63,983 nt of DNA, filler included, from Malassezia furfur (GCA_052055015.1; 10 parts of 10 records of this genome joined end to end with filler, not necessarily neighbours in it); one strand, 5' to 3'; counted from the whole stretch's first letter, positions 1 to 63,983 are shown. The notes: generated from the letters alone by a model not told the origin. Translations and numbers: made by a program.

Positions 1-2605
1 CGGCGTCATGCAGCGCGTCGCCGTCGAGCCACGAGTCGAGGTCGTGGCTCGGGCCGTCCACGGCGTTGTCCTCAAAGATCATGCCCGACTCGGCGTTCTC
101 GGCGAGGATCTGGTCGAAGTAGTTCTCCTGCGTCTCGACCAGCGGCCAGGTGTGCTGCGACGTCTCGGACACGACGAGCGGCAGGCCCGGCGCGTCGGGC
201 GCCGCGGCGCTCACGGCGGCGGCGGCGGTCGCTGCATCGACGCCGGCGCCCTCGGCGATCTCGGCGGCAAGCGCCGCGTCGCCCGCATTCTGCGCCGTGA
301 CAAACGCCAGCGCATCGAGGCCCGCGCTCTGTAGCACGCGCGCCTGCGTCGCGTCGTCGCCGCCAAACAGCGCGTTGTGGTACAGGCTCTGTGCGTTGCC
401 GCGGCGCTCGGCGATCGTCGTCATCTTGGCGAGCTTCTCCTGGTTGCCGGTGAGCAGGTAGAGGAAGGAGAGCTGGTCAAAGTCCTTGTTCTTTTGGTAG
501 GCGCGCTCGACGATGCGGTGCTCGCCGAGCTTCAGCGCGACCTCGCCGAGGCGCGCCCAGATCTCGGGCGCGTTGATCGCCTCGGCGGTCTCGAGCGCCA
601 CGTCGAGGTTGCCGCACTCGACAGCCAGGTCGAAGCGCGTCGTCTTGTCCTGCACAAAGTGCAGCGCAATCTCGGGGTAGCCCTTCTTTTGCAGGTACGC
701 AATGATCGACTGCCCGACGAGGCGCGACGTCTTGATGATGCGCAGCACCTCGTCGTAGCGCTGCTGCACAAGCGCCAGCTTGAACTGGAACTCGGTCGGG
801 TCGATCGCAATCGTCCGCGGGCACGCCTGGCGGTCGAGGCAGTTGACCGTCGCGCCGGCGATCCGCGTGAGGTACACGGGCTGCTCGAGCGTCTTGATGA
901 TGCCCGTGTCGCCCTGCGGCAGCGCGTACTTGATATGGTTCAGCGTGCTGTACAGCAGCACACCGCTGCTGTCCCACGCCGCACTCTTGATCCGGATGGT
1001 TTCGTGCAGGACGTGCGACGTAGTAAACGTCTTGTTTGTCAGCGTGATGGTGTGCTTGCTCAGCAGCGCGGCCATCGACCCGTCCGCGCTCCACACCACA
1101 TACTTCACCGCGACGCTCGGCAGCTCGGCGGTGACCGTCTGCTGCTGCGTGTCAAACAGCCCGACGTTGGTCGGCGTGGCGAACACGAGGTGCGACGGAC
1201 CGCCCGGGAAGATGTCCTGCGTGTCGTCGGGGAGCGTCAGCGTCTTGACCACGTTGTTCGCCAGGTCGCGGATCTCGACCGTGTTGGTCGCCTTGAGCAG
1301 CACCGCAAAGCGGTTGCGCGCAATGAACAGCGCACTCGCGCCCTGTCCGCGCTTCCCGACCGTGCCCGACTCGGCCAGCTCGCTCGGCACGTTGTGGGGG
1401 AGCGGCGCAATGTCAAACACGCCCGCGTCGCCGCTCGTCGACGTCGCGATGATGGAGCGCTCGGCGGGGTTGAAGCTGAGCGTGCGCGGCTGCACATACT
1501 GGTTGCCGAGGCGCTTGATGCTGAGCAGCGCGTGGTCCTTGCCGGTGCCGTAGTCGAGCATGCGCACCTGCTTGTTGCGCACGTAGTACAGCACGTTGTT
1601 GTGCAGCGCAAACGGCGGACGCTCGCGCTCCAGCTTGAACACAATCAGGCCGCTGTCGTGGCCCGCGGCAAACAGGTTCAGCCGCGGGTGCGACGTCAGC
1701 ACCCAAAACCGGTCGTGCTCGCGGCGGAAGGTCTGCACCGCCGTACGCTTGCCCATGTCCCACACACGGATCGTCTTGTCCTCCGACGCAGACAGAATCA
1801 GCTCCGCGTGGGGGTGGAAGAGCGCCGAGGACACGTTGTTGTAGTGGCCGCGGCACGTGTCGACCTCCCACGCCTTGGTCTCGGACATGCGCCACAGCTT
1901 CACCTGACGGTCGTCGCTCGCCGACACAATCAGCGGCAGCGCGGGGTGGAAGCTTGCCCAGTTCACACCGCGATCGTGGCCCTCGAGGACGTACTTCACA
2001 ACCACATCCATGTTGCCAAACAGATCCATCTGCGCACTCGTCGCACGCGCCATCTGCTCATCGAGCGACATGGGCTGCGCCGTGGTCGACTTTTGCTTGA
2101 GCGCCGTAAAGTCCCACACGCGCACGGTTTGGTCCATCGACGCCGACACGATCAGGTCTTCGTACGGGTGGAACTGCGCGCACATCACATAGTGGTTGTG
2201 CCCCGTGAGGATCGCAATGCATGTCCGGCTCTGCCAGTTCCAAATCCGGATCGTCTGGTCGTCGGACGCGCTGATAATCCACGGGTGCTCGTGGTGGAAG
2301 AACACCGTGCGCACATAGTCGAGATGGCCGTGCAGCGTAAACAGCACCTTGCCCGTCTTGTGGTTCCACACCTTGATCTTGTAGTCATCGCTGCCGCTCA
2401 CCAGCAGCGGCTGCGTGGGGTGGAAGCTGACGCCGCGCACCGGTCCCTCGTGCTCTTCGAGCCGCTCGTAGATCGTCCCGGTTTGGTAGTTCCACAGCTG
2501 GATCGAGCCATTGTGCAACGACGCGGCCAGCAGCGGGAGCTTCGGGTGGAACGCGATGCCTTTCACCCGGTTCGATTTCGACTCAAACTTGGTGAGCATC
2601 TGCAT
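1..2605 (-). CDS. COP1: Coatomer alpha subunit (alpha-COP), N-terminal WD40 region, 3'-partial
   Basis: Reverse complement from CAT at 2603-2605 reads MQMLTKFESKSNRVKGIAFHPKLPLLAASLHNGSIQLWNY, followed by WD repeats (GHNHYVMCAQFHP, GHDRGVNWASFHP). The frame stays open to the window edge, so it is absent from the ORF track. Confidence 0.95.
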   Translation of the reverse strand, partial: MQMLTKFESKSNRVKGIAFHPKLPLLAASLHNGSIQLWNYQTGTIYERLEEHEGPVRGVSFHPTQPLLVSGSDDYKIKVWNHKTGKVLFTLHGHLDYVRTVFFHHEHPWIISASDDQTIRIWNWQSRTCIAILTGHNHYVMCAQFHPYEDLIVSASMDQTVRVWDFTALKQKSTTAQPMSLDEQMARATSAQMDLFGNMDVVVKYVLEGHDRGVNWASFHPALPLIVSASDDRQVKLWRMSETKAWEVDTCRGHYNNVSSALFHPHAELILSASEDKTIRVWDMGKRTAVQTFRREHDRFWVLTSHPRLNLFAAGHDSGLIVFKLERERPPFALHNNVLYYVRNKQVRMLDYGTGKDHALLSIKRLGNQYVQPRTLSFNPAERSIIATSTSGDAGVFDIAPLPHNVPSELAESGTVGKRGQGASALFIARNRFAVLLKATNTVEIRDLANNVVKTLTLPDDTQDIFPGGPSHLVFATPTNVGLFDTQQQTVTAELPSVAVKYVVWSADGSMAALLSKHTITLTNKTFTTSHVLHETIRIKSAAWDSSGVLLYSTLNHIKYALPQGDTGIIKTLEQPVYLTRIAGATVNCLDRQACPRTIAIDPTEFQFKLALVQQRYDEVLRIIKTSRLVGQSIIAYLQKKGYPEIALHFVQDKTTRFDLAVECGNLDVALETAEAINAPEIWARLGEVALKLGEHRIVERAYQKNKDFDQLSFLYLLTGNQEKLAKMTTIAERRGNAQSLYHNALFGGDDATQARVLQSAGLDALAFVTAQNAGDAALAAEIAEGAGVDAATAAAAVSAAAPDAPGLPLVVSETSQHTWPLVETQENYFDQILAENAESGMIFEDNAVDGPSHDLDSWLDGDALHDA

Positions 2606-2712
2606 GCTGGCGACTCGACGCAACGCCCACCGTCACCGTCGTTCGCACGCCCGCGCGACGGCTCGGCCGCGCTGGCGGTGACGATCACGTGACCACGTCG
2701 TCCTGCCCCGGC

Positions 2713-3754
2713 ATGCTCGACGTGCAGCCGACGCTCGCCGCGCAGCACGCGGCCGAGACGCGCGGCGAGCAGCCAGAGGGGCACACCGTCAAACTCCTAG
2801 CGCTACTTCTACACGCATGCGTGCGATACGCGCTGTGGGCCGCAGGTCAGGTGCCAGCGTACGTCTTCTCGGCCTCCCTAACGCAGACCGCTCGACGCCG
2901 TCGTGCAGGACCTGTCCTACCTCTTGTCCGAGGGACCCTACGGAGCCACTGAGGTCGCCCAGACCTCGTACTCACTAGATATAATGCAGCCAGCTCGGCG
3001 CGTGCCACCGCGTGGGCCACTGCGGCACGCCGTTGCGCTGGCGCAGGCGAGCGCCGACCTCGAGGCTCGGCTGTATGCTGCCTTGCGCGCCCTACAGCAC
3101 GAAACGCCGGATCAGCTTCAGCTCGCCATTGTGCATGGGCCATCGCTGCATTTTGCGCGTGCGACATGGTTCTGGACGCTCGATACAGGCATTCCGCCGC
3201 CGTCGGCCTCCGACGCGCACGACACGGCGGCGCGCCAAACGCAGCGCAAAAAGACGAGTGCTTTGCTGGAACGCAAGCTGATCCGGCACTGCATGATGCA
3301 CGAGGCCCTACAAGGTCCCTCGCTCGCGCCATGCCCGACGCGGGTCCTTCTTTATGCCCCTCATACATTGCGTGTTCCTGGTTGGACACCAAGGCCGCAC
3401 TATAAGGCTACGATACCCCCCGAATCTGACCTGGAGGCAGACATCGACGAGGTCGACGAGGTCGACGAGGTCGACGACGCGATGGACGAGACGAGCGCGT
3501 CCCACGGCTCCTCCCCACCGCCGTCTCGGCACGCACCTCGCACGACGCGTATGCAGCTCCCCGATTTGGCATTGCAGTGCCGTCGCACTCCGACACGCTT
3601 CGCCCCTCGCACAAAAAGCTTGGCACCACAAGCACATGTCGTCCTGCATGGCGACCTGCGCTCGGTCCAGCCGTGCCAAGAACGTCACGTGTGGTTTGAG
3701 TGTGATGTGGTGTTGCGTGGAGTAGCGGAGTTCCGTGACCCAAATCGGGCCTGA
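2713..3754 (+). CDS. Putative p31comet/MAD2L1-binding-like HORMA-domain protein
   Basis: ATG 2713; a 28-nt intron at 2859-2886 joins ...YALWAAGQVPA|PLDAVVQDLSY... to ORF 2903..3754. Motifs GQVPAPLD, LAIVHGPS, ERKLIR, GWTPRPHY and C-terminal WFECDVVLRG occur in the same order as in p31comet, as I recall that sequence. Confidence 0.55.
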
Positions 3755-3826
3755 ATAATTGAAATTGCCCCAACGTGTTGTTTACCTGTCCATTTGTAGC
3801 GCCGACCTGTCCGTTCCTAGCCAGAG

Positions 3827-4508
3827 ATGCAGATCTTGGTGGGGGTGCTGCTCGCCTTCGCCGCACTGCTGCGTGTCGGCGTGTCTGCTCAAGTGGTTGC
3901 GGATACCGGTCTTGAGGGGACATGGTCCACTGGCTCGGGCGCCGTTGAGACGGGGCAGAAGTACTTCAACATCGTCAATGACACCTTCACCGTGCCTCCG
4001 CTGACAGGCCAAGCGTACAGCTTCCAGCCTCGCACGGCATCGACGGGGTACTATGAGGAGCTCATTTACAAATTCAACACGAGCAGTACGTGCGCGCTAG
4101 TGGTGCTGACCCACAGTCCCGCAGCCTGGGTGTTACATTGCGGTGTTGCTCTGGCAGCACGGTAACTACACCATCAACAAAAACAACTCGATCACCATGA
4201 CACCTTTTGCGCCGGATGGACGCCAGCAGGTGTCGAGGCCGTGCGATAGCTCGACGGACTACACGGGCTACTACTACCAGTGCGTCGTACCTACTGACCC
4301 AGGGAGGAATTCATGCAACGTTACGAGATCACCACGTATTTGCACTACAACCAGCCGACGTACAAGCTGCAGCTGTACGACTTTGATGGCTCGATGAAAC
4401 CCTCCATGTACCTCAAGTACCGCCCTGCGGCCATGTACCCCACTATGCCGCTGCACATGAACGTACGTAAGCTGTGTGCTCACCCAGGTTATTGGCGTGG
4501 ACTCGTAA
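3827..4508 (+). CDS. ROT1: ER chaperone Rot1 family protein
   Basis: Signal peptide followed by LEGTWSTGSGAVETG, GQAYSF, WQHGNY, PFAPDGRQQVS, LQLYDFDG, MYPT. Introns at 4086-4116 (31 nt), 4280-4302 (23) and 4463-4487 (25) link the ORF pieces. Confidence 0.85.
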
Positions 4509-4550
4509 GTAGCTCCATAGGCCACGTGCCATCGATACCCTCGACCATCC

Positions 4551-6176
4551 ATGCGCATCGGCGTCGCAGCCGTGTGGGCATGCGCAACCGCGCTGGGCGC
4601 CGCGGCGGTCGAGTCGTTCAACGAGACGCTCGACCTGCACACGCTGCCCGGCGGGCGCGTGCACGCCGCTTTCTCGTTCGCGATGCATTCCGACGACGAG
4701 TCGCTGCGGCATTTTCGGATCCTTCCCCGCGCGCTGCTGCAGCCGGTTGCGTCGCTCGATGTGGACGCGTTCCAATTGACGCTCACCGCAGGCCGCTGGC
4801 AGTACGCATCGTGGGGAGCGCCGGCCGGTAGTCAGTCGGTCGCGAACGGCGCCGAGGTGTGGGCGAGTTTCGGCGACGCGCACCAAAGCGCTGCGCTTCC
4901 GCTCGCGACGCGCTGGCGGCGGCTCACGTCGGCGCTGGCAGGGACGTTCTGCGCATCCCTGGACGCCATTGAAGAGAAGACTTCGGTCACGATACCCGCG
5001 CGCTACGTTTGGTCAGACGCGCCCGAAAACACCACCGCCCTGCATGCCTACCTTCCGTCCGAGTCGGTGTGCACGGAAAACCTCACGCCGCTCCTCAAGC
5101 TGCTCCCATGCAAGGGCGGCGCAGGCCTCGCGAGCCTGATCCAGATGCACACGATCCTCTCGTCCGAGTTTCATAGCGTGTCGGTGCAGGTGCGGCGCGC
5201 GGGCCAGGGCTATACGGTGGTACTGGGCGTGACGGCTGTCATGCGCCCTCCCACGCTCCCGGACGAGACGCAGGTCTGGACGCTGCCGGACCTGTTCGCG
5301 CGGAACCTGACGACGACGTGCCCCGTCGCGAACACGAGCGAGGTGTGGGTCGTGGAGCCGAACGAGCGCGCCGCGTCTGACGACGATGACGACGACGACG
5401 ATTGGGTGCCGAGCCCGTGGATGCAGCGGATGCAGACGCGTGTGTACGATACCACGTCGCTTGCGCCGTACGACGGCACGCTGGCGTTGTCGATGACTGC
5501 GCCCGTGCGCGGTCCCTTTTTGCAGGCGCCGCCGCTGCAGGCGACGCGCCAGGTGCTTGGGTTCGGCCAGGAGCGCAACCTGGTGCGCCTGACGCTGCAC
5601 AATGCGCTGCCCACCGAGACGGTGCAGGTGGTGTACTACGACCAGATCCCGTGGAAGGTGCTGCCTCTCATGCATACGCTGCACACGTCTCTCGCGTTTG
5701 ACCCCGCGGACCTCCCCGAGGACGCCGTGTCGTACCGCGACGACTACGACGCGCCGTTCGTCACCGCATCGACGTACCGTCCCGCCGTGCTGCGTGGCAG
5801 GACGGGCGCCGTGGAGCTGGTGCTGCGCGTGCCGGCGCAGAGCACGCTGACGGTGACCTACACGCTGCTCAAGCGCGTGCTGCACTACGACGAGCACGTC
5901 CCGGACCCCCACCGCGGCATCGACCTGCCGCCGGCGATGTTTGTGCCGCTTGCCACGGCGCATCCGACGCGCGCGTGGGCGTACGCCCACCGCCACCGCC
6001 CCGTGCACGCGGTGCAGGCCGAGCGCATCTACACCCCGCCGAGCCTGCTGGACATTGCGGTGCCCGACTTTTCTATGCCGTACAACATCATTCTGTTCTA
6101 CTCGACGTACGTCGCGCTCTTTTTCGGGAGCATGCTCAACGCCATGGTGCGTCGATTCCATGATGTAGTGGTGTAG
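4551..6176 (+). CDS. GPI16: GPI transamidase component Gpi16/PIG-T
   Basis: Signal peptide; GRWQYASWG, GAEVWA, LAGTFCASL, ESVCTENLTPLLKLLPCKGGAGLASL and PDFSMPYNII before a C-terminal TM helix. Confidence 0.93.
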   Translation: MRIGVAAVWACATALGAAAVESFNETLDLHTLPGGRVHAAFSFAMHSDDESLRHFRILPRALLQPVASLDVDAFQLTLTAGRWQYASWGAPAGSQSVANGAEVWASFGDAHQSAALPLATRWRRLTSALAGTFCASLDAIEEKTSVTIPARYVWSDAPENTTALHAYLPSESVCTENLTPLLKLLPCKGGAGLASLIQMHTILSSEFHSVSVQVRRAGQGYTVVLGVTAVMRPPTLPDETQVWTLPDLFARNLTTTCPVANTSEVWVVEPNERAASDDDDDDDDWVPSPWMQRMQTRVYDTTSLAPYDGTLALSMTAPVRGPFLQAPPLQATRQVLGFGQERNLVRLTLHNALPTETVQVVYYDQIPWKVLPLMHTLHTSLAFDPADLPEDAVSYRDDYDAPFVTASTYRPAVLRGRTGAVELVLRVPAQSTLTVTYTLLKRVLHYDEHVPDPHRGIDLPPAMFVPLATAHPTRAWAYAHRHRPVHAVQAERIYTPPSLLDIAVPDFSMPYNIILFYSTYVALFFGSMLNAMVRRFHDVVV

Positions 6177-6210
6177 TCATTAAAAGCAATGTCTTGGATG
6201 GAGGGATGTA

Positions 6211-6634
6211 TTATGTGTCGTAAGATTCGCCGTACAGGTTGGCGTGGCCGCGCAAGTCGCCGCGCCAGACCTGGTGGACGTTGATGTGCTTGGCAACAAT
6301 CGCGCGCACGACGGCAAGCAGGCCCGCAGGGCCACAGCACGCCGTCATGGTGCGCCCGTCGGCACGCTCCATCTCGCGCCCAATGATCTCGTCCAGCTTG
6401 GGGTAGCCGGCGCGCGTGAGCTCGGCGACAACGTCAAAGTCGCTGATCTCGCTCGCGTCCAGGTTCGCCGTCATCTCGGGCGGCGGCATCGGCACCGACG
6501 CGTGGTCGTTGGCCGCGTGGCGTGGCAGCGGCATCGCACTGGCGGCCGGCGGCGCACCCGCGTGCGGCGCGATGGAAAAGTAGTCCTGCGGCGCCGGCGC
6601 CGCATCCTGCACGCCCGGCGGAGGCGACAGCGGC
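6211..6634 (-). CDS. Ferric reductase-like (FRE/NOX family) NADPH-binding C-terminus, 5'-partial
   Basis: C-terminal pattern GYPKLDEII...ACCGPAGL...VRAIV...YGESYDT*; truncated at the contig end. Confidence 0.65.
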
Positions 6635-6734
6635 NNNNNNNNNNNNNNNNNNNNNNNNNNNNNNNNNNNNNNNNNNNNTTAATTAATTAANNNNNNNNNN
6701 NNNNNNNNNNNNNNNNNNNNNNNNNNNNNNNNNN
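6635..6734. other. Artificial contig linker N44-TTAATTAATTAA-N44 (stops in all six frames)
   Basis: An identical 100-nt spacer recurs at 6635, 13362, 20053, 26736, 33384, 40007, 46621, 53224 and 59806. Confidence 0.99.
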
Positions 6735-8913
6735 CGCGGTGCCGCGGCGCGGGCGTCGGTGTCTTGGGCAGCGGCGGTGCGCCGGTGTAGCGCGGCACGG
6801 GCGTCTCGTCGAGGCGCGGCGAGGCCGTCTGGGGCGACACGAGTGCCGGGAGCGGCTCCTGCCGCCCCGAGGTCGCGACGAGCTTGCGGATCGTCCGGCT
6901 GCGCTCCACTTGCCGCTCGAGCGAGTCGCGGAGCACCTGGCGGTCGAACTGCGCAAAGGCGTGCCCCGCGTTCTCCTCGTGCTGCTTGAGCATCGCCGAG
7001 GTCTCGCGCAGCGACAGCTCGAGGTTGAGCACGCGGTCGACATACGTGCGCTCCATCTCGTCCATGTCGCGCTGCATCGCCGCCGCATTGTCGCGCGACA
7101 GCGCAAGGTCCTGCTGCACCTCGGCGAGCTTCGCCTGCAGCTCGCCGACGAGGCCGCCCTGCGACGACTCGAGCTCGTGGCGCAGGCGCCGCGCCTCGGC
7201 GTCGCGCGCCTGCAGCTGCGCACGCACCTCGAGCAGCTCCGCCTGGACGCGCTCGAGGAGGTCCTGCTCGGTGAAGCGCCCGAGCACGTTGGCCACCGAC
7301 GTGCCGAGCAGCGACTCGAGGTCGCCCTGCGTCGCGGCGCCGTTCCGGTCCTGCGCCACGGTCGACACCATCGAGTTGACCAGCTGGTACGAGTGCACCA
7401 AGTCCGGACCCTCGCGCTGGATCCGTAGCAGGTTCTGCAGCGAGCTCAGGAAAAAGTCGCGCGCGCGCGTGTCCTGCACGCGGTGCAGCACGGCCTGCAG
7501 CAGCGCCTCAGGGTCGAGCATCTGGGGCGCGTCGCGGTCCGCCGACTCGAGCAGCTCCTCCTGGTCGGCCGCGGCGCTCTTCTCGTACACGGACAGCTGC
7601 ATGTCCAGGTCCGGCGTGTTGAGCGTGCGCATCTTGTCCATGATGCGCGGCAGCCCACTCTGCGCCATCTGCTTGCGCAGCTGGATGCGGTCGCGCAGCT
7701 GGTCGACAATGTCGCTGTTTACGATCGCGTTGATCAAGAACATGTTGTTCAGCACATACTCGGTGAGCCCCGACTCGGGCATGCTCGACAGCTGCAGGCG
7801 GCGCACCTCGTCCGAGGCGCCCACCAGGCTGCCCATGCGCCCACGCCCGTCGAGCGCCGACTCCAGCGCGGTGAACCACCCGTCAAAGCGGCCGGGCAGG
7901 TTGCGCGTCACGCGCAGGTCGTCGATGCCTTGCAGCACGAGCCGGTGCCCCTCGGGCTTCTCCCAGTGGCACAGAAAGAGCAGGATGTCGGCCGCCTGCT
8001 TGCGCGTCGACAGCTGCGGCGAGATGAGCGACTGCGTGATGCCGCTGATGCACTTGGGGTGCTGCAGCGCATCGTGCGCGCCGGGCTTGCTGTTGAACAG
8101 CGAGCGGAACGCCTTGAGCACCTCGTACTCCAGCGCAATGTCCTGCTCGCTCGGCGGATTGCGCGAGTGCAGCCCCGCGAGAAAACTCGACAGCACCGGC
8201 GTGCCTTTTGCCTCGACGAAGCTCTGCAGCCAGCCGATCGCGCACGTTCGTAGCGTCACCGCAAGCGACTCAATGTGCTTGCTCGTCACCGAGCCGTCCA
8301 TAAACTTTTTGATGAACCACTCGGGCGAGTTGCGCATCAGCACCATCGTCGACTGCGGCGCGGGCACCGTGACAGGGTTTGGCGGGAAGATGCGGTACGT
8401 CCGCTCCCGCTCGCGCTCCGAGTTGTGCTCGGTGAGCAGGTCGTTGTACACCAGCGTCCACTTTTTGTCCACACTGAACGTCGAGATGTTCTGTCGCGCA
8501 TCCATCGGCAGCGGCGCATCACCCGTGCTCAACAGCAGGTCGCGCCGGTCCATCAGGTCGCGAAACATGCGCTCGACATCCGCATCGGACGGCCGTGCGT
8601 CGCGCGCCTCGGCCATGTTCGCCAGCACCGTGCGCCGCAGCGCCGCCGCTCCGGCGTCGCGCGGCTTGCCCGTCGCGGCCATCGGCGAGGGCACCGCACG
8701 GAACGACGTCTTCGCAATCGCCTCGGTCAGCGGCGGCTCACGCGATCCGCTGGCCCCGGCTCCGTTGAGGGTATGGTGGGAGCGTACGGGCGACAGGGTC
8801 GGAAGGTCGTGCGCGGCCGCCGCCCGACTTGTCCGCCCATCCTCCAGACCGGCGCGGAGGACATGCGCGTCCTCCTTCTGTGTGCGGCGTTTCCGCCCAA
8901 ATAATGTATCCAT
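6735..8913 (-). CDS. Formin (SepA/Bni1-like), GBD/FH3 and coiled-coil region, 3'-partial
   Basis: KKWTLVYND, SPEWFIKKF, SLAVTLRT.AIGWLQSFVEAKG, GRFDGWF..LE..LDGRGRMGSLVGAS (fungal formin FH3 signature), then a coiled coil and the start of a Pro-rich region. Confidence 0.9.
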
Positions 8914-9206
8914 CCCCGCCGCGCGCCGTGTTTCTGCGCTGCGGGTCGGCGATCGTGTGTTCGCGATCCCAAGTCGGGGTGGTCAAGACGCGTGTGGGAT
9001 TTGTCGGCCGAGATGGGAGGCGCGACGGCGGAGTAGTAGCCGAGGCGGAGCGCGCCAAGGCTCGCACGGCACGCACCGGCGGGCGCCCACGACACGGCGA
9101 GGCGCCCAGCCGTGCAGGTAATCAGGCCGTAGCACGGCATCGTATCGCCGCGCACACGCACACATGGCCACGGCGTCGGCAGAGCGCGTCCGTTGGTATC
9201 TAATGT

Positions 9207-9661
9207 CTACAGCTCGCGGGGGTCGTCGTGCATCGGGCTCCAGATACCACGCGCCGACTCGGTGGTGCTCTGCACCGGCATACGCTTGAGCGCGTTGGTC
9301 TTCTTGCCGCTCGCATCGAGGATTTGCTGGGCCTTTGCGCCGATTTGCGTCGCAGGCAGCTGGTGCGTCGACATTTCCTTCGTACGGCCATTCACTGCGT
9401 CAGTACGGCGCACGTACGGTAAAATCCACGCAGCAGAGGCGGGCGCTGCGGCCGCGGCTGCACCACGAATTCCACCGAGGGGTATGCGCGCGCGAGCGGC
9501 GCGAGACGCTGGAGCACAAAGTCCCGCGTCCCCTTGCTGCTCTCGCTCTTTTCGCAATACTCAATGACGAGCTTGCGGCACGGCAGCGTGAACGTGCCCG
9601 TGCTGCCACCAGGCTGTGGCCGCGTCGACAGCGCGCTCCGGACCAGGCGCGCGCGAGACAT
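9207..9661 (-). CDS. MRPL51: Mitochondrial ribosomal protein mL43
   Basis: FTLPCRKLVIEYC...SSKGTRDF...PLLRGFYLNGRTKE...VQSTTESARGIWSPMH; a 23-nt intron at 9395-9417 joins the two frames. Confidence 0.9.
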
Positions 9662-9855
9662 GCTTGGTCGTCAAAGCAGCAGGTGGGTGAATAATCGGCG
9701 ATCAATTCCTTCGGGCTTTTACAAAAAAAAATTCTCCACTACCCCCGTGCGAAGGAGGTGTGGCTGCCGCTGGATTCCATCGTCGGCAGACGCACGCTTG
9801 TTCTGCCCCCTATCCATCTGTATCGTGCGCCAACTAGAGGCGCAGCATACACAAC

Positions 9856-11236
9856 ATGTCGGGACAAATGAATGAAGCCGATCAGAACATCCAGGTACGT
9901 CCGCCACACCGCGCTCACACGTCAGATTTGGAAGGTGAAAAAGCTGGTCAAAAGCCTCGACAGCGCGCGTGGTGCGGGCACGTCGATGATCAGTCTGATT
10001 CTGCCGCCGCGCTCGCAGCTGTCGCAAGCTACCAACATGCTTACGCAGGAGTACGGTACCGCGAGCAACATCAAGTCGCGCGTCAACCGTCTCTCCGTGC
10101 TGGCCGCCATCACTTCGACGCAGCAGCGTCTGAAGCTCTACTCGCGTGTGCCGGACAACGGCCTGGTGGTGTACTGTGGCACGATCCTCACGCCCGAGGG
10201 CAAGGAAAAGAAGGTCAACTTCAGCTTTGAGCCGTTCAAGCCGATCAACACGTCGCTCTACCTCTGCGACAACAAGTTCCACACCGAGGCGCTTTCGGAG
10301 CTGCTCGAGTCGGACGCCAAGTTTGGCTTTATCATCATGGACGGTAACGGCACGCTGTTCGGTACGGTGACCGGCAATGCGCGCCAGGTCCTGCAAAAGT
10401 TCTCGGTGGACCTGCCCAAGAAGCACGGTCGTGGTGGTCAGTCCGCGCTGCGTTTCTCGCGTCTGCGTGAGGAGGCGCGGCACAACTACGTGCGCAAGGT
10501 GGCCGAGCTGGCGACGCAGCACTTTATCACGGACAACAAGTGCAACGTCACCGGTCTGGTCCTGGCCGGTTCCGCAGACTTCAAGACGGAGCTGAGCCAG
10601 TCGGACATGTTTGACTACCGTCTGCAGCCCAAGGTGATCCAGATCGTCGATGTGTCGTACGGTGGTGAGAACGGGTTCAACCAGGCGATCGAGCTGGCCG
10701 CCGACTCGCTCGCGAACGTCAAGTTCGTGCAGGAGAAGCGGCTTATCCAAAAATACTTTGACGAGATCTCCATGGAGACGGGCAAGTACTGCTTCGGCGT
10801 GGAGGACACGTTCCGGGCACTCGAGATGGGTGCCGTGGAGACGCTGATTGTCTGGGAGAACTTGGAGCACATGCGCCACGTCCTGCGGGACTCGAACGGC
10901 TCCGAGCACGTGTTGATCCTCACCAAGGAGCAGGAGGAGGACCGGTCGCGCTTCATGGACTCGGCCACCGGCGCTGAGATGGAGCCAGTCGAGGAGCCGC
11001 AGCCGCTACTCGAGTGGATCGCAGAGAACTACAAGCAGTTCGGTACGAACTTGGAATGTACGTATGGACGCACCTACTGACCCGCAGTCGTCACGGACCG
11101 CTCGCAGGAGGGCATGCAGTTCTGCAAGGGCTTTGGTGGTATTGGTGGTATCCTCCGCTACAAGGTTGCCTTTGAGGACCTTGCCATGTACGATGATGAC
11201 GAGGGCGAGTTTATGAGCGACGACGACGACGATTAA
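9856..11236 (+). CDS. SUP45: Eukaryotic release factor 1 (eRF1)
   Basis: [47 protein letters not shown]; introns at 9895-9925 (31 nt) and 11058-11087 (30 nt). Confidence 0.97.
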
Positions 11237-11370
11237 TAGTGTTGCGCCGTAGGACCCCTGCGACTCGGTCGCCCTCGTGGCCTAATTCCCCAACCCCGCT
11301 GCTGGCACCGCCTGTCACGTGGTCGTGCTCGCGGGCGACGGAACGTGGAAGCGGACGACGTGGAGCGACC

Positions 11371-13361
11371 ATGGCAGCCCCGCCGAGAACCCGTCCACAG
11401 GCCGCGCCGCGCGCTCCGTTAGTACGCGCGCCGCAGCAGGTGGCACGACCGACGCCGCGGGCACCGGCATCTGCGCCGCGACACCAGCCGCAGCCGAGCG
11501 TGGCCGCAGCGTCGTCGCTGTTTGGCGAAGCGCCGAGCAGCAATGCGTTCGGCATGACCAAGTCGCCCACTTGGCTCGAGTCGCTGGACGAGCATGCACA
11601 AAACGCCAGCTTGGATGCGGCGGTGAGCCAGGCGCCCATGCACGCTGCGCCGCAGCAGGACGGCGCCGCGCACGACGCGCAACCCGCCTGGGACCAGCAA
11701 GGCTACCAGCACCAGGCCGGGCAGTACGATGCCTATGGCGCGCCGGCGCCCCAGGAGGGGTATGTGGACGACGCCGCGTATGCGCAGTATGACCAGGGCA
11801 TCGACGCACAGCAAGGCGCGTATGCACAGCCGGAAAACGAGGGGTTCGTCGACGATGCGCAATACGACCAGTACCTGGACGACGCGCAGTACGACCAGTA
11901 CGGCACGTATGGCGGTGCCGAGCAAGGCCAGGACCAAGGGTACAATGACTGGTATGCGCACGAACAAGCGCAAGGTCAGCAGGGGCCGGTGCAAGGCCTC
12001 GGTGTCGACATCGGCGAGCAGAACCCCGCATATACGTACAACGACGAGTACGCCGGCGACGGGTACGCACAGGGTGCGGGCGAGTACGATTACGGGTACG
12101 ACCAGCAGCAGGGTGCCGACGATGGTTTCCTGGACCCGTCGCAGTACGAGACGGAATTTGACCAGGCCTGGGGTCAAGAAGGCGAGGCCGGTGCGCCAAC
12201 GACGTACGAGCAGGACCAGGCGCAGGGCGAGCAGCCTGCGGATGCGTATGCCCAGGGCGAGCAGGCGCAGGACCAGTACGCCCAGGGCGAGTATGCGCAG
12301 GATGGCGCCTACGACCAGGGCGACTATGCTCAGGAGGGTGACTATGCTCAGGGCGAGTATACCCAGGAGGGTGACTATGCTCAGGGCGAATATGCTCAGG
12401 GCGAATATGCTCAAGAGGGCGATTATGCTCAGGGCGAATATGCTCAGGGCGAATATGCTCAGGAGGGCGACTATGCGCAGGGCGACTACGCTCAAGGCGA
12501 CTATGCTCAGGACGGCGCCTACGACCAGGGCGAGTATGCCCAGGAGGGCGACTATGCGCAGGGTGAATACGCCCAAGAGGGCGACTACGCCCAGGGCGAG
12601 TATGCCGAGGGCGACTACGCTCAGGAGGGCGAGTATGCGCAGGACGCGTATGCCGAGGGCGACTACGCCCAGGGCGACTACGCTCAAGATGCCTACGCTC
12701 AGGGCGAGTATGCCGGCGAGTATGCCCAGGAGGGAGAGTATCCTGCTGGCGAGTACGCGCAAGAGGGCGAGTTCCTGCCCGAGGACGAGTATGCCGCCGA
12801 AGGCGAGTATGCTCAGGAGAGTACGGCGCCTGCCGGCCAGGCACAGGACGAGTACGCTCCGGAAGGCGCCTATGCTGCCGACTACGCCCAAGACGTCACG
12901 TACACCGACGACCTCGGCTACGGTGCGCAAGACGCGGCTGCCGGACAAGACGGCGGCGATGCGTACGCGCCAGAGAGCGCCGCTCAGCCGGCATACGACG
13001 AGCCTGCTGCGGAAGCGCCGCATGCGCCCGAGCCTGTGTCCGAGCCTGTGCTCAAGCCTGTGCCGGAACCGGTGGCAGCGCCGCCGCCGGCCACGTCCAT
13101 GCCGCCGCCACGCGGTCCGCCGCGTGGTCCTCCGCGCGGTCCACCGCGCGGCACGGCGCGGCCCTTGAAGGAAGAGACGCCGCAGCGGGTGCAGAACCTG
13201 TTCAACCCGTCGCCCCGTGTCCCTAGCGAGGCGAGCGACAGCAGCGTCAAGGACAAGGAGGCCAGGCTTGCGTCACCCGCACCGCCCGCCGTGCCGCGTG
13301 CACCGACGGGCCCTGCATCGAGGCAGCGGCCCCCGCTTGGTGCGCCGCCCAAGGCGCAGCC
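11371..13361 (+). CDS. Large low-complexity acidic Tyr/Gln-rich protein, 3'-partial; identity unknown (could be the disordered N-terminus of a Sec16-like scaffold)
   Basis: Long open frame from ATG 11371 to the contig end with typical codon usage; G[DE]YAQ repeats followed by PPRG repeats. Confidence 0.6.
12241..12820 (+). repeat. Coding tandem repeat of about 15/18-nt units encoding (E)G[DE]YAQ
   Basis: Many imperfect copies of ggcga[cg]ta[ct]gc[tcg]cag(gag) with synonymous variation. Confidence 0.9.
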
Positions 13362-13478
13362 NNNNNNNNNNNNNNNNNNNNNNNNNNNNNNNNNNNNNNN
13401 NNNNNTTAATTAATTAANNNNNNNNNNNNNNNNNNNNNNNNNNNNNNNNNNNNNNNNNNNNTTCTGCTGCTGCCCGAC

Positions 13479-14504
13479 ATGCCGCCGGTGAGCGCGTCGC
13501 AGGTGCGCAAAGCGACCAAGAAGAGCAGCTCGGCGCGTCCGCCGAGTGCCGAGGCGCGTCCAACAAAGTCGGTGAGCGCCGCTGTGCCCAAGCCCACGAA
13601 AGAGGCGCCGGCTGCCGCCGCGCCCAAGGCGAAGAAGCGCCGCGCCGAGGCGCCGGCCGCCAAGGCCGCGCCGCTGATTGCCGGCAAGGTGGATTCCGCG
13701 CAGGCGCTCAAGGCGTTCAAGGCGCTTGCGGCGTATACGGAGCGCCGCACGAGTGCGCAGGCGAACGAGCTGCCGCTCGACGGTGCCGGCGCCGGCAAGG
13801 ATGCCGACCGCACCGTGTGGCTCCAGGTGACGATCAAGGAGCTGAACCCCCACCGCAAGGTGAAGCCTGCGCGCATCCCGCTGGCGCACCCGCTGTTGGA
13901 CGAGCAGGCGTCGGTGTGTCTGCTGGTGAAGGATCCTCAGCGCGAGTACAAAGAGCTGCTGCGGGAGAAGAACATTACGTCGATCAGCCGCGTGGTCGGC
14001 GTCGAGAAGCTCAAGGGCAAGTTCCGTCCGTTTGATGCGCGCCGTGAGCTGGTGCGTGACCACGACCTGTTTTTGGCGGACGACCGGATCGTACCGCTGC
14101 TGCCGAAGCTGTGCGGGAGCGTCTTTTACAAGGACCGCAAGTTCCCCGTGCCGGTGGATGTGACGAACAAGAAGCAGCTCGCGCAGTCGTTTGCCTCGGC
14201 GATCGCCTCGACCTACTTTTTGCAGAACAAGGGCTCGTGCACCTCGATCAAGATTGGGTTCCTGGGCCGGCACACGCCGCAGGAGCTCGTGGAGAACCTG
14301 ACGGCGGCGCTGCCGCAGGTCGTCAGCAAGCTGCAGGGCAAGTGGAGCAACGTGCAGAACATCGAGGTGAAGACGGGCCGCAGTGCCGCGCTCCCGATCT
14401 GGAACTGCAAGCTGGCCGAGGGCGAGGGCGACGACGTGCGGTGGGCGCCGGCGGAGGCGATGGACGAGGACGAGGGCGAGGACGAGGACGAGGACGAGGC
14501 GTGA
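13479..14504 (+). CDS. Ribosomal L1 domain nucleolar protein (Cic1/Utp30/RSL1D1 family), copy A
   Basis: IPLAHPL...VCLLVKDPQREYKELL...KLKGKFRPFDARRELVRDHDLFLADDRIVPLLPKLCG..FY...KFPVPV...KTGRSAALPIW. Confidence 0.9.
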   Translation: MPPVSASQVRKATKKSSSARPPSAEARPTKSVSAAVPKPTKEAPAAAAPKAKKRRAEAPAAKAAPLIAGKVDSAQALKAFKALAAYTERRTSAQANELPLDGAGAGKDADRTVWLQVTIKELNPHRKVKPARIPLAHPLLDEQASVCLLVKDPQREYKELLREKNITSISRVVGVEKLKGKFRPFDARRELVRDHDLFLADDRIVPLLPKLCGSVFYKDRKFPVPVDVTNKKQLAQSFASAIASTYFLQNKGSCTSIKIGFLGRHTPQELVENLTAALPQVVSKLQGKWSNVQNIEVKTGRSAALPIWNCKLAEGEGDDVRWAPAEAMDEDEGEDEDEDEA

Positions 14505-14579
14505 TTCGTAGGGGTTCGTGAGGCGCAGAATGCGGAAGAAAACGAATGCATATTCATATTATTCTATAGATACAGGCAA

Positions 14580-16760
14580 CTACGCCGAGGTCGAGTCGTC
14601 CGTGAGCCAGATGTGGCTGCTGAGCTTCTCGGGGGCGGTGCGTGGGAGCGCCTGCCACTCGGGCGTGTCTTCGGTGTCGGTGCCCTCGGTCCAGCGGCGC
14701 CAGGCTTCCTGGTAGCCGGCCTCGAGCGCGCGCGTCCAGCCGCGTGTGTCGAACAGGGGGCACTTGTCGCGGCGGTCGCGTGCGAGGAAGAGGCGGCGGC
14801 GCAGGTCCATCAGCTCGCCGTGCCCGCGGCGGAAGAGCGTGGGGGTGTCGCGGTAGGGCGGGTGCGAGGCGACCTGCATGGTGCCCTTGACGGTCTGCTC
14901 GGTGCACTTGACCGTGAGCATGTTGTCGGTGAGCTGGCTGGGCGGCACGTCCTGGATGGGGTGGTCGACGGTGCGGCGGTCGATGCGGCCGCTGGGCTCG
15001 CTCGACACCTCTTCGTAGGTGTAGTGGATGGACTGCGCGAGCTCCACGGCGCGATCGACGTACGCCTCCTCGCTGTGCACCACCAGCCGCTCGTCGATGC
15101 CGGCGGCGTGCAGGATGGAGGCGGCGACGCGCGAGCACATCTTGAACACGTACTTGGGCCACGTGAGCAGCGGCGTGCCGGACCAGAGGATGTCGGCGGC
15201 GGTGGTGTGCGCGTTGCACTCGTTCGTGTCGAGGAACAGGTCGGCGATGCGCCCGCGGTAGATGTGGATGTGCTTCGGCGCGACGTCGGTGAACAGCACG
15301 CGCTTGGCCACGTCCGGCCCCGCGTGCTCGGTGGCAAACTGGTGGAGGTGCGCCTCGCCCGAGGCGGGGAAGCGCAGGAGCCACAGGATGCTCTTGGGCA
15401 CGCGCTCGAGGATGCGCAGCCACGCCTTGAACAGCTCCGGGTCCGTCTTGTACAGCTGGTTGAAGTGGGCGAAGATGACGTAGTCGTCGGGCAGCTCGGG
15501 GAACACCTCCTTGCGCATGCGCCAGCGGCGCATCTCCTCGCGCTCCCACACCTCGTCGTCTGGCGGCGAGGAGGGCACCGAGGGCGCCTGCGCGGTGGCG
15601 GCGCACGAGTCGTCCTTGTCGAGCGCCATGCCGTCGGTGCGTGCGTCGGTGTCGTGCTCGGCGCCGCGCGCGTTCTGCCGCTTGTGCTGCTGCTTGTCGG
15701 CCTCGTGGCGCTGCGAGTCTTCGCCGTCCTGCAGCATGCCCTTCTCCTCGTCGACCGACTGGATGCGGCGCTCCTCGGCGGGGTCGCGGAAGCCCTGTGC
15801 GTGGTCGTTGACAAAGTACGAGTGCGGCATGTAGATGATGCGCTCCGTGTACACCCAGTCCTCGCGCGTGTCCTCCGGGTCGAGGTCCGCGGCGAGGTCG
15901 GTGGCGTGCTCGGCAAACGTGCCCTGCGCGGCGTCGTACGGCTGCTCGCGCCACCGGTACGTCGACGTCATCGACGGCGGGCACACGATCGGGTCGACGA
16001 CAAGCCAGTCGATCCAGCCCGCGGCCATCTCGCCGGCAAAGCCCATAAACTGCATCTGCACCGGGCACGGCCGCGCGGCAAAGATGTCGTTGCGCGCGCC
16101 CTTGGTGTAGCCGTTGAGGTTCACGAGGATGTGCACCTGGTCGTGCTGGATCTGCTGCAGGATCTTCTCCGTGGGCCACGCCGAGACGTCCAAAAAGTGC
16201 TCCGCCTCCTGCTCGATCTTCTCGCGGTACGGCGAGTGGTCCGACGGCGTGGTGGCGTAGCAGTGGATGCCGAAGCGCCGCGTGTCGTGGAAGCCAAACA
16301 CGCTCTGCATGAGGTGCGCGAGCGGGTGGTTGTTGAAGTCGCTCGACACGTAGCCCACCTGGATGCGCCCGCCCGTGTGCGCCGGCGGCGGCGGCGGCGG
16401 ATAGACGTGGTGCGGCAGCCACATCTGCGACAGCACGCTGTACGACGTGCGCAGCGCGTTGCGGTGCGAGATGAGGCGCACCTGCCGCGGCGTCAGGGGG
16501 TAGGTGAACGTGTGGAACGGCAGCACCGTCGGGATGCTCGGGATCGGCAGGCACGGCGGCAGCGCGAGGCGCTCGCAGGCGTGCGTGTCGCCCTCGGTCG
16601 CGGTGTGCCGCGTGTACAGGTCGTGGTACCAGCGGTGCTGCGTGCGCCGCATGAGGCGCTCCATGAGGCGCAGCAGGAAGCCGCCCTCGTTGACGTGCGC
16701 CGCGGGGCGCTCCGCGTCCTGCTCCGCGTAGAACGGCTGGAGCTTGGCGGTCCAGCGCGC
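14580..16760 (-). CDS. OGT: O-GlcNAc transferase (GT41) catalytic half, copy A, 5'-truncated at the inversion junction
   Basis: GYVSSDFNNHPLAHLM, HILVNLNGYTKGARNDIFAARPCPVQMQFMGF, FNQLYK, LWLLRFP, DLFLDT.ECNAHTTAADILWSGTP, PLFDT; no TPR region present. Confidence 0.9.
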   Translation of the reverse strand, partial: ARWTAKLQPFYAEQDAERPAAHVNEGGFLLRLMERLMRRTQHRWYHDLYTRHTATEGDTHACERLALPPCLPIPSIPTVLPFHTFTYPLTPRQVRLISHRNALRTSYSVLSQMWLPHHVYPPPPPPAHTGGRIQVGYVSSDFNNHPLAHLMQSVFGFHDTRRFGIHCYATTPSDHSPYREKIEQEAEHFLDVSAWPTEKILQQIQHDQVHILVNLNGYTKGARNDIFAARPCPVQMQFMGFAGEMAAGWIDWLVVDPIVCPPSMTSTYRWREQPYDAAQGTFAEHATDLAADLDPEDTREDWVYTERIIYMPHSYFVNDHAQGFRDPAEERRIQSVDEEKGMLQDGEDSQRHEADKQQHKRQNARGAEHDTDARTDGMALDKDDSCAATAQAPSVPSSPPDDEVWEREEMRRWRMRKEVFPELPDDYVIFAHFNQLYKTDPELFKAWLRILERVPKSILWLLRFPASGEAHLHQFATEHAGPDVAKRVLFTDVAPKHIHIYRGRIADLFLDTNECNAHTTAADILWSGTPLLTWPKYVFKMCSRVAASILHAAGIDERLVVHSEEAYVDRAVELAQSIHYTYEEVSSEPSGRIDRRTVDHPIQDVPPSQLTDNMLTVKCTEQTVKGTMQVASHPPYRDTPTLFRRGHGELMDLRRRLFLARDRRDKCPLFDTRGWTRALEAGYQEAWRRWTEGTDTEDTPEWQALPRTAPEKLSSHIWLTDDSTSA

Positions 16761-18953
16761 GACGAGCAGCGCGCGCGCTGGACGGCCAAGCTCCGCCCGT
16801 TCTACGCGGAGGAGGGCGCCGGGCGCCCCGCGGCGCACGTGAACGAGGGCGGCTTCCTCCTGCGCATCATGGAGCGCCTCATGCGGCGCACGCAGCACCG
16901 CTGGTACCACGACCTGTACACGCGGCGCACCGCCACCGAGGGCGACACACGCGCGTACGAGCGCCTGGCGCTGCCGCCGTGCCTGCCGATCCCGAGCATC
17001 CCGACGGTGCTGCCGTTCCACACGTTCACGTACCCGCTGACGCCGCGGCAGGTGCGCCTCATCTCGCACCGCAACGCGCTGCGCACGTCGTACAGCGTGC
17101 TGTCGCAGATGTGGCTGCCGCACCACGTCTATCCGCCGCCGCCGCCGCCCGCGCACACGGGCGGGCGCATCCAGGTGGGGTACGTGTCGAGCGACTTCAA
17201 CAACCACCCGCTCGCGCACCTGATGCAGAGCGTGTTTGGCTTCCACGACACGCGGCGCTTCGGCATCCACTGCTACGCGACGACGCCGTCGGACCACTCG
17301 CCGTACCGCGAGAAGATCGAGCAGGAGGCGGAGCACTTCCTCGACGTGTCGGCGTGGCCCACGGAGAAGATCCTGCAGCAGATCCAGCACGACCAGGTGC
17401 ACATCCTCGTCAACCTCAACGGCTACACCAAGGGCGCGCGCAACGACATCTTTGCCGCGCGCCCGTGCCCGGTGCAGATGCAGTTCATGGGCTTTGCCGG
17501 CGAGATGGCCGCGGGCTGGATCGACTGGCTCGTCGTCGACCCGATCGTGTGCCCGCCGTCGATGACGTCGACGTACCGCTGGCGCGAGCGGCCGTACGAC
17601 GCGCAGCAGGGCACCTTTGCCGAGCACACCACGGACCTCGGCGCGGACCTCGACCCGGAGGACACGCGCGACGACTGGGTGTACACGGAGCGCATCATCT
17701 ACATGCCGCACTCGTACTTTGTCAACGACCACGCGCAGGGCTTCCGCGACCCCGCCGAGGGGCGCCGCATCCAGTCGGTGGACGAGGAGAAGGGCATGCT
17801 CCAGGACGGCGAGGACTCGCAGCGCCACGAGGCCGACAAGCAGCAGCACAAGCGCCAGAACGCGCGCGGCGCCGAGCACGACGCACACGCACGCGTCGAC
17901 GGCATGGCGCTCGACAAGGACGACTCGTGCGCCGCGACCACCCAGGCGCCCTCGGTGCCGAGCGCGCCGCCGGACGACGAGGTGTGGGAGCGCGAGGAGA
18001 TGCGCCGCTGGCGCATGCGCAAGGAGGTGTTCCCGGAGCTGCCGGACGACTACGTGATCTTCGCCGACTTCAACCAGCTGTACAAGACGGACCCGGAGCT
18101 GTTCAAGGCGTGGCTGCGCATCCTCGAGCGCGTGCCCAAGAGCATTTTGTGGCTGCTGCGCTTCCCCGCGTCGGGCGAGGCACACCTCCACCAGTTTGCC
18201 ACCGAGCACGCGGGGCCCGACGTGGCCAAGCGCGTGCTGTTCACCGACGTCGCGCCGAAGCACATCCACATCTACCGCGGGCGCATCGCCGACCTCTTCC
18301 TCGACACGAACGAGTGCAACGCGCACACCACCGCCGCCGACATCCTGTGGTCGGGCACGCCGCTGCTCACGTGGCCCAAGTACGTGTTCAAGATGTGCTC
18401 GCGCGTCGCCGCCTCCATCCTGCACGCCGCGGGCATCGACGAGCGCCTCGTCGTGCACAGCGAGGAGGCATATGTCGACCGCGCCGTCGAGCTCGCCAAC
18501 TCGATCCGCTACTCGTACGAAGAGGTCGCGAGCCAGCCCAACGGCCCCCCGGAGCGCCACGAGGTGCCCCACCCGATCCCCGACGTGCCGCCCAGCAAGC
18601 TCACCGACGAGATGCTCACGGTCAAGTGCACCGAGCAGACCGTCAAGGGCACGATGCAGGCCGCCTCGCACCCGCCCTACCCGCCGACGCCGAAGCTCAT
18701 CCGCCGCGGCCACGGCGAGCTGATGGACCTGCGCCGCCGCCTCTTCCTCGCGCGCGACCGCCGCGACAAGTGCCCGCTGTTCGACACACGCGGCTGGACG
18801 CGCGCCCTCGAGGCCGGCTACCAGGAAGCCTGGCGCCGCTGGACCGAGGGTACCGACACCGAGGACTCGCCCGAGTGGCAGGCGCTCCCACGCACCGCCC
18901 CCGAGAAGCTCAGCAGCCACATCTGGCTCACGGACGACTCGGCCGCGGCGTAG
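16761..18953 (+). CDS. OGT: O-GlcNAc transferase (GT41) catalytic half, copy B, 5'-truncated at the inversion junction
   Basis: Same motifs as copy A on the opposite strand; reads DEQRARWTAKL from the junction to TAG at 18951-18953. Confidence 0.9.
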   Translation, partial: DEQRARWTAKLRPFYAEEGAGRPAAHVNEGGFLLRIMERLMRRTQHRWYHDLYTRRTATEGDTRAYERLALPPCLPIPSIPTVLPFHTFTYPLTPRQVRLISHRNALRTSYSVLSQMWLPHHVYPPPPPPAHTGGRIQVGYVSSDFNNHPLAHLMQSVFGFHDTRRFGIHCYATTPSDHSPYREKIEQEAEHFLDVSAWPTEKILQQIQHDQVHILVNLNGYTKGARNDIFAARPCPVQMQFMGFAGEMAAGWIDWLVVDPIVCPPSMTSTYRWRERPYDAQQGTFAEHTTDLGADLDPEDTRDDWVYTERIIYMPHSYFVNDHAQGFRDPAEGRRIQSVDEEKGMLQDGEDSQRHEADKQQHKRQNARGAEHDAHARVDGMALDKDDSCAATTQAPSVPSAPPDDEVWEREEMRRWRMRKEVFPELPDDYVIFADFNQLYKTDPELFKAWLRILERVPKSILWLLRFPASGEAHLHQFATEHAGPDVAKRVLFTDVAPKHIHIYRGRIADLFLDTNECNAHTTAADILWSGTPLLTWPKYVFKMCSRVAASILHAAGIDERLVVHSEEAYVDRAVELANSIRYSYEEVASQPNGPPERHEVPHPIPDVPPSKLTDEMLTVKCTEQTVKGTMQAASHPPYPPTPKLIRRGHGELMDLRRRLFLARDRRDKCPLFDTRGWTRALEAGYQEAWRRWTEGTDTEDSPEWQALPRTAPEKLSSHIWLTDDSAAA

Positions 18954-19024
18954 TCGACTGTGTATATAGTATGCTTTCGTTTTCTTCGCGCACTTTGCGC
19001 CACTCTGTACTCTACTACGACGCA

Positions 19025-20035
19025 TCACGAATCCTCTGCCTCCTCCTCGTCCATCGCCTCCGCACGCGCCCACCGCACGTCGTCGCCCTCGCCCTCGGCC
19101 AGCTTGCAGTTCCAGATGGGCAGCGCGGCACTCCGGCCCGTCTTCACCTCGATGTTTTGCACGTTGCTCCACTTGCCCTGCAGCTTGCTGACGACCTGCG
19201 GCAGCGCCGCCGTCAGGTTCTCGACCAGCTCCTGCGGCGTGTGCCGGCCCAAAAACCCGATCTTGATCGAGGTGCACGACCCCTTGTTCTGCAGGAAGTA
19301 GGTAGAGGCAATCGCCGACGCAATCGCCTGCGCGAGCTGCTTCTTGTTCGTCACATCCACCGGCACGGGGAACTTGCGGTCCTTGTAGAACACACTCCCA
19401 CACAGCTTCGGCAGCAGCGGCACGATCCGGTCGTCCGCCAGGAACAAATCGTGGTCACGCACCAGCTCGCGGCGCGCGTCAAACGGACGGAACTTGCCTT
19501 TGAGCTTCTCGACGCCGACCACACGGCTGACCGACGTAATGTTCTTCTCCCGCAGCAGCTCCTTGTACTCGCGCTGAGGGTCCTTCACCAGCAGACACAC
19601 CGACGCCTGCTCGTCCAGCAGGGGGTGCGCCAGGGGGATGCGCGCAGGCTTCACCTTCCGGTGGGGGTTCAGCTCCTTGATCGTCACCTGGAGCCACACG
19701 GTGCGGTCCGCATCCTTCCCGGAGCCCGCGCCGTCGAGCGGCAGCTCGTTCGCCTGCGCACTCGCGCGGCGCTCCGTATACGCCGCAAGCGCCTTGAACG
19801 CCTTCAGCGCCTGCGCAGCGTCCACCTTGCCGGCAATCAGCGGCGCGGCCGGCGCGGCCGGCGCCTCAGCACGGCGCTTCTTGGGCTTCGGCGCCGGCGC
19901 GCCACGCACCTCCTTGGCCTGCGTGGGCTCAGCGACACTCGCCGACTTCTTCGGACGCGCCTCGGCGCTCGGCGCACGCACCGAGCTGCTCTTCTTCGTC
20001 GCTTTGCGCACCTGCGACGCGCTCACCGGCGGCAT
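19025..20035 (-). CDS. Ribosomal L1 domain nucleolar protein (Cic1/Utp30/RSL1D1 family), copy B
   Basis: Core nearly identical to 13479..14504; the N-terminal linker and acidic tail are diverged. Confidence 0.9.
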   Translation of the reverse strand: MPPVSASQVRKATKKSSSVRAPSAEARPKKSASVAEPTQAKEVRGAPAPKPKKRRAEAPAAPAAPLIAGKVDAAQALKAFKALAAYTERRASAQANELPLDGAGSGKDADRTVWLQVTIKELNPHRKVKPARIPLAHPLLDEQASVCLLVKDPQREYKELLREKNITSVSRVVGVEKLKGKFRPFDARRELVRDHDLFLADDRIVPLLPKLCGSVFYKDRKFPVPVDVTNKKQLAQAIASAIASTYFLQNKGSCTSIKIGFLGRHTPQELVENLTAALPQVVSKLQGKWSNVQNIEVKTGRSAALPIWNCKLAEGEGDDVRWARAEAMDEEEAEDS

Positions 20036-20278
20036 GTCGGGCAGCAGCAGAANNNNNNNNNNNNNNNNNNNNNNNNNNNNNNNNNNNNNNNNNNNNTTAA
20101 TTAATTAANNNNNNNNNNNNNNNNNNNNNNNNNNNNNNNNNNNNNNNNNNNNACGCCGAGCTGGCGGCGCTGCGCGACGAGGCGCAGGGCGCGGGCGACG
20201 ACGTGCCGGCCGAGGGCGGGCGGCGCTCGCGACGTAGAGACACAGCAGCATAGGCGGCTACAGACCTCGGTACCTACG

Positions 20279-23200
20279 CTACGACGACGCCGGCTCAGAG
20301 GGGCGCGCCGGCGGGCGCCACTGCACGCGCGCGCCAATCTCGTACAAGTCCTCGAGCACGTCCTCGAGGCGCGCGTCGCGCACAAACGACTCGTAGCAGC
20401 GGTACAGCTGGAGCGCGGCCTCGGCGTCCTCGATCGAGTCGTGCCCCTCGTGCGTCTCGTCCGGGACGTGCGCGTCGTTCGCCTTGAGCACGAGGCCGGA
20501 CTGGATGTCGCGCTTCAGCAAAAACCACGAGAGGAAGCGCAGCGACAGGTTGCGCGGGTGCGCGGGCGAGTGGAAGAGGCACACGGTGTCGACCACCTGG
20601 CTCGGCGGCACGTACAGGTTGATGATGCGGAAATCCTTCGCGAGGCCGTGCCCGATGAAGCGGCACCCGCGGTCGACGAGCATGCGCAGCTTCTTGTACG
20701 CGATCTTGTGCGGGACGAGCGTGGCGCGGCTCGTGCCCGGGTCGAGGTCGCCGGGCTGGATGCCCGAGTACTGCGTCAGGTAGTCGACCACGCGCTCGGG
20801 CACGTGGATGTGGTCGTCGATGAACGGCACCCCCTCCTTGGGCCCCTGCCCGCGGATCACCGACACGCGCGCGAGCGCGAGGCTGCCCGGCTTGAGCACG
20901 GAGCGCGTCCCGTCCGAGCTGATCTCGACCTCCTCCTCGGCGAGCGCGACAAACTCGGCGTCGATCGCGACGAGCGTGCCGGGCTCGGGCAGCTCGTCGG
21001 GCGCGAGCAGCTCGTGCCGGATGTGCGCCGTGTCGCGGTGCACCGCCATGTTGACGTCGGCGGTGAGCAGGCGCGTGTCGGGCGAGAGGCGCGACGCCGC
21101 GTGCGCGAGGTGCGCCGCGTGCGCCTGCGCCGCGCCGTCGATGCGCTCCCACACGAGCAGCGCCGGGATCTTCCACGCCTCGCCGAAGCGCAGCACCTCG
21201 TCGGCGGGCACCGGGCGCACGAGGAAGTCGTTGAACAGCGTCCACGCCTCGCGGTCCTCGTCCGAGGCGCCGCGCACGTACGTGCACAGGTGCGGCGCGT
21301 CGTGCGCGCCCTGCACCTGCACGACGAGCGCACGCAGCGTGTACACCGCCACGTGCTCGCCGTGCGGCTCGGTGGCGTGGCACGTGGCATGCACGCGCCC
21401 GTGCGCGACGTGCACGGCGAGGTACGGCGCGAGGAACGCGTCGCCGCGGTCGCGGTCGGGCACCCACTGCGCGAGCTGCGCGGCGGTGTGCACGCCCGCG
21501 TTCATGCTGAGCACCGCGGGCAGCGCGTCCGTCGACGGCACCGTGCGGAAGGTCGCGTGCGGCGCATGCGGCGCGTGGCAGTGCCGGCACTTGCCGCGCA
21601 CCACCGCGTCGCGCGCAAACGACGCGCCCAGCACGCTCGCGACGTCGTGCGCCGGCGGCGCACCGGGCGGGGGGTATACCAGCGGCAGCACGTGCGCGAG
21701 GTGCTGCCGGCTGCTGTGGTGGCCGCACACGCCGCACGTGCTGTGCGTCTGCAGCGTGTAGGCGCACGGGTTGGCGCACAGCGCGAGCACCTCGGTCGGC
21801 AGCGCCATCGACGCACCCGTGCGCAGCGCCTCCTGCGACAGCTCGCCCAGCAAAAAGTGGTTCAGGCGCTGCGCGAGCTGCGAGTACGGCGCCGCGGCGC
21901 TCGACGCGTCGTCCAGCAGGCCGAGCGCATGCACCTTGGGCATGTGCCCAAACACGCGCGCAAAGTTGGTCGCCTGGCAGTTGGTGCCGCGCGCCTCGTC
22001 GAGCATGCAGAAGAGGAAGCCCGCCTCGCACAGCAGGCACTCGTCCGACGGGCACGGCATGCGCGTGTGCCGCTGCGCAAACGCGCGCAGAGCGCGCGTG
22101 TACTGCAGCGCCTGCAGGTACGCATTGACGTACGTCGCGCCCGCACACGCCGCGTTCGCCTCGAGGCCCGAGAAGCGCGTCTTGTTGTAGTAGCCAAAGT
22201 CAAAGTCCTCCACACCGAAGCGGCTGTACTGGATCGAGAGCAGCCGGTAGTAGCCGGGCATGCCGGCATGGTCGGCCTCCCACGCCTCGTCGGGCGCGTC
22301 GCCGCCCGTCTGCTCGCTGTGGAAGCGCGCGAGGTGCACGCGCCGGTCGCCGCGCGCGCCGCGCAGCCGCGCAAGCGCCGTGCGCTTCAGCTTGCCGTTG
22401 CGCTCAAACCGGTCCGTCAGGTCGTCCGTGCTCACCAGCTGGTTGCGCTGGCCGCGCAGGTGCTTGGGCAGCGGCGCGAACCCGAGACCCTGCACGCTCT
22501 GCACGTGGTCCAGCACGCCCGCGTCGATCTTCGCAGGGCGCGTCAGCAGCGGCGTCCCGTGGCTCCAGTAGTCGTCCGCCGACAGCGCCGAGAGCAGCCG
22601 CGAGTCGTAGTGCGGCATGCCGATGCACGACAGCGGCGTGTCCGGCTGCCAGTCGATGCGCGGCGGCGGCAGCGCAAAGTCGGCCGCGGGCGGCGGCTTG
22701 GTGGGGTACGCGTTGAAGCGCACGGGCAGCGCCGCCTGCGACGCCTTGGCGTCGTTCGTCCAGAGCCGCACACTCCCGTCCGACTCGCCAAACGCCAGCG
22801 CCTCGGCGGACGACGAAAACGTCATGGACGACAGGTAGGACGCCGAGGGCAGCAAATAGAACTGCGTCTGCCCAGGGTTGTTCGTGTCCACCACCTGGAA
22901 CTGCGCCTGCGGCGTCGCGACGGCGAGCAGCGACGTGCGCTTCGGGTGGATCGCCAGGAACGCGGGGCCGCCGGGCGCCGTCATGGGGATCGGCACACGC
23001 GCCTGCAGCGTGCGCAGGTCGTGCACCTTGATCATCGGCTCGGGCACGCGGTGGCCCTGCCGCAGCGTCCAGCCGATCGAGTAGATCAGGTTGCCCTCGG
23101 CCTGTATGTCGATCAGCCCGCCGTGGTGCGCCGCGATCTGGTGCTCAATCGCGAGCGTACGGGGGTCGCGCAGCTGGATGTGGCCCTGCGCCGTGCCAGC

Positions 23201-23773
23201 ACACACGTACCGCCCGGACTTGACCAGGTGCGTGATCGCCGCCTCGGCTGGGACGCGGCGCATCACGCGCCCAGAGTTGGCGTGGATCGCCAGCAGCACG
23301 TCGTTCTCGGTGAGCGTGCCGGACGCCGCCTGGGGCGTCGCACCGCCCACAATCACGTCGGAGCTCGTGCTGAGCGGCGACAAACACATCCCGGCCAGCT
23401 CCAGCCCGGGCGCATGATCGCTGCGGTCAGTCACGCGCGACGCGGGTAAGACGTACTTTATACACACGCTCCACCGGCCCAGCCCGGTGCGCTGCGCGGC
23501 ACACACCGAGTCGCCGCTTGCGCTGATGATCGACTTCTCGTCCGAAACAATCGTGTGCACGGCGCTCCGCCGCGACGACGAACCGTGCGCGGGATAGCTC
23601 GAGTACCGCGAAAACGCCGGCGGCGTGTTTGTATGCGACGTCACCTGGCCGGACGCATTGCCCGTCCAAAGCAGCTCGGCAAACGGGTCAAAGTACAGCG
23701 ACGTCACCGCGCCGAGCATGCCGGGCACGGCATGATCGGCGAAGAAGTGCGCCTGCTGCGACCATTCCGCCAT
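20279..23773 (-). CDS. PAN2: PAN2-PAN3 deadenylase catalytic subunit Pan2
   Basis: N-terminal WD40, IQYSRFGVEDFDFGYYNKT.FSGLE, pseudo-UCH domain (CLLCEAGFLF.ML) and DEDD nuclease (VAIDAEFV, FIGHGL.KDF, HDSIEDA); in-frame 36-nt intron at 23421-23456. Confidence 0.95.
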   Translation of the reverse strand: MAEWSQQAHFFADHAVPGMLGAVTSLYFDPFAELLWTGNASGQVTSHTNTPPAFSRYSSYPAHGSSSRRSAVHTIVSDEKSIISASGDSVCAAQRTGLGRWSVCIKYVLPASRVTDRSDHAPGLELAGMCLSPLSTSSDVIVGGATPQAASGTLTENDVLLAIHANSGRVMRRVPAEAAITHLVKSGRYVCAGTAQGHIQLRDPRTLAIEHQIAAHHGGLIDIQAEGNLIYSIGWTLRQGHRVPEPMIKVHDLRTLQARVPIPMTAPGGPAFLAIHPKRTSLLAVATPQAQFQVVDTNNPGQTQFYLLPSASYLSSMTFSSSAEALAFGESDGSVRLWTNDAKASQAALPVRFNAYPTKPPPAADFALPPPRIDWQPDTPLSCIGMPHYDSRLLSALSADDYWSHGTPLLTRPAKIDAGVLDHVQSVQGLGFAPLPKHLRGQRNQLVSTDDLTDRFERNGKLKRTALARLRGARGDRRVHLARFHSEQTGGDAPDEAWEADHAGMPGYYRLLSIQYSRFGVEDFDFGYYNKTRFSGLEANAACAGATYVNAYLQALQYTRALRAFAQRHTRMPCPSDECLLCEAGFLFCMLDEARGTNCQATNFARVFGHMPKVHALGLLDDASSAAAPYSQLAQRLNHFLLGELSQEALRTGASMALPTEVLALCANPCAYTLQTHSTCGVCGHHSSRQHLAHVLPLVYPPPGAPPAHDVASVLGASFARDAVVRGKCRHCHAPHAPHATFRTVPSTDALPAVLSMNAGVHTAAQLAQWVPDRDRGDAFLAPYLAVHVAHGRVHATCHATEPHGEHVAVYTLRALVVQVQGAHDAPHLCTYVRGASDEDREAWTLFNDFLVRPVPADEVLRFGEAWKIPALLVWERIDGAAQAHAAHLAHAASRLSPDTRLLTADVNMAVHRDTAHIRHELLAPDELPEPGTLVAIDAEFVALAEEEVEISSDGTRSVLKPGSLALARVSVIRGQGPKEGVPFIDDHIHVPERVVDYLTQYSGIQPGDLDPGTSRATLVPHKIAYKKLRMLVDRGCRFIGHGLAKDFRIINLYVPPSQVVDTVCLFHSPAHPRNLSLRFLSWFLLKRDIQSGLVLKANDAHVPDETHEGHDSIEDAEAALQLYRCYESFVRDARLEDVLEDLYEIGARVQWRPPARPSEPASS

Positions 23774-24014
23774 GGAGTAAGAGCGCACACCTCCACCAGA
23801 CCGCGTCTCCACCCCACGCGCCGCACGACGCCCGACGCGGGTCCCCCGGCGCGTGCGCCGCGGGCACGCACCGGCGCCGGCGCTGGCGCCACGCACGTCG
23901 CACTACCAGGCACACGGCGGCAAGCGGCCGCACGCCCACACTATCCACACACACACACAAACACATCGAGTCGTCATAGCATGCATTCAAGCGGCAAGGC
24001 ATCGTGCCTCGCAT

Positions 24015-24629
24015 CTACAAAGGACTCGTCGGCTTGAGCTTGTTCTTGGCCGTGAGCTTGTCCTGCCGCCACTCGTCCACGATGCTGTCCATCTTGGCCA
24101 TATTTTCCTGCACGCGCTGCGCGCGCTGGCGCGCGGCACGGTCCGCCGCGGCGCCCTTGAACATGCGCTTTTCGGCACGGCCCGCGTACGGTCCGCGGTC
24201 GTGCTCCTTGCGCGCGATCCGCTGCGCCTCCCGCTCGTCCTGCTCACGCGACAGGCGCGGGAGCTGGGGCTGGCCCTGCAGCGGCAGCGGGAAGAGCACT
24301 TCGTGCGTCGCCTGCCGGCGCAGCCGCTCCATCATCTTGGCGTATTTCGGACTCGCGGTCACCGCAGCCGTGTCCTGCGTCGCAAACGCGGCGCGCACCA
24401 GCTGCACCTGGCGCCGCTGGCTGTAGGCTGGCGGCGTCCACCGCTCGGTCGTTGCGTTCTTCCAGTGCAAAAACGCACGCTTGTTCACATCCGACTGGAT
24501 CGACGGCGAGTCCTTCCGGTGCTGCGCCTTGATGCCCTCGGCCTGTGCATGCTTGCGCCAGCGAGCAAAGCCCTGCATGAGCTCGGCCGGCGCGCCGCGC
24601 GCAACGATGCGCGACGGAGCGAGCGCCAT
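24015..24629 (-). CDS. MRPL25: Mitochondrial ribosomal protein mL59
   Basis: AFLHWKNATTERWTPPAYSQRRQVQLV and MFKG...R...R...MAKMDSIVDEW match the mL59 pattern. Confidence 0.75.
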   Translation of the reverse strand: MALAPSRIVARGAPAELMQGFARWRKHAQAEGIKAQHRKDSPSIQSDVNKRAFLHWKNATTERWTPPAYSQRRQVQLVRAAFATQDTAAVTASPKYAKMMERLRRQATHEVLFPLPLQGQPQLPRLSREQDEREAQRIARKEHDRGPYAGRAEKRMFKGAAADRAARQRAQRVQENMAKMDSIVDEWRQDKLTAKNKLKPTSPL

Positions 24630-24672
24630 GATGGAAGGAAGAAAACGCATACTTCCACACCACCTCCACACG

Positions 24673-25761
24673 ATGACGCCCCGGCTCGTCGACGTGCGCC
24701 CGTCGTGTGCCACGGCTGCGGCGGCGTCGCGGATCACGATCGACGACGCCGCGATCGATGCGTTCCTCGGCGCGCTTGATTCCCAGCGCTTCGATGCGCT
24801 CAAAAAGGAGCACGGCCTCGTGTTCCCGCTGAAATTCTCCACGTTCCTGGACGAAATCAACTTTGTGTGCGTGCTGTCGCTGCTCAATGCGCTCTCGGGC
24901 TACCGCAAGGCCTTCCACGAGGTCACGGGGCACGGCGCGTTTGACAATGTGCGGCACATGCTGCTCGGCATGTACCTCTCGAACGACCATGCGCTCACGG
25001 CCAAGGCACTCCGCGAGGTGACTCCGACGCAGCTCGCGACGGTGCTCGGCGTCCCGACACACACCGAGTCCAAGCACCCCACGCTCCCGTTCGTCACGGT
25101 CGGCACCGTGGGTGGGCCGCTGCATGCGCCGCTCGAGCTCGTGGCCAACGCGTGCAAAGCCGCGGGGCAGTTCCTCGAGGAGGAGGGCAAGGCGGACTTG
25201 GGGCAGTACGTGCTCGACGCGTGCGCCGAGGCGCTCGACAAGGAGCACGCCGAGTCGCACATCCTCGAGGCCATTGCGTGTGTGCCGGGCTTTGACGACG
25301 TGTACACGCTTGACGGCACGCCTGTATACCTGTACAAAAAGGCCTTTTTCCTGATGAACGCGCTGCGCGAGCGTCTGGTGGGTGCCACACTGCCGTCCGA
25401 CGCGCCGCCCGTCGCTGTGAAGCTGGCCGAGCGCTGGCAGACGGCGTTCCCGGAGCCGCTCCCAATGTTTGTCGACAACGTCATCCCGACGATGCTGCAC
25501 CACTACGGCATCCTCAAGACGGACGAGGCGAGCAGCGACGCGCTGCGTGCATGGACCGCGTCTGAGGAGGGCGTCGTCCTGTCCAAAGACGACGCGTACC
25601 GCATCCGCGCTGCCGCCCTCGCGGCCGGCGCACGCATCGTGGAGCGCGCCACGACGGGCATGACCGAGGTCGAGCTCGACGGCTACCTGTGGTCGGTCGC
25701 CAAGGACCCGGAGCTGCGCAAGATCCCGCGCATCTCGGAACAGGACACCATGATGTATTAG
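24673..25761 (+). CDS. Queuosine salvage (Q_salvage/DUF2419, QNG1-like) family protein, divergent
   Basis: LSLLNALSGY, YLYKKAFFL, LPMFVDNVIPTMLHHYGIL, YRIRAAA, ELDGYLW and the terminal TMMY parallel the family's FYKRAQ / FADYRIP / E.EIRA / LDFYLW / terminal Y motifs. Confidence 0.65.
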   Translation: MTPRLVDVRPSCATAAAASRITIDDAAIDAFLGALDSQRFDALKKEHGLVFPLKFSTFLDEINFVCVLSLLNALSGYRKAFHEVTGHGAFDNVRHMLLGMYLSNDHALTAKALREVTPTQLATVLGVPTHTESKHPTLPFVTVGTVGGPLHAPLELVANACKAAGQFLEEEGKADLGQYVLDACAEALDKEHAESHILEAIACVPGFDDVYTLDGTPVYLYKKAFFLMNALRERLVGATLPSDAPPVAVKLAERWQTAFPEPLPMFVDNVIPTMLHHYGILKTDEASSDALRAWTASEEGVVLSKDDAYRIRAAALAAGARIVERATTGMTEVELDGYLWSVAKDPELRKIPRISEQDTMMY

Positions 25762-26735
25762 CTACGATAGATGCAACCCGGCGAGGCTCTCGGCCGCCGA
25801 GTGTGACGACGGCGCACCCCGTGCGTCCGGCGCCGGCTCAGACTCGGGCTCCGGCTCCGGATGGTACGCGCGTTGGTACGCCTCCACTTCGGCCCGTGCG
25901 CGCTCAAACAGGCGGCGCTTTTCGTCTTCCTGGGGCACGGGCCCCAAATCGGGCGTGGGCGCCGTATACGCCGCGGCGCTCGACGTGGCGGCAGCCGACG
26001 GCGCATACGGTGCGGGCTCCACTGCGGCACTCGCGCCCGATGCCGACGGCGCCGCGTCCCAGCCCGGCGCAGAGTACGTATCCGCCCGGGTGGGTGGCGC
26101 CGCGTACGTTTCTGCCGGGGTCGACGGCGCAGCGTGCGTCTGTGCCGCATATGCCTCGTTCGCCTGGGTGCCCTGCACCGCATACTGCTCCATCCGCTGC
26201 GCAATGAGCTCCTCAAACGTGCTGCGTGCGCGCATAAACTTGTCGTTCATCGCACGCAGGTCCTGGACCTTAACGCTGTACCGGTCCATCAGGCGGATGA
26301 TCTTGGGGCGCAGCGCGAGCGAGCGCTGGTACAGCTCCTGCAGCTCGTCGTCGTCCACAAAGTTGTCGCGCACCGGGTCGAGCTGCTGCAGACGCGCGTG
26401 CAGGCGGTGGATGTCGGCGGCGTGCGCAAAGACGCTGCGCTCCATTTCGAGATCCTGCTCGATCGCCGCCTGCGCCATCTCCGGCATCGGCTCGACGTAG
26501 TTTACCGGGAAAATGCCCACGTCCTGCCGGAGCTCGCCGCGCCACCACTGCTCGTAGACACTGTCGAGCACACGGATCACGTCGCCGGCCGAGAACGCCA
26601 ACTCGCCGGGCTCGTCGGGCTCAAAGTCGTACAGCGCACGCACGAACGAGGGGCGTGTCGGAGGCACGGACGGCGCCGCGGGGGGCGCCATAGGCTGCGC
26701 CGCGGGGGGCGCCGCAGGTTCGGCGGCCGGTGGCG
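25762..26735 (-). CDS. HSE1: ESCRT-0 subunit Hse1/STAM (SH3 + GAT), 5'-partial
   Basis: SH3 (VRALYDF...GELAF..GDVIRVLDSVYEQWWRGEL...GIFPVNYVE), then LYQRSLALRPKIIRLMDRYS. Confidence 0.9.
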
Positions 26736-26835
26736 NNNNNNNNNNNNNNNNNNNNNNNNNNNNNNNNNNNNNNNNNNNNTTAATTAATTAANNNNNNNNN
26801 NNNNNNNNNNNNNNNNNNNNNNNNNNNNNNNNNNN

Positions 26836-29826
26836 CGCGCGCGCTCGCGCTCGCCGCCACCGCGGCGCAGCGAAGCGTACCGCACTTCGCCTCCGCCGCC
26901 GCCGCCACGCGCACCGCTGCCGCCCGACGAGCGGCCCATCCTTCACAAGATCTACGACGGGCGCGTGTCGGGCGTCAAGGACTTTGGCGCGTTTGTCACG
27001 CTCGATGGCGTCGTGGGCCGCCAAGACGGACTCGTGCATGTGAGCGCGATGAGCCAGGAGCGTGTCGCGCACCCCTCTGACGTCGTGCGGCGCGGCGACC
27101 TGGTCAAGGTCAAGGTCGTCTCGCTGCAGAACAACCGCATCGGCCTGTCCATGAAAGAGGTCGACCAGCACACGGGCCGCGACCTCGTGCCTGCTGCTGC
27201 GCGGTCTGTGCCGCCGCCACGCGCGGGCACGGGCGCCAACTCGGCGCCGCTCGGGCGGGCGCCGTCGCCCGAGGCGCCGCCGGTGCGTGGGCGCAAGCGG
27301 CTCACGTCGCCCGAGCGCTGGGAGCTCAAGCAGCTGATCGCGAGCGGCGTGGCCAAGGCGAGCGACTACCCCGAACTGGAGGAGGAGGAGCTCGCGACGC
27401 CCGCGACGCGCATGCTGGGTCCGGGCGCGGACGAAGAGGTGGATATCGAGGTGAACGAAAAAGAGGCGCCGTTCCTCGCCGGACAGACCGCCGCAACGCT
27501 CGAGCTGTCGCCCGTGCGCATTGTCAAGGCGCCTGACGGCTCGATGAACCGCGCGGCGCAGTCGGGCGCGACGCTCGCCAAGGAGCGCAAGGAACTGCGG
27601 CAGCAGCAGCTCAACGAGCAGGCCGACGCGCAAAAGAAGGACACCACCACCGCGTGGCTCGATCCGATGGCGCCACAGGCGGAGCGCACATTTGCGCAAG
27701 ACGTGCGCGGCAACCTCATGGGCCGCCAGACGCAGGAGCAGGCCGCGTGGAAGCGGCACACCTTTAACAAGGCGACGACGTTTGGCAAGCGCACGACGCT
27801 CAGCATGCAGGAGCAGCGCGAGAGCCTGCCCATCTTCAAGCTGCGCTCCGAGCTCGTGCAGGCGGTACGCGACAACCAGGTGCTTGTGGTGGTCGGCGAC
27901 ACGGGCTCGGGCAAGACGACGCAGCTGACGCAGTACCTTGCCGAGGAAGGGTTTGCGGACCACGGCAAGAAAATTGGGTGCACGCAGCCGCGGCGTGTCG
28001 CGGCGATCAGTGTCGCGAAGCGCGTCGCGGAGGAGGTCGGGTGCCGCGTTGGCCAGGAAGTGGGCTATACGGTGCGCTTTGAGGACTACACCTCGCCGGC
28101 TACGCGCATCAAGTACATGACCGACGGTATGCTGCAGCGCGAGTCGCTCGTCGACCGCGACGTGAGCCAGTACTCGGTGATCATGCTCGACGAGGCGCAC
28201 GAGCGCACGATTGCGACCGACGTGCTGTTCGGCCTGCTCAAAAAGGCGCTCGGCCGCCGCCCCGATTTGAAGCTGATCGTGACCTCGGCGACGCTGGACG
28301 CGGCCAAGTTTAGCGAGTACTTCTTCGGGTGCCCCATCTTCACGATCCCCGGACGCACCTTCCCGGTGGAGATTCTGTATACCAAGGAGCCCGAGCCGGA
28401 CTACCTCGACGCGTCGCTGATCACCGTGATGCAGATCCACCTGAGCGAGCCGCCGGGCGACATTCTCGTCTTCCTCACGGGTCAAGAGGAGATTGATACC
28501 AGCTGCGAGATCCTCTACGAGCGCATGCGCGCGCTGGGGCCCGGCGTCCCGGAGCTCATCATCCTCCCGGTGTACTCGGCGCTCCCCAGTGAGATGCAGT
28601 CGCGCATCTTCGAGCCCGCGCCGCCCGGCGCCCGCAAGGTGGTGCTCGCCACCAATATCGCCGAGACGTCCATCACGATCGACGGCGTGTACTACGTCGT
28701 GGACCCCGGCTTTGTGAAGCAGAACGCGTACGACGCACGCCTCGGCATGGACAGCCTCGTGGTGACGCCCATCTCGCAGGCCCAGGCGCGGCAGCGCTCG
28801 GGCCGTGCAGGGCGCACCGGGCCGGGCAAGTGCTACCGCCTGTACACCGAGGCGGCGTACCGCAACGAGATGCTGCCGAACCCGATTCCCGACATTCAGC
28901 GGCAGAACCTCGCGTCGACGATCCTCATGCTCAAAGCGATGGGCATCAACGACCTGCTGCACTTCGACTTTATGGACCCGCCGCCGGCCCAGACGATGCT
29001 CACGGCGCTCGAGGCGCTGTACGCGCTGAGCGCACTCGACGACGAGGGTCTCCTGACGCGGCTCGGGCGCAAGATGGCCGACTTCCCCATGGACCCGATG
29101 ATGGCCAAGACCCTCATCACCAGCGTGGACCTGGGGTGCAGCGAAGAGGTGCTGAGCATTGTGGCGATGCTCAGCATCCAAAACGTCTTTTACCGGCCCA
29201 AGGACAAGCAGACCCAGGCCGACCAGAAGCGCGCCAAGTTCTTCCAACCCGAAGGCGACCACCTTACGCTGCTCACCGTGTACAATGCTTGGGCCGCGAA
29301 CCACTTCTCGATGCCATGGTGCACGGAAAACTTTGTCCAGGGCCGCGCACTGCGACGCGCACAGGACGTGCGCAAGCAGCTCGTGGGCATCATGGATCGC
29401 TACCACCACGACATTCTGTCGTGCGGCAAGGACTACAACCGCGTGCGCCGCGCCATCTGCGCAGGCTACTTCCGCAACGCCGCGCGCAAGGATCCACACG
29501 AGGGGTACAAGGCGCTCGCCGAGGCGGGCGGCAACATTTACCTGCACCCGTCGAGCAGCCTGTTCAGCCGGTCCGCCGAGTACGTCGTGTACCACGAGGT
29601 GGTGATGACCTCGAAGGAGTACATGCGCGAGGTCACCGCCATTGAGCCCAAGTGGCTCGTCGAGGTCGCCCCGCGCTTCTTCCGCACCGCCGACCCGACG
29701 AGCCTGTCGAAACGCAAGCGCGACGAAAAGATCAAGCCACTCCACTCAAAGCAGGCCACCGCCCAGGAGGAGTGGAAGGCGTCGCGTGCGCGTGCGCAGG
29801 CCAACTACTACAACGAGCGTTTCTAG
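26836..29826 (+). CDS. PRP22: Pre-mRNA splicing DEAH-box helicase Prp22, 5'-partial
   Basis: S1 domain (KDFGAFV...GLVHVS), [40 protein letters not shown]2/OB C-terminus. Confidence 0.96.
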
Positions 29827-29937
29827 GGTACATAGTCAGCCACCGAGACGATCTTCCCCTGCATTCCCCATTCCCACGCGGCGCGGCTGCCTCCACCTGC
29901 GCGGCACGGCAGTGGAGGAACGCTTCGAGCTGCGCTC

Positions 29938-30847
29938 ATGAGCGACGCCGAGCCGTTTGACGAGACCGAGGAGACGTTCGGTGAAGCCGGCGCCCTGGAC
30001 GGCGAGCCCGAGTCTGGCTCGCCTTCTTCGTCTGAGGAGTATGCCTCCGAGGAGGAAGAGGAGGAGGAGGACGAGCTGGTGGACGAGATGGAAGACGTCG
30101 AGCCAATCGAGACGAACCGCCGCACCCGCCGCCCGCTGCGCATCAAACTATCGCGCTCTAAGCCGCCTTCCGAGTCCACACCTAACTCGACGCCCTCGCG
30201 GCGCTCTGGTCGGCGCACAACACGCACGGCGCGCGCCAGGGCTAGCAGCGGCATGTCGGACGCGTCCGACGACGACGAGCTGGCCGCATCTGACGACTCC
30301 GATGAGCTTGCGTCCGAGTCAATGGACCAGCCGATGACCGCGCGACAGATTGCGCGTGCGAACCGCGAGCGTGGGATCCAGAACGAGGAACTTGTTGAGC
30401 TACCGATGGGTGCGTCCCCTACACACTCACTCCCAGAGCCCACCAAGCGCCAGAAGCTGTCCGAGACCGAGCTGGCCCTGCGCCGCTCTGAGACTGCACG
30501 GAGGCGTCGCAACCAGAGCGAAAAGAAGCTGGAGGACGACAAAATCGAGGTAAGCAAGCGCGCCGCTTACCCAGACCATCAATCGGCTGCTCAAGAAGCA
30601 GGCGGGCAAAGTGCGCGGCAAGGACCGCGGCGACGATACGCCCAACACGCACGAAGCACGCGCAAAACCACGCGACAGCGGGCCACTCCCCATGTTCCGG
30701 TATATTTCGCGAGCGGACGGTGCGCTGCTTGCCGTGCCGCCGGGGCCGCCATTTGTAGACGACGCCGAGGCGGGCGAGGGGCTGTACGACCATGTGCTGC
30801 GCACCGCCTTTGGCCAGTCCGTTGAGACATGGACGCATGCCAAGTAG
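29938..30847 (+). CDS. IES2: INO80 complex subunit Ies2 (PAPA-1 domain)
   Basis: MTARQ...LPMEP...LSETELALRRSETARRRRNQSEKKLEDDKIE|TINRLLKKQ; introns at 30410-30436 (27 nt) and 30550-30574 (25 nt). Confidence 0.85.
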
Positions 30848-30863
30848 CTGTAGACTAGTCCTC

Positions 30864-31598
30864 CTATACACTTCCGCGCCCGAGCCCCGATGGCAGCGCC
30901 TGCCACATTTTGCTGCCCGGAATCGGCATCATTTCGTCGACGTAATGCTCACAAATCATCCCCGAGTGCCGGTCGAAGCGGTAGCGGAACAGCATCACAA
31001 AATCTTGTACAGAGCCCGAGACGCGCCCGCTTCCCCGGAAGCGCAAGCGCATCATCAGCTCGTCGCGCGGCATCGGTTGTCCCGGCGGCGCATCGGCAGG
31101 CGCGACGGGGCTCACTGCGCACGGGAGCAGCGACAGCTGCTCAATCTGGATATGTGCATCGTAAAACAGCGCACGGAGCGACCACCGCAGCCACTGTGCG
31201 CTCATCAAGTATACGCGGCGCCCCCGCAACGAGAAGGCCGGCTTGAAAGGTGTGACGTTTGGAGTCGCGTCGGGCAGCGGCGGCAGCTGTGGGCCGAACC
31301 GGAAGTACATTCGCTTATGGTAGATCTGCGTAGCTCGTGCGTACGTTGTAAGTGCATTCGAGCCCAGGTAGGGTGACAACGAGTCGTGCACCGCCTCGTC
31401 GTCGCGGTCGACCAAGCCCCGCTCCATGAACTGGGGCAGTGTCTCGCGCAGGTGGCGGATCGCTGCACCAACGCGCACCTGGTATTCGTGCTCCGGCACG
31501 TTATTCCCATTCCACACTGCCCGACTAGCAGAGAAGAAGCGCAGGGGCTCGATTGAGCGCGCCGCGTGCACGCTACTGCGCACGAGCGACGCGCGCAT
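30864..31598 (-). CDS. Uncharacterised protein with an Arg/Ser-rich mitochondrial presequence-like N-terminus
   Basis: ATG 31598 (MRASLVRSSVHAARSIEPLRFFSASR...); globular-looking body; fills the gap between IES2 and UBA2. Confidence 0.7.
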   Translation of the reverse strand: MRASLVRSSVHAARSIEPLRFFSASRAVWNGNNVPEHEYQVRVGAAIRHLRETLPQFMERGLVDRDDEAVHDSLSPYLGSNALTTYARATQIYHKRMYFRFGPQLPPLPDATPNVTPFKPAFSLRGRRVYLMSAQWLRWSLRALFYDAHIQIEQLSLLPCAVSPVAPADAPPGQPMPRDELMMRLRFRGSGRVSGSVQDFVMLFRYRFDRHSGMICEHYVDEMMPIPGSKMWQALPSGLGRGSV

Positions 31599-31641
31599 CG
31601 TCGTCGCGGGTCCCGATCGACACCCCGATCTTCCTGTGACG

Positions 31642-33383
31642 ATGGCCACGGACCGGTACGCGGCGGAGCGTGCGGTACTGGGCGACGACGCACTCGAGCG
31701 CCTGCGGCAGGCTCGAATGCTGGTCGTAGGCGCTGGAGGTATTGGCAGCGAAGTGCTCAAGGACCTCGTATTGCTTGGCGTAGGCCATATTGAGATCGTA
31801 CGTCGACCCCACTTACGCAGATCGACCTCGACACGATCGACCTGTCGAACTTGAATCGCCAGTTCCTCTTCCAGAAACAGCATATCCAGAAACCCAAGGC
31901 TCATGTGGCCAAGGCGTCCGCGAGCGCGTTCAATCCGGACGTGAAAATCGTGGCGCACCATGCCAACGTCCAGGGCAAGGAGTTTGACGTCGCCTTCTAC
32001 CAGAGCTTTGATGTCGTGCTCAGCGCACTCGACAACCTCGCGACGCGCCGCTATGTGAACCGGATGTGCGTCGCTGCTGGTGTTCCGCTCGTTGAGAGCG
32101 GCACCGCGGGCTTCCTGGGCCAGGTCCAGCCGATCCGCGCAGGACACACCGAGTGCTACGACTGCACGGCGCATCCGACGCCGACCACGTTCCCAGTGTG
32201 TACGATCCGATCGACACCGTCGACACCCATGCACTGCATTGTATGGGCCAAAAACTGGCTGTTCCCGTACGTGTGTGTACTCACGCAGGCAACTCTTCGG
32301 CGAGGATGACGAGGCGGGCGACGCCGAACTCGACGAGGCCGCACGCTCCGGCGAGAACGCACAGGAGCTCGAAAATCTGCGGCGTGAAGCGCACCAGATG
32401 CGTGCACTACGTACCGAGCTGAACGACACGCCACACGATGCCGCATGCAAGATCTTTGCCAAGGTGTTTGACGTCGATATCCAGCGCCTCCTCAGCATGG
32501 ACGACATGTGGGAGCAGCGCACGCGGCCTACACCGCTCACGCTAGAGACTGCGCGCGAAGATACACATGTGCCTGAGCAGACCGAGGCGCTCAAGGACCG
32601 CCAGACGTTATCGCTCGCCGACACTGCACAACTCTTCCTCGACAGCACCGAGGCGCTTGCCAAGCGAGCCCAGTCGTCGTCGGCGCCGCTTGCGTTTGAC
32701 AAGGATGACACAGATGCACTGGCATTTGTGACTACTGCCTCAAATCTGCGCGCGCACGTCTATCACATCCCGCGCAAGACGCAGTTTGAGACCAAGCAGA
32801 TTGCTGGCAATATCATCCCGGCGATCGCTACGACGAACGCCATCGTCTCGGGCCTCGCCGTGGTGCAGGCGCTACACATGCTTGCCGAACGGTGGGATGC
32901 AATGCGGATGGTGAGCATGGCGCGGCACCCGGCGCGCGCGTTCACCACCTTCCCCCCCGCGCCGCCCAACCCGGCGTGCGGTGTGTGCAACGACATGTAC
33001 CTCGTGACCGACGTGCGGGTGGATGAGACAACGCTGGGCGATGTGCTCGATGTTGTGCGCAAGGCAACGTCGGAGGGCGGACTTGCCTACGACGAGGACG
33101 CTGAGGTCTCGATCGCCGACGGCGCGCGTATTCTGTACGACCCCGATTTGGAGGACAACTTGGGCAAGACGCTCGCTGAGCTGCGCGTCGACGTCGGCAC
33201 CGCGCTGTCGGTGGTTGACGAAGACGCCCAAAAAGCCACGGTGCAGCTCCTGCTGCACACCGGCGATGCCAAAGCGCCGCACGTCCGCTGGCCCGGCGGT
33301 CGGGCCGAGGAGGTCCGTGCGCGGCGCGAGGTGCCCAAGCCCGCGTCCGACTCGGAGTCGGACGTGGAAGCCGTCGAGGCGCC
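31642..33383 (+). CDS. UBA2: SUMO E1 activating enzyme subunit Uba2, 3'-partial
   Basis: [63 protein letters not shown]; introns at 31798-31820 (23 nt) and 32267-32288 (22 nt). Confidence 0.95.
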
Positions 33384-33483
33384 NNNNNNNNNNNNNNNNN
33401 NNNNNNNNNNNNNNNNNNNNNNNNNNNTTAATTAATTAANNNNNNNNNNNNNNNNNNNNNNNNNNNNNNNNNNNNNNNNNNNN

Positions 33484-33884
33484 CACAGCCCGTACGACGC
33501 AGAGCAGCGCGCGGAGCCCAGTGCGCCGCGCGCCACACCCGACGCCGCGGAGCCGAGCGCGCTCGAGCTCGCGGTCGCCAAGAGCCTCGCGCCGGCCATC
33601 GCCAAGCAGGAGCAGCGCGAGTATGCGGCGTACACGACGCAGTTTGCGCACCTGCCGTTCCAGCGCACGCCCCGCACCGCCGACGCGGACATGCAGGTGT
33701 ACGAGAACGTCGACGCGCTGCCGGCCGCGGCGATGCACGTCGACCCGCACCCCACCCAGTACGACACGGCGCTCGCCGCGTACGTACGCACGCCGGCGCT
33801 CGAGCTCGCGGCGCCCGCGCGCCCGCGCACGTCCCCGCCGCGCGCACCTATGCCGCGTGGCTCCACCTCGCGCACGTCCGGTAG
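33484..33884 (+). CDS. 3' end of an unidentified gene (weak resemblance to the fungal Fig4 C-terminus); probable 1-nt indel near 33825
   Basis: Coding-like frame ([17 protein letters not shown]) has no stop before PRE2; shifting frame gives [12 protein letters not shown] ending at 33884. Confidence 0.35.
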
Positions 33885-33970
33885 CCTGTGTGTAGATCGG
33901 GCGCATACTTCCCCGATCGGAGGCCGATCACGCGCGCTCCACGCAAGCGCCGCTCTGCGACGCTGCTACG

Positions 33971-34898
33971 ATGAACTCGGTGCTGTCCACGCTTGCGCCG
34001 CGCGCTGCGCCGCGCGTCGAGATGCCCGACGACGGCACGCAGTTTGCGCTGCCCGCGACCGACGTACGTGTGTGCCGCTGACCCAGCCTGCGCGCTTCCT
34101 TGCGCAGTTCACCGACGTCGACTCGACGAACGCCGCCGCACGGATCAAGCTCAAGCACGGCACGACCACGCTCGCGTTCCGCTACAAGGGCGGCGTCGTG
34201 ATCGCCGTCGACTCGCGTGCGTCCGCGGGCTCGTACATCGCGTCCGGCTCGGTGAAAAAGGTGATCGAGATCAACCCGTACCTGCTCGGCACCATGGCCG
34301 GCGGCGCCGCCGACTGCCAGTACTGGGAGACGTACCTCGGCATGCAGTGCCGCCTGTACGAGCTGCGCAACAAGGAGCGCATCTCGGTCGCGGCCGCGTC
34401 CAAGATCCTGAGCAACCTCGTGTACTCGTACAAGGGCATGGGCCTCAGCATGGGCACGATGATCTGCGGCTGGGACAAGACGGGCCCCGCCATCTTCTAC
34501 GTGGACTCGGAGGGCTCGCGCATGAAGGGCGACCTGTTCTCGGTCGGCTCGGGCTCCACGTTTGCGTACGGCGTGCTCGACCAGGGCTACCACTGGGACC
34601 TCGAGTACGACGAGGCGCTCGACTTGGCGCGCCGCAGCATCTACGCCGCCACGCACCGCGACGCATACTCGGGCAATGTACGTCGCCACCGCGCTCACAC
34701 AGACCATCAACCTCTTCCACATGGACCGCGAGGGCTGGAAGTTTATCGCGAACTACGACGTGATGGACCGTACGTACCGCCGCGACTCACCCAGTGCACT
34801 ACGACGGCGTGCCCGACACGCCCGCCAGCGCGCCGCAGGGCGGCTACGGCTACAATGTGCGCACCGCGGGCCTCTCGTCGCAGGGCACCGCGCCATAG
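33971..34898 (+). CDS. PRE2: 20S proteasome beta5 subunit
   Basis: HG/TTTLAF processing site, [29 protein letters not shown]; introns at 34064-34086 (23 nt), 34678-34702 (25) and 34770-34794 (25). Confidence 0.96.
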
Positions 34899-34926
34899 TC
34901 CCATATTCCTATACACCCACGCCTTC

Positions 34927-35898
34927 CTACGGCCCCGGCGCCGCACGCACCGGCACGATCGTCGGCTCATCGTACGCATGCGGCGGCGCGTCCGCCTCGT
35001 CGCTGCGCACGGCCGGGTACGCCATGGACGCCCGCTCGGCGCCCGCCTCGTCGTCGCCCAGATCGCGCCGCCCGCCGTACACGTCGGCCATCGGGTCCAT
35101 TTTGGCGTCGAGCAGCGCCTCGTCGTCCAGCGACGTGTGGCTCGCGCGTCGGCCAAGTCCGCCCATCGCATACGCGTTCGGCGCGTCCAGGTCTGCGGCA
35201 AAGTCGTGGTTGTCGTCCGCGGTGAGCGGACGCGTGCGCGCCTCGCTGAACCCCGGATTCTCGACCTTGTTCAGGAAGCGGTGCGCGAGCAGCACGTACA
35301 CCACGCCGAACAGCACAATGATCACGAGCCATGCAATGCACCATACGGCGTCCTCGTTCCAGTCGTACTTGCACACGTCGCTGGCGTCCTGCCGGTCGGC
35401 GGTCGCCGTCGTGCCGTCCTCCTCGACAGGCCCCACGCCGGTGTCGACGTAGTTCGTGATGCACTGCGAGATGATGTTCCACTCGTTCGCGTACACGTTG
35501 GTCACCGCGACCACCGCCGCCGCGAGCGCCATGCCCATGCTCGCCCACGCGAGACGCACCGCCGAGCGCAGCAGCTGGATGTGGTCGCGGACGCCGGCGA
35601 ACAGCGCGAACGCCTGCAGCGCGGCGCACGCCGTGTACAGCACGGCAGACACAATGCTCAGCACCTTGGCTTTGCCGTTGCGCCGCGCCATCGAGCGCCA
35701 CTCGATGCCGCACAGAATTACTGCAGCAATCGCGCTCAGGAACGACGTGAACAGGTAGGTGGGGCGCAGCGAGTTGTAAAAGAACCAGCGCACCGAGTCC
35801 GCATACGACGGCGGCACATCGTTCGGCCGGCTGTAGTTGTGTGCCCACCCTGGCCGCGACGTATCGCGCCGCGTGTACGGCGGCAGCGGCTCGCTCAT
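34927..35898 (-). CDS. Uncharacterised four-TM membrane protein
   Basis: Four hydrophobic segments, a Cys-flanked loop between TM3 and TM4, and an acidic C-terminal tail; ATG 35898 (MSEPLPPY). Confidence 0.75.
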
Positions 35899-36009
35899 AT
35901 CGCACGCCAAGCCGCCACGGACCCCCGCCGCGCCCCCCCTCCCCACCGCACGACCGGCGATCGGCGATCACGTGCGTGCTCGGCCGCAGCGTTCGCACCT
36001 CCGTGGACC

Positions 36010-37165
36010 ATGTCGGGTGTGGATGTTGTGATCATCGGTACGTGCGCGCCGCTCTCACACAGGTGTCGGCCTCGTCGGTAGTGCTGTAATTCGCCAGCTC
36101 TCGTCGACTTCGTCGCTCTCGTCGCTGCACGTCGTTGCGCTGCAGAACAGCAAGAAGACGCTGTTCGCGAGCCCGGGCAAGCGCCTCATGCTCGGCACCC
36201 AGGGCGAGTGGAAGGCGGCGCTCGACGCGAGCCCCATCAACGCGCTGCCGCTGCCGGAGCTCGTCAAGCATCTTCAGGAGCTGCAGGCGCAGAACCAGCG
36301 CCACATGGTCATCGTCGACAACACGTCGGACGACGGCGTTGCGTCCTTCTACCCGAGCTTCGTCCAGGCCGGCTTCAGCGTCGCGACGCCGAACAAGAAG
36401 GCGTTCTCGGGCTCGCTCGAGCTCTACGCGCACATCCTGCACTCGGCGCTCCAGCCCGAGGTCGCGCAGAAGAGGCCGCTGGTGTACCAGGAAAGCACCG
36501 TCGGCGCCGGTCTGCCGATCATCAGCACGCTCGACGAGCTCGTCGTGACGGGCGACAAGATCAAGAAGATCGAGGGCGTGTTCAGCGGCACGATGAGCTA
36601 CATCTTCAACGAGTTCAGCCCGCCCGGCGGCTCCACGCGCAAGTTCTCCGAGATCGTCACCGTCGCTCGCGAACGTGGGTACACGGAGCCGAACCCCGGC
36701 GACGACCTGTCTGGCTCGGACGTGGCACGCAAGCTGACGATCCTCTCGCGCCTCATCCCGGAGCTTGCCAACGTGCTCCCCGAGGGCTACACGTCGGTGA
36801 ACACGCAGTCGCTCACGCCTGCGGGCCTGCGCGACGTGACCGACGCCGAGACCTACGTCCGCCGCCTGCCCGAGTTTGACGCCGAGTTCGACGAGCTGCG
36901 TGCCAAGGCGCAGGCAAACAACGCGGTGCTGCGCTACGTCGGCGTGATCGACGTCGAGAAGCGGATCATCCGCGCGGGGCTCGAGGCGTACCCGGCGGAC
37001 CATCCGTTCGCGACGTCGCTCGGCGGCTCGGACAACATCATCTCGTTCTCGACCGAGCGCTACAGCCCGCGCCCGCTGCTCGTGCAGGGTGCCGGTGCCG
37101 GCGCCGAGGTCACCGCGATGGGCGTCGTGGGCGACCTGGTGCGCATTGCGCAGCGTAGAATGTAG
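36010..37165 (+). CDS. HOM6: Homoserine dehydrogenase
   Basis: IIGVGLVG (across a 25-nt intron at 36038-36062), [65 protein letters not shown]. Confidence 0.95.
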
Positions 37166-37226
37166 ACCACAACACTAGGCTTCTCGTACATCACGGGTGG
37201 AAGAAATCGCTGCCGCATCGCGCGGC

Positions 37227-38849
37227 CTACGAACGGGGCGTCAGCACAATGTTCGACGGGGGCTTGGGCAGCACCACCATCGACGTGTAGTCGGGCTCGG
37301 CCATCGCACCGTCCAGACGCCAGTCGAACGTGCGCACAAACGTCGAGATGATCGTGCCCAGCTGCAGGTAGGCAAACTGCTCGCCGATGCAGCGGTGGCG
37401 GCCCGCGCCAAACGGCAGGTACGGGCTCGCACCGCCCGTGCTCACCATGCCCCAGCCGTAGTCCACCTGCTCGCTCATGTCCTGCGTCAGGTGGTTGCTG
37501 CTGTTGTCCAGCCAGCGGCCCGGGTTGAACTCGGTCGCATCGTCCCACAACGCCGGGTCGACCTGCGTCACACCGGGCGCGGCCATGACGTAGTGGCCCT
37601 TGGGGATGATGTACGGCGCATTCTCGCCCTCCTTGGGCACCGTGCCGCGCGGCACCGCCAGCGTCGGCGGCACAGGAATGTCCGACTTGACCTTGCGCAT
37701 GATGCTGTGGATCGGCGGGTGCAGGCGCAGCGTCTCGCGGATCACCGCATCCAGCACGGGCACCGACGACTTCTGCGTGTCGTAGTTGAGCGGCTTGAAC
37801 GTGCCGTCCGGCTCGCCGTACACGCGCACCTGCTCCTCGTACAGCATCTGGATAAACTTGGGCCGGCTCGCAAGACGCAGCATCGCCCAGCTACCAGTCG
37901 CACTGCTCGTGTGCTGGCCGGCCATCAGCAGCGCAATCATCATGTGCGCAATCTCCTCGTCGCTGATCGGACGGCCGTTCTTGTACTCCTGCTCCATCAG
38001 CGCACGGATCATGTCGTGGCCGGAATCCGCCGTGCCCTCCTCGCGGCGCTTCTTGATGATGTCCTGGTAGAACTTGCTCATCAGGCGCTGCGCACGGTCA
38101 CGGCGGAAGTTGTTCGGCAGCGGCAGGTTGGGGATCACAAAGTTGATCGGCGTAAAGCCCGAGTCCAGGTCGTGGTAGAGCTGCGCGTAGCTCTTGTCCA
38201 GGTTCTCGCGCACCTCCTTGCCCTGCAGCGTACGACTCGCCGTAAGGATCGTGATCTCGCTCATCGCCTTGAAGATATCCACCACGACCGACTTGGCACC
38301 CGACTTGAGCGGCGCAAACGCGGCGTCCGTCGCGAAAAAGTCGCGCACCTCGTCGACGATCTGGTCGACGTACGCACGGAAGTTCTCAGTGGACAGACCG
38401 GCCTTGACAAAGCGCTTCTGCTCCATCAACACCGCATTCGGCACATCGTACACGACCTTCTTGCCGAACACGGGCGTGGTCAGCGAGGTGTACGCCTCCT
38501 CCGCCGACACCTGGTTCAGGCGGCCGTTGAACACCAGGTTGGAGCCCTTGGTGCCGAGCGCAACGGTGATATTGCGTCCAAGCAGCTTGAACGTAAACAC
38601 ATCGCCGTACTTCTTGCGGCAATCGAAGAAGAACTTGTACGGGTCCATGCCGTACGTCACCGCCGAGCCCACCACGGGGTAGTAGTGGAACACGAGCGGC
38701 GGCAGCGAACGGTTGCGCGGCACCAGCAACTGCCAAAGCACGTTCAGCGTCACCAGCACCACATTCGCAACCACGAAGCCCCCGAGCACCTGCTGCCAAA
38801 GCGGCAGCTCAGCGGCTCGGGACATGAGCATTTCCAGATGTCCACTCAT
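37227..38849 (-). CDS. ERG11: Sterol 14-alpha-demethylase CYP51
   Basis: AEEAYTSLTTPVFGKKVVYD, LMAGQHTS, ETLRLHPP and the heme motif PFGAGRHRCIGEQFAY; no introns. Confidence 0.97.
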   Translation of the reverse strand: MSGHLEMLMSRAAELPLWQQVLGGFVVANVVLVTLNVLWQLLVPRNRSLPPLVFHYYPVVGSAVTYGMDPYKFFFDCRKKYGDVFTFKLLGRNITVALGTKGSNLVFNGRLNQVSAEEAYTSLTTPVFGKKVVYDVPNAVLMEQKRFVKAGLSTENFRAYVDQIVDEVRDFFATDAAFAPLKSGAKSVVVDIFKAMSEITILTASRTLQGKEVRENLDKSYAQLYHDLDSGFTPINFVIPNLPLPNNFRRDRAQRLMSKFYQDIIKKRREEGTADSGHDMIRALMEQEYKNGRPISDEEIAHMMIALLMAGQHTSSATGSWAMLRLASRPKFIQMLYEEQVRVYGEPDGTFKPLNYDTQKSSVPVLDAVIRETLRLHPPIHSIMRKVKSDIPVPPTLAVPRGTVPKEGENAPYIIPKGHYVMAAPGVTQVDPALWDDATEFNPGRWLDNSSNHLTQDMSEQVDYGWGMVSTGGASPYLPFGAGRHRCIGEQFAYLQLGTIISTFVRTFDWRLDGAMAEPDYTSMVVLPKPPSNIVLTPRS

Positions 38850-39138
38850 CAACCACGCGAGACAGCAAGAAGTCGCACACGGTGAGCGCGAATTTGTGTG
38901 CGCGCAATGGCGTGTTACTGGTCCACTCCTGCAGCAGCGTCAGCTCCACTACCTGATTGGCTCGTGCCTCAGTCGTACCCCCCCACGCCCTCCTCCACTC
39001 GGTGGGCGCCGCGGGGGGGCATACGCCGTACAGTGGTACGCACGCGCGCGGGGTCCCGCGACCGCATCGTGGCCCCGTTGCTGCATAAAAATAGTGCGAG
39101 GGCAGCTGGCCCAATTCGCGGTTGTCTCTTCTGCACGT

Positions 39139-39966
39139 CTACTTAGCAGCATAGTCCATACCCAGCTTGAAGCCGGTCGCCAGATGCTCCAGACGCGCGT
39201 CCACCGCATAGTTTTTCGTGCGGAATTCTGTGTGAGTGTATGCACGTACGCTGCAGCTCCTCGTAGAGCGTCGGAAGGGGCAAAAGGTGCCGCTCGATGT
39301 ACTCACCCTCGTCGGGGTGAGCCACCGGCTCCGGTGCGTCCTCCGCAAGCTGGATCTCGACGGTGCACAGCTTCATCGTCGCATTCGTCAGGCCCGGGTC
39401 GTTGAACTGAATGCCACTGAGCAACTTGACATCGACAGTGTGCGACGCATCGCTCGTGCCATAGCCAGTTTCTTCACCGAGCTCACGCAGCGCTGCACGC
39501 TTCGTGCCCTCGTCGCTCTCTTCGCCAGGATCAATCAGACCCGCGGGAAGTTCCAGAATCACTTGGCCCACAGGCGGGCGGAACTGCGATACGAGCAGGA
39601 CGTGCGGCACTTGGTTCGGCCGGCGGATGATGGTGAGGATTGCCACCGCTGCGTCAGAGTACAGATGTACGCACCGTCGACATCGCCCTTACGCGTCTTG
39701 CGCACAGCACAGTCCCAAAAGCGTTCCTTTCCGGCAGGATCCACCCACTGGATTGTGCGCAGACCAAGCCACTTGGCGTCGGCGTCATTCAGTGGCGTGG
39801 TATTTTGCACCTTGGCGCTGTGCAGGTCATACTTCTGCGTCGACATGGGCTGTACGCGAGAAAAACAGCTTGAGATACAGGTGGTAGGATAGTAGGGGGC
39901 ACGCACACACTGCGAAAGTGGTACGAGGGCCGGACGGTACGAACGGGCCACCGAGCGGAAAGCCAT
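39139..39966 (-). CDS. YSA1: Nudix ADP-ribose pyrophosphatase (Ysa1/NUDT5-like)
   Basis: QFRPP...ELPAGLID...RELGEETGY, DPG, DARL; introns at 39649-39674 (26 nt) and 39228-39249 (22 nt); start at ATG 39966 or 39846. Confidence 0.85.
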
Positions 39967-40106
39967 ATGGATGTGCCTCCACTTGTATTGGGGGGAAAGG
40001 GGGAGGNNNNNNNNNNNNNNNNNNNNNNNNNNNNNNNNNNNNNNNNNNNNTTAATTAATTAANNNNNNNNNNNNNNNNNNNNNNNNNNNNNNNNNNNNNN
40101 NNNNNN

Positions 40107-40838
40107 GTCGTACCGCGCGTCGTACGCGTCGCGCTGCGCCTGCGCGGCGAGCTGCGGGGCCTCGCGGACGAGCGTGCGCGGCGCGCGGCGGAGCTGGCGA
40201 CGGACTATGCGGAGGTGCACGCGCGGTACGTCAAGCAGCTCGTGCACATCAAAGTCGCGCGGCTCGCCGACGCGGACCTCGAGACGTACTGCGGCGCGCT
40301 GCACCAGGCCATCCTGCAGTACCACGCGATCAAGATGGAGGAGGTGAACCAGACGCTCGACTACCTCTGGAAAAAGACCTACCAAGGCACCGACATCGAC
40401 ACGGTGCTTGTGCGCTCCGACGCGGACGGGCGCGTCGGCCCGAGCGGCCTGCGCTCGTACCAGTACCGCGTGTGCATGGTCAAGGACCGCGTCGAGCTCG
40501 ACATGCGCGGGCGGTGCAGCGCGGGGCAGAAGGTGCTTGCGTGCATCCTGGTGCGCCTGGCGCTGGCCGACGCGTTCGGCGCGCACTGCGGCTTCCTGGC
40601 GCTCGACGAGCCGACCACGAACCTCGACCGCGAGAACGTCGAGGCGCTCGCCGCGAGCCTCGTGGACCTGATCGCCGAGCGCCGGCACCAGCGCAACTTC
40701 CAGCTGGTGGTCATCACGCACGACGAAGACTTCCTCACGCGCCTCGCGCAGTCCGACGCGCTCACGCAGTACTGGCGCGTGAGCCGCGACGCGCACCTCC
40801 ACTCGGTGCTCGAGCGCGCGACGGTGCGCCGCCTGTAG
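40107..40838 (+). CDS. RAD50: DNA repair protein Rad50, C-terminal ABC half, 5'-partial
   Basis: LWKKTYQGTDID, DMRGRCSAGQKVLA, LDEPTTNLD, VITHDEDF. Confidence 0.96.
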   Translation, partial: VVPRVVRVALRLRGELRGLADERARRAAELATDYAEVHARYVKQLVHIKVARLADADLETYCGALHQAILQYHAIKMEEVNQTLDYLWKKTYQGTDIDTVLVRSDADGRVGPSGLRSYQYRVCMVKDRVELDMRGRCSAGQKVLACILVRLALADAFGAHCGFLALDEPTTNLDRENVEALAASLVDLIAERRHQRNFQLVVITHDEDFLTRLAQSDALTQYWRVSRDAHLHSVLERATVRRL

Positions 40839-40859
40839 CTTCTTGTGCGGGTCTACGGT

Positions 40860-42392
40860 CTACAATTCGTCGCGCACGTGCTGCACGTAGCTGCTCGCGC
40901 TCGACGCCAGGCTGCTCGCGCTCTTGCTCGCGGCCGCGGCGTACGAGCCGAGCTTCTCGGAGTCGAAGCCGTACGCCTGCTGCTGCGGCACACCAAACAG
41001 GTCGCGCACGCCCGTCTTGAGCTGGTCCACGACGGCGCTCGCCTTGTGCTGCAGCTGCTGCGTCCAGCCAGGCGCGTAGTACGCACGCACCTGGCGCAGC
41101 AGCGCGTCGCGGTCCGACGCCAGCTGGCTCGGCGCCACGCCGTGCGCGCGCAGGAAGCCGCGCAGGCGCGCGTCCGACCAGTCGATGTAGTCGCGCGCGG
41201 TCGCCGCGGCGCTCGACGCGTGCTCCTGCATGAGCTGCACGAGCTCCTCACGCGTCTTCTCCTCGCGCGTCTTGAGGATGCCGTGGTCGTACAGGTAGCC
41301 GCGCAGGTCGCTGTCGCGCCAGCCGCGCCACACCTCGTCCTGCGCGTCGCCGTACGCGCTGCTGACGCGCTGGAGCAGCTCGTCGCGCGACGCCGCAAAG
41401 TCGCTCTTCACGTAGCCGTGGCGGACGAGCCACGTGCGCAGCTCCGAGTCGGACCACGTGCCGTACACCGTGTCCTGCGCGCCGTAGTAGTACTGCTTCG
41501 CGGCGTCGAGCACCTGGTCGCGGCTCTTGGCAAAGTCGCTCTTGACGTAGCCGTGGTCCACGAGCCAGCCGTGCAGGTAGTCAGTCGAAAGCGCCTCGTA
41601 CGGCGCACGGTAGTTGCTCTTCGCGAACGGCTCCTTGATCATCTTGAGCAGGTCGTCGCGGCTCGCCTCGTACTGCGGCAGGGCGAGGTCGTGCTGCTTC
41701 ATCCACTTCTTCAGCTCGTCCGCGCTCCAGTTGCTGTACACGTAGTCCTGCGCGTCACGCAGCGAGCGACCAACGTCGGACGCCGCGCTGTGCGCGCGCT
41801 TCGACGCGGCACTCGACAGGCTCGACGCGCTCGCCGACGCATCCGACGCACCGCTCGTCGCGCTCTTCCACCCGGCGTTCGTCGCCGAGGCCGCCGCCGA
41901 GGCCGCCGCCGACTTGGCCGACGACACACTCGACGCCGCCGCCGTGCCGTACTGCGACGCGGCCTTCGAGGCGTCCGTGCCGTACTTGCTCGCCGACTTG
42001 CTCGCCGACGCGCCGTACTGGCTCGCCGACTTGCTCGCCTCGGCGGCGTACGAGCGGTACACGCCACTCGCCGAGCTCGCGGCGCTCCACGCGTCGTTCA
42101 GGCGCTGGCTCGCCTGCGAGCGCGCGGCGCTCGTCGCGGAGGCCACCTCGCTCACAAGCTGGTCGCGGTCCTTCTTGGCGATCACCGCGAGCTTCTCCTG
42201 CGGCGTGTTGGGCGACACAATGCCGCGCTCGAGCAGGTAGGAGCGCAGCGTGTGCTCGTCCCACGCGCCAAAGTCGAGGCCCGTGTACTCCGACACGAGG
42301 CTCGAGGCGTCGCTCGCCACATTCGCACGGGCGAGCTGGGGCGCGGCGACAAGCGCCAGGGCAAGGGCAACAAAGGTAGCAGACAGACGCAT
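40860..42392 (-). CDS. Ish1/Msc1-family stress protein with signal peptide and C-terminal RDEL
   Basis: Repeated W[SD].S[DE]L[RK].[WY]L..HG...SRDEL Ish1-type units; 11-residue ASKSASQYG repeats; ends RDEL*. Confidence 0.85.
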   Translation of the reverse strand: MRLSATFVALALALVAAPQLARANVASDASSLVSEYTGLDFGAWDEHTLRSYLLERGIVSPNTPQEKLAVIAKKDRDQLVSEVASATSAARSQASQRLNDAWSAASSASGVYRSYAAEASKSASQYGASASKSASKYGTDASKAASQYGTAAASSVSSAKSAAASAAASATNAGWKSATSGASDASASASSLSSAASKRAHSAASDVGRSLRDAQDYVYSNWSADELKKWMKQHDLALPQYEASRDDLLKMIKEPFAKSNYRAPYEALSTDYLHGWLVDHGYVKSDFAKSRDQVLDAAKQYYYGAQDTVYGTWSDSELRTWLVRHGYVKSDFAASRDELLQRVSSAYGDAQDEVWRGWRDSDLRGYLYDHGILKTREEKTREELVQLMQEHASSAAATARDYIDWSDARLRGFLRAHGVAPSQLASDRDALLRQVRAYYAPGWTQQLQHKASAVVDQLKTGVRDLFGVPQQQAYGFDSEKLGSYAAAASKSASSLASSASSYVQHVRDEL

Positions 42393-42629
42393 GATGGGGA
42401 AGAAGAAGCTGGCGCACGGGAACCCTTGCGGGGCAATGTGCGCAGCCGTCCCCTGTTGATCCGTGCACTCCCGTGTGCGTGCGCACGGGCATACGTGCGC
42501 TGCACCAGGGTTCGCCCCGCCACCCGTCACGTGAATGTATTTTATCACGTGAGACGAACAAAAAAAGCGTCCGCCGCCTCCGCCGCTCGCTTCCTCACCC
42601 TTTCGGCTCCTATTTCGTTTGTGATTAGC

Positions 42630-43611
42630 ATGGTACGCACCCTGTCTGCTGTCCTCCGGTAGAGCGGTGCTGCGCCTGTGTGCTTGCACGCACCCCAGCA
42701 CCCGCTCGCCAGAGGCAGTTTTTAGAGCTCCGAGCTCGCCGCTTGTGAACAGTTGGCTGACTCGTCTCGATGACCCTACAGCCCCCTAAGGCTACCAAGA
42801 CAGGTTCTTCCAAGAAGCCCGCTGCCGCGCCCGGCAGCAAGGGCAGCGCCAAGGCGCCCTCGAACCCGCTGTTCGAGAAGCGCTCCAAGAGCTTTGGCAT
42901 CGGTACGTCACCGCACTCACCCCAGGCCAGGACATCCAGCCCAAGCGTGACCTGACCCGCTTTGTCAAGTGGCCCGAGTACGTGCGCCTGCAGCGCCAGC
43001 GCGTCATCCTGAACCAGCGCCTCAAGGTGCCCCCGGCGATTGCGCAGTTCTCCAACACCCTCGACAAGAACACGGCCACGGCGCTGTTCAAGCTGATGAA
43101 CAAGTACCGCCCCGAGTCGAAGCAGGAGAAGAAGGCGCGTCTCGACGCGGTCGCCAAGGAGGTCGCGGCCGGCAACAAGGTCGACCCCAAGGCGGACGGC
43201 AAGAAGCCGCTCTTTGTCAAGTACGGCCTGAACCACGCCGTGGCGCTCATTGAGGCCAAGAAGGCCAGCCTCGTGGTGATTGCCGACGACGTCGACCCCA
43301 TTGAGCTGGTCATCTTCCTCCCGGCGCTGTGCCGCAAGATGGGCATCCCCTACGTGATCGTCAAGTCGAGCTCGCGTCTCGGTGCCGTGGTGCACCTCAA
43401 GCGCACCGCCGTCGCCGTCATCCAGGACGTGCGCTCGGAGGACGAACGTGAGCTCGCGGACCTCGTGTCGGCCGCCAAGGCCAACTACCTCGACAAGTAC
43501 GACGAGGCCCGCCGCCACTGGGGCGGTGGTGTCCGCGGCAACAAGTCGGCGGAGAAGATGCGCAAGCGCGCCAAGAACGCCGGCCAGCCGATGAAGTCCC
43601 TCGACCTGTAA
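42630..43611 (+). CDS. RPL8: 60S ribosomal protein eL8 (L7a/L8)
   Basis: ATG|149-nt intron 42633-42781|PPK...[14 protein letters not shown]|23-nt intron 42903-42925|[24 protein letters not shown]...[22 protein letters not shown]. Confidence 0.97.
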
Positions 43612-43761
43612 GGGTGTGGGGACGTGTACGACTCTGCTTGCATAGGTGGGGGCCTTTTTCTGGTGTGATGCGGCGTTGCTCCTCTCTGATCTAGAAAAAC
43701 TCCATAACCCAAAAAAAAATTGTCTAGCGTCGCTAGACCCCCCATACACACACACCGTGGT

Positions 43762-44065
43762 CTACGTAGCAGGGCGCTGGATGTCGCCGCGAATGTCGAG
43801 CGCTGGCGGCGCAGGCGGCGGCGCCGGCGGGGCGTGCTCGAGGACAAACTGCGAGCGCACGTGCGCCTCGCCCTGGCGGTAGCCTTGCATCGCGCCCAGG
43901 AAGTACATCTGTGTGAGCCGCGCCACGTACGAGCGTGCCGACACTCGTCGAGAGCGCGATCATCGTGCGTGACGTCCACCGCTGCTCGGAGAACGAGGGG
44001 CGCGGCGGCGGCGGCGTGCTGCGCGGCCGCGCACTTTGCCATACCCGCACGGAAGCGCGCACCAT
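43762..44065 (-). CDS. Small (about 93 aa) single-TM protein with a presequence-like N-terminus, unknown function
   Basis: ATG 44065; a consensus 22-nt intron at 43909-43930 (gtacgt...gctcacacag) yields the continuous hydrophobic segment MIALSTSVGTL|MYFLGAM. Confidence 0.55.
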
Positions 44066-44127
44066 GGCGAAGAGCAAGGGTCACGTGGCGGTGGAGGTGG
44101 GGGGGAGGCGCCTTGCGCCGCGGCACC

Positions 44128-44600
44128 ATGAGCCAGGCGCAGCCGGAGCGCGAGCCGGCGCGCGAGCGACGTGCGTAGGCGCCACTGACGCAGCCGCCGA
44201 GGAACGCGCACCGATTCACTTTGCGGATTTCCCGTTCGACGTCACCGCCAAGTACGTGATCCAGCACCGGCTCGACGAGGCATACCCCCCGCGCTCGCTG
44301 CTGCACGACCCGCGCGTCGAGGGCGTGCCCGACGCGCGTGCGGACGCCGACCCGATCTCCGACCTCGCGGACCCGAGCGGCGAGGCACTGGCGCATGCAG
44401 TGCGTACGCGCTCGGCGGCGCACGAGCAGCGTGCGGCCGAGGACGAAGTGCAGCTCTTTGACAAGGAGGCGGCGCACGAGCGGCTCGCGCAGGTCGCGAC
44501 CGACCACTTTGCCGCGACGCCCGCGCCCAAGGAGAGCGATATCATAGTGGGGTTCCTGTACCGGTGCCGCGCGGGCGACTCGGTGCTCAAGATTGTGTAG
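44128..44600 (+). CDS. SAP30: SAP30-like Sin3-binding subunit of the Rpd3L HDAC complex
   Basis: 23-nt intron at 44171-44193; C-terminal LAQVATDHF...KESDIIVGFLY resembles the SAP30 Sin3-binding domain. Confidence 0.65.
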
Positions 44601-45113
44601 CTACATCGGAGCGGCCGGCGGCCATGCTGTGTGTGCGAGGGCCTCGGCCATGCCGCGGCGCCATGCGACGCGCGCGCGCGCCTCGTCGCGCGGCACAAAC
44701 AGACGCGTGCGCTCGTGCGACTCGGGCCAGGTGTCTGCGACGTCCGACGGCGCGACGCCAAAGGCATGCACCGAGTACACCGTGCTCGGCACGAACCGCG
44801 CATCGTGCACGTCGTCCGTGGGCGAGTGCTTGTGCGGCTTGGTGTCGGGGAACGTGTACGGCGCCGGGATGGCGGCGCCCGGGGCGTCCGCGGGGGCACG
44901 TACGCCAGCTGCGTCAGTGGTCGACCTACCCTCTTCCCAGAGCTCGCGCGCGGCCGCCTCGCGCGGCGTCTCGCCGTGCTCGACGCCGCCCTTGGGCAGC
45001 ACGTACGCATCCTTGTGCTTGCGCGACGACACGAGGCACACACGCGCGTCTGCGTGCCCGGCGTGCTGCACGGCGACGGCGATCGCAACCGCCCGCGGCA
45101 CCGGACCTCCCAT
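44601..45113 (-). CDS. DDP1: Nudix diphosphoinositol-polyphosphate hydrolase (Ddp1/Aps1-like)
   Basis: VCLVSSRKH...YVLPKGGVEHGETPREAAARELWEEAGV after removing a 21-nt intron at 44909-44929; WPESHERTR. Confidence 0.85.
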   Translation of the reverse strand: MGGPVPRAVAIAVAVQHAGHADARVCLVSSRKHKDAYVLPKGGVEHGETPREAAARELWEEGRSTTDAAGVRAPADAPGAAIPAPYTFPDTKPHKHSPTDDVHDARFVPSTVYSVHAFGVAPSDVADTWPESHERTRLFVPRDEARARVAWRRGMAEALAHTAWPPAAPM

Positions 45114-45147
45114 CCTCCACCACGTGGTATGTGGAGGAGCCGGAAGG

Positions 45148-46620
45148 ATGGACGACGTCGCGCGTCTCTCGGCGGCGCTCGCGGCACCGCTCCCGCCCGG
45201 CACGCGCCGCGCCGCGCTGCTGCTGGAACGCGCCGCGGCGTATGCGGCGCGTGGTGACGACCGCCACGCGCTGCTCGACCTGCGCGACGCGCTCCGCGCC
45301 GCGCCGCGGCATGCCGAGGTACGTCGGTCGCCGCCGCTGAACCCAGTCGCTCCTCGACGCCGCGCGCGTCTTTTTGCAGCTGCGCCTGCGCGAAAAAGCG
45401 GCGCGCGTCCTGCGTGCCGCCGCACAGTGTGCGCCGAACGACGCGGTGCGCCGGCGCATTGCGCAGCTGCAGCGCGACGCGAGTCACCCCGCGCCGCCCT
45501 CTGCACCGTCCATAGGCTGGGCCGCGCGCCTCCCTGCCGAGGTACTGCTCGGCATCGCGCGGCACCTCGACACCGCATCGCTCGGCGCGCTCGCGTCCGT
45601 GTGCCGCGCGTGGCGGCGGTGGGTGTGTGCGCACGCGCCGCTCTGGCACACGGTGCACGTCGGCCGCCTCGGCGCGGCGAGTGCACCGGCCAAGGCGCGC
45701 GCGCAGCGCCAGGCGGCGCTCCTGCGCGTGTACTTGCAGCGCGGCAAGCACCACGTCCGCGACGTGACGCTCGTGCCGCCGCTCGCGGACGCGGACGCCG
45801 CTGCGGTGCTGCGCCCAGCGCCGCCGCTCACCGCGCTTACGGTGCACTGTGCGCCGGCGCACGCCGGGGCGTGGGTCGCGCATGCGCTGCGCATCCCGAC
45901 GCTGCAGCACCTCGCGGTGCACGCGCCCGGCGGCGCGCAGCATGCGTGGCTCGCGCGCCCGCTGTGCATGGACGGGGCGCAGTGTGCGCCGCTCCGTAGT
46001 CTTGCGCTGCACGGCACGCCGCCGCTCCAGGCGGACGCGGCGACGCTGCGTGTGTGCCGTGCGCTGGAGGCGCTCGCGTACAGCGCGCCGGCGTGTGCCG
46101 CGCCGCTGCGGCAGGTGCGCGAGCGGTGTGCGCCGGCGGTGCAGTGCATCGTGCATGGCGCGCAGCGCACGCTGCGCACGCTCGCGCTCGACGGCGACGC
46201 GGTGTGGGCGATCGACGCGTTCCTCGACGCGCCGCGCGTGCCGCAGGCGGGCATCGCGCGCTTCCCGGCGCTGCACACGCTGCATGCGCCGCTCAAGTGC
46301 ATGGTGCTGCACGGCCTGCCCGACGTCGCGCTCAGCACGCTGCTCCCGCAGCTGCACACGCTCACGCTCCAAGTGTCTCTGCCGCGCACGCCGGGCGGCA
46401 CGAGCGCCGCGCTGCTCCAGTTCGCGACGGCGGTCGGCGCGACGGTGCGCTGCGTGCGCCTGCGCATCACACGCGACTCGTCCGCATGGCTCGTCGCGGC
46501 GCTCCTGCGCGCCTGGCCGCACGTCGACGCGCTCGAGGTGGTGTGGGACGAGACGGTGGCCGCCGACGCGCCGCCGCTCGCGACGGCGCACGACGCGCTG
46601 CAGCGCCCGCTCACGGGCGC
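45148..46620 (+). CDS. TPR + F-box + LRR-like protein (Dia2/Pof3-type architecture), 3'-partial
   Basis: N-terminal TPR-like helices (LLERAAAY...ALLDLRDALRAAP), 28-nt intron at 45319-45346, F-box LPAEVLLGIARHL...LASVCRAWR, then LxxLxL repeats. Confidence 0.75.
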
Positions 46621-46820
46621 NNNNNNNNNNNNNNNNNNNNNNNNNNNNNNNNNNNNNNNNNNNNTTAATTAATTAANNNNNNNNNNNNNNNNNNNNNNNN
46701 NNNNNNNNNNNNNNNNNNNNCCTCCCCCGCTAATTCGCGCACAGTGCGCATGGCTGCGGCCCTCGATCCCTTCTCGCGATTGGCCCGACGGCCGCCGCTG
46801 TGCCGTAATCAAATGCCGTA

Positions 46821-46995
46821 GTTATCGCGCCCACGAATAAAGGCGCATCTTCCCATTCTCGGCGATTGGTTTATCAGCTCGGCTTTATCTATATAGCCTG
46901 CCTCTCTATTTGGCTAAGCGTTGTGGAGGCCAATAAACGACAGCAAATCACGAGACTTCATTTTCCAGGGGTAAGCCGCAAGTAGTGCAGATAAG
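46821..46995. promoter_or_regulatory. GATA-motif cluster and TATA-like element upstream of permease 1
   Basis: gttatc 46821, tttatc 46870, tttatc 46884, tatata 46890 and gataag 46990 in an AT-enriched intergenic stretch. Confidence 0.5.
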
Positions 46996-47081
46996 CCATC
47001 CTCGGTTTGGGCGCGAAATAAAAACGGATTCCAATCTGCGCAGCACACTCTTGCCCCGACCTCTCTTCCAGATCTTCCACC

Positions 47082-48870
47082 ATGAAGTTCCTACAGAATT
47101 GGATCGATGGCTTCAAGCCAGGAGTCGAGGGGTTCGGCAAGGACCCGACGTACGCCGTGGAGCCGGAATACCATGAGCCTGCGACGACCTCGGAGAAGAT
47201 GGACGAGGCTCTCGGCAAGGACGAGTTCTCCAACGCGACCGTCGCCGTGAAGACCGCCGACGGCGGCGTCGCCTTCGTCCCGGAGAAGACGGGCCTGAAG
47301 CGCTCGCTCGGTGGCCGTCACATTCAGTTCATCGCGCTGGGCGGCAGTATCGGTACGGGTCTCTTCATCGGTTCCGGCTCGAACCTCGCGACGGGCGGGC
47401 CAGGCTCGCTGATGCTCGGCTTCATCATTGTGTCCGTCATGATCATCACCACCGTGTTTGCGCTCGGTGAGCTCGCCGCGGTGCTCCCGGTGACCGGTGC
47501 CTTCTCGACCTACTCCACTCGCTTCATCGACCCCTCGTGGGGCTTTGCCATGGGCTACAACTACTGGCTCCAATGGCTTGTCTCGCTCCCGCTCGAGCTG
47601 ACGGCCGCAGCGATCATTATTCAGTACTGGGACACGGACGTGGTGGTGCCGCAGGGCGTGTGGATCGCCATCGGCCTGATCATCATGATCGTCATCAACC
47701 TGTGTGGTGTGCGCGGCTACGGTGAATTCGAGTTCGTCGCGGCCTTTTTGAAGGTCGTCGGGTGCATTGGCTTCATCATCTGTGCGATCGTGATCGACTG
47801 CGGCGGCACGCCCAGCGGCTACTACATGGGCGCCCAGGGCTGGCACCAGGAGGGCGGTGCGTTCAAGAACGGCTTCAAGGGCTTCTGCAGCGTGTTTATT
47901 ACCGCCGCCTTTGCCTTCTCGGGTACGGAGCTTGTGGGTCTCGCTGCCGCCGAGACGGCGAACCCGCGCCGCCAGCTGCCCAAGGCGTGCAAGCAGGTCG
48001 TGTTCCGTGTGCTGATCTTCTACATTCTCTCGCTCTTTATGATCACGCTGATCGTCTCGCCGAATGCGCCGGAGCTCACCAGCGGCAGCAGCAGCAACGA
48101 TCCGCATGCCTCGCCGTTCGTGCTCGCCATCAAGATGGGCGCGATCAACTACCTCGACAAGATCTTCAACGCCGTCATCCTCATCTCTTCGCTGTCGGTC
48201 GGCAACGCCGCCATCTACGGCGCCTCGCGCACGCTCCTCTCGCTCGCCGAGCAGGGCCTCGCCCCCAAAATGTTCCGCTACATCGACCGCGAGGGCCGTC
48301 CGCTGCCCGCGGTGATCCTCTCGCTGCTCTTCGGCCTGCTCGGCTTTTTGATCTACTCGAGCGACCCCATGACCGTTTTTGTACGTGACCCCTCCACTGA
48401 CCATGCAGAACTGGCTCCTGGCCATCTCGGGTCTCGCAGCGATCTTCACCTGGGCGTCGGTGTGTATGGTGCACATCCGCTTCCGCCACGCGTGGATCGA
48501 CCAGGGCAACCCGCTCGAGCTGCTCCCGTGGGCGTCGCCGCTGGGCATCATCGGCTCGTACGTCGGCCTGGTCATGAACGTCCTCGTGATCATCGCCTCC
48601 TTCTACGCCGGGGCGTGGCCCATCGGCGAGGGGGACATGACGGCTTCGGACCGCGCCAACGCGTTCTTCGAAAGCATGCTCTCGCTGCCCGTGGTCCTCA
48701 TCTTCTTCCTGGGCCACAAGCTGGTCACCCGCAGCCGCTTTGTGCGCCTGAGCGAAGTCGATATCCACACCGGCCGCCGCGACCCAGTGCCGCTCGAGGT
48801 GCTCGAGCAGGAGCGTGCGGAGGACCGCGCGAAGCCGCTGTACCTCAAGATCATCGACTTCTTCATTTAA
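47082..48870 (+). CDS. Amino-acid permease (APC/YAT, Gap1-like), tandem copy 1
   Basis: RHIQFIALGGSIGTGLF, RFIDPSWGFAMG, AFAFSGTELVGLAAAE, SPFV; 28-nt intron at 48381-48408. Confidence 0.93.
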
Positions 48871-49120
48871 TTGCTACGGATTTTGTACCTAGAGACCGCC
48901 GCGGGCGGTCGCCATACCCCTGTAGAAGCCCAGCCGCGGGCTCGCATGTTGTTTCTTTTCCCCCGCGCGCGATGCCGAGAGATGCGTTGCTTAGTCAACT
49001 TCTTCGCGCCGAGGCCCCCCGCGAAAAAAGTGCCGTGACGTCCCACGTTGACGGACGGTGCGACGCAGCTCGTGAGCACCGCACTACGCCCGGGCGCCCT
49101 TCTCCCCTTGCTGCCCGCCT

Positions 49121-50851
49121 ATGGACGCTGCAGACAAACGGACCGACCTCTCGATGGCGTCCCACAGCGACTCGAACCCCAGCCTGTCGCCGCACACCCA
49201 GCCCCGCGCCGCATCTTCCAAGTCGGACGTCGAGGCGCATTCGCACGCCGAGGAGGACGCGATCCTCGACATTGCCGAAGATAACCATGCACACCACAAA
49301 GATACCCCTGGCCTGAAGCGCGCCCTGCACGGGCGGCACCTGCGCTTCCTCGCGCTCGGTGGTGGCATCGGCACCGGCCTGTTTGTGGGGACAGGCAACA
49401 TCCTGTCGACCGGCGGGCCGGGCTCGATGATGATCAACTTCATTCTGCTCGCCATCATGATGGTCACCGTTATCTTTGCGATCGGCGAGCTCGTCTCTCT
49501 GTTCCCCGTCGCGGGCGCCTATACGACGATGCTCACGCGGTTTGTCGACCCCTCGCTGGGGTTCGCCATCGGCCTGAACTACGTGCTTACCTGGCTCATC
49601 ATCCTCCCAGTCGAGCTCACGGCCATCACGATCGTCATTGGATACTGGGTCGACGACGACACCGTGCCCAAAGGCGCATGGATCGCCATCGTCCTCGTCG
49701 TCGTCTTTGCCATCAACCTCTTCGGCACACGCGCATTTGGCGAGGCCGAGTTCTTTGCGACCACCGTCAAAATGGCCGCACTCATCGGCTTCATCATCTG
49801 CGGCATCGTGATCGTGTGCGGCGGCACGCCGTCGGACCGGTACCTCGGCGCCCATACCTGGCACGACCCTGGCTCGTTTGCCCACGGCTTCAAGGGCTTC
49901 TGCAGCGTGTTTGTGTACGGCGCCTTTTCGTTCGGCGGCTCAGAGCTCGTGGGCCTCGCGGCCGCCGAGGCCGCCGAGCCACGCAAGCAGCTCCCGCGCG
50001 CATGCAAGATGGTCGCTTGGCGCGTGTCCATCTTTTTCGTGCTGGCGCTGTTCATCATGTCCCTGATCGTGCCGTACAACGACTCGCGCTTGCTCGGCTC
50101 CAGCTCGAACCCGCGCGCCTCGCCGTTCGTGATCGCGATCCAGATCGGCCAGATTCGCGCACTGCCGCACGTCTTCAACGCCGCGATCCTCACGTCGGTC
50201 ATCTCCATGTCGAACTCGGCGGTGTACGCGTCGAGCCGCCTGCTCGTCGGCATGGCCGAGAACCGACACCTGCCCGCCTTCCTCGCATACACGGACCGCA
50301 AGGGACGGCCACTGCCGGCGCTGCTCGTCGTGTTCCTCTTTGGTCTGCTCGCCTTCCTGATCTACTCCGCGTCCGAGGGCGAGATCTTCTCGTGGCTGGT
50401 CGGCATCTCCGGCCTGTCCATCATCTTCATGTGGGGCACGATCTGCGCCGCCCACCTGCGCTTCCGCCGTGCTTGGCGTCTGCGCGGCCACACGCTGCGC
50501 GAACTGCCGTGGTGCTCGCCGATGGGCGTGTGGGGCTCGTGGTTCGGCATGGTGCTCAACATGCTACTTCTAGCCGGCAACTTTTACTACTCGGCCTTCC
50601 CGATCGGCGAGGGGAAGATGAACGGGCAGCAGCGCGCGCATGACTTTTTCGAAAACATGATTTCGGCAGTGATTGTGCTATTTTCGTTCCTGGCGCACAA
50701 GCTCATCACGCGGTCGCGCATCGTGCGGGTTGACGAGATCGACCTCGACACCGACCGCCGCGACCCGGTGTCGCAAGAGGTGCTCGACCGCGAGCGCGCC
50801 GAGGAAGCTGCCAAGCCCATGTGGCGCCGTGTACTTAATATCTTCATCTAG
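49121..50851 (+). CDS. Amino-acid permease (APC/YAT), tandem copy 2
   Basis: RHLRFLALGGGIGTGLF, RFVDPSLGFA, FSFGGSELVGLAAAE; about 12 TM segments; no intron. Confidence 0.93.
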   Translation: MDAADKRTDLSMASHSDSNPSLSPHTQPRAASSKSDVEAHSHAEEDAILDIAEDNHAHHKDTPGLKRALHGRHLRFLALGGGIGTGLFVGTGNILSTGGPGSMMINFILLAIMMVTVIFAIGELVSLFPVAGAYTTMLTRFVDPSLGFAIGLNYVLTWLIILPVELTAITIVIGYWVDDDTVPKGAWIAIVLVVVFAINLFGTRAFGEAEFFATTVKMAALIGFIICGIVIVCGGTPSDRYLGAHTWHDPGSFAHGFKGFCSVFVYGAFSFGGSELVGLAAAEAAEPRKQLPRACKMVAWRVSIFFVLALFIMSLIVPYNDSRLLGSSSNPRASPFVIAIQIGQIRALPHVFNAAILTSVISMSNSAVYASSRLLVGMAENRHLPAFLAYTDRKGRPLPALLVVFLFGLLAFLIYSASEGEIFSWLVGISGLSIIFMWGTICAAHLRFRRAWRLRGHTLRELPWCSPMGVWGSWFGMVLNMLLLAGNFYYSAFPIGEGKMNGQQRAHDFFENMISAVIVLFSFLAHKLITRSRIVRVDEIDLDTDRRDPVSQEVLDRERAEEAAKPMWRRVLNIFI

Positions 50852-50997
50852 TCGTTGCTTATCTCGGGCCCAAAACAAGCGCACTTCTCGACCCGATCTT
50901 GGCAGAATTGCGCACCCCAGACGTTGACCCATTAAAACTGCGCACATTTAGTCATCCCTTAGCCGGGCCAATCGTATCGCATGGCTTGGCAGCCTTG

Positions 50998-51087
50998 GTT
51001 ATCATGGGTCCTGCATCCGCGCTGCGGGGGTGCATTTGCGGCGTACGCAAACAGTATTGATAACTGTCATCTTATCGCGCGCGATAG
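50998..51087. promoter_or_regulatory. GATA-motif cluster upstream of permease 3
   Basis: gttatc 50998, gataac 51059, cttatc 51071 and gatag 51083; the last two form the palindrome tatcgcgcgcgata. Confidence 0.5.
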
Positions 51088-51182
51088 CGCAATGCGTGCG
51101 CAACGGGAGCATAAATGGGCGCAGCCCGATACCCAACACACCCAGGTGCGTCCCCCCCTCCCAACCAACTTCCTACACTCCG

Positions 51183-52931
51183 ATGGGCCTCTTCCAAGAG
51201 TGGGTAGACGGCTTCAAACCCGCCGAGGCCTCCGGGTTCGGCAAGGACCCCAGCTATGGTGGTGAATTCGACGAAGAGATGGACAAGAAGCCCGAGGTGC
51301 TGGGCGACGGCGACTTTTCCAACGCCGTCACCACCGTCCAGACGGAGGACGGCGGCATTGCCTACGTCCCCGAGAAGACGCCCCTCAAGCGCCGCCTCGA
51401 GGGCCGTCACATCCAGTTTATCGCGCTGGGTGGTGGTATCGGTACCGGTCTGTTTATTGGTTCGGCCTCGTCCCTGAGCACGGCCGGTCCTGCGTTCTTG
51501 ATTGTCGACTTCTTGATTATGGGTATTATGCTTGTGTTTGTCATTTTCGCGCTGGGTGAGCTGGCGTGTGTGCTGCCGGTGTCGGGTGCGTTTGCTACGT
51601 ACGCGTCGCGCTTTGTGGATCCCGCGTGGGGCTTTGCGATGGGCTGGAACTACTACCTCCAGTGGCTCATTGTGACGCCGCTCGAGTTTGTTGCTGCCGC
51701 CCTCGTCATCTCGTTCTGGGACACCGAACAAAAAGTATCACCAGGAATTTGGATCATGATCTTCTTCCTGGTGCTTATGGTGATCAATTTGTTCGGCGTA
51801 CGTGGGTATGCGGAGGCCGAATTCATCGCTACCTTTATCAAAGTCATCACGGTCATTGGTCTCATTTTTGCCCTGATTGTGATTGACTGTGGTGGTGTGG
51901 TCGGCGGCCCGAGCTACATGGGCACGCACACCTGGTGGGACCCGGGCGCGATCAACAACGGCTTCAAGGGTTTCTGTACCGTGTTTACCGGTGCCGCGTT
52001 CGCCTTCAACGGCTCCGAGCTGGTCGGTCTGGCTGCCGCCGAGACCAAGGAGCCGCGCAAGGTGCTGCCCAAGGCCGCGAAGCAGATCGTGTTCCGTATC
52101 GTGGTGTTCTACCTGCTGTCGCTCTTCCTCGTGTCGCTCATCGTGCCTTACAACGACGAGAGGCTGACGAACGCGAGCCACCCGTACGACCCGCGCACCT
52201 CGCCCTTTGTGATTGCGCTCGAGATCGGCAAGGTCAAGGCGCTGGCGCACATTGTCAATGCCGTGATCATCATCTCGACGCTGTCGGTGGCCAACTCGGG
52301 TGTCTATGCGGGCAGCCGCACGATGCTCGCCCTTGCCGAGCAGGGCTTTGCGCCGAAGATCTTCAAGTACGTCGACCGCGAGGGCCGTCCCCTTCCGGCG
52401 ACGCTGCTGTCGCTCGCGTTTGGTGCGCTTGCCTTCCTCGTGTACTCCTCGGACGAGGGCACGATTTTCAGTTGGCTGCTGCAGATCTCGGGTCTCTCGG
52501 GCATCTTCACGTGGGCCTCGGTGTGTCTGTGCCACATTCGTTTCCGCCAGGTGTGGACCATGCAGGGCCACTCGCTGCGCGAGCTGCCGTGGGCGTCGCC
52601 GCTCGGCGTGTACGGTTCGTGGGCGGGCCTGGTGCTCAACATCCTCGTCATTGCCGCGAACGTGTACATTGGTGCGTTCCCGATCGGCGAGGGCGACGAG
52701 TCGCCCAACGACCGTGCGTACGACTTCTTCAACGCCAACATTTCGCTTGTGGTCATCCTCGTCTTCTTCCTGGGCTACAAGCTGGTCTACCGCACGCGCT
52801 TTGTGCGCCTGGAGGAGATGGACATCCACACCGGTCGTCGCGACCCGGTCAGCGAGGAGGTCCTCGAGCAGGAGCGCGCCGAGGCGCGTGCGCGCCCGCT
52901 CTGGAAAAAGATCCTGCGCGCCGTCTTCTAA
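51183..52931 (+). CDS. Amino-acid permease (APC/YAT, Gap1-like), tandem copy 3
   Basis: ATG 51183 MGLFQEWVDGFKP aligns with copy 1 MKFLQNWIDGFKP; RHIQFIALGGGIGTGLF; no intron. Confidence 0.93.
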   Translation: MGLFQEWVDGFKPAEASGFGKDPSYGGEFDEEMDKKPEVLGDGDFSNAVTTVQTEDGGIAYVPEKTPLKRRLEGRHIQFIALGGGIGTGLFIGSASSLSTAGPAFLIVDFLIMGIMLVFVIFALGELACVLPVSGAFATYASRFVDPAWGFAMGWNYYLQWLIVTPLEFVAAALVISFWDTEQKVSPGIWIMIFFLVLMVINLFGVRGYAEAEFIATFIKVITVIGLIFALIVIDCGGVVGGPSYMGTHTWWDPGAINNGFKGFCTVFTGAAFAFNGSELVGLAAAETKEPRKVLPKAAKQIVFRIVVFYLLSLFLVSLIVPYNDERLTNASHPYDPRTSPFVIALEIGKVKALAHIVNAVIIISTLSVANSGVYAGSRTMLALAEQGFAPKIFKYVDREGRPLPATLLSLAFGALAFLVYSSDEGTIFSWLLQISGLSGIFTWASVCLCHIRFRQVWTMQGHSLRELPWASPLGVYGSWAGLVLNILVIAANVYIGAFPIGEGDESPNDRAYDFFNANISLVVILVFFLGYKLVYRTRFVRLEEMDIHTGRRDPVSEEVLEQERAEARARPLWKKILRAVF

Positions 52932-53323
52932 GGGACTCTGCTGCCGGGGCTGGACGCGGTCGGGGCACCGCTGCGTGCCACACCTTTCTTCGTTCTTTTG
53001 TGTAGCGTGGTCTACGATTGTATAGGATGGCCATGGGCCTGAGAATATGGGTTTTGCATAGCGAATACGCCGGCGTGGGATCCAGGCTCGAGGGTAGGGT
53101 AGGGCAGGGCCGGCTCGTGCGCCGCCGACGCGTCGGACATGTGGAGGCCGGCGCGTCGCGACGCGCGACGATCTTCATGCCGCCCGACGCGTCGCACGAC
53201 CTGCTTGGCGCGCTGTTTGCCGGNNNNNNNNNNNNNNNNNNNNNNNNNNNNNNNNNNNNNNNNNNNNTTAATTAATTAANNNNNNNNNNNNNNNNNNNNN
53301 NNNNNNNNNNNNNNNNNNNNNNN

Positions 53324-53892
53324 CGAGCGACGAGCACAAGGCGGCGATCAGCACGCTCTTCCGCACGCTCGTGGCGCCCGCGCCGCCCGCCACGGCGGTG
53401 CTCACGCCCGTCGACCTGCTTGTGCTGCTGCATGTCGACGGCGAGGCGATCGGCCTCAAGGCGGCCGTCGTGGCGATCCAGCTGTGCTTTGGCATGACCG
53501 ACATTTTCCGGAACGAGGTGATGATGGCCGTGCTGAACCGTCTCGTGGACGAGGAGCGCATCCCGGTGCTGTTTATGCGCACGGCGATCCTCGCGATCAA
53601 GTCGTTCCGCTCGCTTGCGTCGTACGTGAGCACCAGTCTGCTCTCGCGCCTCGCCAAAAAGGAGATCTGGACCGAGCCGCGCCTGTGGGACGGGTTTGCG
53701 CTCTGCGCGAGCCTCACGGCGCCGACGTCGTTTGGTGCCCTGCTGCAGCTGCCGCGCGCGCAGCTCGAGCAGGTGGTCCAGAAGCAGCCGTCGATCCGCG
53801 ACCCGCTGCGCGACTATCTCATCTACAAGGCCGGCGGGCCGGCGCGGCACGCGGCACTGCTCGAGATGCTCGACCGGATGCCGAGTTCGTAG
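53324..53892 (+). CDS. Symplekin/Pta1 C-terminal domain, 5'-partial
   Basis: LTPVDLLVLLH, IPVLFMRTAI, LLSRLAKKEIW..PRLWDGF..C, LLQLP..QL. Confidence 0.85.
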
Positions 53893-53921
53893 CGTATGGA
53901 AGCGCCGTAGCCTTTTCCTAC

Positions 53922-56021
53922 TTACACGGACAGGTGCCAGCCGATGCGGTCGCCCCATCCTTGCTCGGTGAGCCCGCGTGCGATCTGCTCCACGTCCTTG
54001 TCGCCGCGCCCGCTGAGCGACACGATGATCTGCGCGTCGCTCGGGAACGTCTTGGCGAGCTGCACCGCCTGGTAGATGGCGTGCGACGACTCGAGCGCCG
54101 GGATGATGCCCTCGCGCTCCGTGAGCCAGCGGAAGCCCTGCAGCGCCTGGTCGTCGGTCGCGACGACGTACTCGGCGCGCCCGCTGTCCTTCAGGTACGC
54201 ATGCTCAGGGCCCACACCGGGGTAGTCGAGCCCGGCGCTGATCGAGTGCGTCTCCGTGACCTGCCCGTCGGCATCCTGCAGCAGGTAGGTGCGCACGCCG
54301 TGCAGCACACCTGGGCGCCCGCGCGCAAGCGTCGCCGAGTGGTGCTCGGTGTCGACGCCGTGCCCGCCGGCCTCGACGCCGATGAGGCGAACCGACGCAT
54401 CCTCCACAAACGGGTGGAAGAGGCCGATCGCGTTGCTTCCACCACCGACACACGCGACGACCGCGTCGGGCAGGCGGCCCGTCTCGGCGCGCAGCTGCTC
54501 CTTGGCCTCACGCCCGATCACCGACTGCAGGTCGCGCACAAGCGACGGGAAGGGGTGCGGGCCGATGGCCGAGCCGACGAGGTAGTGCGTGTTGGTGATG
54601 TTGGTCACCCAGTCGCGGTTCGCCTCGTTGATCGCGTCCTTGAGCGTCTTGCTCCCGCTCTCGACCGGCACGACCTTGGCGCCGAGCATCTTCATGCGGA
54701 ACGCGTTGAGCGACTGGCGGCGCACGTCTTCGGCGCCCATGTACACCACACACTCCAGGCCGAGCTTGGCGCACGCCGTGGCGGTCGCGACGCCGTGCTG
54801 CCCCGCGCCCGTCTCGGCGATGATGCGCGTCTTGCCGAGGCGCTTGGCAAGCAGCGCCTGGCCGATGGCGTTGTTGATCTTGTGGCTGCCCGTGTGGTTG
54901 AGGTCCTCGCGCTTGAGCCAGATCTTGGCGCCGCCCGCCATCTCGGTCAGGCGCTCGGCATAGTACAGCTCGCTCGGGCGCCCAATGTAGTTGTAGTAGC
55001 TGCGGAACTCCTCCCAGAACTTGGGGTCGTTGCGCGCCTGGTCGTACGCACGTTCCAGCTCGAGATGGCACTGGAAGAGCGCCTCGGGGATGTACTGCCC
55101 GCCGAACGCGCCGAAGCGCGGGTGCCGGTCCTCGATATTTTTGGTGACCACGCCGCTGGTGTCCGCCGGCGTCGTCGTCGCGTCGCGCCGCAGCGGGTGC
55201 CGCCGCGCAAGGCCGCCCTCCTTGATGCCGGTGATCTCCTCACAGAACGAGCGCGCGGCCTCGACGCGTCCCGCGGTCGTCGCCGGCTGCGCGTGCTTGA
55301 GGCGCTCCACGAGCTTGCTCCCGATCACCACACCGTCGGCCAGCTCGCCGACCTCGATAAAGTGGTCGCGCGTCGACACACCAAAGCCCACCGCGAGCGG
55401 CGCACTCGTCGCCGTGCGGATCTTGGACATCATGTCGCTCAGCGACGACGACACGCTTGCGGATGCACCCGTCGTGCCGAGCTTCGACACGACGTACATG
55501 AACGAGTCGGCGAGCGTCGACAGGTACCGCACACGGTCCAGGTCGGTGGTCGGCGCAATGAGCGGCACAAACGCCATCTGCTCCTTGCGGCACACACCCA
55601 AGAACGTCTCGGCCTCCTCCGGCGGTAGGTCGACCACAATGAACCCATTCACGCCCGCTTCGCGCGCCTCACGCACGGCGCGCTCCTCGCCGTACGCCAT
55701 AATGGGGTTGTAGTAGCCCATGAAGATCACGGGCACCTTGAGCCCACGCGCGCGCGCCTCGCGCACGTATGCCAGACACTGCGCATAGCCGACGCCGTTC
55801 GCCAGCGCAATTTTGTTGCTGTCCTGGATCGCAGGGCCGTCCGCCTGCGGGTCGCTGAACGGCACACCGACCTCGATCACGTCCGCGCCGCCCTGCTCGA
55901 GCGCAAGCAAAATGTCGGGCGTGTCCTCCTTGCCGGGGAACCCAGCGGTGACGAACGTCACAAACACCGCCTGATTCTTCTCATTCTTCCGCGCAAACGT
56001 CTCGTTGAGCAGCTGCGACAT
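53922..56021 (-). CDS. TRP5: Tryptophan synthase (fused alpha-beta)
   Basis: Alpha domain: [27 protein letters not shown]. Beta domain: [53 protein letters not shown]. Confidence 0.98.
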
Positions 56022-56050
56022 GGTGGGAAGAGTGGAACGCCGCTCCGCGC

Positions 56051-56059
56051 ATGACTCAG
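56051..56059. promoter_or_regulatory. Gcn4/CpcA (AP-1-type) site ATGACTCAG
   Basis: TGACTCA at 56052-56058, in the 46-nt gap between the TRP5 and RAD9 start codons. Confidence 0.5.
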
Positions 56060-56067
56060 CGCTCCAC

Positions 56068-57415
56068 ATGGAGTGGACCGTGGGGGGGGACAAGGTGCGC
56101 GGTACGTGCGCACGGCTCACGCAGCGCTCATCTACGGGCTCGCATGCCTGTATCGTTTCGGAGACCACTGCTGGATCAGCTGCGTGCGCGACCCACACGA
56201 TGCTCGCCTCCGCGTACGTGCCGCACTGCTCACCGACAGCTCCAGCTCTCCGACGTGAACGCGTCGAGCTCTGCGTACGGCCTGTTTGTGCTGCACGAGC
56301 GCTTCTTTGAGCGCATCCAGCTCACAGATGAGGACGTCGAGTGCCAGATTCATATCCGCGTACGTTGCATGCCTCACCACCCAGACCGTCCTCGCAGCGC
56401 TGCGGATGCGCGCGTCGATGCTCCGCTGCACCTTTGTGCTCGACGCACACGCCGAGCCGGCACGCCTCGAGATCCGCATCGAGTGCGAGCACGGTACGCA
56501 TGCTCTGCTCACCCAGGCGTCCAAAAACGGCACCGTCTCACCTACGAGGACCGCCCGGGATTATACCCCTCGATCGATGCGCACCCGCCGTTTGGGCTAA
56601 GCGTGCGCCCGGCGACCGCCAAGGAATGGATGGAGCACTTTATGAACAGCGGGAAAACGGGCGAGTGCTCGCTGCACTGCACACCGCATGCGTGTACGAT
56701 GCACAGCCGGCTCGACGCGCCGCCGGACCCCAAGGAGCATGTGCGCAACTCGATCCAGAGCGAGGTGCGGCTTCCGCTCTCTGAGATGCTCGAGTACGAC
56801 GTCACGGACGAGTGCACGGTACAGTTTTCGCTATGGGAGTTCCGCGCCGCGATCCACGTTGCCGAGCAGCTCGGTTCGTCGGTGTCGCTTGCGTTTGGGT
56901 ACGGCGGCGATCCCCTGTTTGTACGGCTGCACGTGTCCGACGCGCTCTCTGCCGAGTTTATCCTCGCGACAACCGGCGACGCGCCCGAAGACACAGCGCC
57001 CGCCCCCAAACCGCGCGCAGCGTCGCCCGACGTCGTACCTGTGCCGCCGCGCGCTGCGTCGCCAACGCCGCCGCGCGCCGCCTCGCCACCCGTGCCGGTG
57101 GCCGCCGATGCGACGCGCTCGAGTGACGACGAAGACCTGCTCGGCGCCCCGCGCGTCAAAGTAGAGGCTACGCCCGCGGCATCGCACCATCCGCCCTCGC
57201 AGGTGCCCCTGTCCCAGCTGCTGGTGCAGCCGACGCCGATCGGCGCGGGTGGGAACCGCGACGAGCACCCATCAGCGCTATTTTTCTCGTCGCCGAGCCC
57301 GCCACCCTCGACGCAAGACGACGCGCTTCCCCCCACACAGCCGCACGGCGCGCGCAAAAAGGTAGGTGTGACCCCCACAGGGAACTAACCCCCACAGTTC
57401 CGCCCCCTGTTCTAG
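56068..57415 (+). CDS. RAD9: 9-1-1 checkpoint clamp subunit Rad9/Ddc1
   Basis: [20 protein letters not shown]...[38 protein letters not shown], terminal FRPLF; introns at 56102-56124, 56214-56239, 56360-56384, 56494-56516 and 57362-57397. Confidence 0.85.
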
Positions 57416-57507
57416 GCGCGGATACGCACCTCCACTTTAGTGTTGGGCCAAAACACTCGGCAGTGCCTCTTTTCACTTTCTCACGAGGTCGTCTGTGCGC
57501 GTGGTAT

Positions 57508-59805
<2,298 letters not shown>

Positions 59806-60203
59806 NNNNNNNNNNNNNNNNNNNNNNNNNNNNNNNNNNNNNNNNNNNNTTAATTAATTAANNNNNNNNNNNNNNNNNNNNNNNNNNNNNNNNNNNNNNN
59901 NNNNNGTGGAGAAGAAGGCCTCCACCGGCGCCGATCGTGTGCTCCGTGCTCGCGATCGGGCCCGGAAGAGAACGGAGGTAAGTGAAGAGCGACGCAGAGC
60001 ACGGTGCCGCGCTCGCCGCACGGCCGCCAAAGAGTCTAGCGCAGTGCACCGTGCCAGGACCGCTCTGCGCGGGTGCAGTGCCGGCCGCACGGCGCTGCCG
60101 CCCCCTGCCAAGCGGCCCCGCCACGGCGCCACGCGCGGCGCCGACAGGCGCCGCTCGTTGTCGTTCATGTCGACGTTCCTCTATGCGTTTTCTACTCATA
60201 CGA

Positions 60204-60609
60204 CTAGGCATCCAGCATCGACGAGCCGCCCGACTGCGTGAGTGTGGGTGACGTACGTTGATCGCCTCCATCTCGGCCGGGCTCCAGCGCAGCGACGGCG
60301 TGTCCCAGAACCGCGAGGGCAGGTCGTAGATCGTGCTCGTCTCGTCGGCAGCCACAGGCTCGCCCTGCGCAGCGCCCTCGGCGCCGCCGTGCTTCACGAG
60401 CTTCTCCGGGTCGAAATGCGGGCCGCTGTCGTGCAGCTTCTTATAGTGGTCAAAGTTCTCCACGATCTCCTGTGGCGCATCCGGGTGCGGACGGGGCGCG
60501 TGCGATTCTGCATGAGGCGACACAACGTACCCTTGGGCGCCTTCCGGTCCGGGAAGCGCATCATCGGCTTGTATGTATGCGCGAGCCGCACCAGCGTCGG
60601 TCGAAGCAT
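60204..60609 (-). CDS. KGD4: Kgd4/Ymr31 (MRPS36-like) alpha-ketoglutarate dehydrogenase adaptor
   Basis: PMMRFPDR...PRPHPDAP...LPSRFW...SPAEMEAINSGG; 23-nt introns at 60508-60530 and 60234-60256. Confidence 0.85.
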
Positions 60610-60681
60610 CTTGGGTGTCGAGGCCAACCCGTGAAGCCACGGCTCGGCCGAATTTCGACCGTCGCCCACCTGCTTACCACT

Positions 60682-61005
60682 ATGACCGAGGTTGACCATA
60701 CGGCGTCGCTCGAGGAGGCTCAGGCTGCGCGTCTGCCCCTCGGCTACCGTGACGCATGCAGCGCGTACGTTGGACCATCTGACCCAAGTCTGCTGATCCC
60801 GCTTAACCAGTGCCGGCGGAAGACGCTGTACGCGCCGTGGAAGTGCGAGGAGGAGCGGTACGTCGGCACACCACTTACGCAGCCACACCTACGAGCGCTG
60901 CCAATACCAGGAGTAGGTTGCACAAACCACTGACCCAGTTTCCTTGCGCGCGAGAAGAAGCTGCGCCAAATGAAGCTGCAAGAGGCCGAGGCGGCCGAGG
61001 AGTAA
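60682..61005 (+). CDS. NDUFB7: Complex I accessory subunit NDUFB7 (B18)
   Basis: LPLGYRDACSALLIPLNQCR...PWKCEEERHTYERCQY (twin CX9C); introns at 60765-60788, 60858-60882 and 60913-60938. Confidence 0.92.
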
Positions 61006-61023
61006 AAACAGCTCCCGTAGGCG

Positions 61024-61792
61024 CTATCGTACACTGGGCGTGGAAGCCGCGCCCTGTTTGCTACCGACACCGTCGACCGTGTGGGTGGATGAGTTGGCCG
61101 CCGCGACGTCGTGGCGGTACAGCGCATCCTGCCGCAGCTCGAGAGCCTTGCCGATGAACCCAATATAGAATACGCGCGAGGTCTGCTGCGTCGCCGAGTC
61201 GGACTGCGAGTCAGCAGCGTTCACGTACCAGCATCACGCTGACGCTCTGTGTCTGTGCAAAGCGCGAGGCGCTCACGGGGTACGCTGTGACGCCCGGCGT
61301 CTGCTCGAGAAGCGCAAAGTCGGCCTGTGGCCGTGCGCCGCCCGCGGGAGCGACGTGCGCGCCGGGCACCGCGTCCATCTCGGCGGCAGCCTCGTCAAAG
61401 TCGATGCCGTTGGGCCGATTGACGAACAGCGTGCATCGCTGTGTGAGTCGGTAGACGTACGCGCGGCGCAAAGTCGCCGGTGCCCGGGTTAAGAAGGATG
61501 CTCTGCAGACGCACGGGACTCGTGAATGGCACGGTGATGATCATCTGTGTGAGCGTGCGCCACCTACCTGGTCGTCGACGCCGCTCTCGACCCACACGTC
61601 GGTGGTGTTGCGCGCGTCCCAGGGCTTGATGGCGTCCTTGGCGGACTCGGGGGGTTCGATATTTAGCCCATACACGCGGTCGCGGTCAATGTAGGTATAG
61701 AGGTTGTGCGCGTCGCCGTACGCGCCCGTCGCGTTGCCTGCCTCGGCGTTCGGCTCGCGGTCCAGCGCAGTTGCGTCGCCCCCGCACTGCAT
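61024..61792 (-). CDS. PITH-domain protein (PITHD1-like)
   Basis: NLYTYID...GLN...IKPWDAR...[24 protein letters not shown]...LFVNRP..IDFD...RVFYIGF.G; introns at 61545-61567, 61439-61460 and 61204-61228. Confidence 0.88.
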
Positions 61793-61872
61793 GGCGCCGG
61801 CGAACGCGTGGACGCTGGCCTTGGAGGTTGTGGAGGCATGTTGGCGCAGGTGTGCCGTCGCCTCCTGCAAGC

Positions 61873-63983
61873 ATGGTGCGTATGCAGCGACCCGACTGAC
61901 GTGCAGGGAGTGCCGGCATTGTTCCGATGGCTCTCGAAAAAGTACCCCAAGATCATCCAGAGTGTCGAGGAGGATGAGCCGGCGCGGATCCCTGGGCGCG
62001 ACGGCGAGGTGGTCGAGGTGCCGGTCGACATCTCGCGCCCGAACCCCAATGGCGAGGAATTCGACTGTCTGTACCTGGACATGAACGGTATTGTACATCC
62101 GTGTACGCACCCCGAGGGCAAGCCGCCGCCCCAGACGGAGGAAGAGATGATGACCGAGGTGTTTGCGTACACGGAGCGCGTCGTGAACATGATCCGACCG
62201 CGCAAGCTGCTCATGATGGCGATCGACGGCGTGGCGCCGCGTGCAAAGATGAACCAGCAGCGCAGCCGGCGCTTCCGCTCCGCGCAGGACGCGCAGATCC
62301 TGCTTGAGCAGCAGGAGAGCGAGCTCGAGGCGCGCAAGAGCCGCGGCGAGGCGGGCGCCGACGAGGTGGTGAAGCGGTCGTGGGACTCGAATGCGATCAC
62401 GCCCGGTACGCCGTTCATGGACCTGCTGGCGAACTCGCTGCGGTTCTGGATCGCGCACAAGCTCAACACGGACCCCGGGTGGAAGGACCTGTGCGTGGTG
62501 CTGAGCGACGCGAGCGTCCCCGGAGAGGGCGAGCACAAGATCATGGACTACATCCGGCGCAAGCGCAGTGATCCGAACCACGACCCCAACATGAAGCACG
62601 TTATCTACGGGCTGGATGCGGACCTGATCATGCTGTCGCTCGCGACGCACGAGCCCTACTTCAAGGTGCTGCGTGAAGACGTCTTTGCGCAGGACGCCAA
62701 GAACCGCGGGTGCCACCGGTGCGGCCAGGAGGGCCACATCGTCGCGCACTGCACCGGCAAGGCGCGGCCGAAGGACGAGGCGCCGAAGAAGCCGGAGAAG
62801 AAGCCGTTCATCTTCCTGGACGTGCCGACGCTGCGCGAGTACCTCGAGATCGAGCTGCTCGTGCCGGACACGCCGTTCCCGTTCGACCTGGAGCGCGCGA
62901 TTGACGACTGGGTCTTTCTGATCTTTTTTGTGGGCAACGACTTTTTGCCGCACCTGCCGAGCTTGGAGATCCGCGAGGGCGCCATCGATACGCTGCTGGG
63001 CATCTGGAAGCGCGAGCTGCCGCGCATGGGTGGCTACGTGACGAACAACGGCAAGGTCGAACTCGCACATGCGCAGTACATCCTCGACGGCCTCATGCAG
63101 TCCGAGGATGACATCTTCCGCAAGCGCAAAGAGACCGAAGAGCGCCAGGAGGCCAACGCGCGCCGGCGCCGGCAGCACGCCGACGCGGATGCGCAGCGCA
63201 GCGGGCGCGACAGCGACTCGCTGCAGCACGGCGATACAAGCTACGTCGAGGTGAAGCCCAAGGTCGAGATGCCCACCTTGCAGCCAGCACGGGCCACTGG
63301 CAAGGGGCCGGTGATGCTCGACGGCGACAGCATGGAGGTGGTGCGCAACCGCGCCCAGATCCGCATGGCCAACATCAGCGCGGCAGACGCGCTGCGCCAG
63401 GAGCTCGCGTCGAAGGGCAAGAAGGGCACGAAGCGCGCGGCGCCTGCGCCGGACGCAAGCCGCAAGCGCGAAAAGGTGGCGGACGCGGAAACGTCGGGCG
63501 ACTCGGCCGTATTCAAGTTGGATGAGGACGTGAAAGCGGCCGAGGCACCGGCCGAGCAGCGCGCCGCGTCGCTTGCCAGTGCGCTCGAAGGGGGGGATAA
63601 GCAAGCGGCGCAGGAGAGCGCCGAGGTCAAGGCAGAGGACGCCGGCGCTAGCGTCAAGGCAGAGGACGCCGACACCAGCATCAAGGCAGAGGACGCCGAC
63701 ACCAGCGTCAAGGCAGAGGATGCCGACACCAGCGTCAAGGCAGAGGACGCTGAAGACGACGACGAGAATGCCGACGACGACGACGACGACGATGATGCGC
63801 CGGACGTCCCGCCCGAGATCAAGGCCGTGGAGCGCAAGGTGAATGCGGACGGTACGGTGGACTACGAAGACACCGTCAAGCTGTACGAGCCCGGCTACCG
63901 CGAGCGCTACTACCGCCAAAAGTTTGGCGTGGAGCTGTCCGACGTCGCGTTCCGGCGCAAGGTGGTGCAGGCGTACGTCGAGG
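61873..63983 (+). CDS. RAT1: 5'-3' exoribonuclease 2 (Rat1/Xrn2), 3'-partial
   Basis: [17 protein letters not shown] (31-nt intron at 61876-61906), [52 protein letters not shown] knuckle, GNDFLPH; open to the window end. Confidence 0.96.
63626..63751 (+). repeat. 27-nt coding tandem repeat (4 full units plus 1 partial) encoding [VI]KAEDADTS
   Basis: Units of gtcaaggcagaggacgccgacaccagc start at 63626, 63653, 63680, 63707 and 63734. Confidence 0.92.

Follow-up and report, generated by a model that had tools for sequence, protein, structure and literature searches.

The window analysed here (63,983 nt) consists of ten unrelated contigs of the Malassezia furfur assembly joined by linkers; the assembly itself (13.7 Mb in 1856 contigs) is fragmented and hybrid-like, with two subgenomes. 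The initial annotation had claimed 39 short GT-AG introns of 21-36 nt in the window, an observation that is confirmed at the level of sequence. A motif scan with a frame check recovered 37 predicted introns and a 38th (45319-45346) came from a codon-gain scan. All 38 have GT...AG ends, and their lengths reproduce those claimed (21 nt, one; 22 nt, four; 23 nt, twelve; 25 nt, eight; 26 nt, three; 27 nt, one; 28 nt, three; 30 nt, one; 31 nt, three; 36 nt, two), while a single 24-nt intron and one longer intron of the claim were not located by the window scans. The predicted introns are listed below with their strand and evidence (codon, codon test; copy, second-subgenome copy; 3n, length a multiple of three).

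2859..2886 (+): 28 nt, gene without Pfam match (copy 29 nt, GT-AG kept)
4086..4116 (+): 31 nt, ROT1 (codon; Pfam Rot1 52 to 57; copy)
4280..4302 (+): 23 nt, ROT1 (codon; Pfam Rot1 107 to 111; copy)
4463..4487 (+): 25 nt, ROT1 near 3' end (copy; codon not confident)
9395..9417 (-): 23 nt, L51/S25/CI-B8 domain gene (codon; Pfam continuity)
9895..9925 (+): 31 nt, eRF1 (spliced product equals public M. furfur protein over aligned length; colinear with other fungi)
11058..11087 (+): 30 nt, eRF1 (in-frame stop if retained; Pfam eRF1_3 79 to 81; colinear with homologues)
23421..23456 (-): 36 nt, PAN2 (motif evidence only; 3n, no stop)
30410..30436 (+): 27 nt (3n), PAPA-1 (Ies2-like) gene (copy)
30550..30574 (+): 25 nt, variant donor, PAPA-1 gene (Pfam PAPA-1 27 to 28; copy)
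31798..31820 (+): 23 nt, UBA2-like E1 (Pfam ThiF 49 to 50; copy)
32267..32288 (+): 22 nt, UBA2-like E1 (copy; the window's one confident codon failure)
34064..34086 (+): 23 nt, proteasome beta subunit (codon; stop if retained)
34678..34702 (+): 25 nt, proteasome beta subunit (codon; copy)
34770..34794 (+): 25 nt, proteasome beta subunit (codon; copy 23 nt)
36038..36062 (+): 25 nt, homoserine dehydrogenase (copy 22 nt)
39228..39249 (-): 22 nt, Nudix hydrolase (codon; copy)
39649..39674 (-): 26 nt, Nudix hydrolase (codon; copy 25 nt)
42903..42925 (+): 23 nt, ribosomal protein L7Ae family (RPL8-like), ancestral position (codon; related loci)
43909..43930 (-): 22 nt, small gene without Pfam match (codon; copy)
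44171..44193 (+): 23 nt, SAP30 Sin3-binding domain gene (motif; stop if retained; codon not confident)
44909..44929 (-): 21 nt, second Nudix gene, the window's shortest (motif; 3n, no stop; NUDIX match ends at junction)
45319..45346 (+): 28 nt, candidate with variant branch site, F-box gene (codon-gain scan only)
48381..48408 (+): 28 nt, amino acid permease (codon; Pfam AA_permease 356 to 357)
56102..56124 (+): 23 nt, Rad9 (homologue alignment; copy)
56214..56239 (+): 26 nt, Rad9 (homologue alignment; copy 23 nt)
56360..56384 (+): 25 nt, Rad9, read through in public gene model (codon; homologues; copy)
56494..56516 (+): 23 nt, Rad9, read through in public gene model (homologues; copy)
57362..57397 (+): 36 nt, Rad9 (stop if retained; homologues; copy)
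59615..59637 (+): 23 nt, PAK/Ste20-type kinase (codon; Pfam Pkinase 139 to 141; copy)
60234..60256 (-): 23 nt, Kgd4/YMR31 (copy)
60508..60530 (-): 23 nt, Kgd4/YMR31 (codon; copy)
60858..60882 (+): 25 nt, NDUFB7 (copy)
60913..60938 (+): 26 nt, NDUFB7, 30-nt exon upstream (copy 25 nt)
61204..61228 (-): 25 nt, PITH domain gene (codon; copy 24 nt)
61439..61460 (-): 22 nt, PITH domain gene (codon; Pfam PITH 83 to 86; copy)
61545..61567 (-): 23 nt, PITH domain gene (codon; Pfam PITH 55 to 56; copy)
61876..61906 (+): 31 nt, directly after XRN2/RAT1 start codon (frame check; Pfam; copy)

In the codon test, where confident cases of non-3n length numbered 42 and 18, removal of the introns restored the reading frame in 41 and 17 of them, respectively; Pfam domains run on across the junctions, and the spliced eRF1 and Rad9 products are colinear with their homologues. 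Four introns (starting at 23421, 44171, 44909 and 45319) have a weaker basis, being 3n or motif-only. In the second subgenome, position and GT-AG ends are kept in all 28 introns checked, five of which differ in length by non-multiples of three; conservation between the subgenomes is 98% for the donor, 99% for the acceptor and 92% for the branch site, with 68% for the spacer and 93% for the flanking exon. Several candidates were dropped: the GC-AG candidates at 10024-10048 and 32519-32545 are coding sequence as judged by frame, Pfam and eRF1 comparison, and those at 56171-56196(-), 51552-51602(-), 12168-12207(-), 10463-10493(-), 9184-9212(+) and 37419-37455(+) had no frame support or lay antisense to a gene. 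Among the 15 members listed of the 42 in the eRF1 cluster there was no transcript-derived M. furfur protein. The expectation that gene finders would mis-annotate such genes is borne out by the public M. furfur Rad9 model, which retains the 25- and 23-nt introns as if they were exon.

The signals follow a tight layout. Among the 37 scanned introns the donor is GTACGT in 26, GTGCGT in five, GTAGGT in four and another sequence in two; a CTNAY branch site, as the scan required, is found in all 37 and can pair with the U2 GUAGUA box. The branch A lies 16-20 nt from the 5' end in 28 of the 37 (range 16-30) and 6-10 nt from the 3' end (6 nt in 25). Donor positions +5 G and +6 T fit the U6 ACAGAGA box, +4, mostly C, does not, and exon position -1 is G in just 110 of 251 motif-defined introns. 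U12-type introns have an RTATCCTT donor and a TCCTTAAC branch site; such a donor was found in none of the 38. T makes up 15% of the sequence between branch site and AG and 21% of the spacer, and TTTT occurs in 13 of the 251, which upholds the claim that there is no polypyrimidine tract. These features indicate that the introns are almost certainly of the major (U2-type) spliceosomal class, reduced to hardly more than three signals (a donor of 6 nt, a CTNAC branch site and CAG), and removed by RNA splicing.

In the window the motif gave 36 matches, 14-26 times the means of 1.4-2.6 (maximum 8) in 4 x 100 Markov simulations. Genome-wide, the strict motif gave 5735 matches against 278 in the control, an excess of about 5,450. 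The motif-defined introns have a modal length of 22 nt, a median of 24 nt and a sharp floor at 21 nt, so that the claimed mode of 23 nt fits the window lengths, which were reproduced, but not the genome. There were four matches of 13-20 nt against nine in the control and 163 of 21-25 nt against 14; introns of at most 30 nt make up 84% of the 251 motif-defined introns of 21-45 nt, and in the motif-defined genome-wide set no excess over control was found above 36 nt or below 21 nt. The floor was measured on motif-matching introns, and introns of another layout are invisible to the scan. The branch A is usually 6 nt from the 3' end and practically never nearer to the donor end than position 16: a branch A at positions 10-15 was as frequent as in the control (11 matches each), and a separate class of 16-18-nt introns was rejected on the same grounds (11 against 11); two of five inspected 16-18-nt matches are nested within 21-nt introns. 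The comparison with ciliate introns made in the initial annotation is sound, most motif-defined introns being below 30 nt with a hard lower limit.

The U2, U5 and U6 snRNAs were found easily, with a canonical U2 branch-pairing box and U6 ACAGAGA box. U1-70K is present in two copies, one in each subgenome, with an intact-looking RRM, as are two copies of U1-C with its zinc finger, and Luc7, SF1, U2AF35 and Slu7; a search for RED_N, run without a positive control, gave no match, and no loss of Smu1/RED is claimed from it. With U1-70K, U1-C and Luc7 in place and the U1 snRNA alone not found, the suggested reduction of the U1 snRNP is not upheld, and a loss of its proteins of the Cyanidioschyzon merolae type was not seen.

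U2AF65, by contrast, which normally binds the pyrimidine tract that these introns lack, is present but altered, in keeping with the suggestion that U2AF may be modified. The RNA-binding faces of RRM1 and RRM2 have decayed across the whole Malassezia clade, whereas the UHM has not: identity is 0.33-0.40 against 0.52-0.65 in others for RRM1, 0.48-0.51 against 0.70-0.78 for RRM2, and unchanged for the UHM (0.46-0.60 against 0.48-0.63). All three RRM1 aromatic positions are kept in 0 of 19 Malassezia-clade proteins and in 99 of 101 others. The ULM-type Trp is retained, and U2AF65 may still touch RNA because RRM2 keeps two of its three aromatic positions. Malassezia is on a long branch in a quick version of the U2AF65 tree (47 of 120 rows).

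That indels from sequencing or assembly produced the frame breaks, or that the introns are chance motif matches in a GC-rich genome, has next to no probability. The assembly is fragmented and relaxed patterns do yield false matches, as the two coding GC-AG candidates illustrate, but the genome-wide excess is 20-fold, and indels, which the initial annotation had named as what would overturn it, are excluded because the signals persist in all 28 second copies, which are about 90% identical, while spacers drift and lengths differ. The L7Ae-family position also carries longer introns in other fungi: introns of 30-59 nt occupy it in 27 of 80 related loci (37 are contiguous); distant fungi have 47-59 nt there, Malassezia-like contigs 30-57 nt and M. 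furfur 23 nt. This one traced position, ancestral and shrunk, also makes recent insertion of transposon-derived (Introner-like) elements of uniform small size very improbable, as do the spacers, which by eye are unrelated between introns; the rigid layout and narrow size would suit such an origin, as would the presence of thousands of these introns in a genus counted among intron-reduced lineages.

A spliceosome with a reduced U1 or none, like that of Cyanidioschyzon, in which U5/U6 would recognise the donor directly, would agree with the C at donor +4, the scarcity of G at exon -1 and the failure to find a U1 snRNA where U2, U5 and U6 were readily found. U1 was not found with Rfam RF00003 (best match at E 1.4, with nothing like a U1 5' end close to it) or RF00488, in a search that scored just 41 of 173 candidates, nor by 5'-end, loop and promoter motifs or cmscan of matched loci; the promoter pattern common to U2 and U5 led to no U1, but it missed U4 too. 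The assembly, moreover, has gaps, as shown by several single-copy genes that turned up in just one of the two subgenomes, and with the U1 proteins and Luc7 in place this reading is improbable. More credible, yet still unlikely, is an ordinary fungal spliceosome, under which a distribution of lengths biased by deletion tails off at the floor and the U2AF65 decay reflects generally fast protein evolution in Malassezia. The core snRNAs and most tested factors are canonical, the genus is on a long branch and medians are 30-40 bp in other Malassezia; however, counts of none for 19-20 nt, 33 for 21 nt and 45 for 22 nt form a jump and not a tail, the decay is confined to RRM1 and RRM2 while U2AF35 matches the S. 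pombe protein at E 7e-80, human splicing fails at a donor-branch distance of 46 nt and Cryptococcus introns below 40 nt splice poorly.

The explanation preferred here, tiny U2-type introns recognised by intron definition with a tether-set floor, is as a whole probable. Its mode of working, in which donor and branch site together define the whole intron, is somewhat favoured. SF1 would read the branch site and the conserved U2AF35 the AG just 3-4 nt away, so that a pyrimidine tract would neither fit nor be required; U2AF65 would be kept as a protein bridge through its conserved UHM and Trp, its RNA-binding RRMs drifting under relaxed selection. U1 would hand the donor over, rather than enter a stable A complex of the human kind, in which the U2 helix is long, and the standard U2/U5/U6 core would carry out the chemistry. 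Of the 16 nt in the lariat loop, the donor would take 6, the spacer 6 (its branch-proximal part may pair with U2) and the branch site, counted as far as the A, 4; a 5-nt tail brings this to the 21-nt floor. Most likely the floor is the shortest tether that joins the U6/donor helix to the U2/branch helix. Since a loop of 10 nt is spliced in Stentor, 16 nt does not mark a physical limit that holds for all organisms, and the floor could be lineage-specific or selective. A tentative extension, which we consider possible, is that early assembly has been rebuilt: a strongly diverged or missing U1 snRNA would mark the donor for a short time only, SF1 and U2AF35 would define the 3' end with U2AF65 off the RNA, and the 16-nt floor would be a ruler set by the activated spliceosome in introns too small for U1 and U2 together.

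Parts of this arrangement have counterparts. In budding yeast (Mud2/BBP) a strong branch site takes the place of the pyrimidine tract and the U2AF65 homologue Mud2 is degenerate, and in Yarrowia the branch site and AG are fused, with the branch A close to the AG. Introns in both are long between donor and branch, and S. cerevisiae has lost U2AF35, unlike M. furfur, where it is conserved. Going by the available accounts, C. merolae resembles M. furfur in its compact genome and undetected U1 snRNA but has no U1 snRNP and few introns, whereas M. furfur has U1 proteins and introns in the thousands; Paramecium introns, at about 25 nt, are in the same size range. According to the available text of PMC9505925, Stentor introns (15-16 nt) share the size range, GT-AG ends and 5-nt tail after the branch A, and all core snRNPs are retained; however, their AU content is 76%, their branch consensus is weak and their loop measures 10-11 nt, as opposed to the GC-rich introns, strong branch site and loop of at least 16 nt of M. 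furfur. Myxozoan and dicyemid introns (median 22-27 bp) likewise have similar lengths and no pyrimidine tract, with U2AF1 and U2AF2 present, but weakened splice signals and a U2AF reported as conserved, in contrast to strong signals and degenerate U2AF65 RRMs; in its available text this 2026 paper names ciliates, Microsporidia and Dicyemida as exceptions and leaves Malassezia unmentioned (PMC13644364). For Malassezia, very short introns have been published before: M. sympodialis has 5,350 introns with a mean of 30 bp, 99% of them backed by RNA-seq, and M. restricta a mean/median of 37.2/30, with a minimum intron of 15-20 set by annotators, and the accessible parts of these papers give summary numbers with no signal geometry, floor or spliceosome analysis (PMC5389616, PMC9241646, PMC6473144). 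The remark in the initial annotation that Malassezia introns are short was right but understated, this size range being implied by the M. sympodialis mean; by the motif-defined median and mode, those of M. furfur are shorter than in both species. Neither the 16-nt floor nor the U2AF65 decay was found in the literature searched.

The minimum distance between donor and branch site is a long-standing question, and for human splicing the limit is about 46-50 nt (PMC6692369). Most organisms far below that limit belong to the ciliates, nucleomorphs or obligate parasites. M. furfur is culturable, and tools for its transformation exist (PMC5137500); together with thousands of strong-signal introns at a floor sharp to one nucleotide and a matched change in U2AF65, this opens the steric limit to direct testing. 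With default settings, gene finders and read mappers mis-call such genes, the public Rad9 model being one example, which affects the annotation of a dominant skin fungus. M. furfur offers a handy model for the smallest loop that the splicing machinery can handle and, if early assembly has indeed been rebuilt, would be a culturable, transformable fungus with sequential assembly on thousands of introns.

The donor-branch-acceptor pattern, in which GT is followed by a short spacer, a CTNAC branch site and a CAG acceptor, had 36 matches along the window, compared with means of 1.4–2.6 and a maximum of 8 in 400 Markov simulation runs (orders 1–5). The final set consists of 37 introns and one candidate with a variant branch site. 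The initial annotation had counted 40 GT-AG introns, 39 of them of 21–36 nt; its length table is matched by 38 introns, with one 24-nt intron missing and the single long intron not located. Genome-wide, the strict pattern gave 5735 matches against 278 in the reversed control, a count that includes some nested matches and leaves out other donors.

The window consists of ten linker-joined contigs (nine of about 6.5 kb each and a shorter last piece) from an assembly of 1856 contigs totalling 13.68 Mb. For most of the window contigs searched, a second copy of about 90% identity was found elsewhere in the assembly, in keeping with the account of doubled, hybrid genomes in M. furfur given in excerpts of PMC4634964. 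The individual features are:

13462-20052: contig that is a near-palindrome throughout, with arms of 2201 nt (94%) and 1021 nt (92%) and, on either strand, ORFs of glycosyl transferase family 41 (O-GlcNAc transferase-like)
26836-29823 (+): Prp22-like spliceosomal DEAH helicase (S1, helicase, HA2 and OB domains), truncated where the contig begins; the intron motif was not seen in this gene
45319-45346: the variant-branch candidate
47022-52931 (+): tandem array of three amino acid permease genes, with a tiny intron in the first only
60858-60938 (+): NDUFB7, a 30-nt exon flanked by introns of 25 and 26 nt

The arms of the palindrome diverge as much as the subgenomes do, so it probably arose when two copies were folded back on each other in assembly; a genuine inverted duplication is the less likely alternative. 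Splicing of both introns around the NDUFB7 exon would set two spliceosomes in competition over some 80 nt.

Sequence comparisons show that the short GT-AG elements of the window are introns rather than sequencing indels, an explanation that the initial annotation had allowed for and that is contradicted by five lines of evidence. When the frame was called separately on either side of the intron, with a codon model for which long ORFs served as training set, removal of the intron restored the frame in 17/18 confident cases of length not divisible by three in the window (22/34 candidates confident, 4 of these divisible by three) and in 41/42 such cases in a 400 kb sample (58/151 confident, 16 divisible by three), the chance expectation being 1/3. 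Pfam positions were continuous over the junctions (PAPA-1 27/28, ThiF 49/50, AA_permease 356/357, Pkinase 139/141, PITH 55/56 and eRF1_3 79/81) in a scan of 52 exon pieces, 20 of which had no match.

One exon of eRF1 matches a M. furfur protein at 100% identity, and the spliced eRF1 product is the same as the public M. furfur protein over the aligned length and is colinear with those of M. sympodialis, Meira and Marasmius. The alignment of spliced Rad9 with an uninterrupted homologue runs over four junctions. The public M. furfur Rad9 gene model (P0136) is an annotation error typical for Malassezia: introns of 25 and 23 nt are retained and the exon between them is translated out of frame, only this exon being affected because the two lengths together are divisible by three. 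Second-subgenome copies were fetched for 28/37 introns (none for the other 9), and all 28 have GT-AG at the same place. Between the subgenomes, the donor is 98% identical, the acceptor 99% and the branch site 92%; spacers of equal length have 68% identity and the flanking exons 93%. Of the copies, 7/28 introns differ in length, 5 of them by non-multiples of three.

The geometry was determined on the largest contigs (560 kb), where matches exceeded the control at 21–25 nt (163 vs 14), 26–30 nt (48 vs 7) and 31–36 nt (23 vs 10), but not at 13–20 nt (4 vs 9), 37–45 nt (17 vs 19) or above 45 nt (below control). The 251 motif-defined introns of 21–45 nt, of which about 50 are expected by chance, have a median of 24 nt and a mode of 22 nt. 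The branch A is at position 16 or beyond in 245/251, its distance from the 3′ end is 6 nt in 145/251, and T content between branch and AG is just 15%. When the branch A was placed at 10–15, the commonest donor gave 11 matches genome-wide against 11 in the control. These counts show a floor, so that the shortest intron has a 16-nt lariat loop and a 5-nt tail; all are motif-defined, and introns of another layout would escape them.

The position of the 23-nt intron of the L7Ae-family gene is occupied by introns of 30–57 nt in 20 Malassezia-like metagenome contigs and of 47–59 nt in seven more distant loci; it is contiguous (intron-free) in 37/80 loci, a further 16/80 giving no call. The shared position is the fifth line of evidence against indels; this one intron, at a minimum, is thus of old origin and has become shorter.

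Two U6, one U2 and two U5 snRNA copies were found, and the U6 ACAGAGA box, U2 branch-pairing box and U5 loop 1 are canonical-looking. U1 snRNA was not found in the gapped assembly, where the Rfam search scored 41/173 candidates. U6 (loci L001/L002) has changes around the internal stem-loop (one inserted base relative to the Rfam consensus). The Sm-site region of U2 (L003) has a non-standard AUCUUUUUCG-type run, the U5 counterpart being AUUUUUCG. An AACGGCC element lies about 75–108 nt upstream of U2, U5 and U6 (L003, L212, L213, L001) and is common to all three, with an additional A/T-rich box and TATA element at U2 and U5; genome-wide, AACGGCC with TATA was found at these snRNA genes alone, and the arrangement is a possible snRNA promoter.

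The splicing proteins U1-70K (2), U1-C (2), Luc7, SF1, U2AF35 (2) and Slu7 are present, and the U1-70K and U1-C genes have introns of 23–32 nt themselves. U2AF35 is well conserved (E 7e-80 to S. pombe U2AF23). RED_N gave no match in a search run without a positive control. U2AF65 was found and aligns with human RRM1-2. Among 120 homologues, with a quick tree on 47 rows, 19 form one branch (SH-aLRT 100) that includes all six named Malassezia species, 13/19 rows having no species name. All three aromatic RNP2/RNP1 positions of RRM1 are kept in 0/19 of this branch and in 99/101 other fungi; in RRM2 the first RNP1 aromatic is kept in 4/19 and 101/101, respectively, although, as a reason for caution, the branch retains two of the three aromatics there. 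Aromatic residues at these RRM positions stack on RNA bases. Mean identity to three outgroups is lowered relative to other Ustilaginomycotina in RRM1 (0.33–0.40 vs 0.52–0.65) and RRM2 (0.48–0.51 vs 0.70–0.78), but not in the UHM (0.46–0.60 vs 0.48–0.63).

The 1–5 nt between branch site and CAG would leave no space for the RRMs of U2AF65, so the 3′ end is probably recognised by SF1 and U2AF35, with U2AF65 retained as a bridge. In human A complexes U2/SF3 has a long footprint, for which the gap between donor position 6 and CTNAC (at least 6 nt) is too small; an early U1 handover or a short branch helix is therefore probable. So sharp a floor points to a physical limit of the tether, which would be lineage-specific since Stentor tolerates a 10-nt loop (PMC9505925). 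In excerpts of other work, a donor-branch distance of 46 nt abolished human splicing (PMC6692369) and Cryptococcus introns of <40 nt are spliced poorly (PMC11913375).

Short introns are already known for the genus from M. sympodialis (mean of 30 bp over 5,350 curated introns, 99% of them with RNA-seq support; PMC5389616), M. restricta (mean/median 37.2/30, PMC9241646; annotation with the minimum intron set to 15-20, PMC6473144) and a review mentioning 'very short introns' (PMC7426719). The supplementary length plot of PMC5389616 may already show the same distribution. Excerpts of a 2026 paper about introns below 30 bp name ciliates, Microsporidia and Dicyemida, without any mention of Malassezia (PMC13644364), and excerpts of PMC8476143, PMC3560662, PMC2396436, PMC12506658 and PMC13368582 added nothing on intron geometry. 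In the open-licence full text of PubMed Central and bioRxiv, a scope that excludes subscription papers, nothing was found on the splice geometry of Malassezia, on a length floor or on decay of U2AF65. The introns are genuine and of the ordinary class, in an extreme size regime known in part for the genus; the sharp floor and the matching, domain-specific change in U2AF65 are, apparently, unreported.
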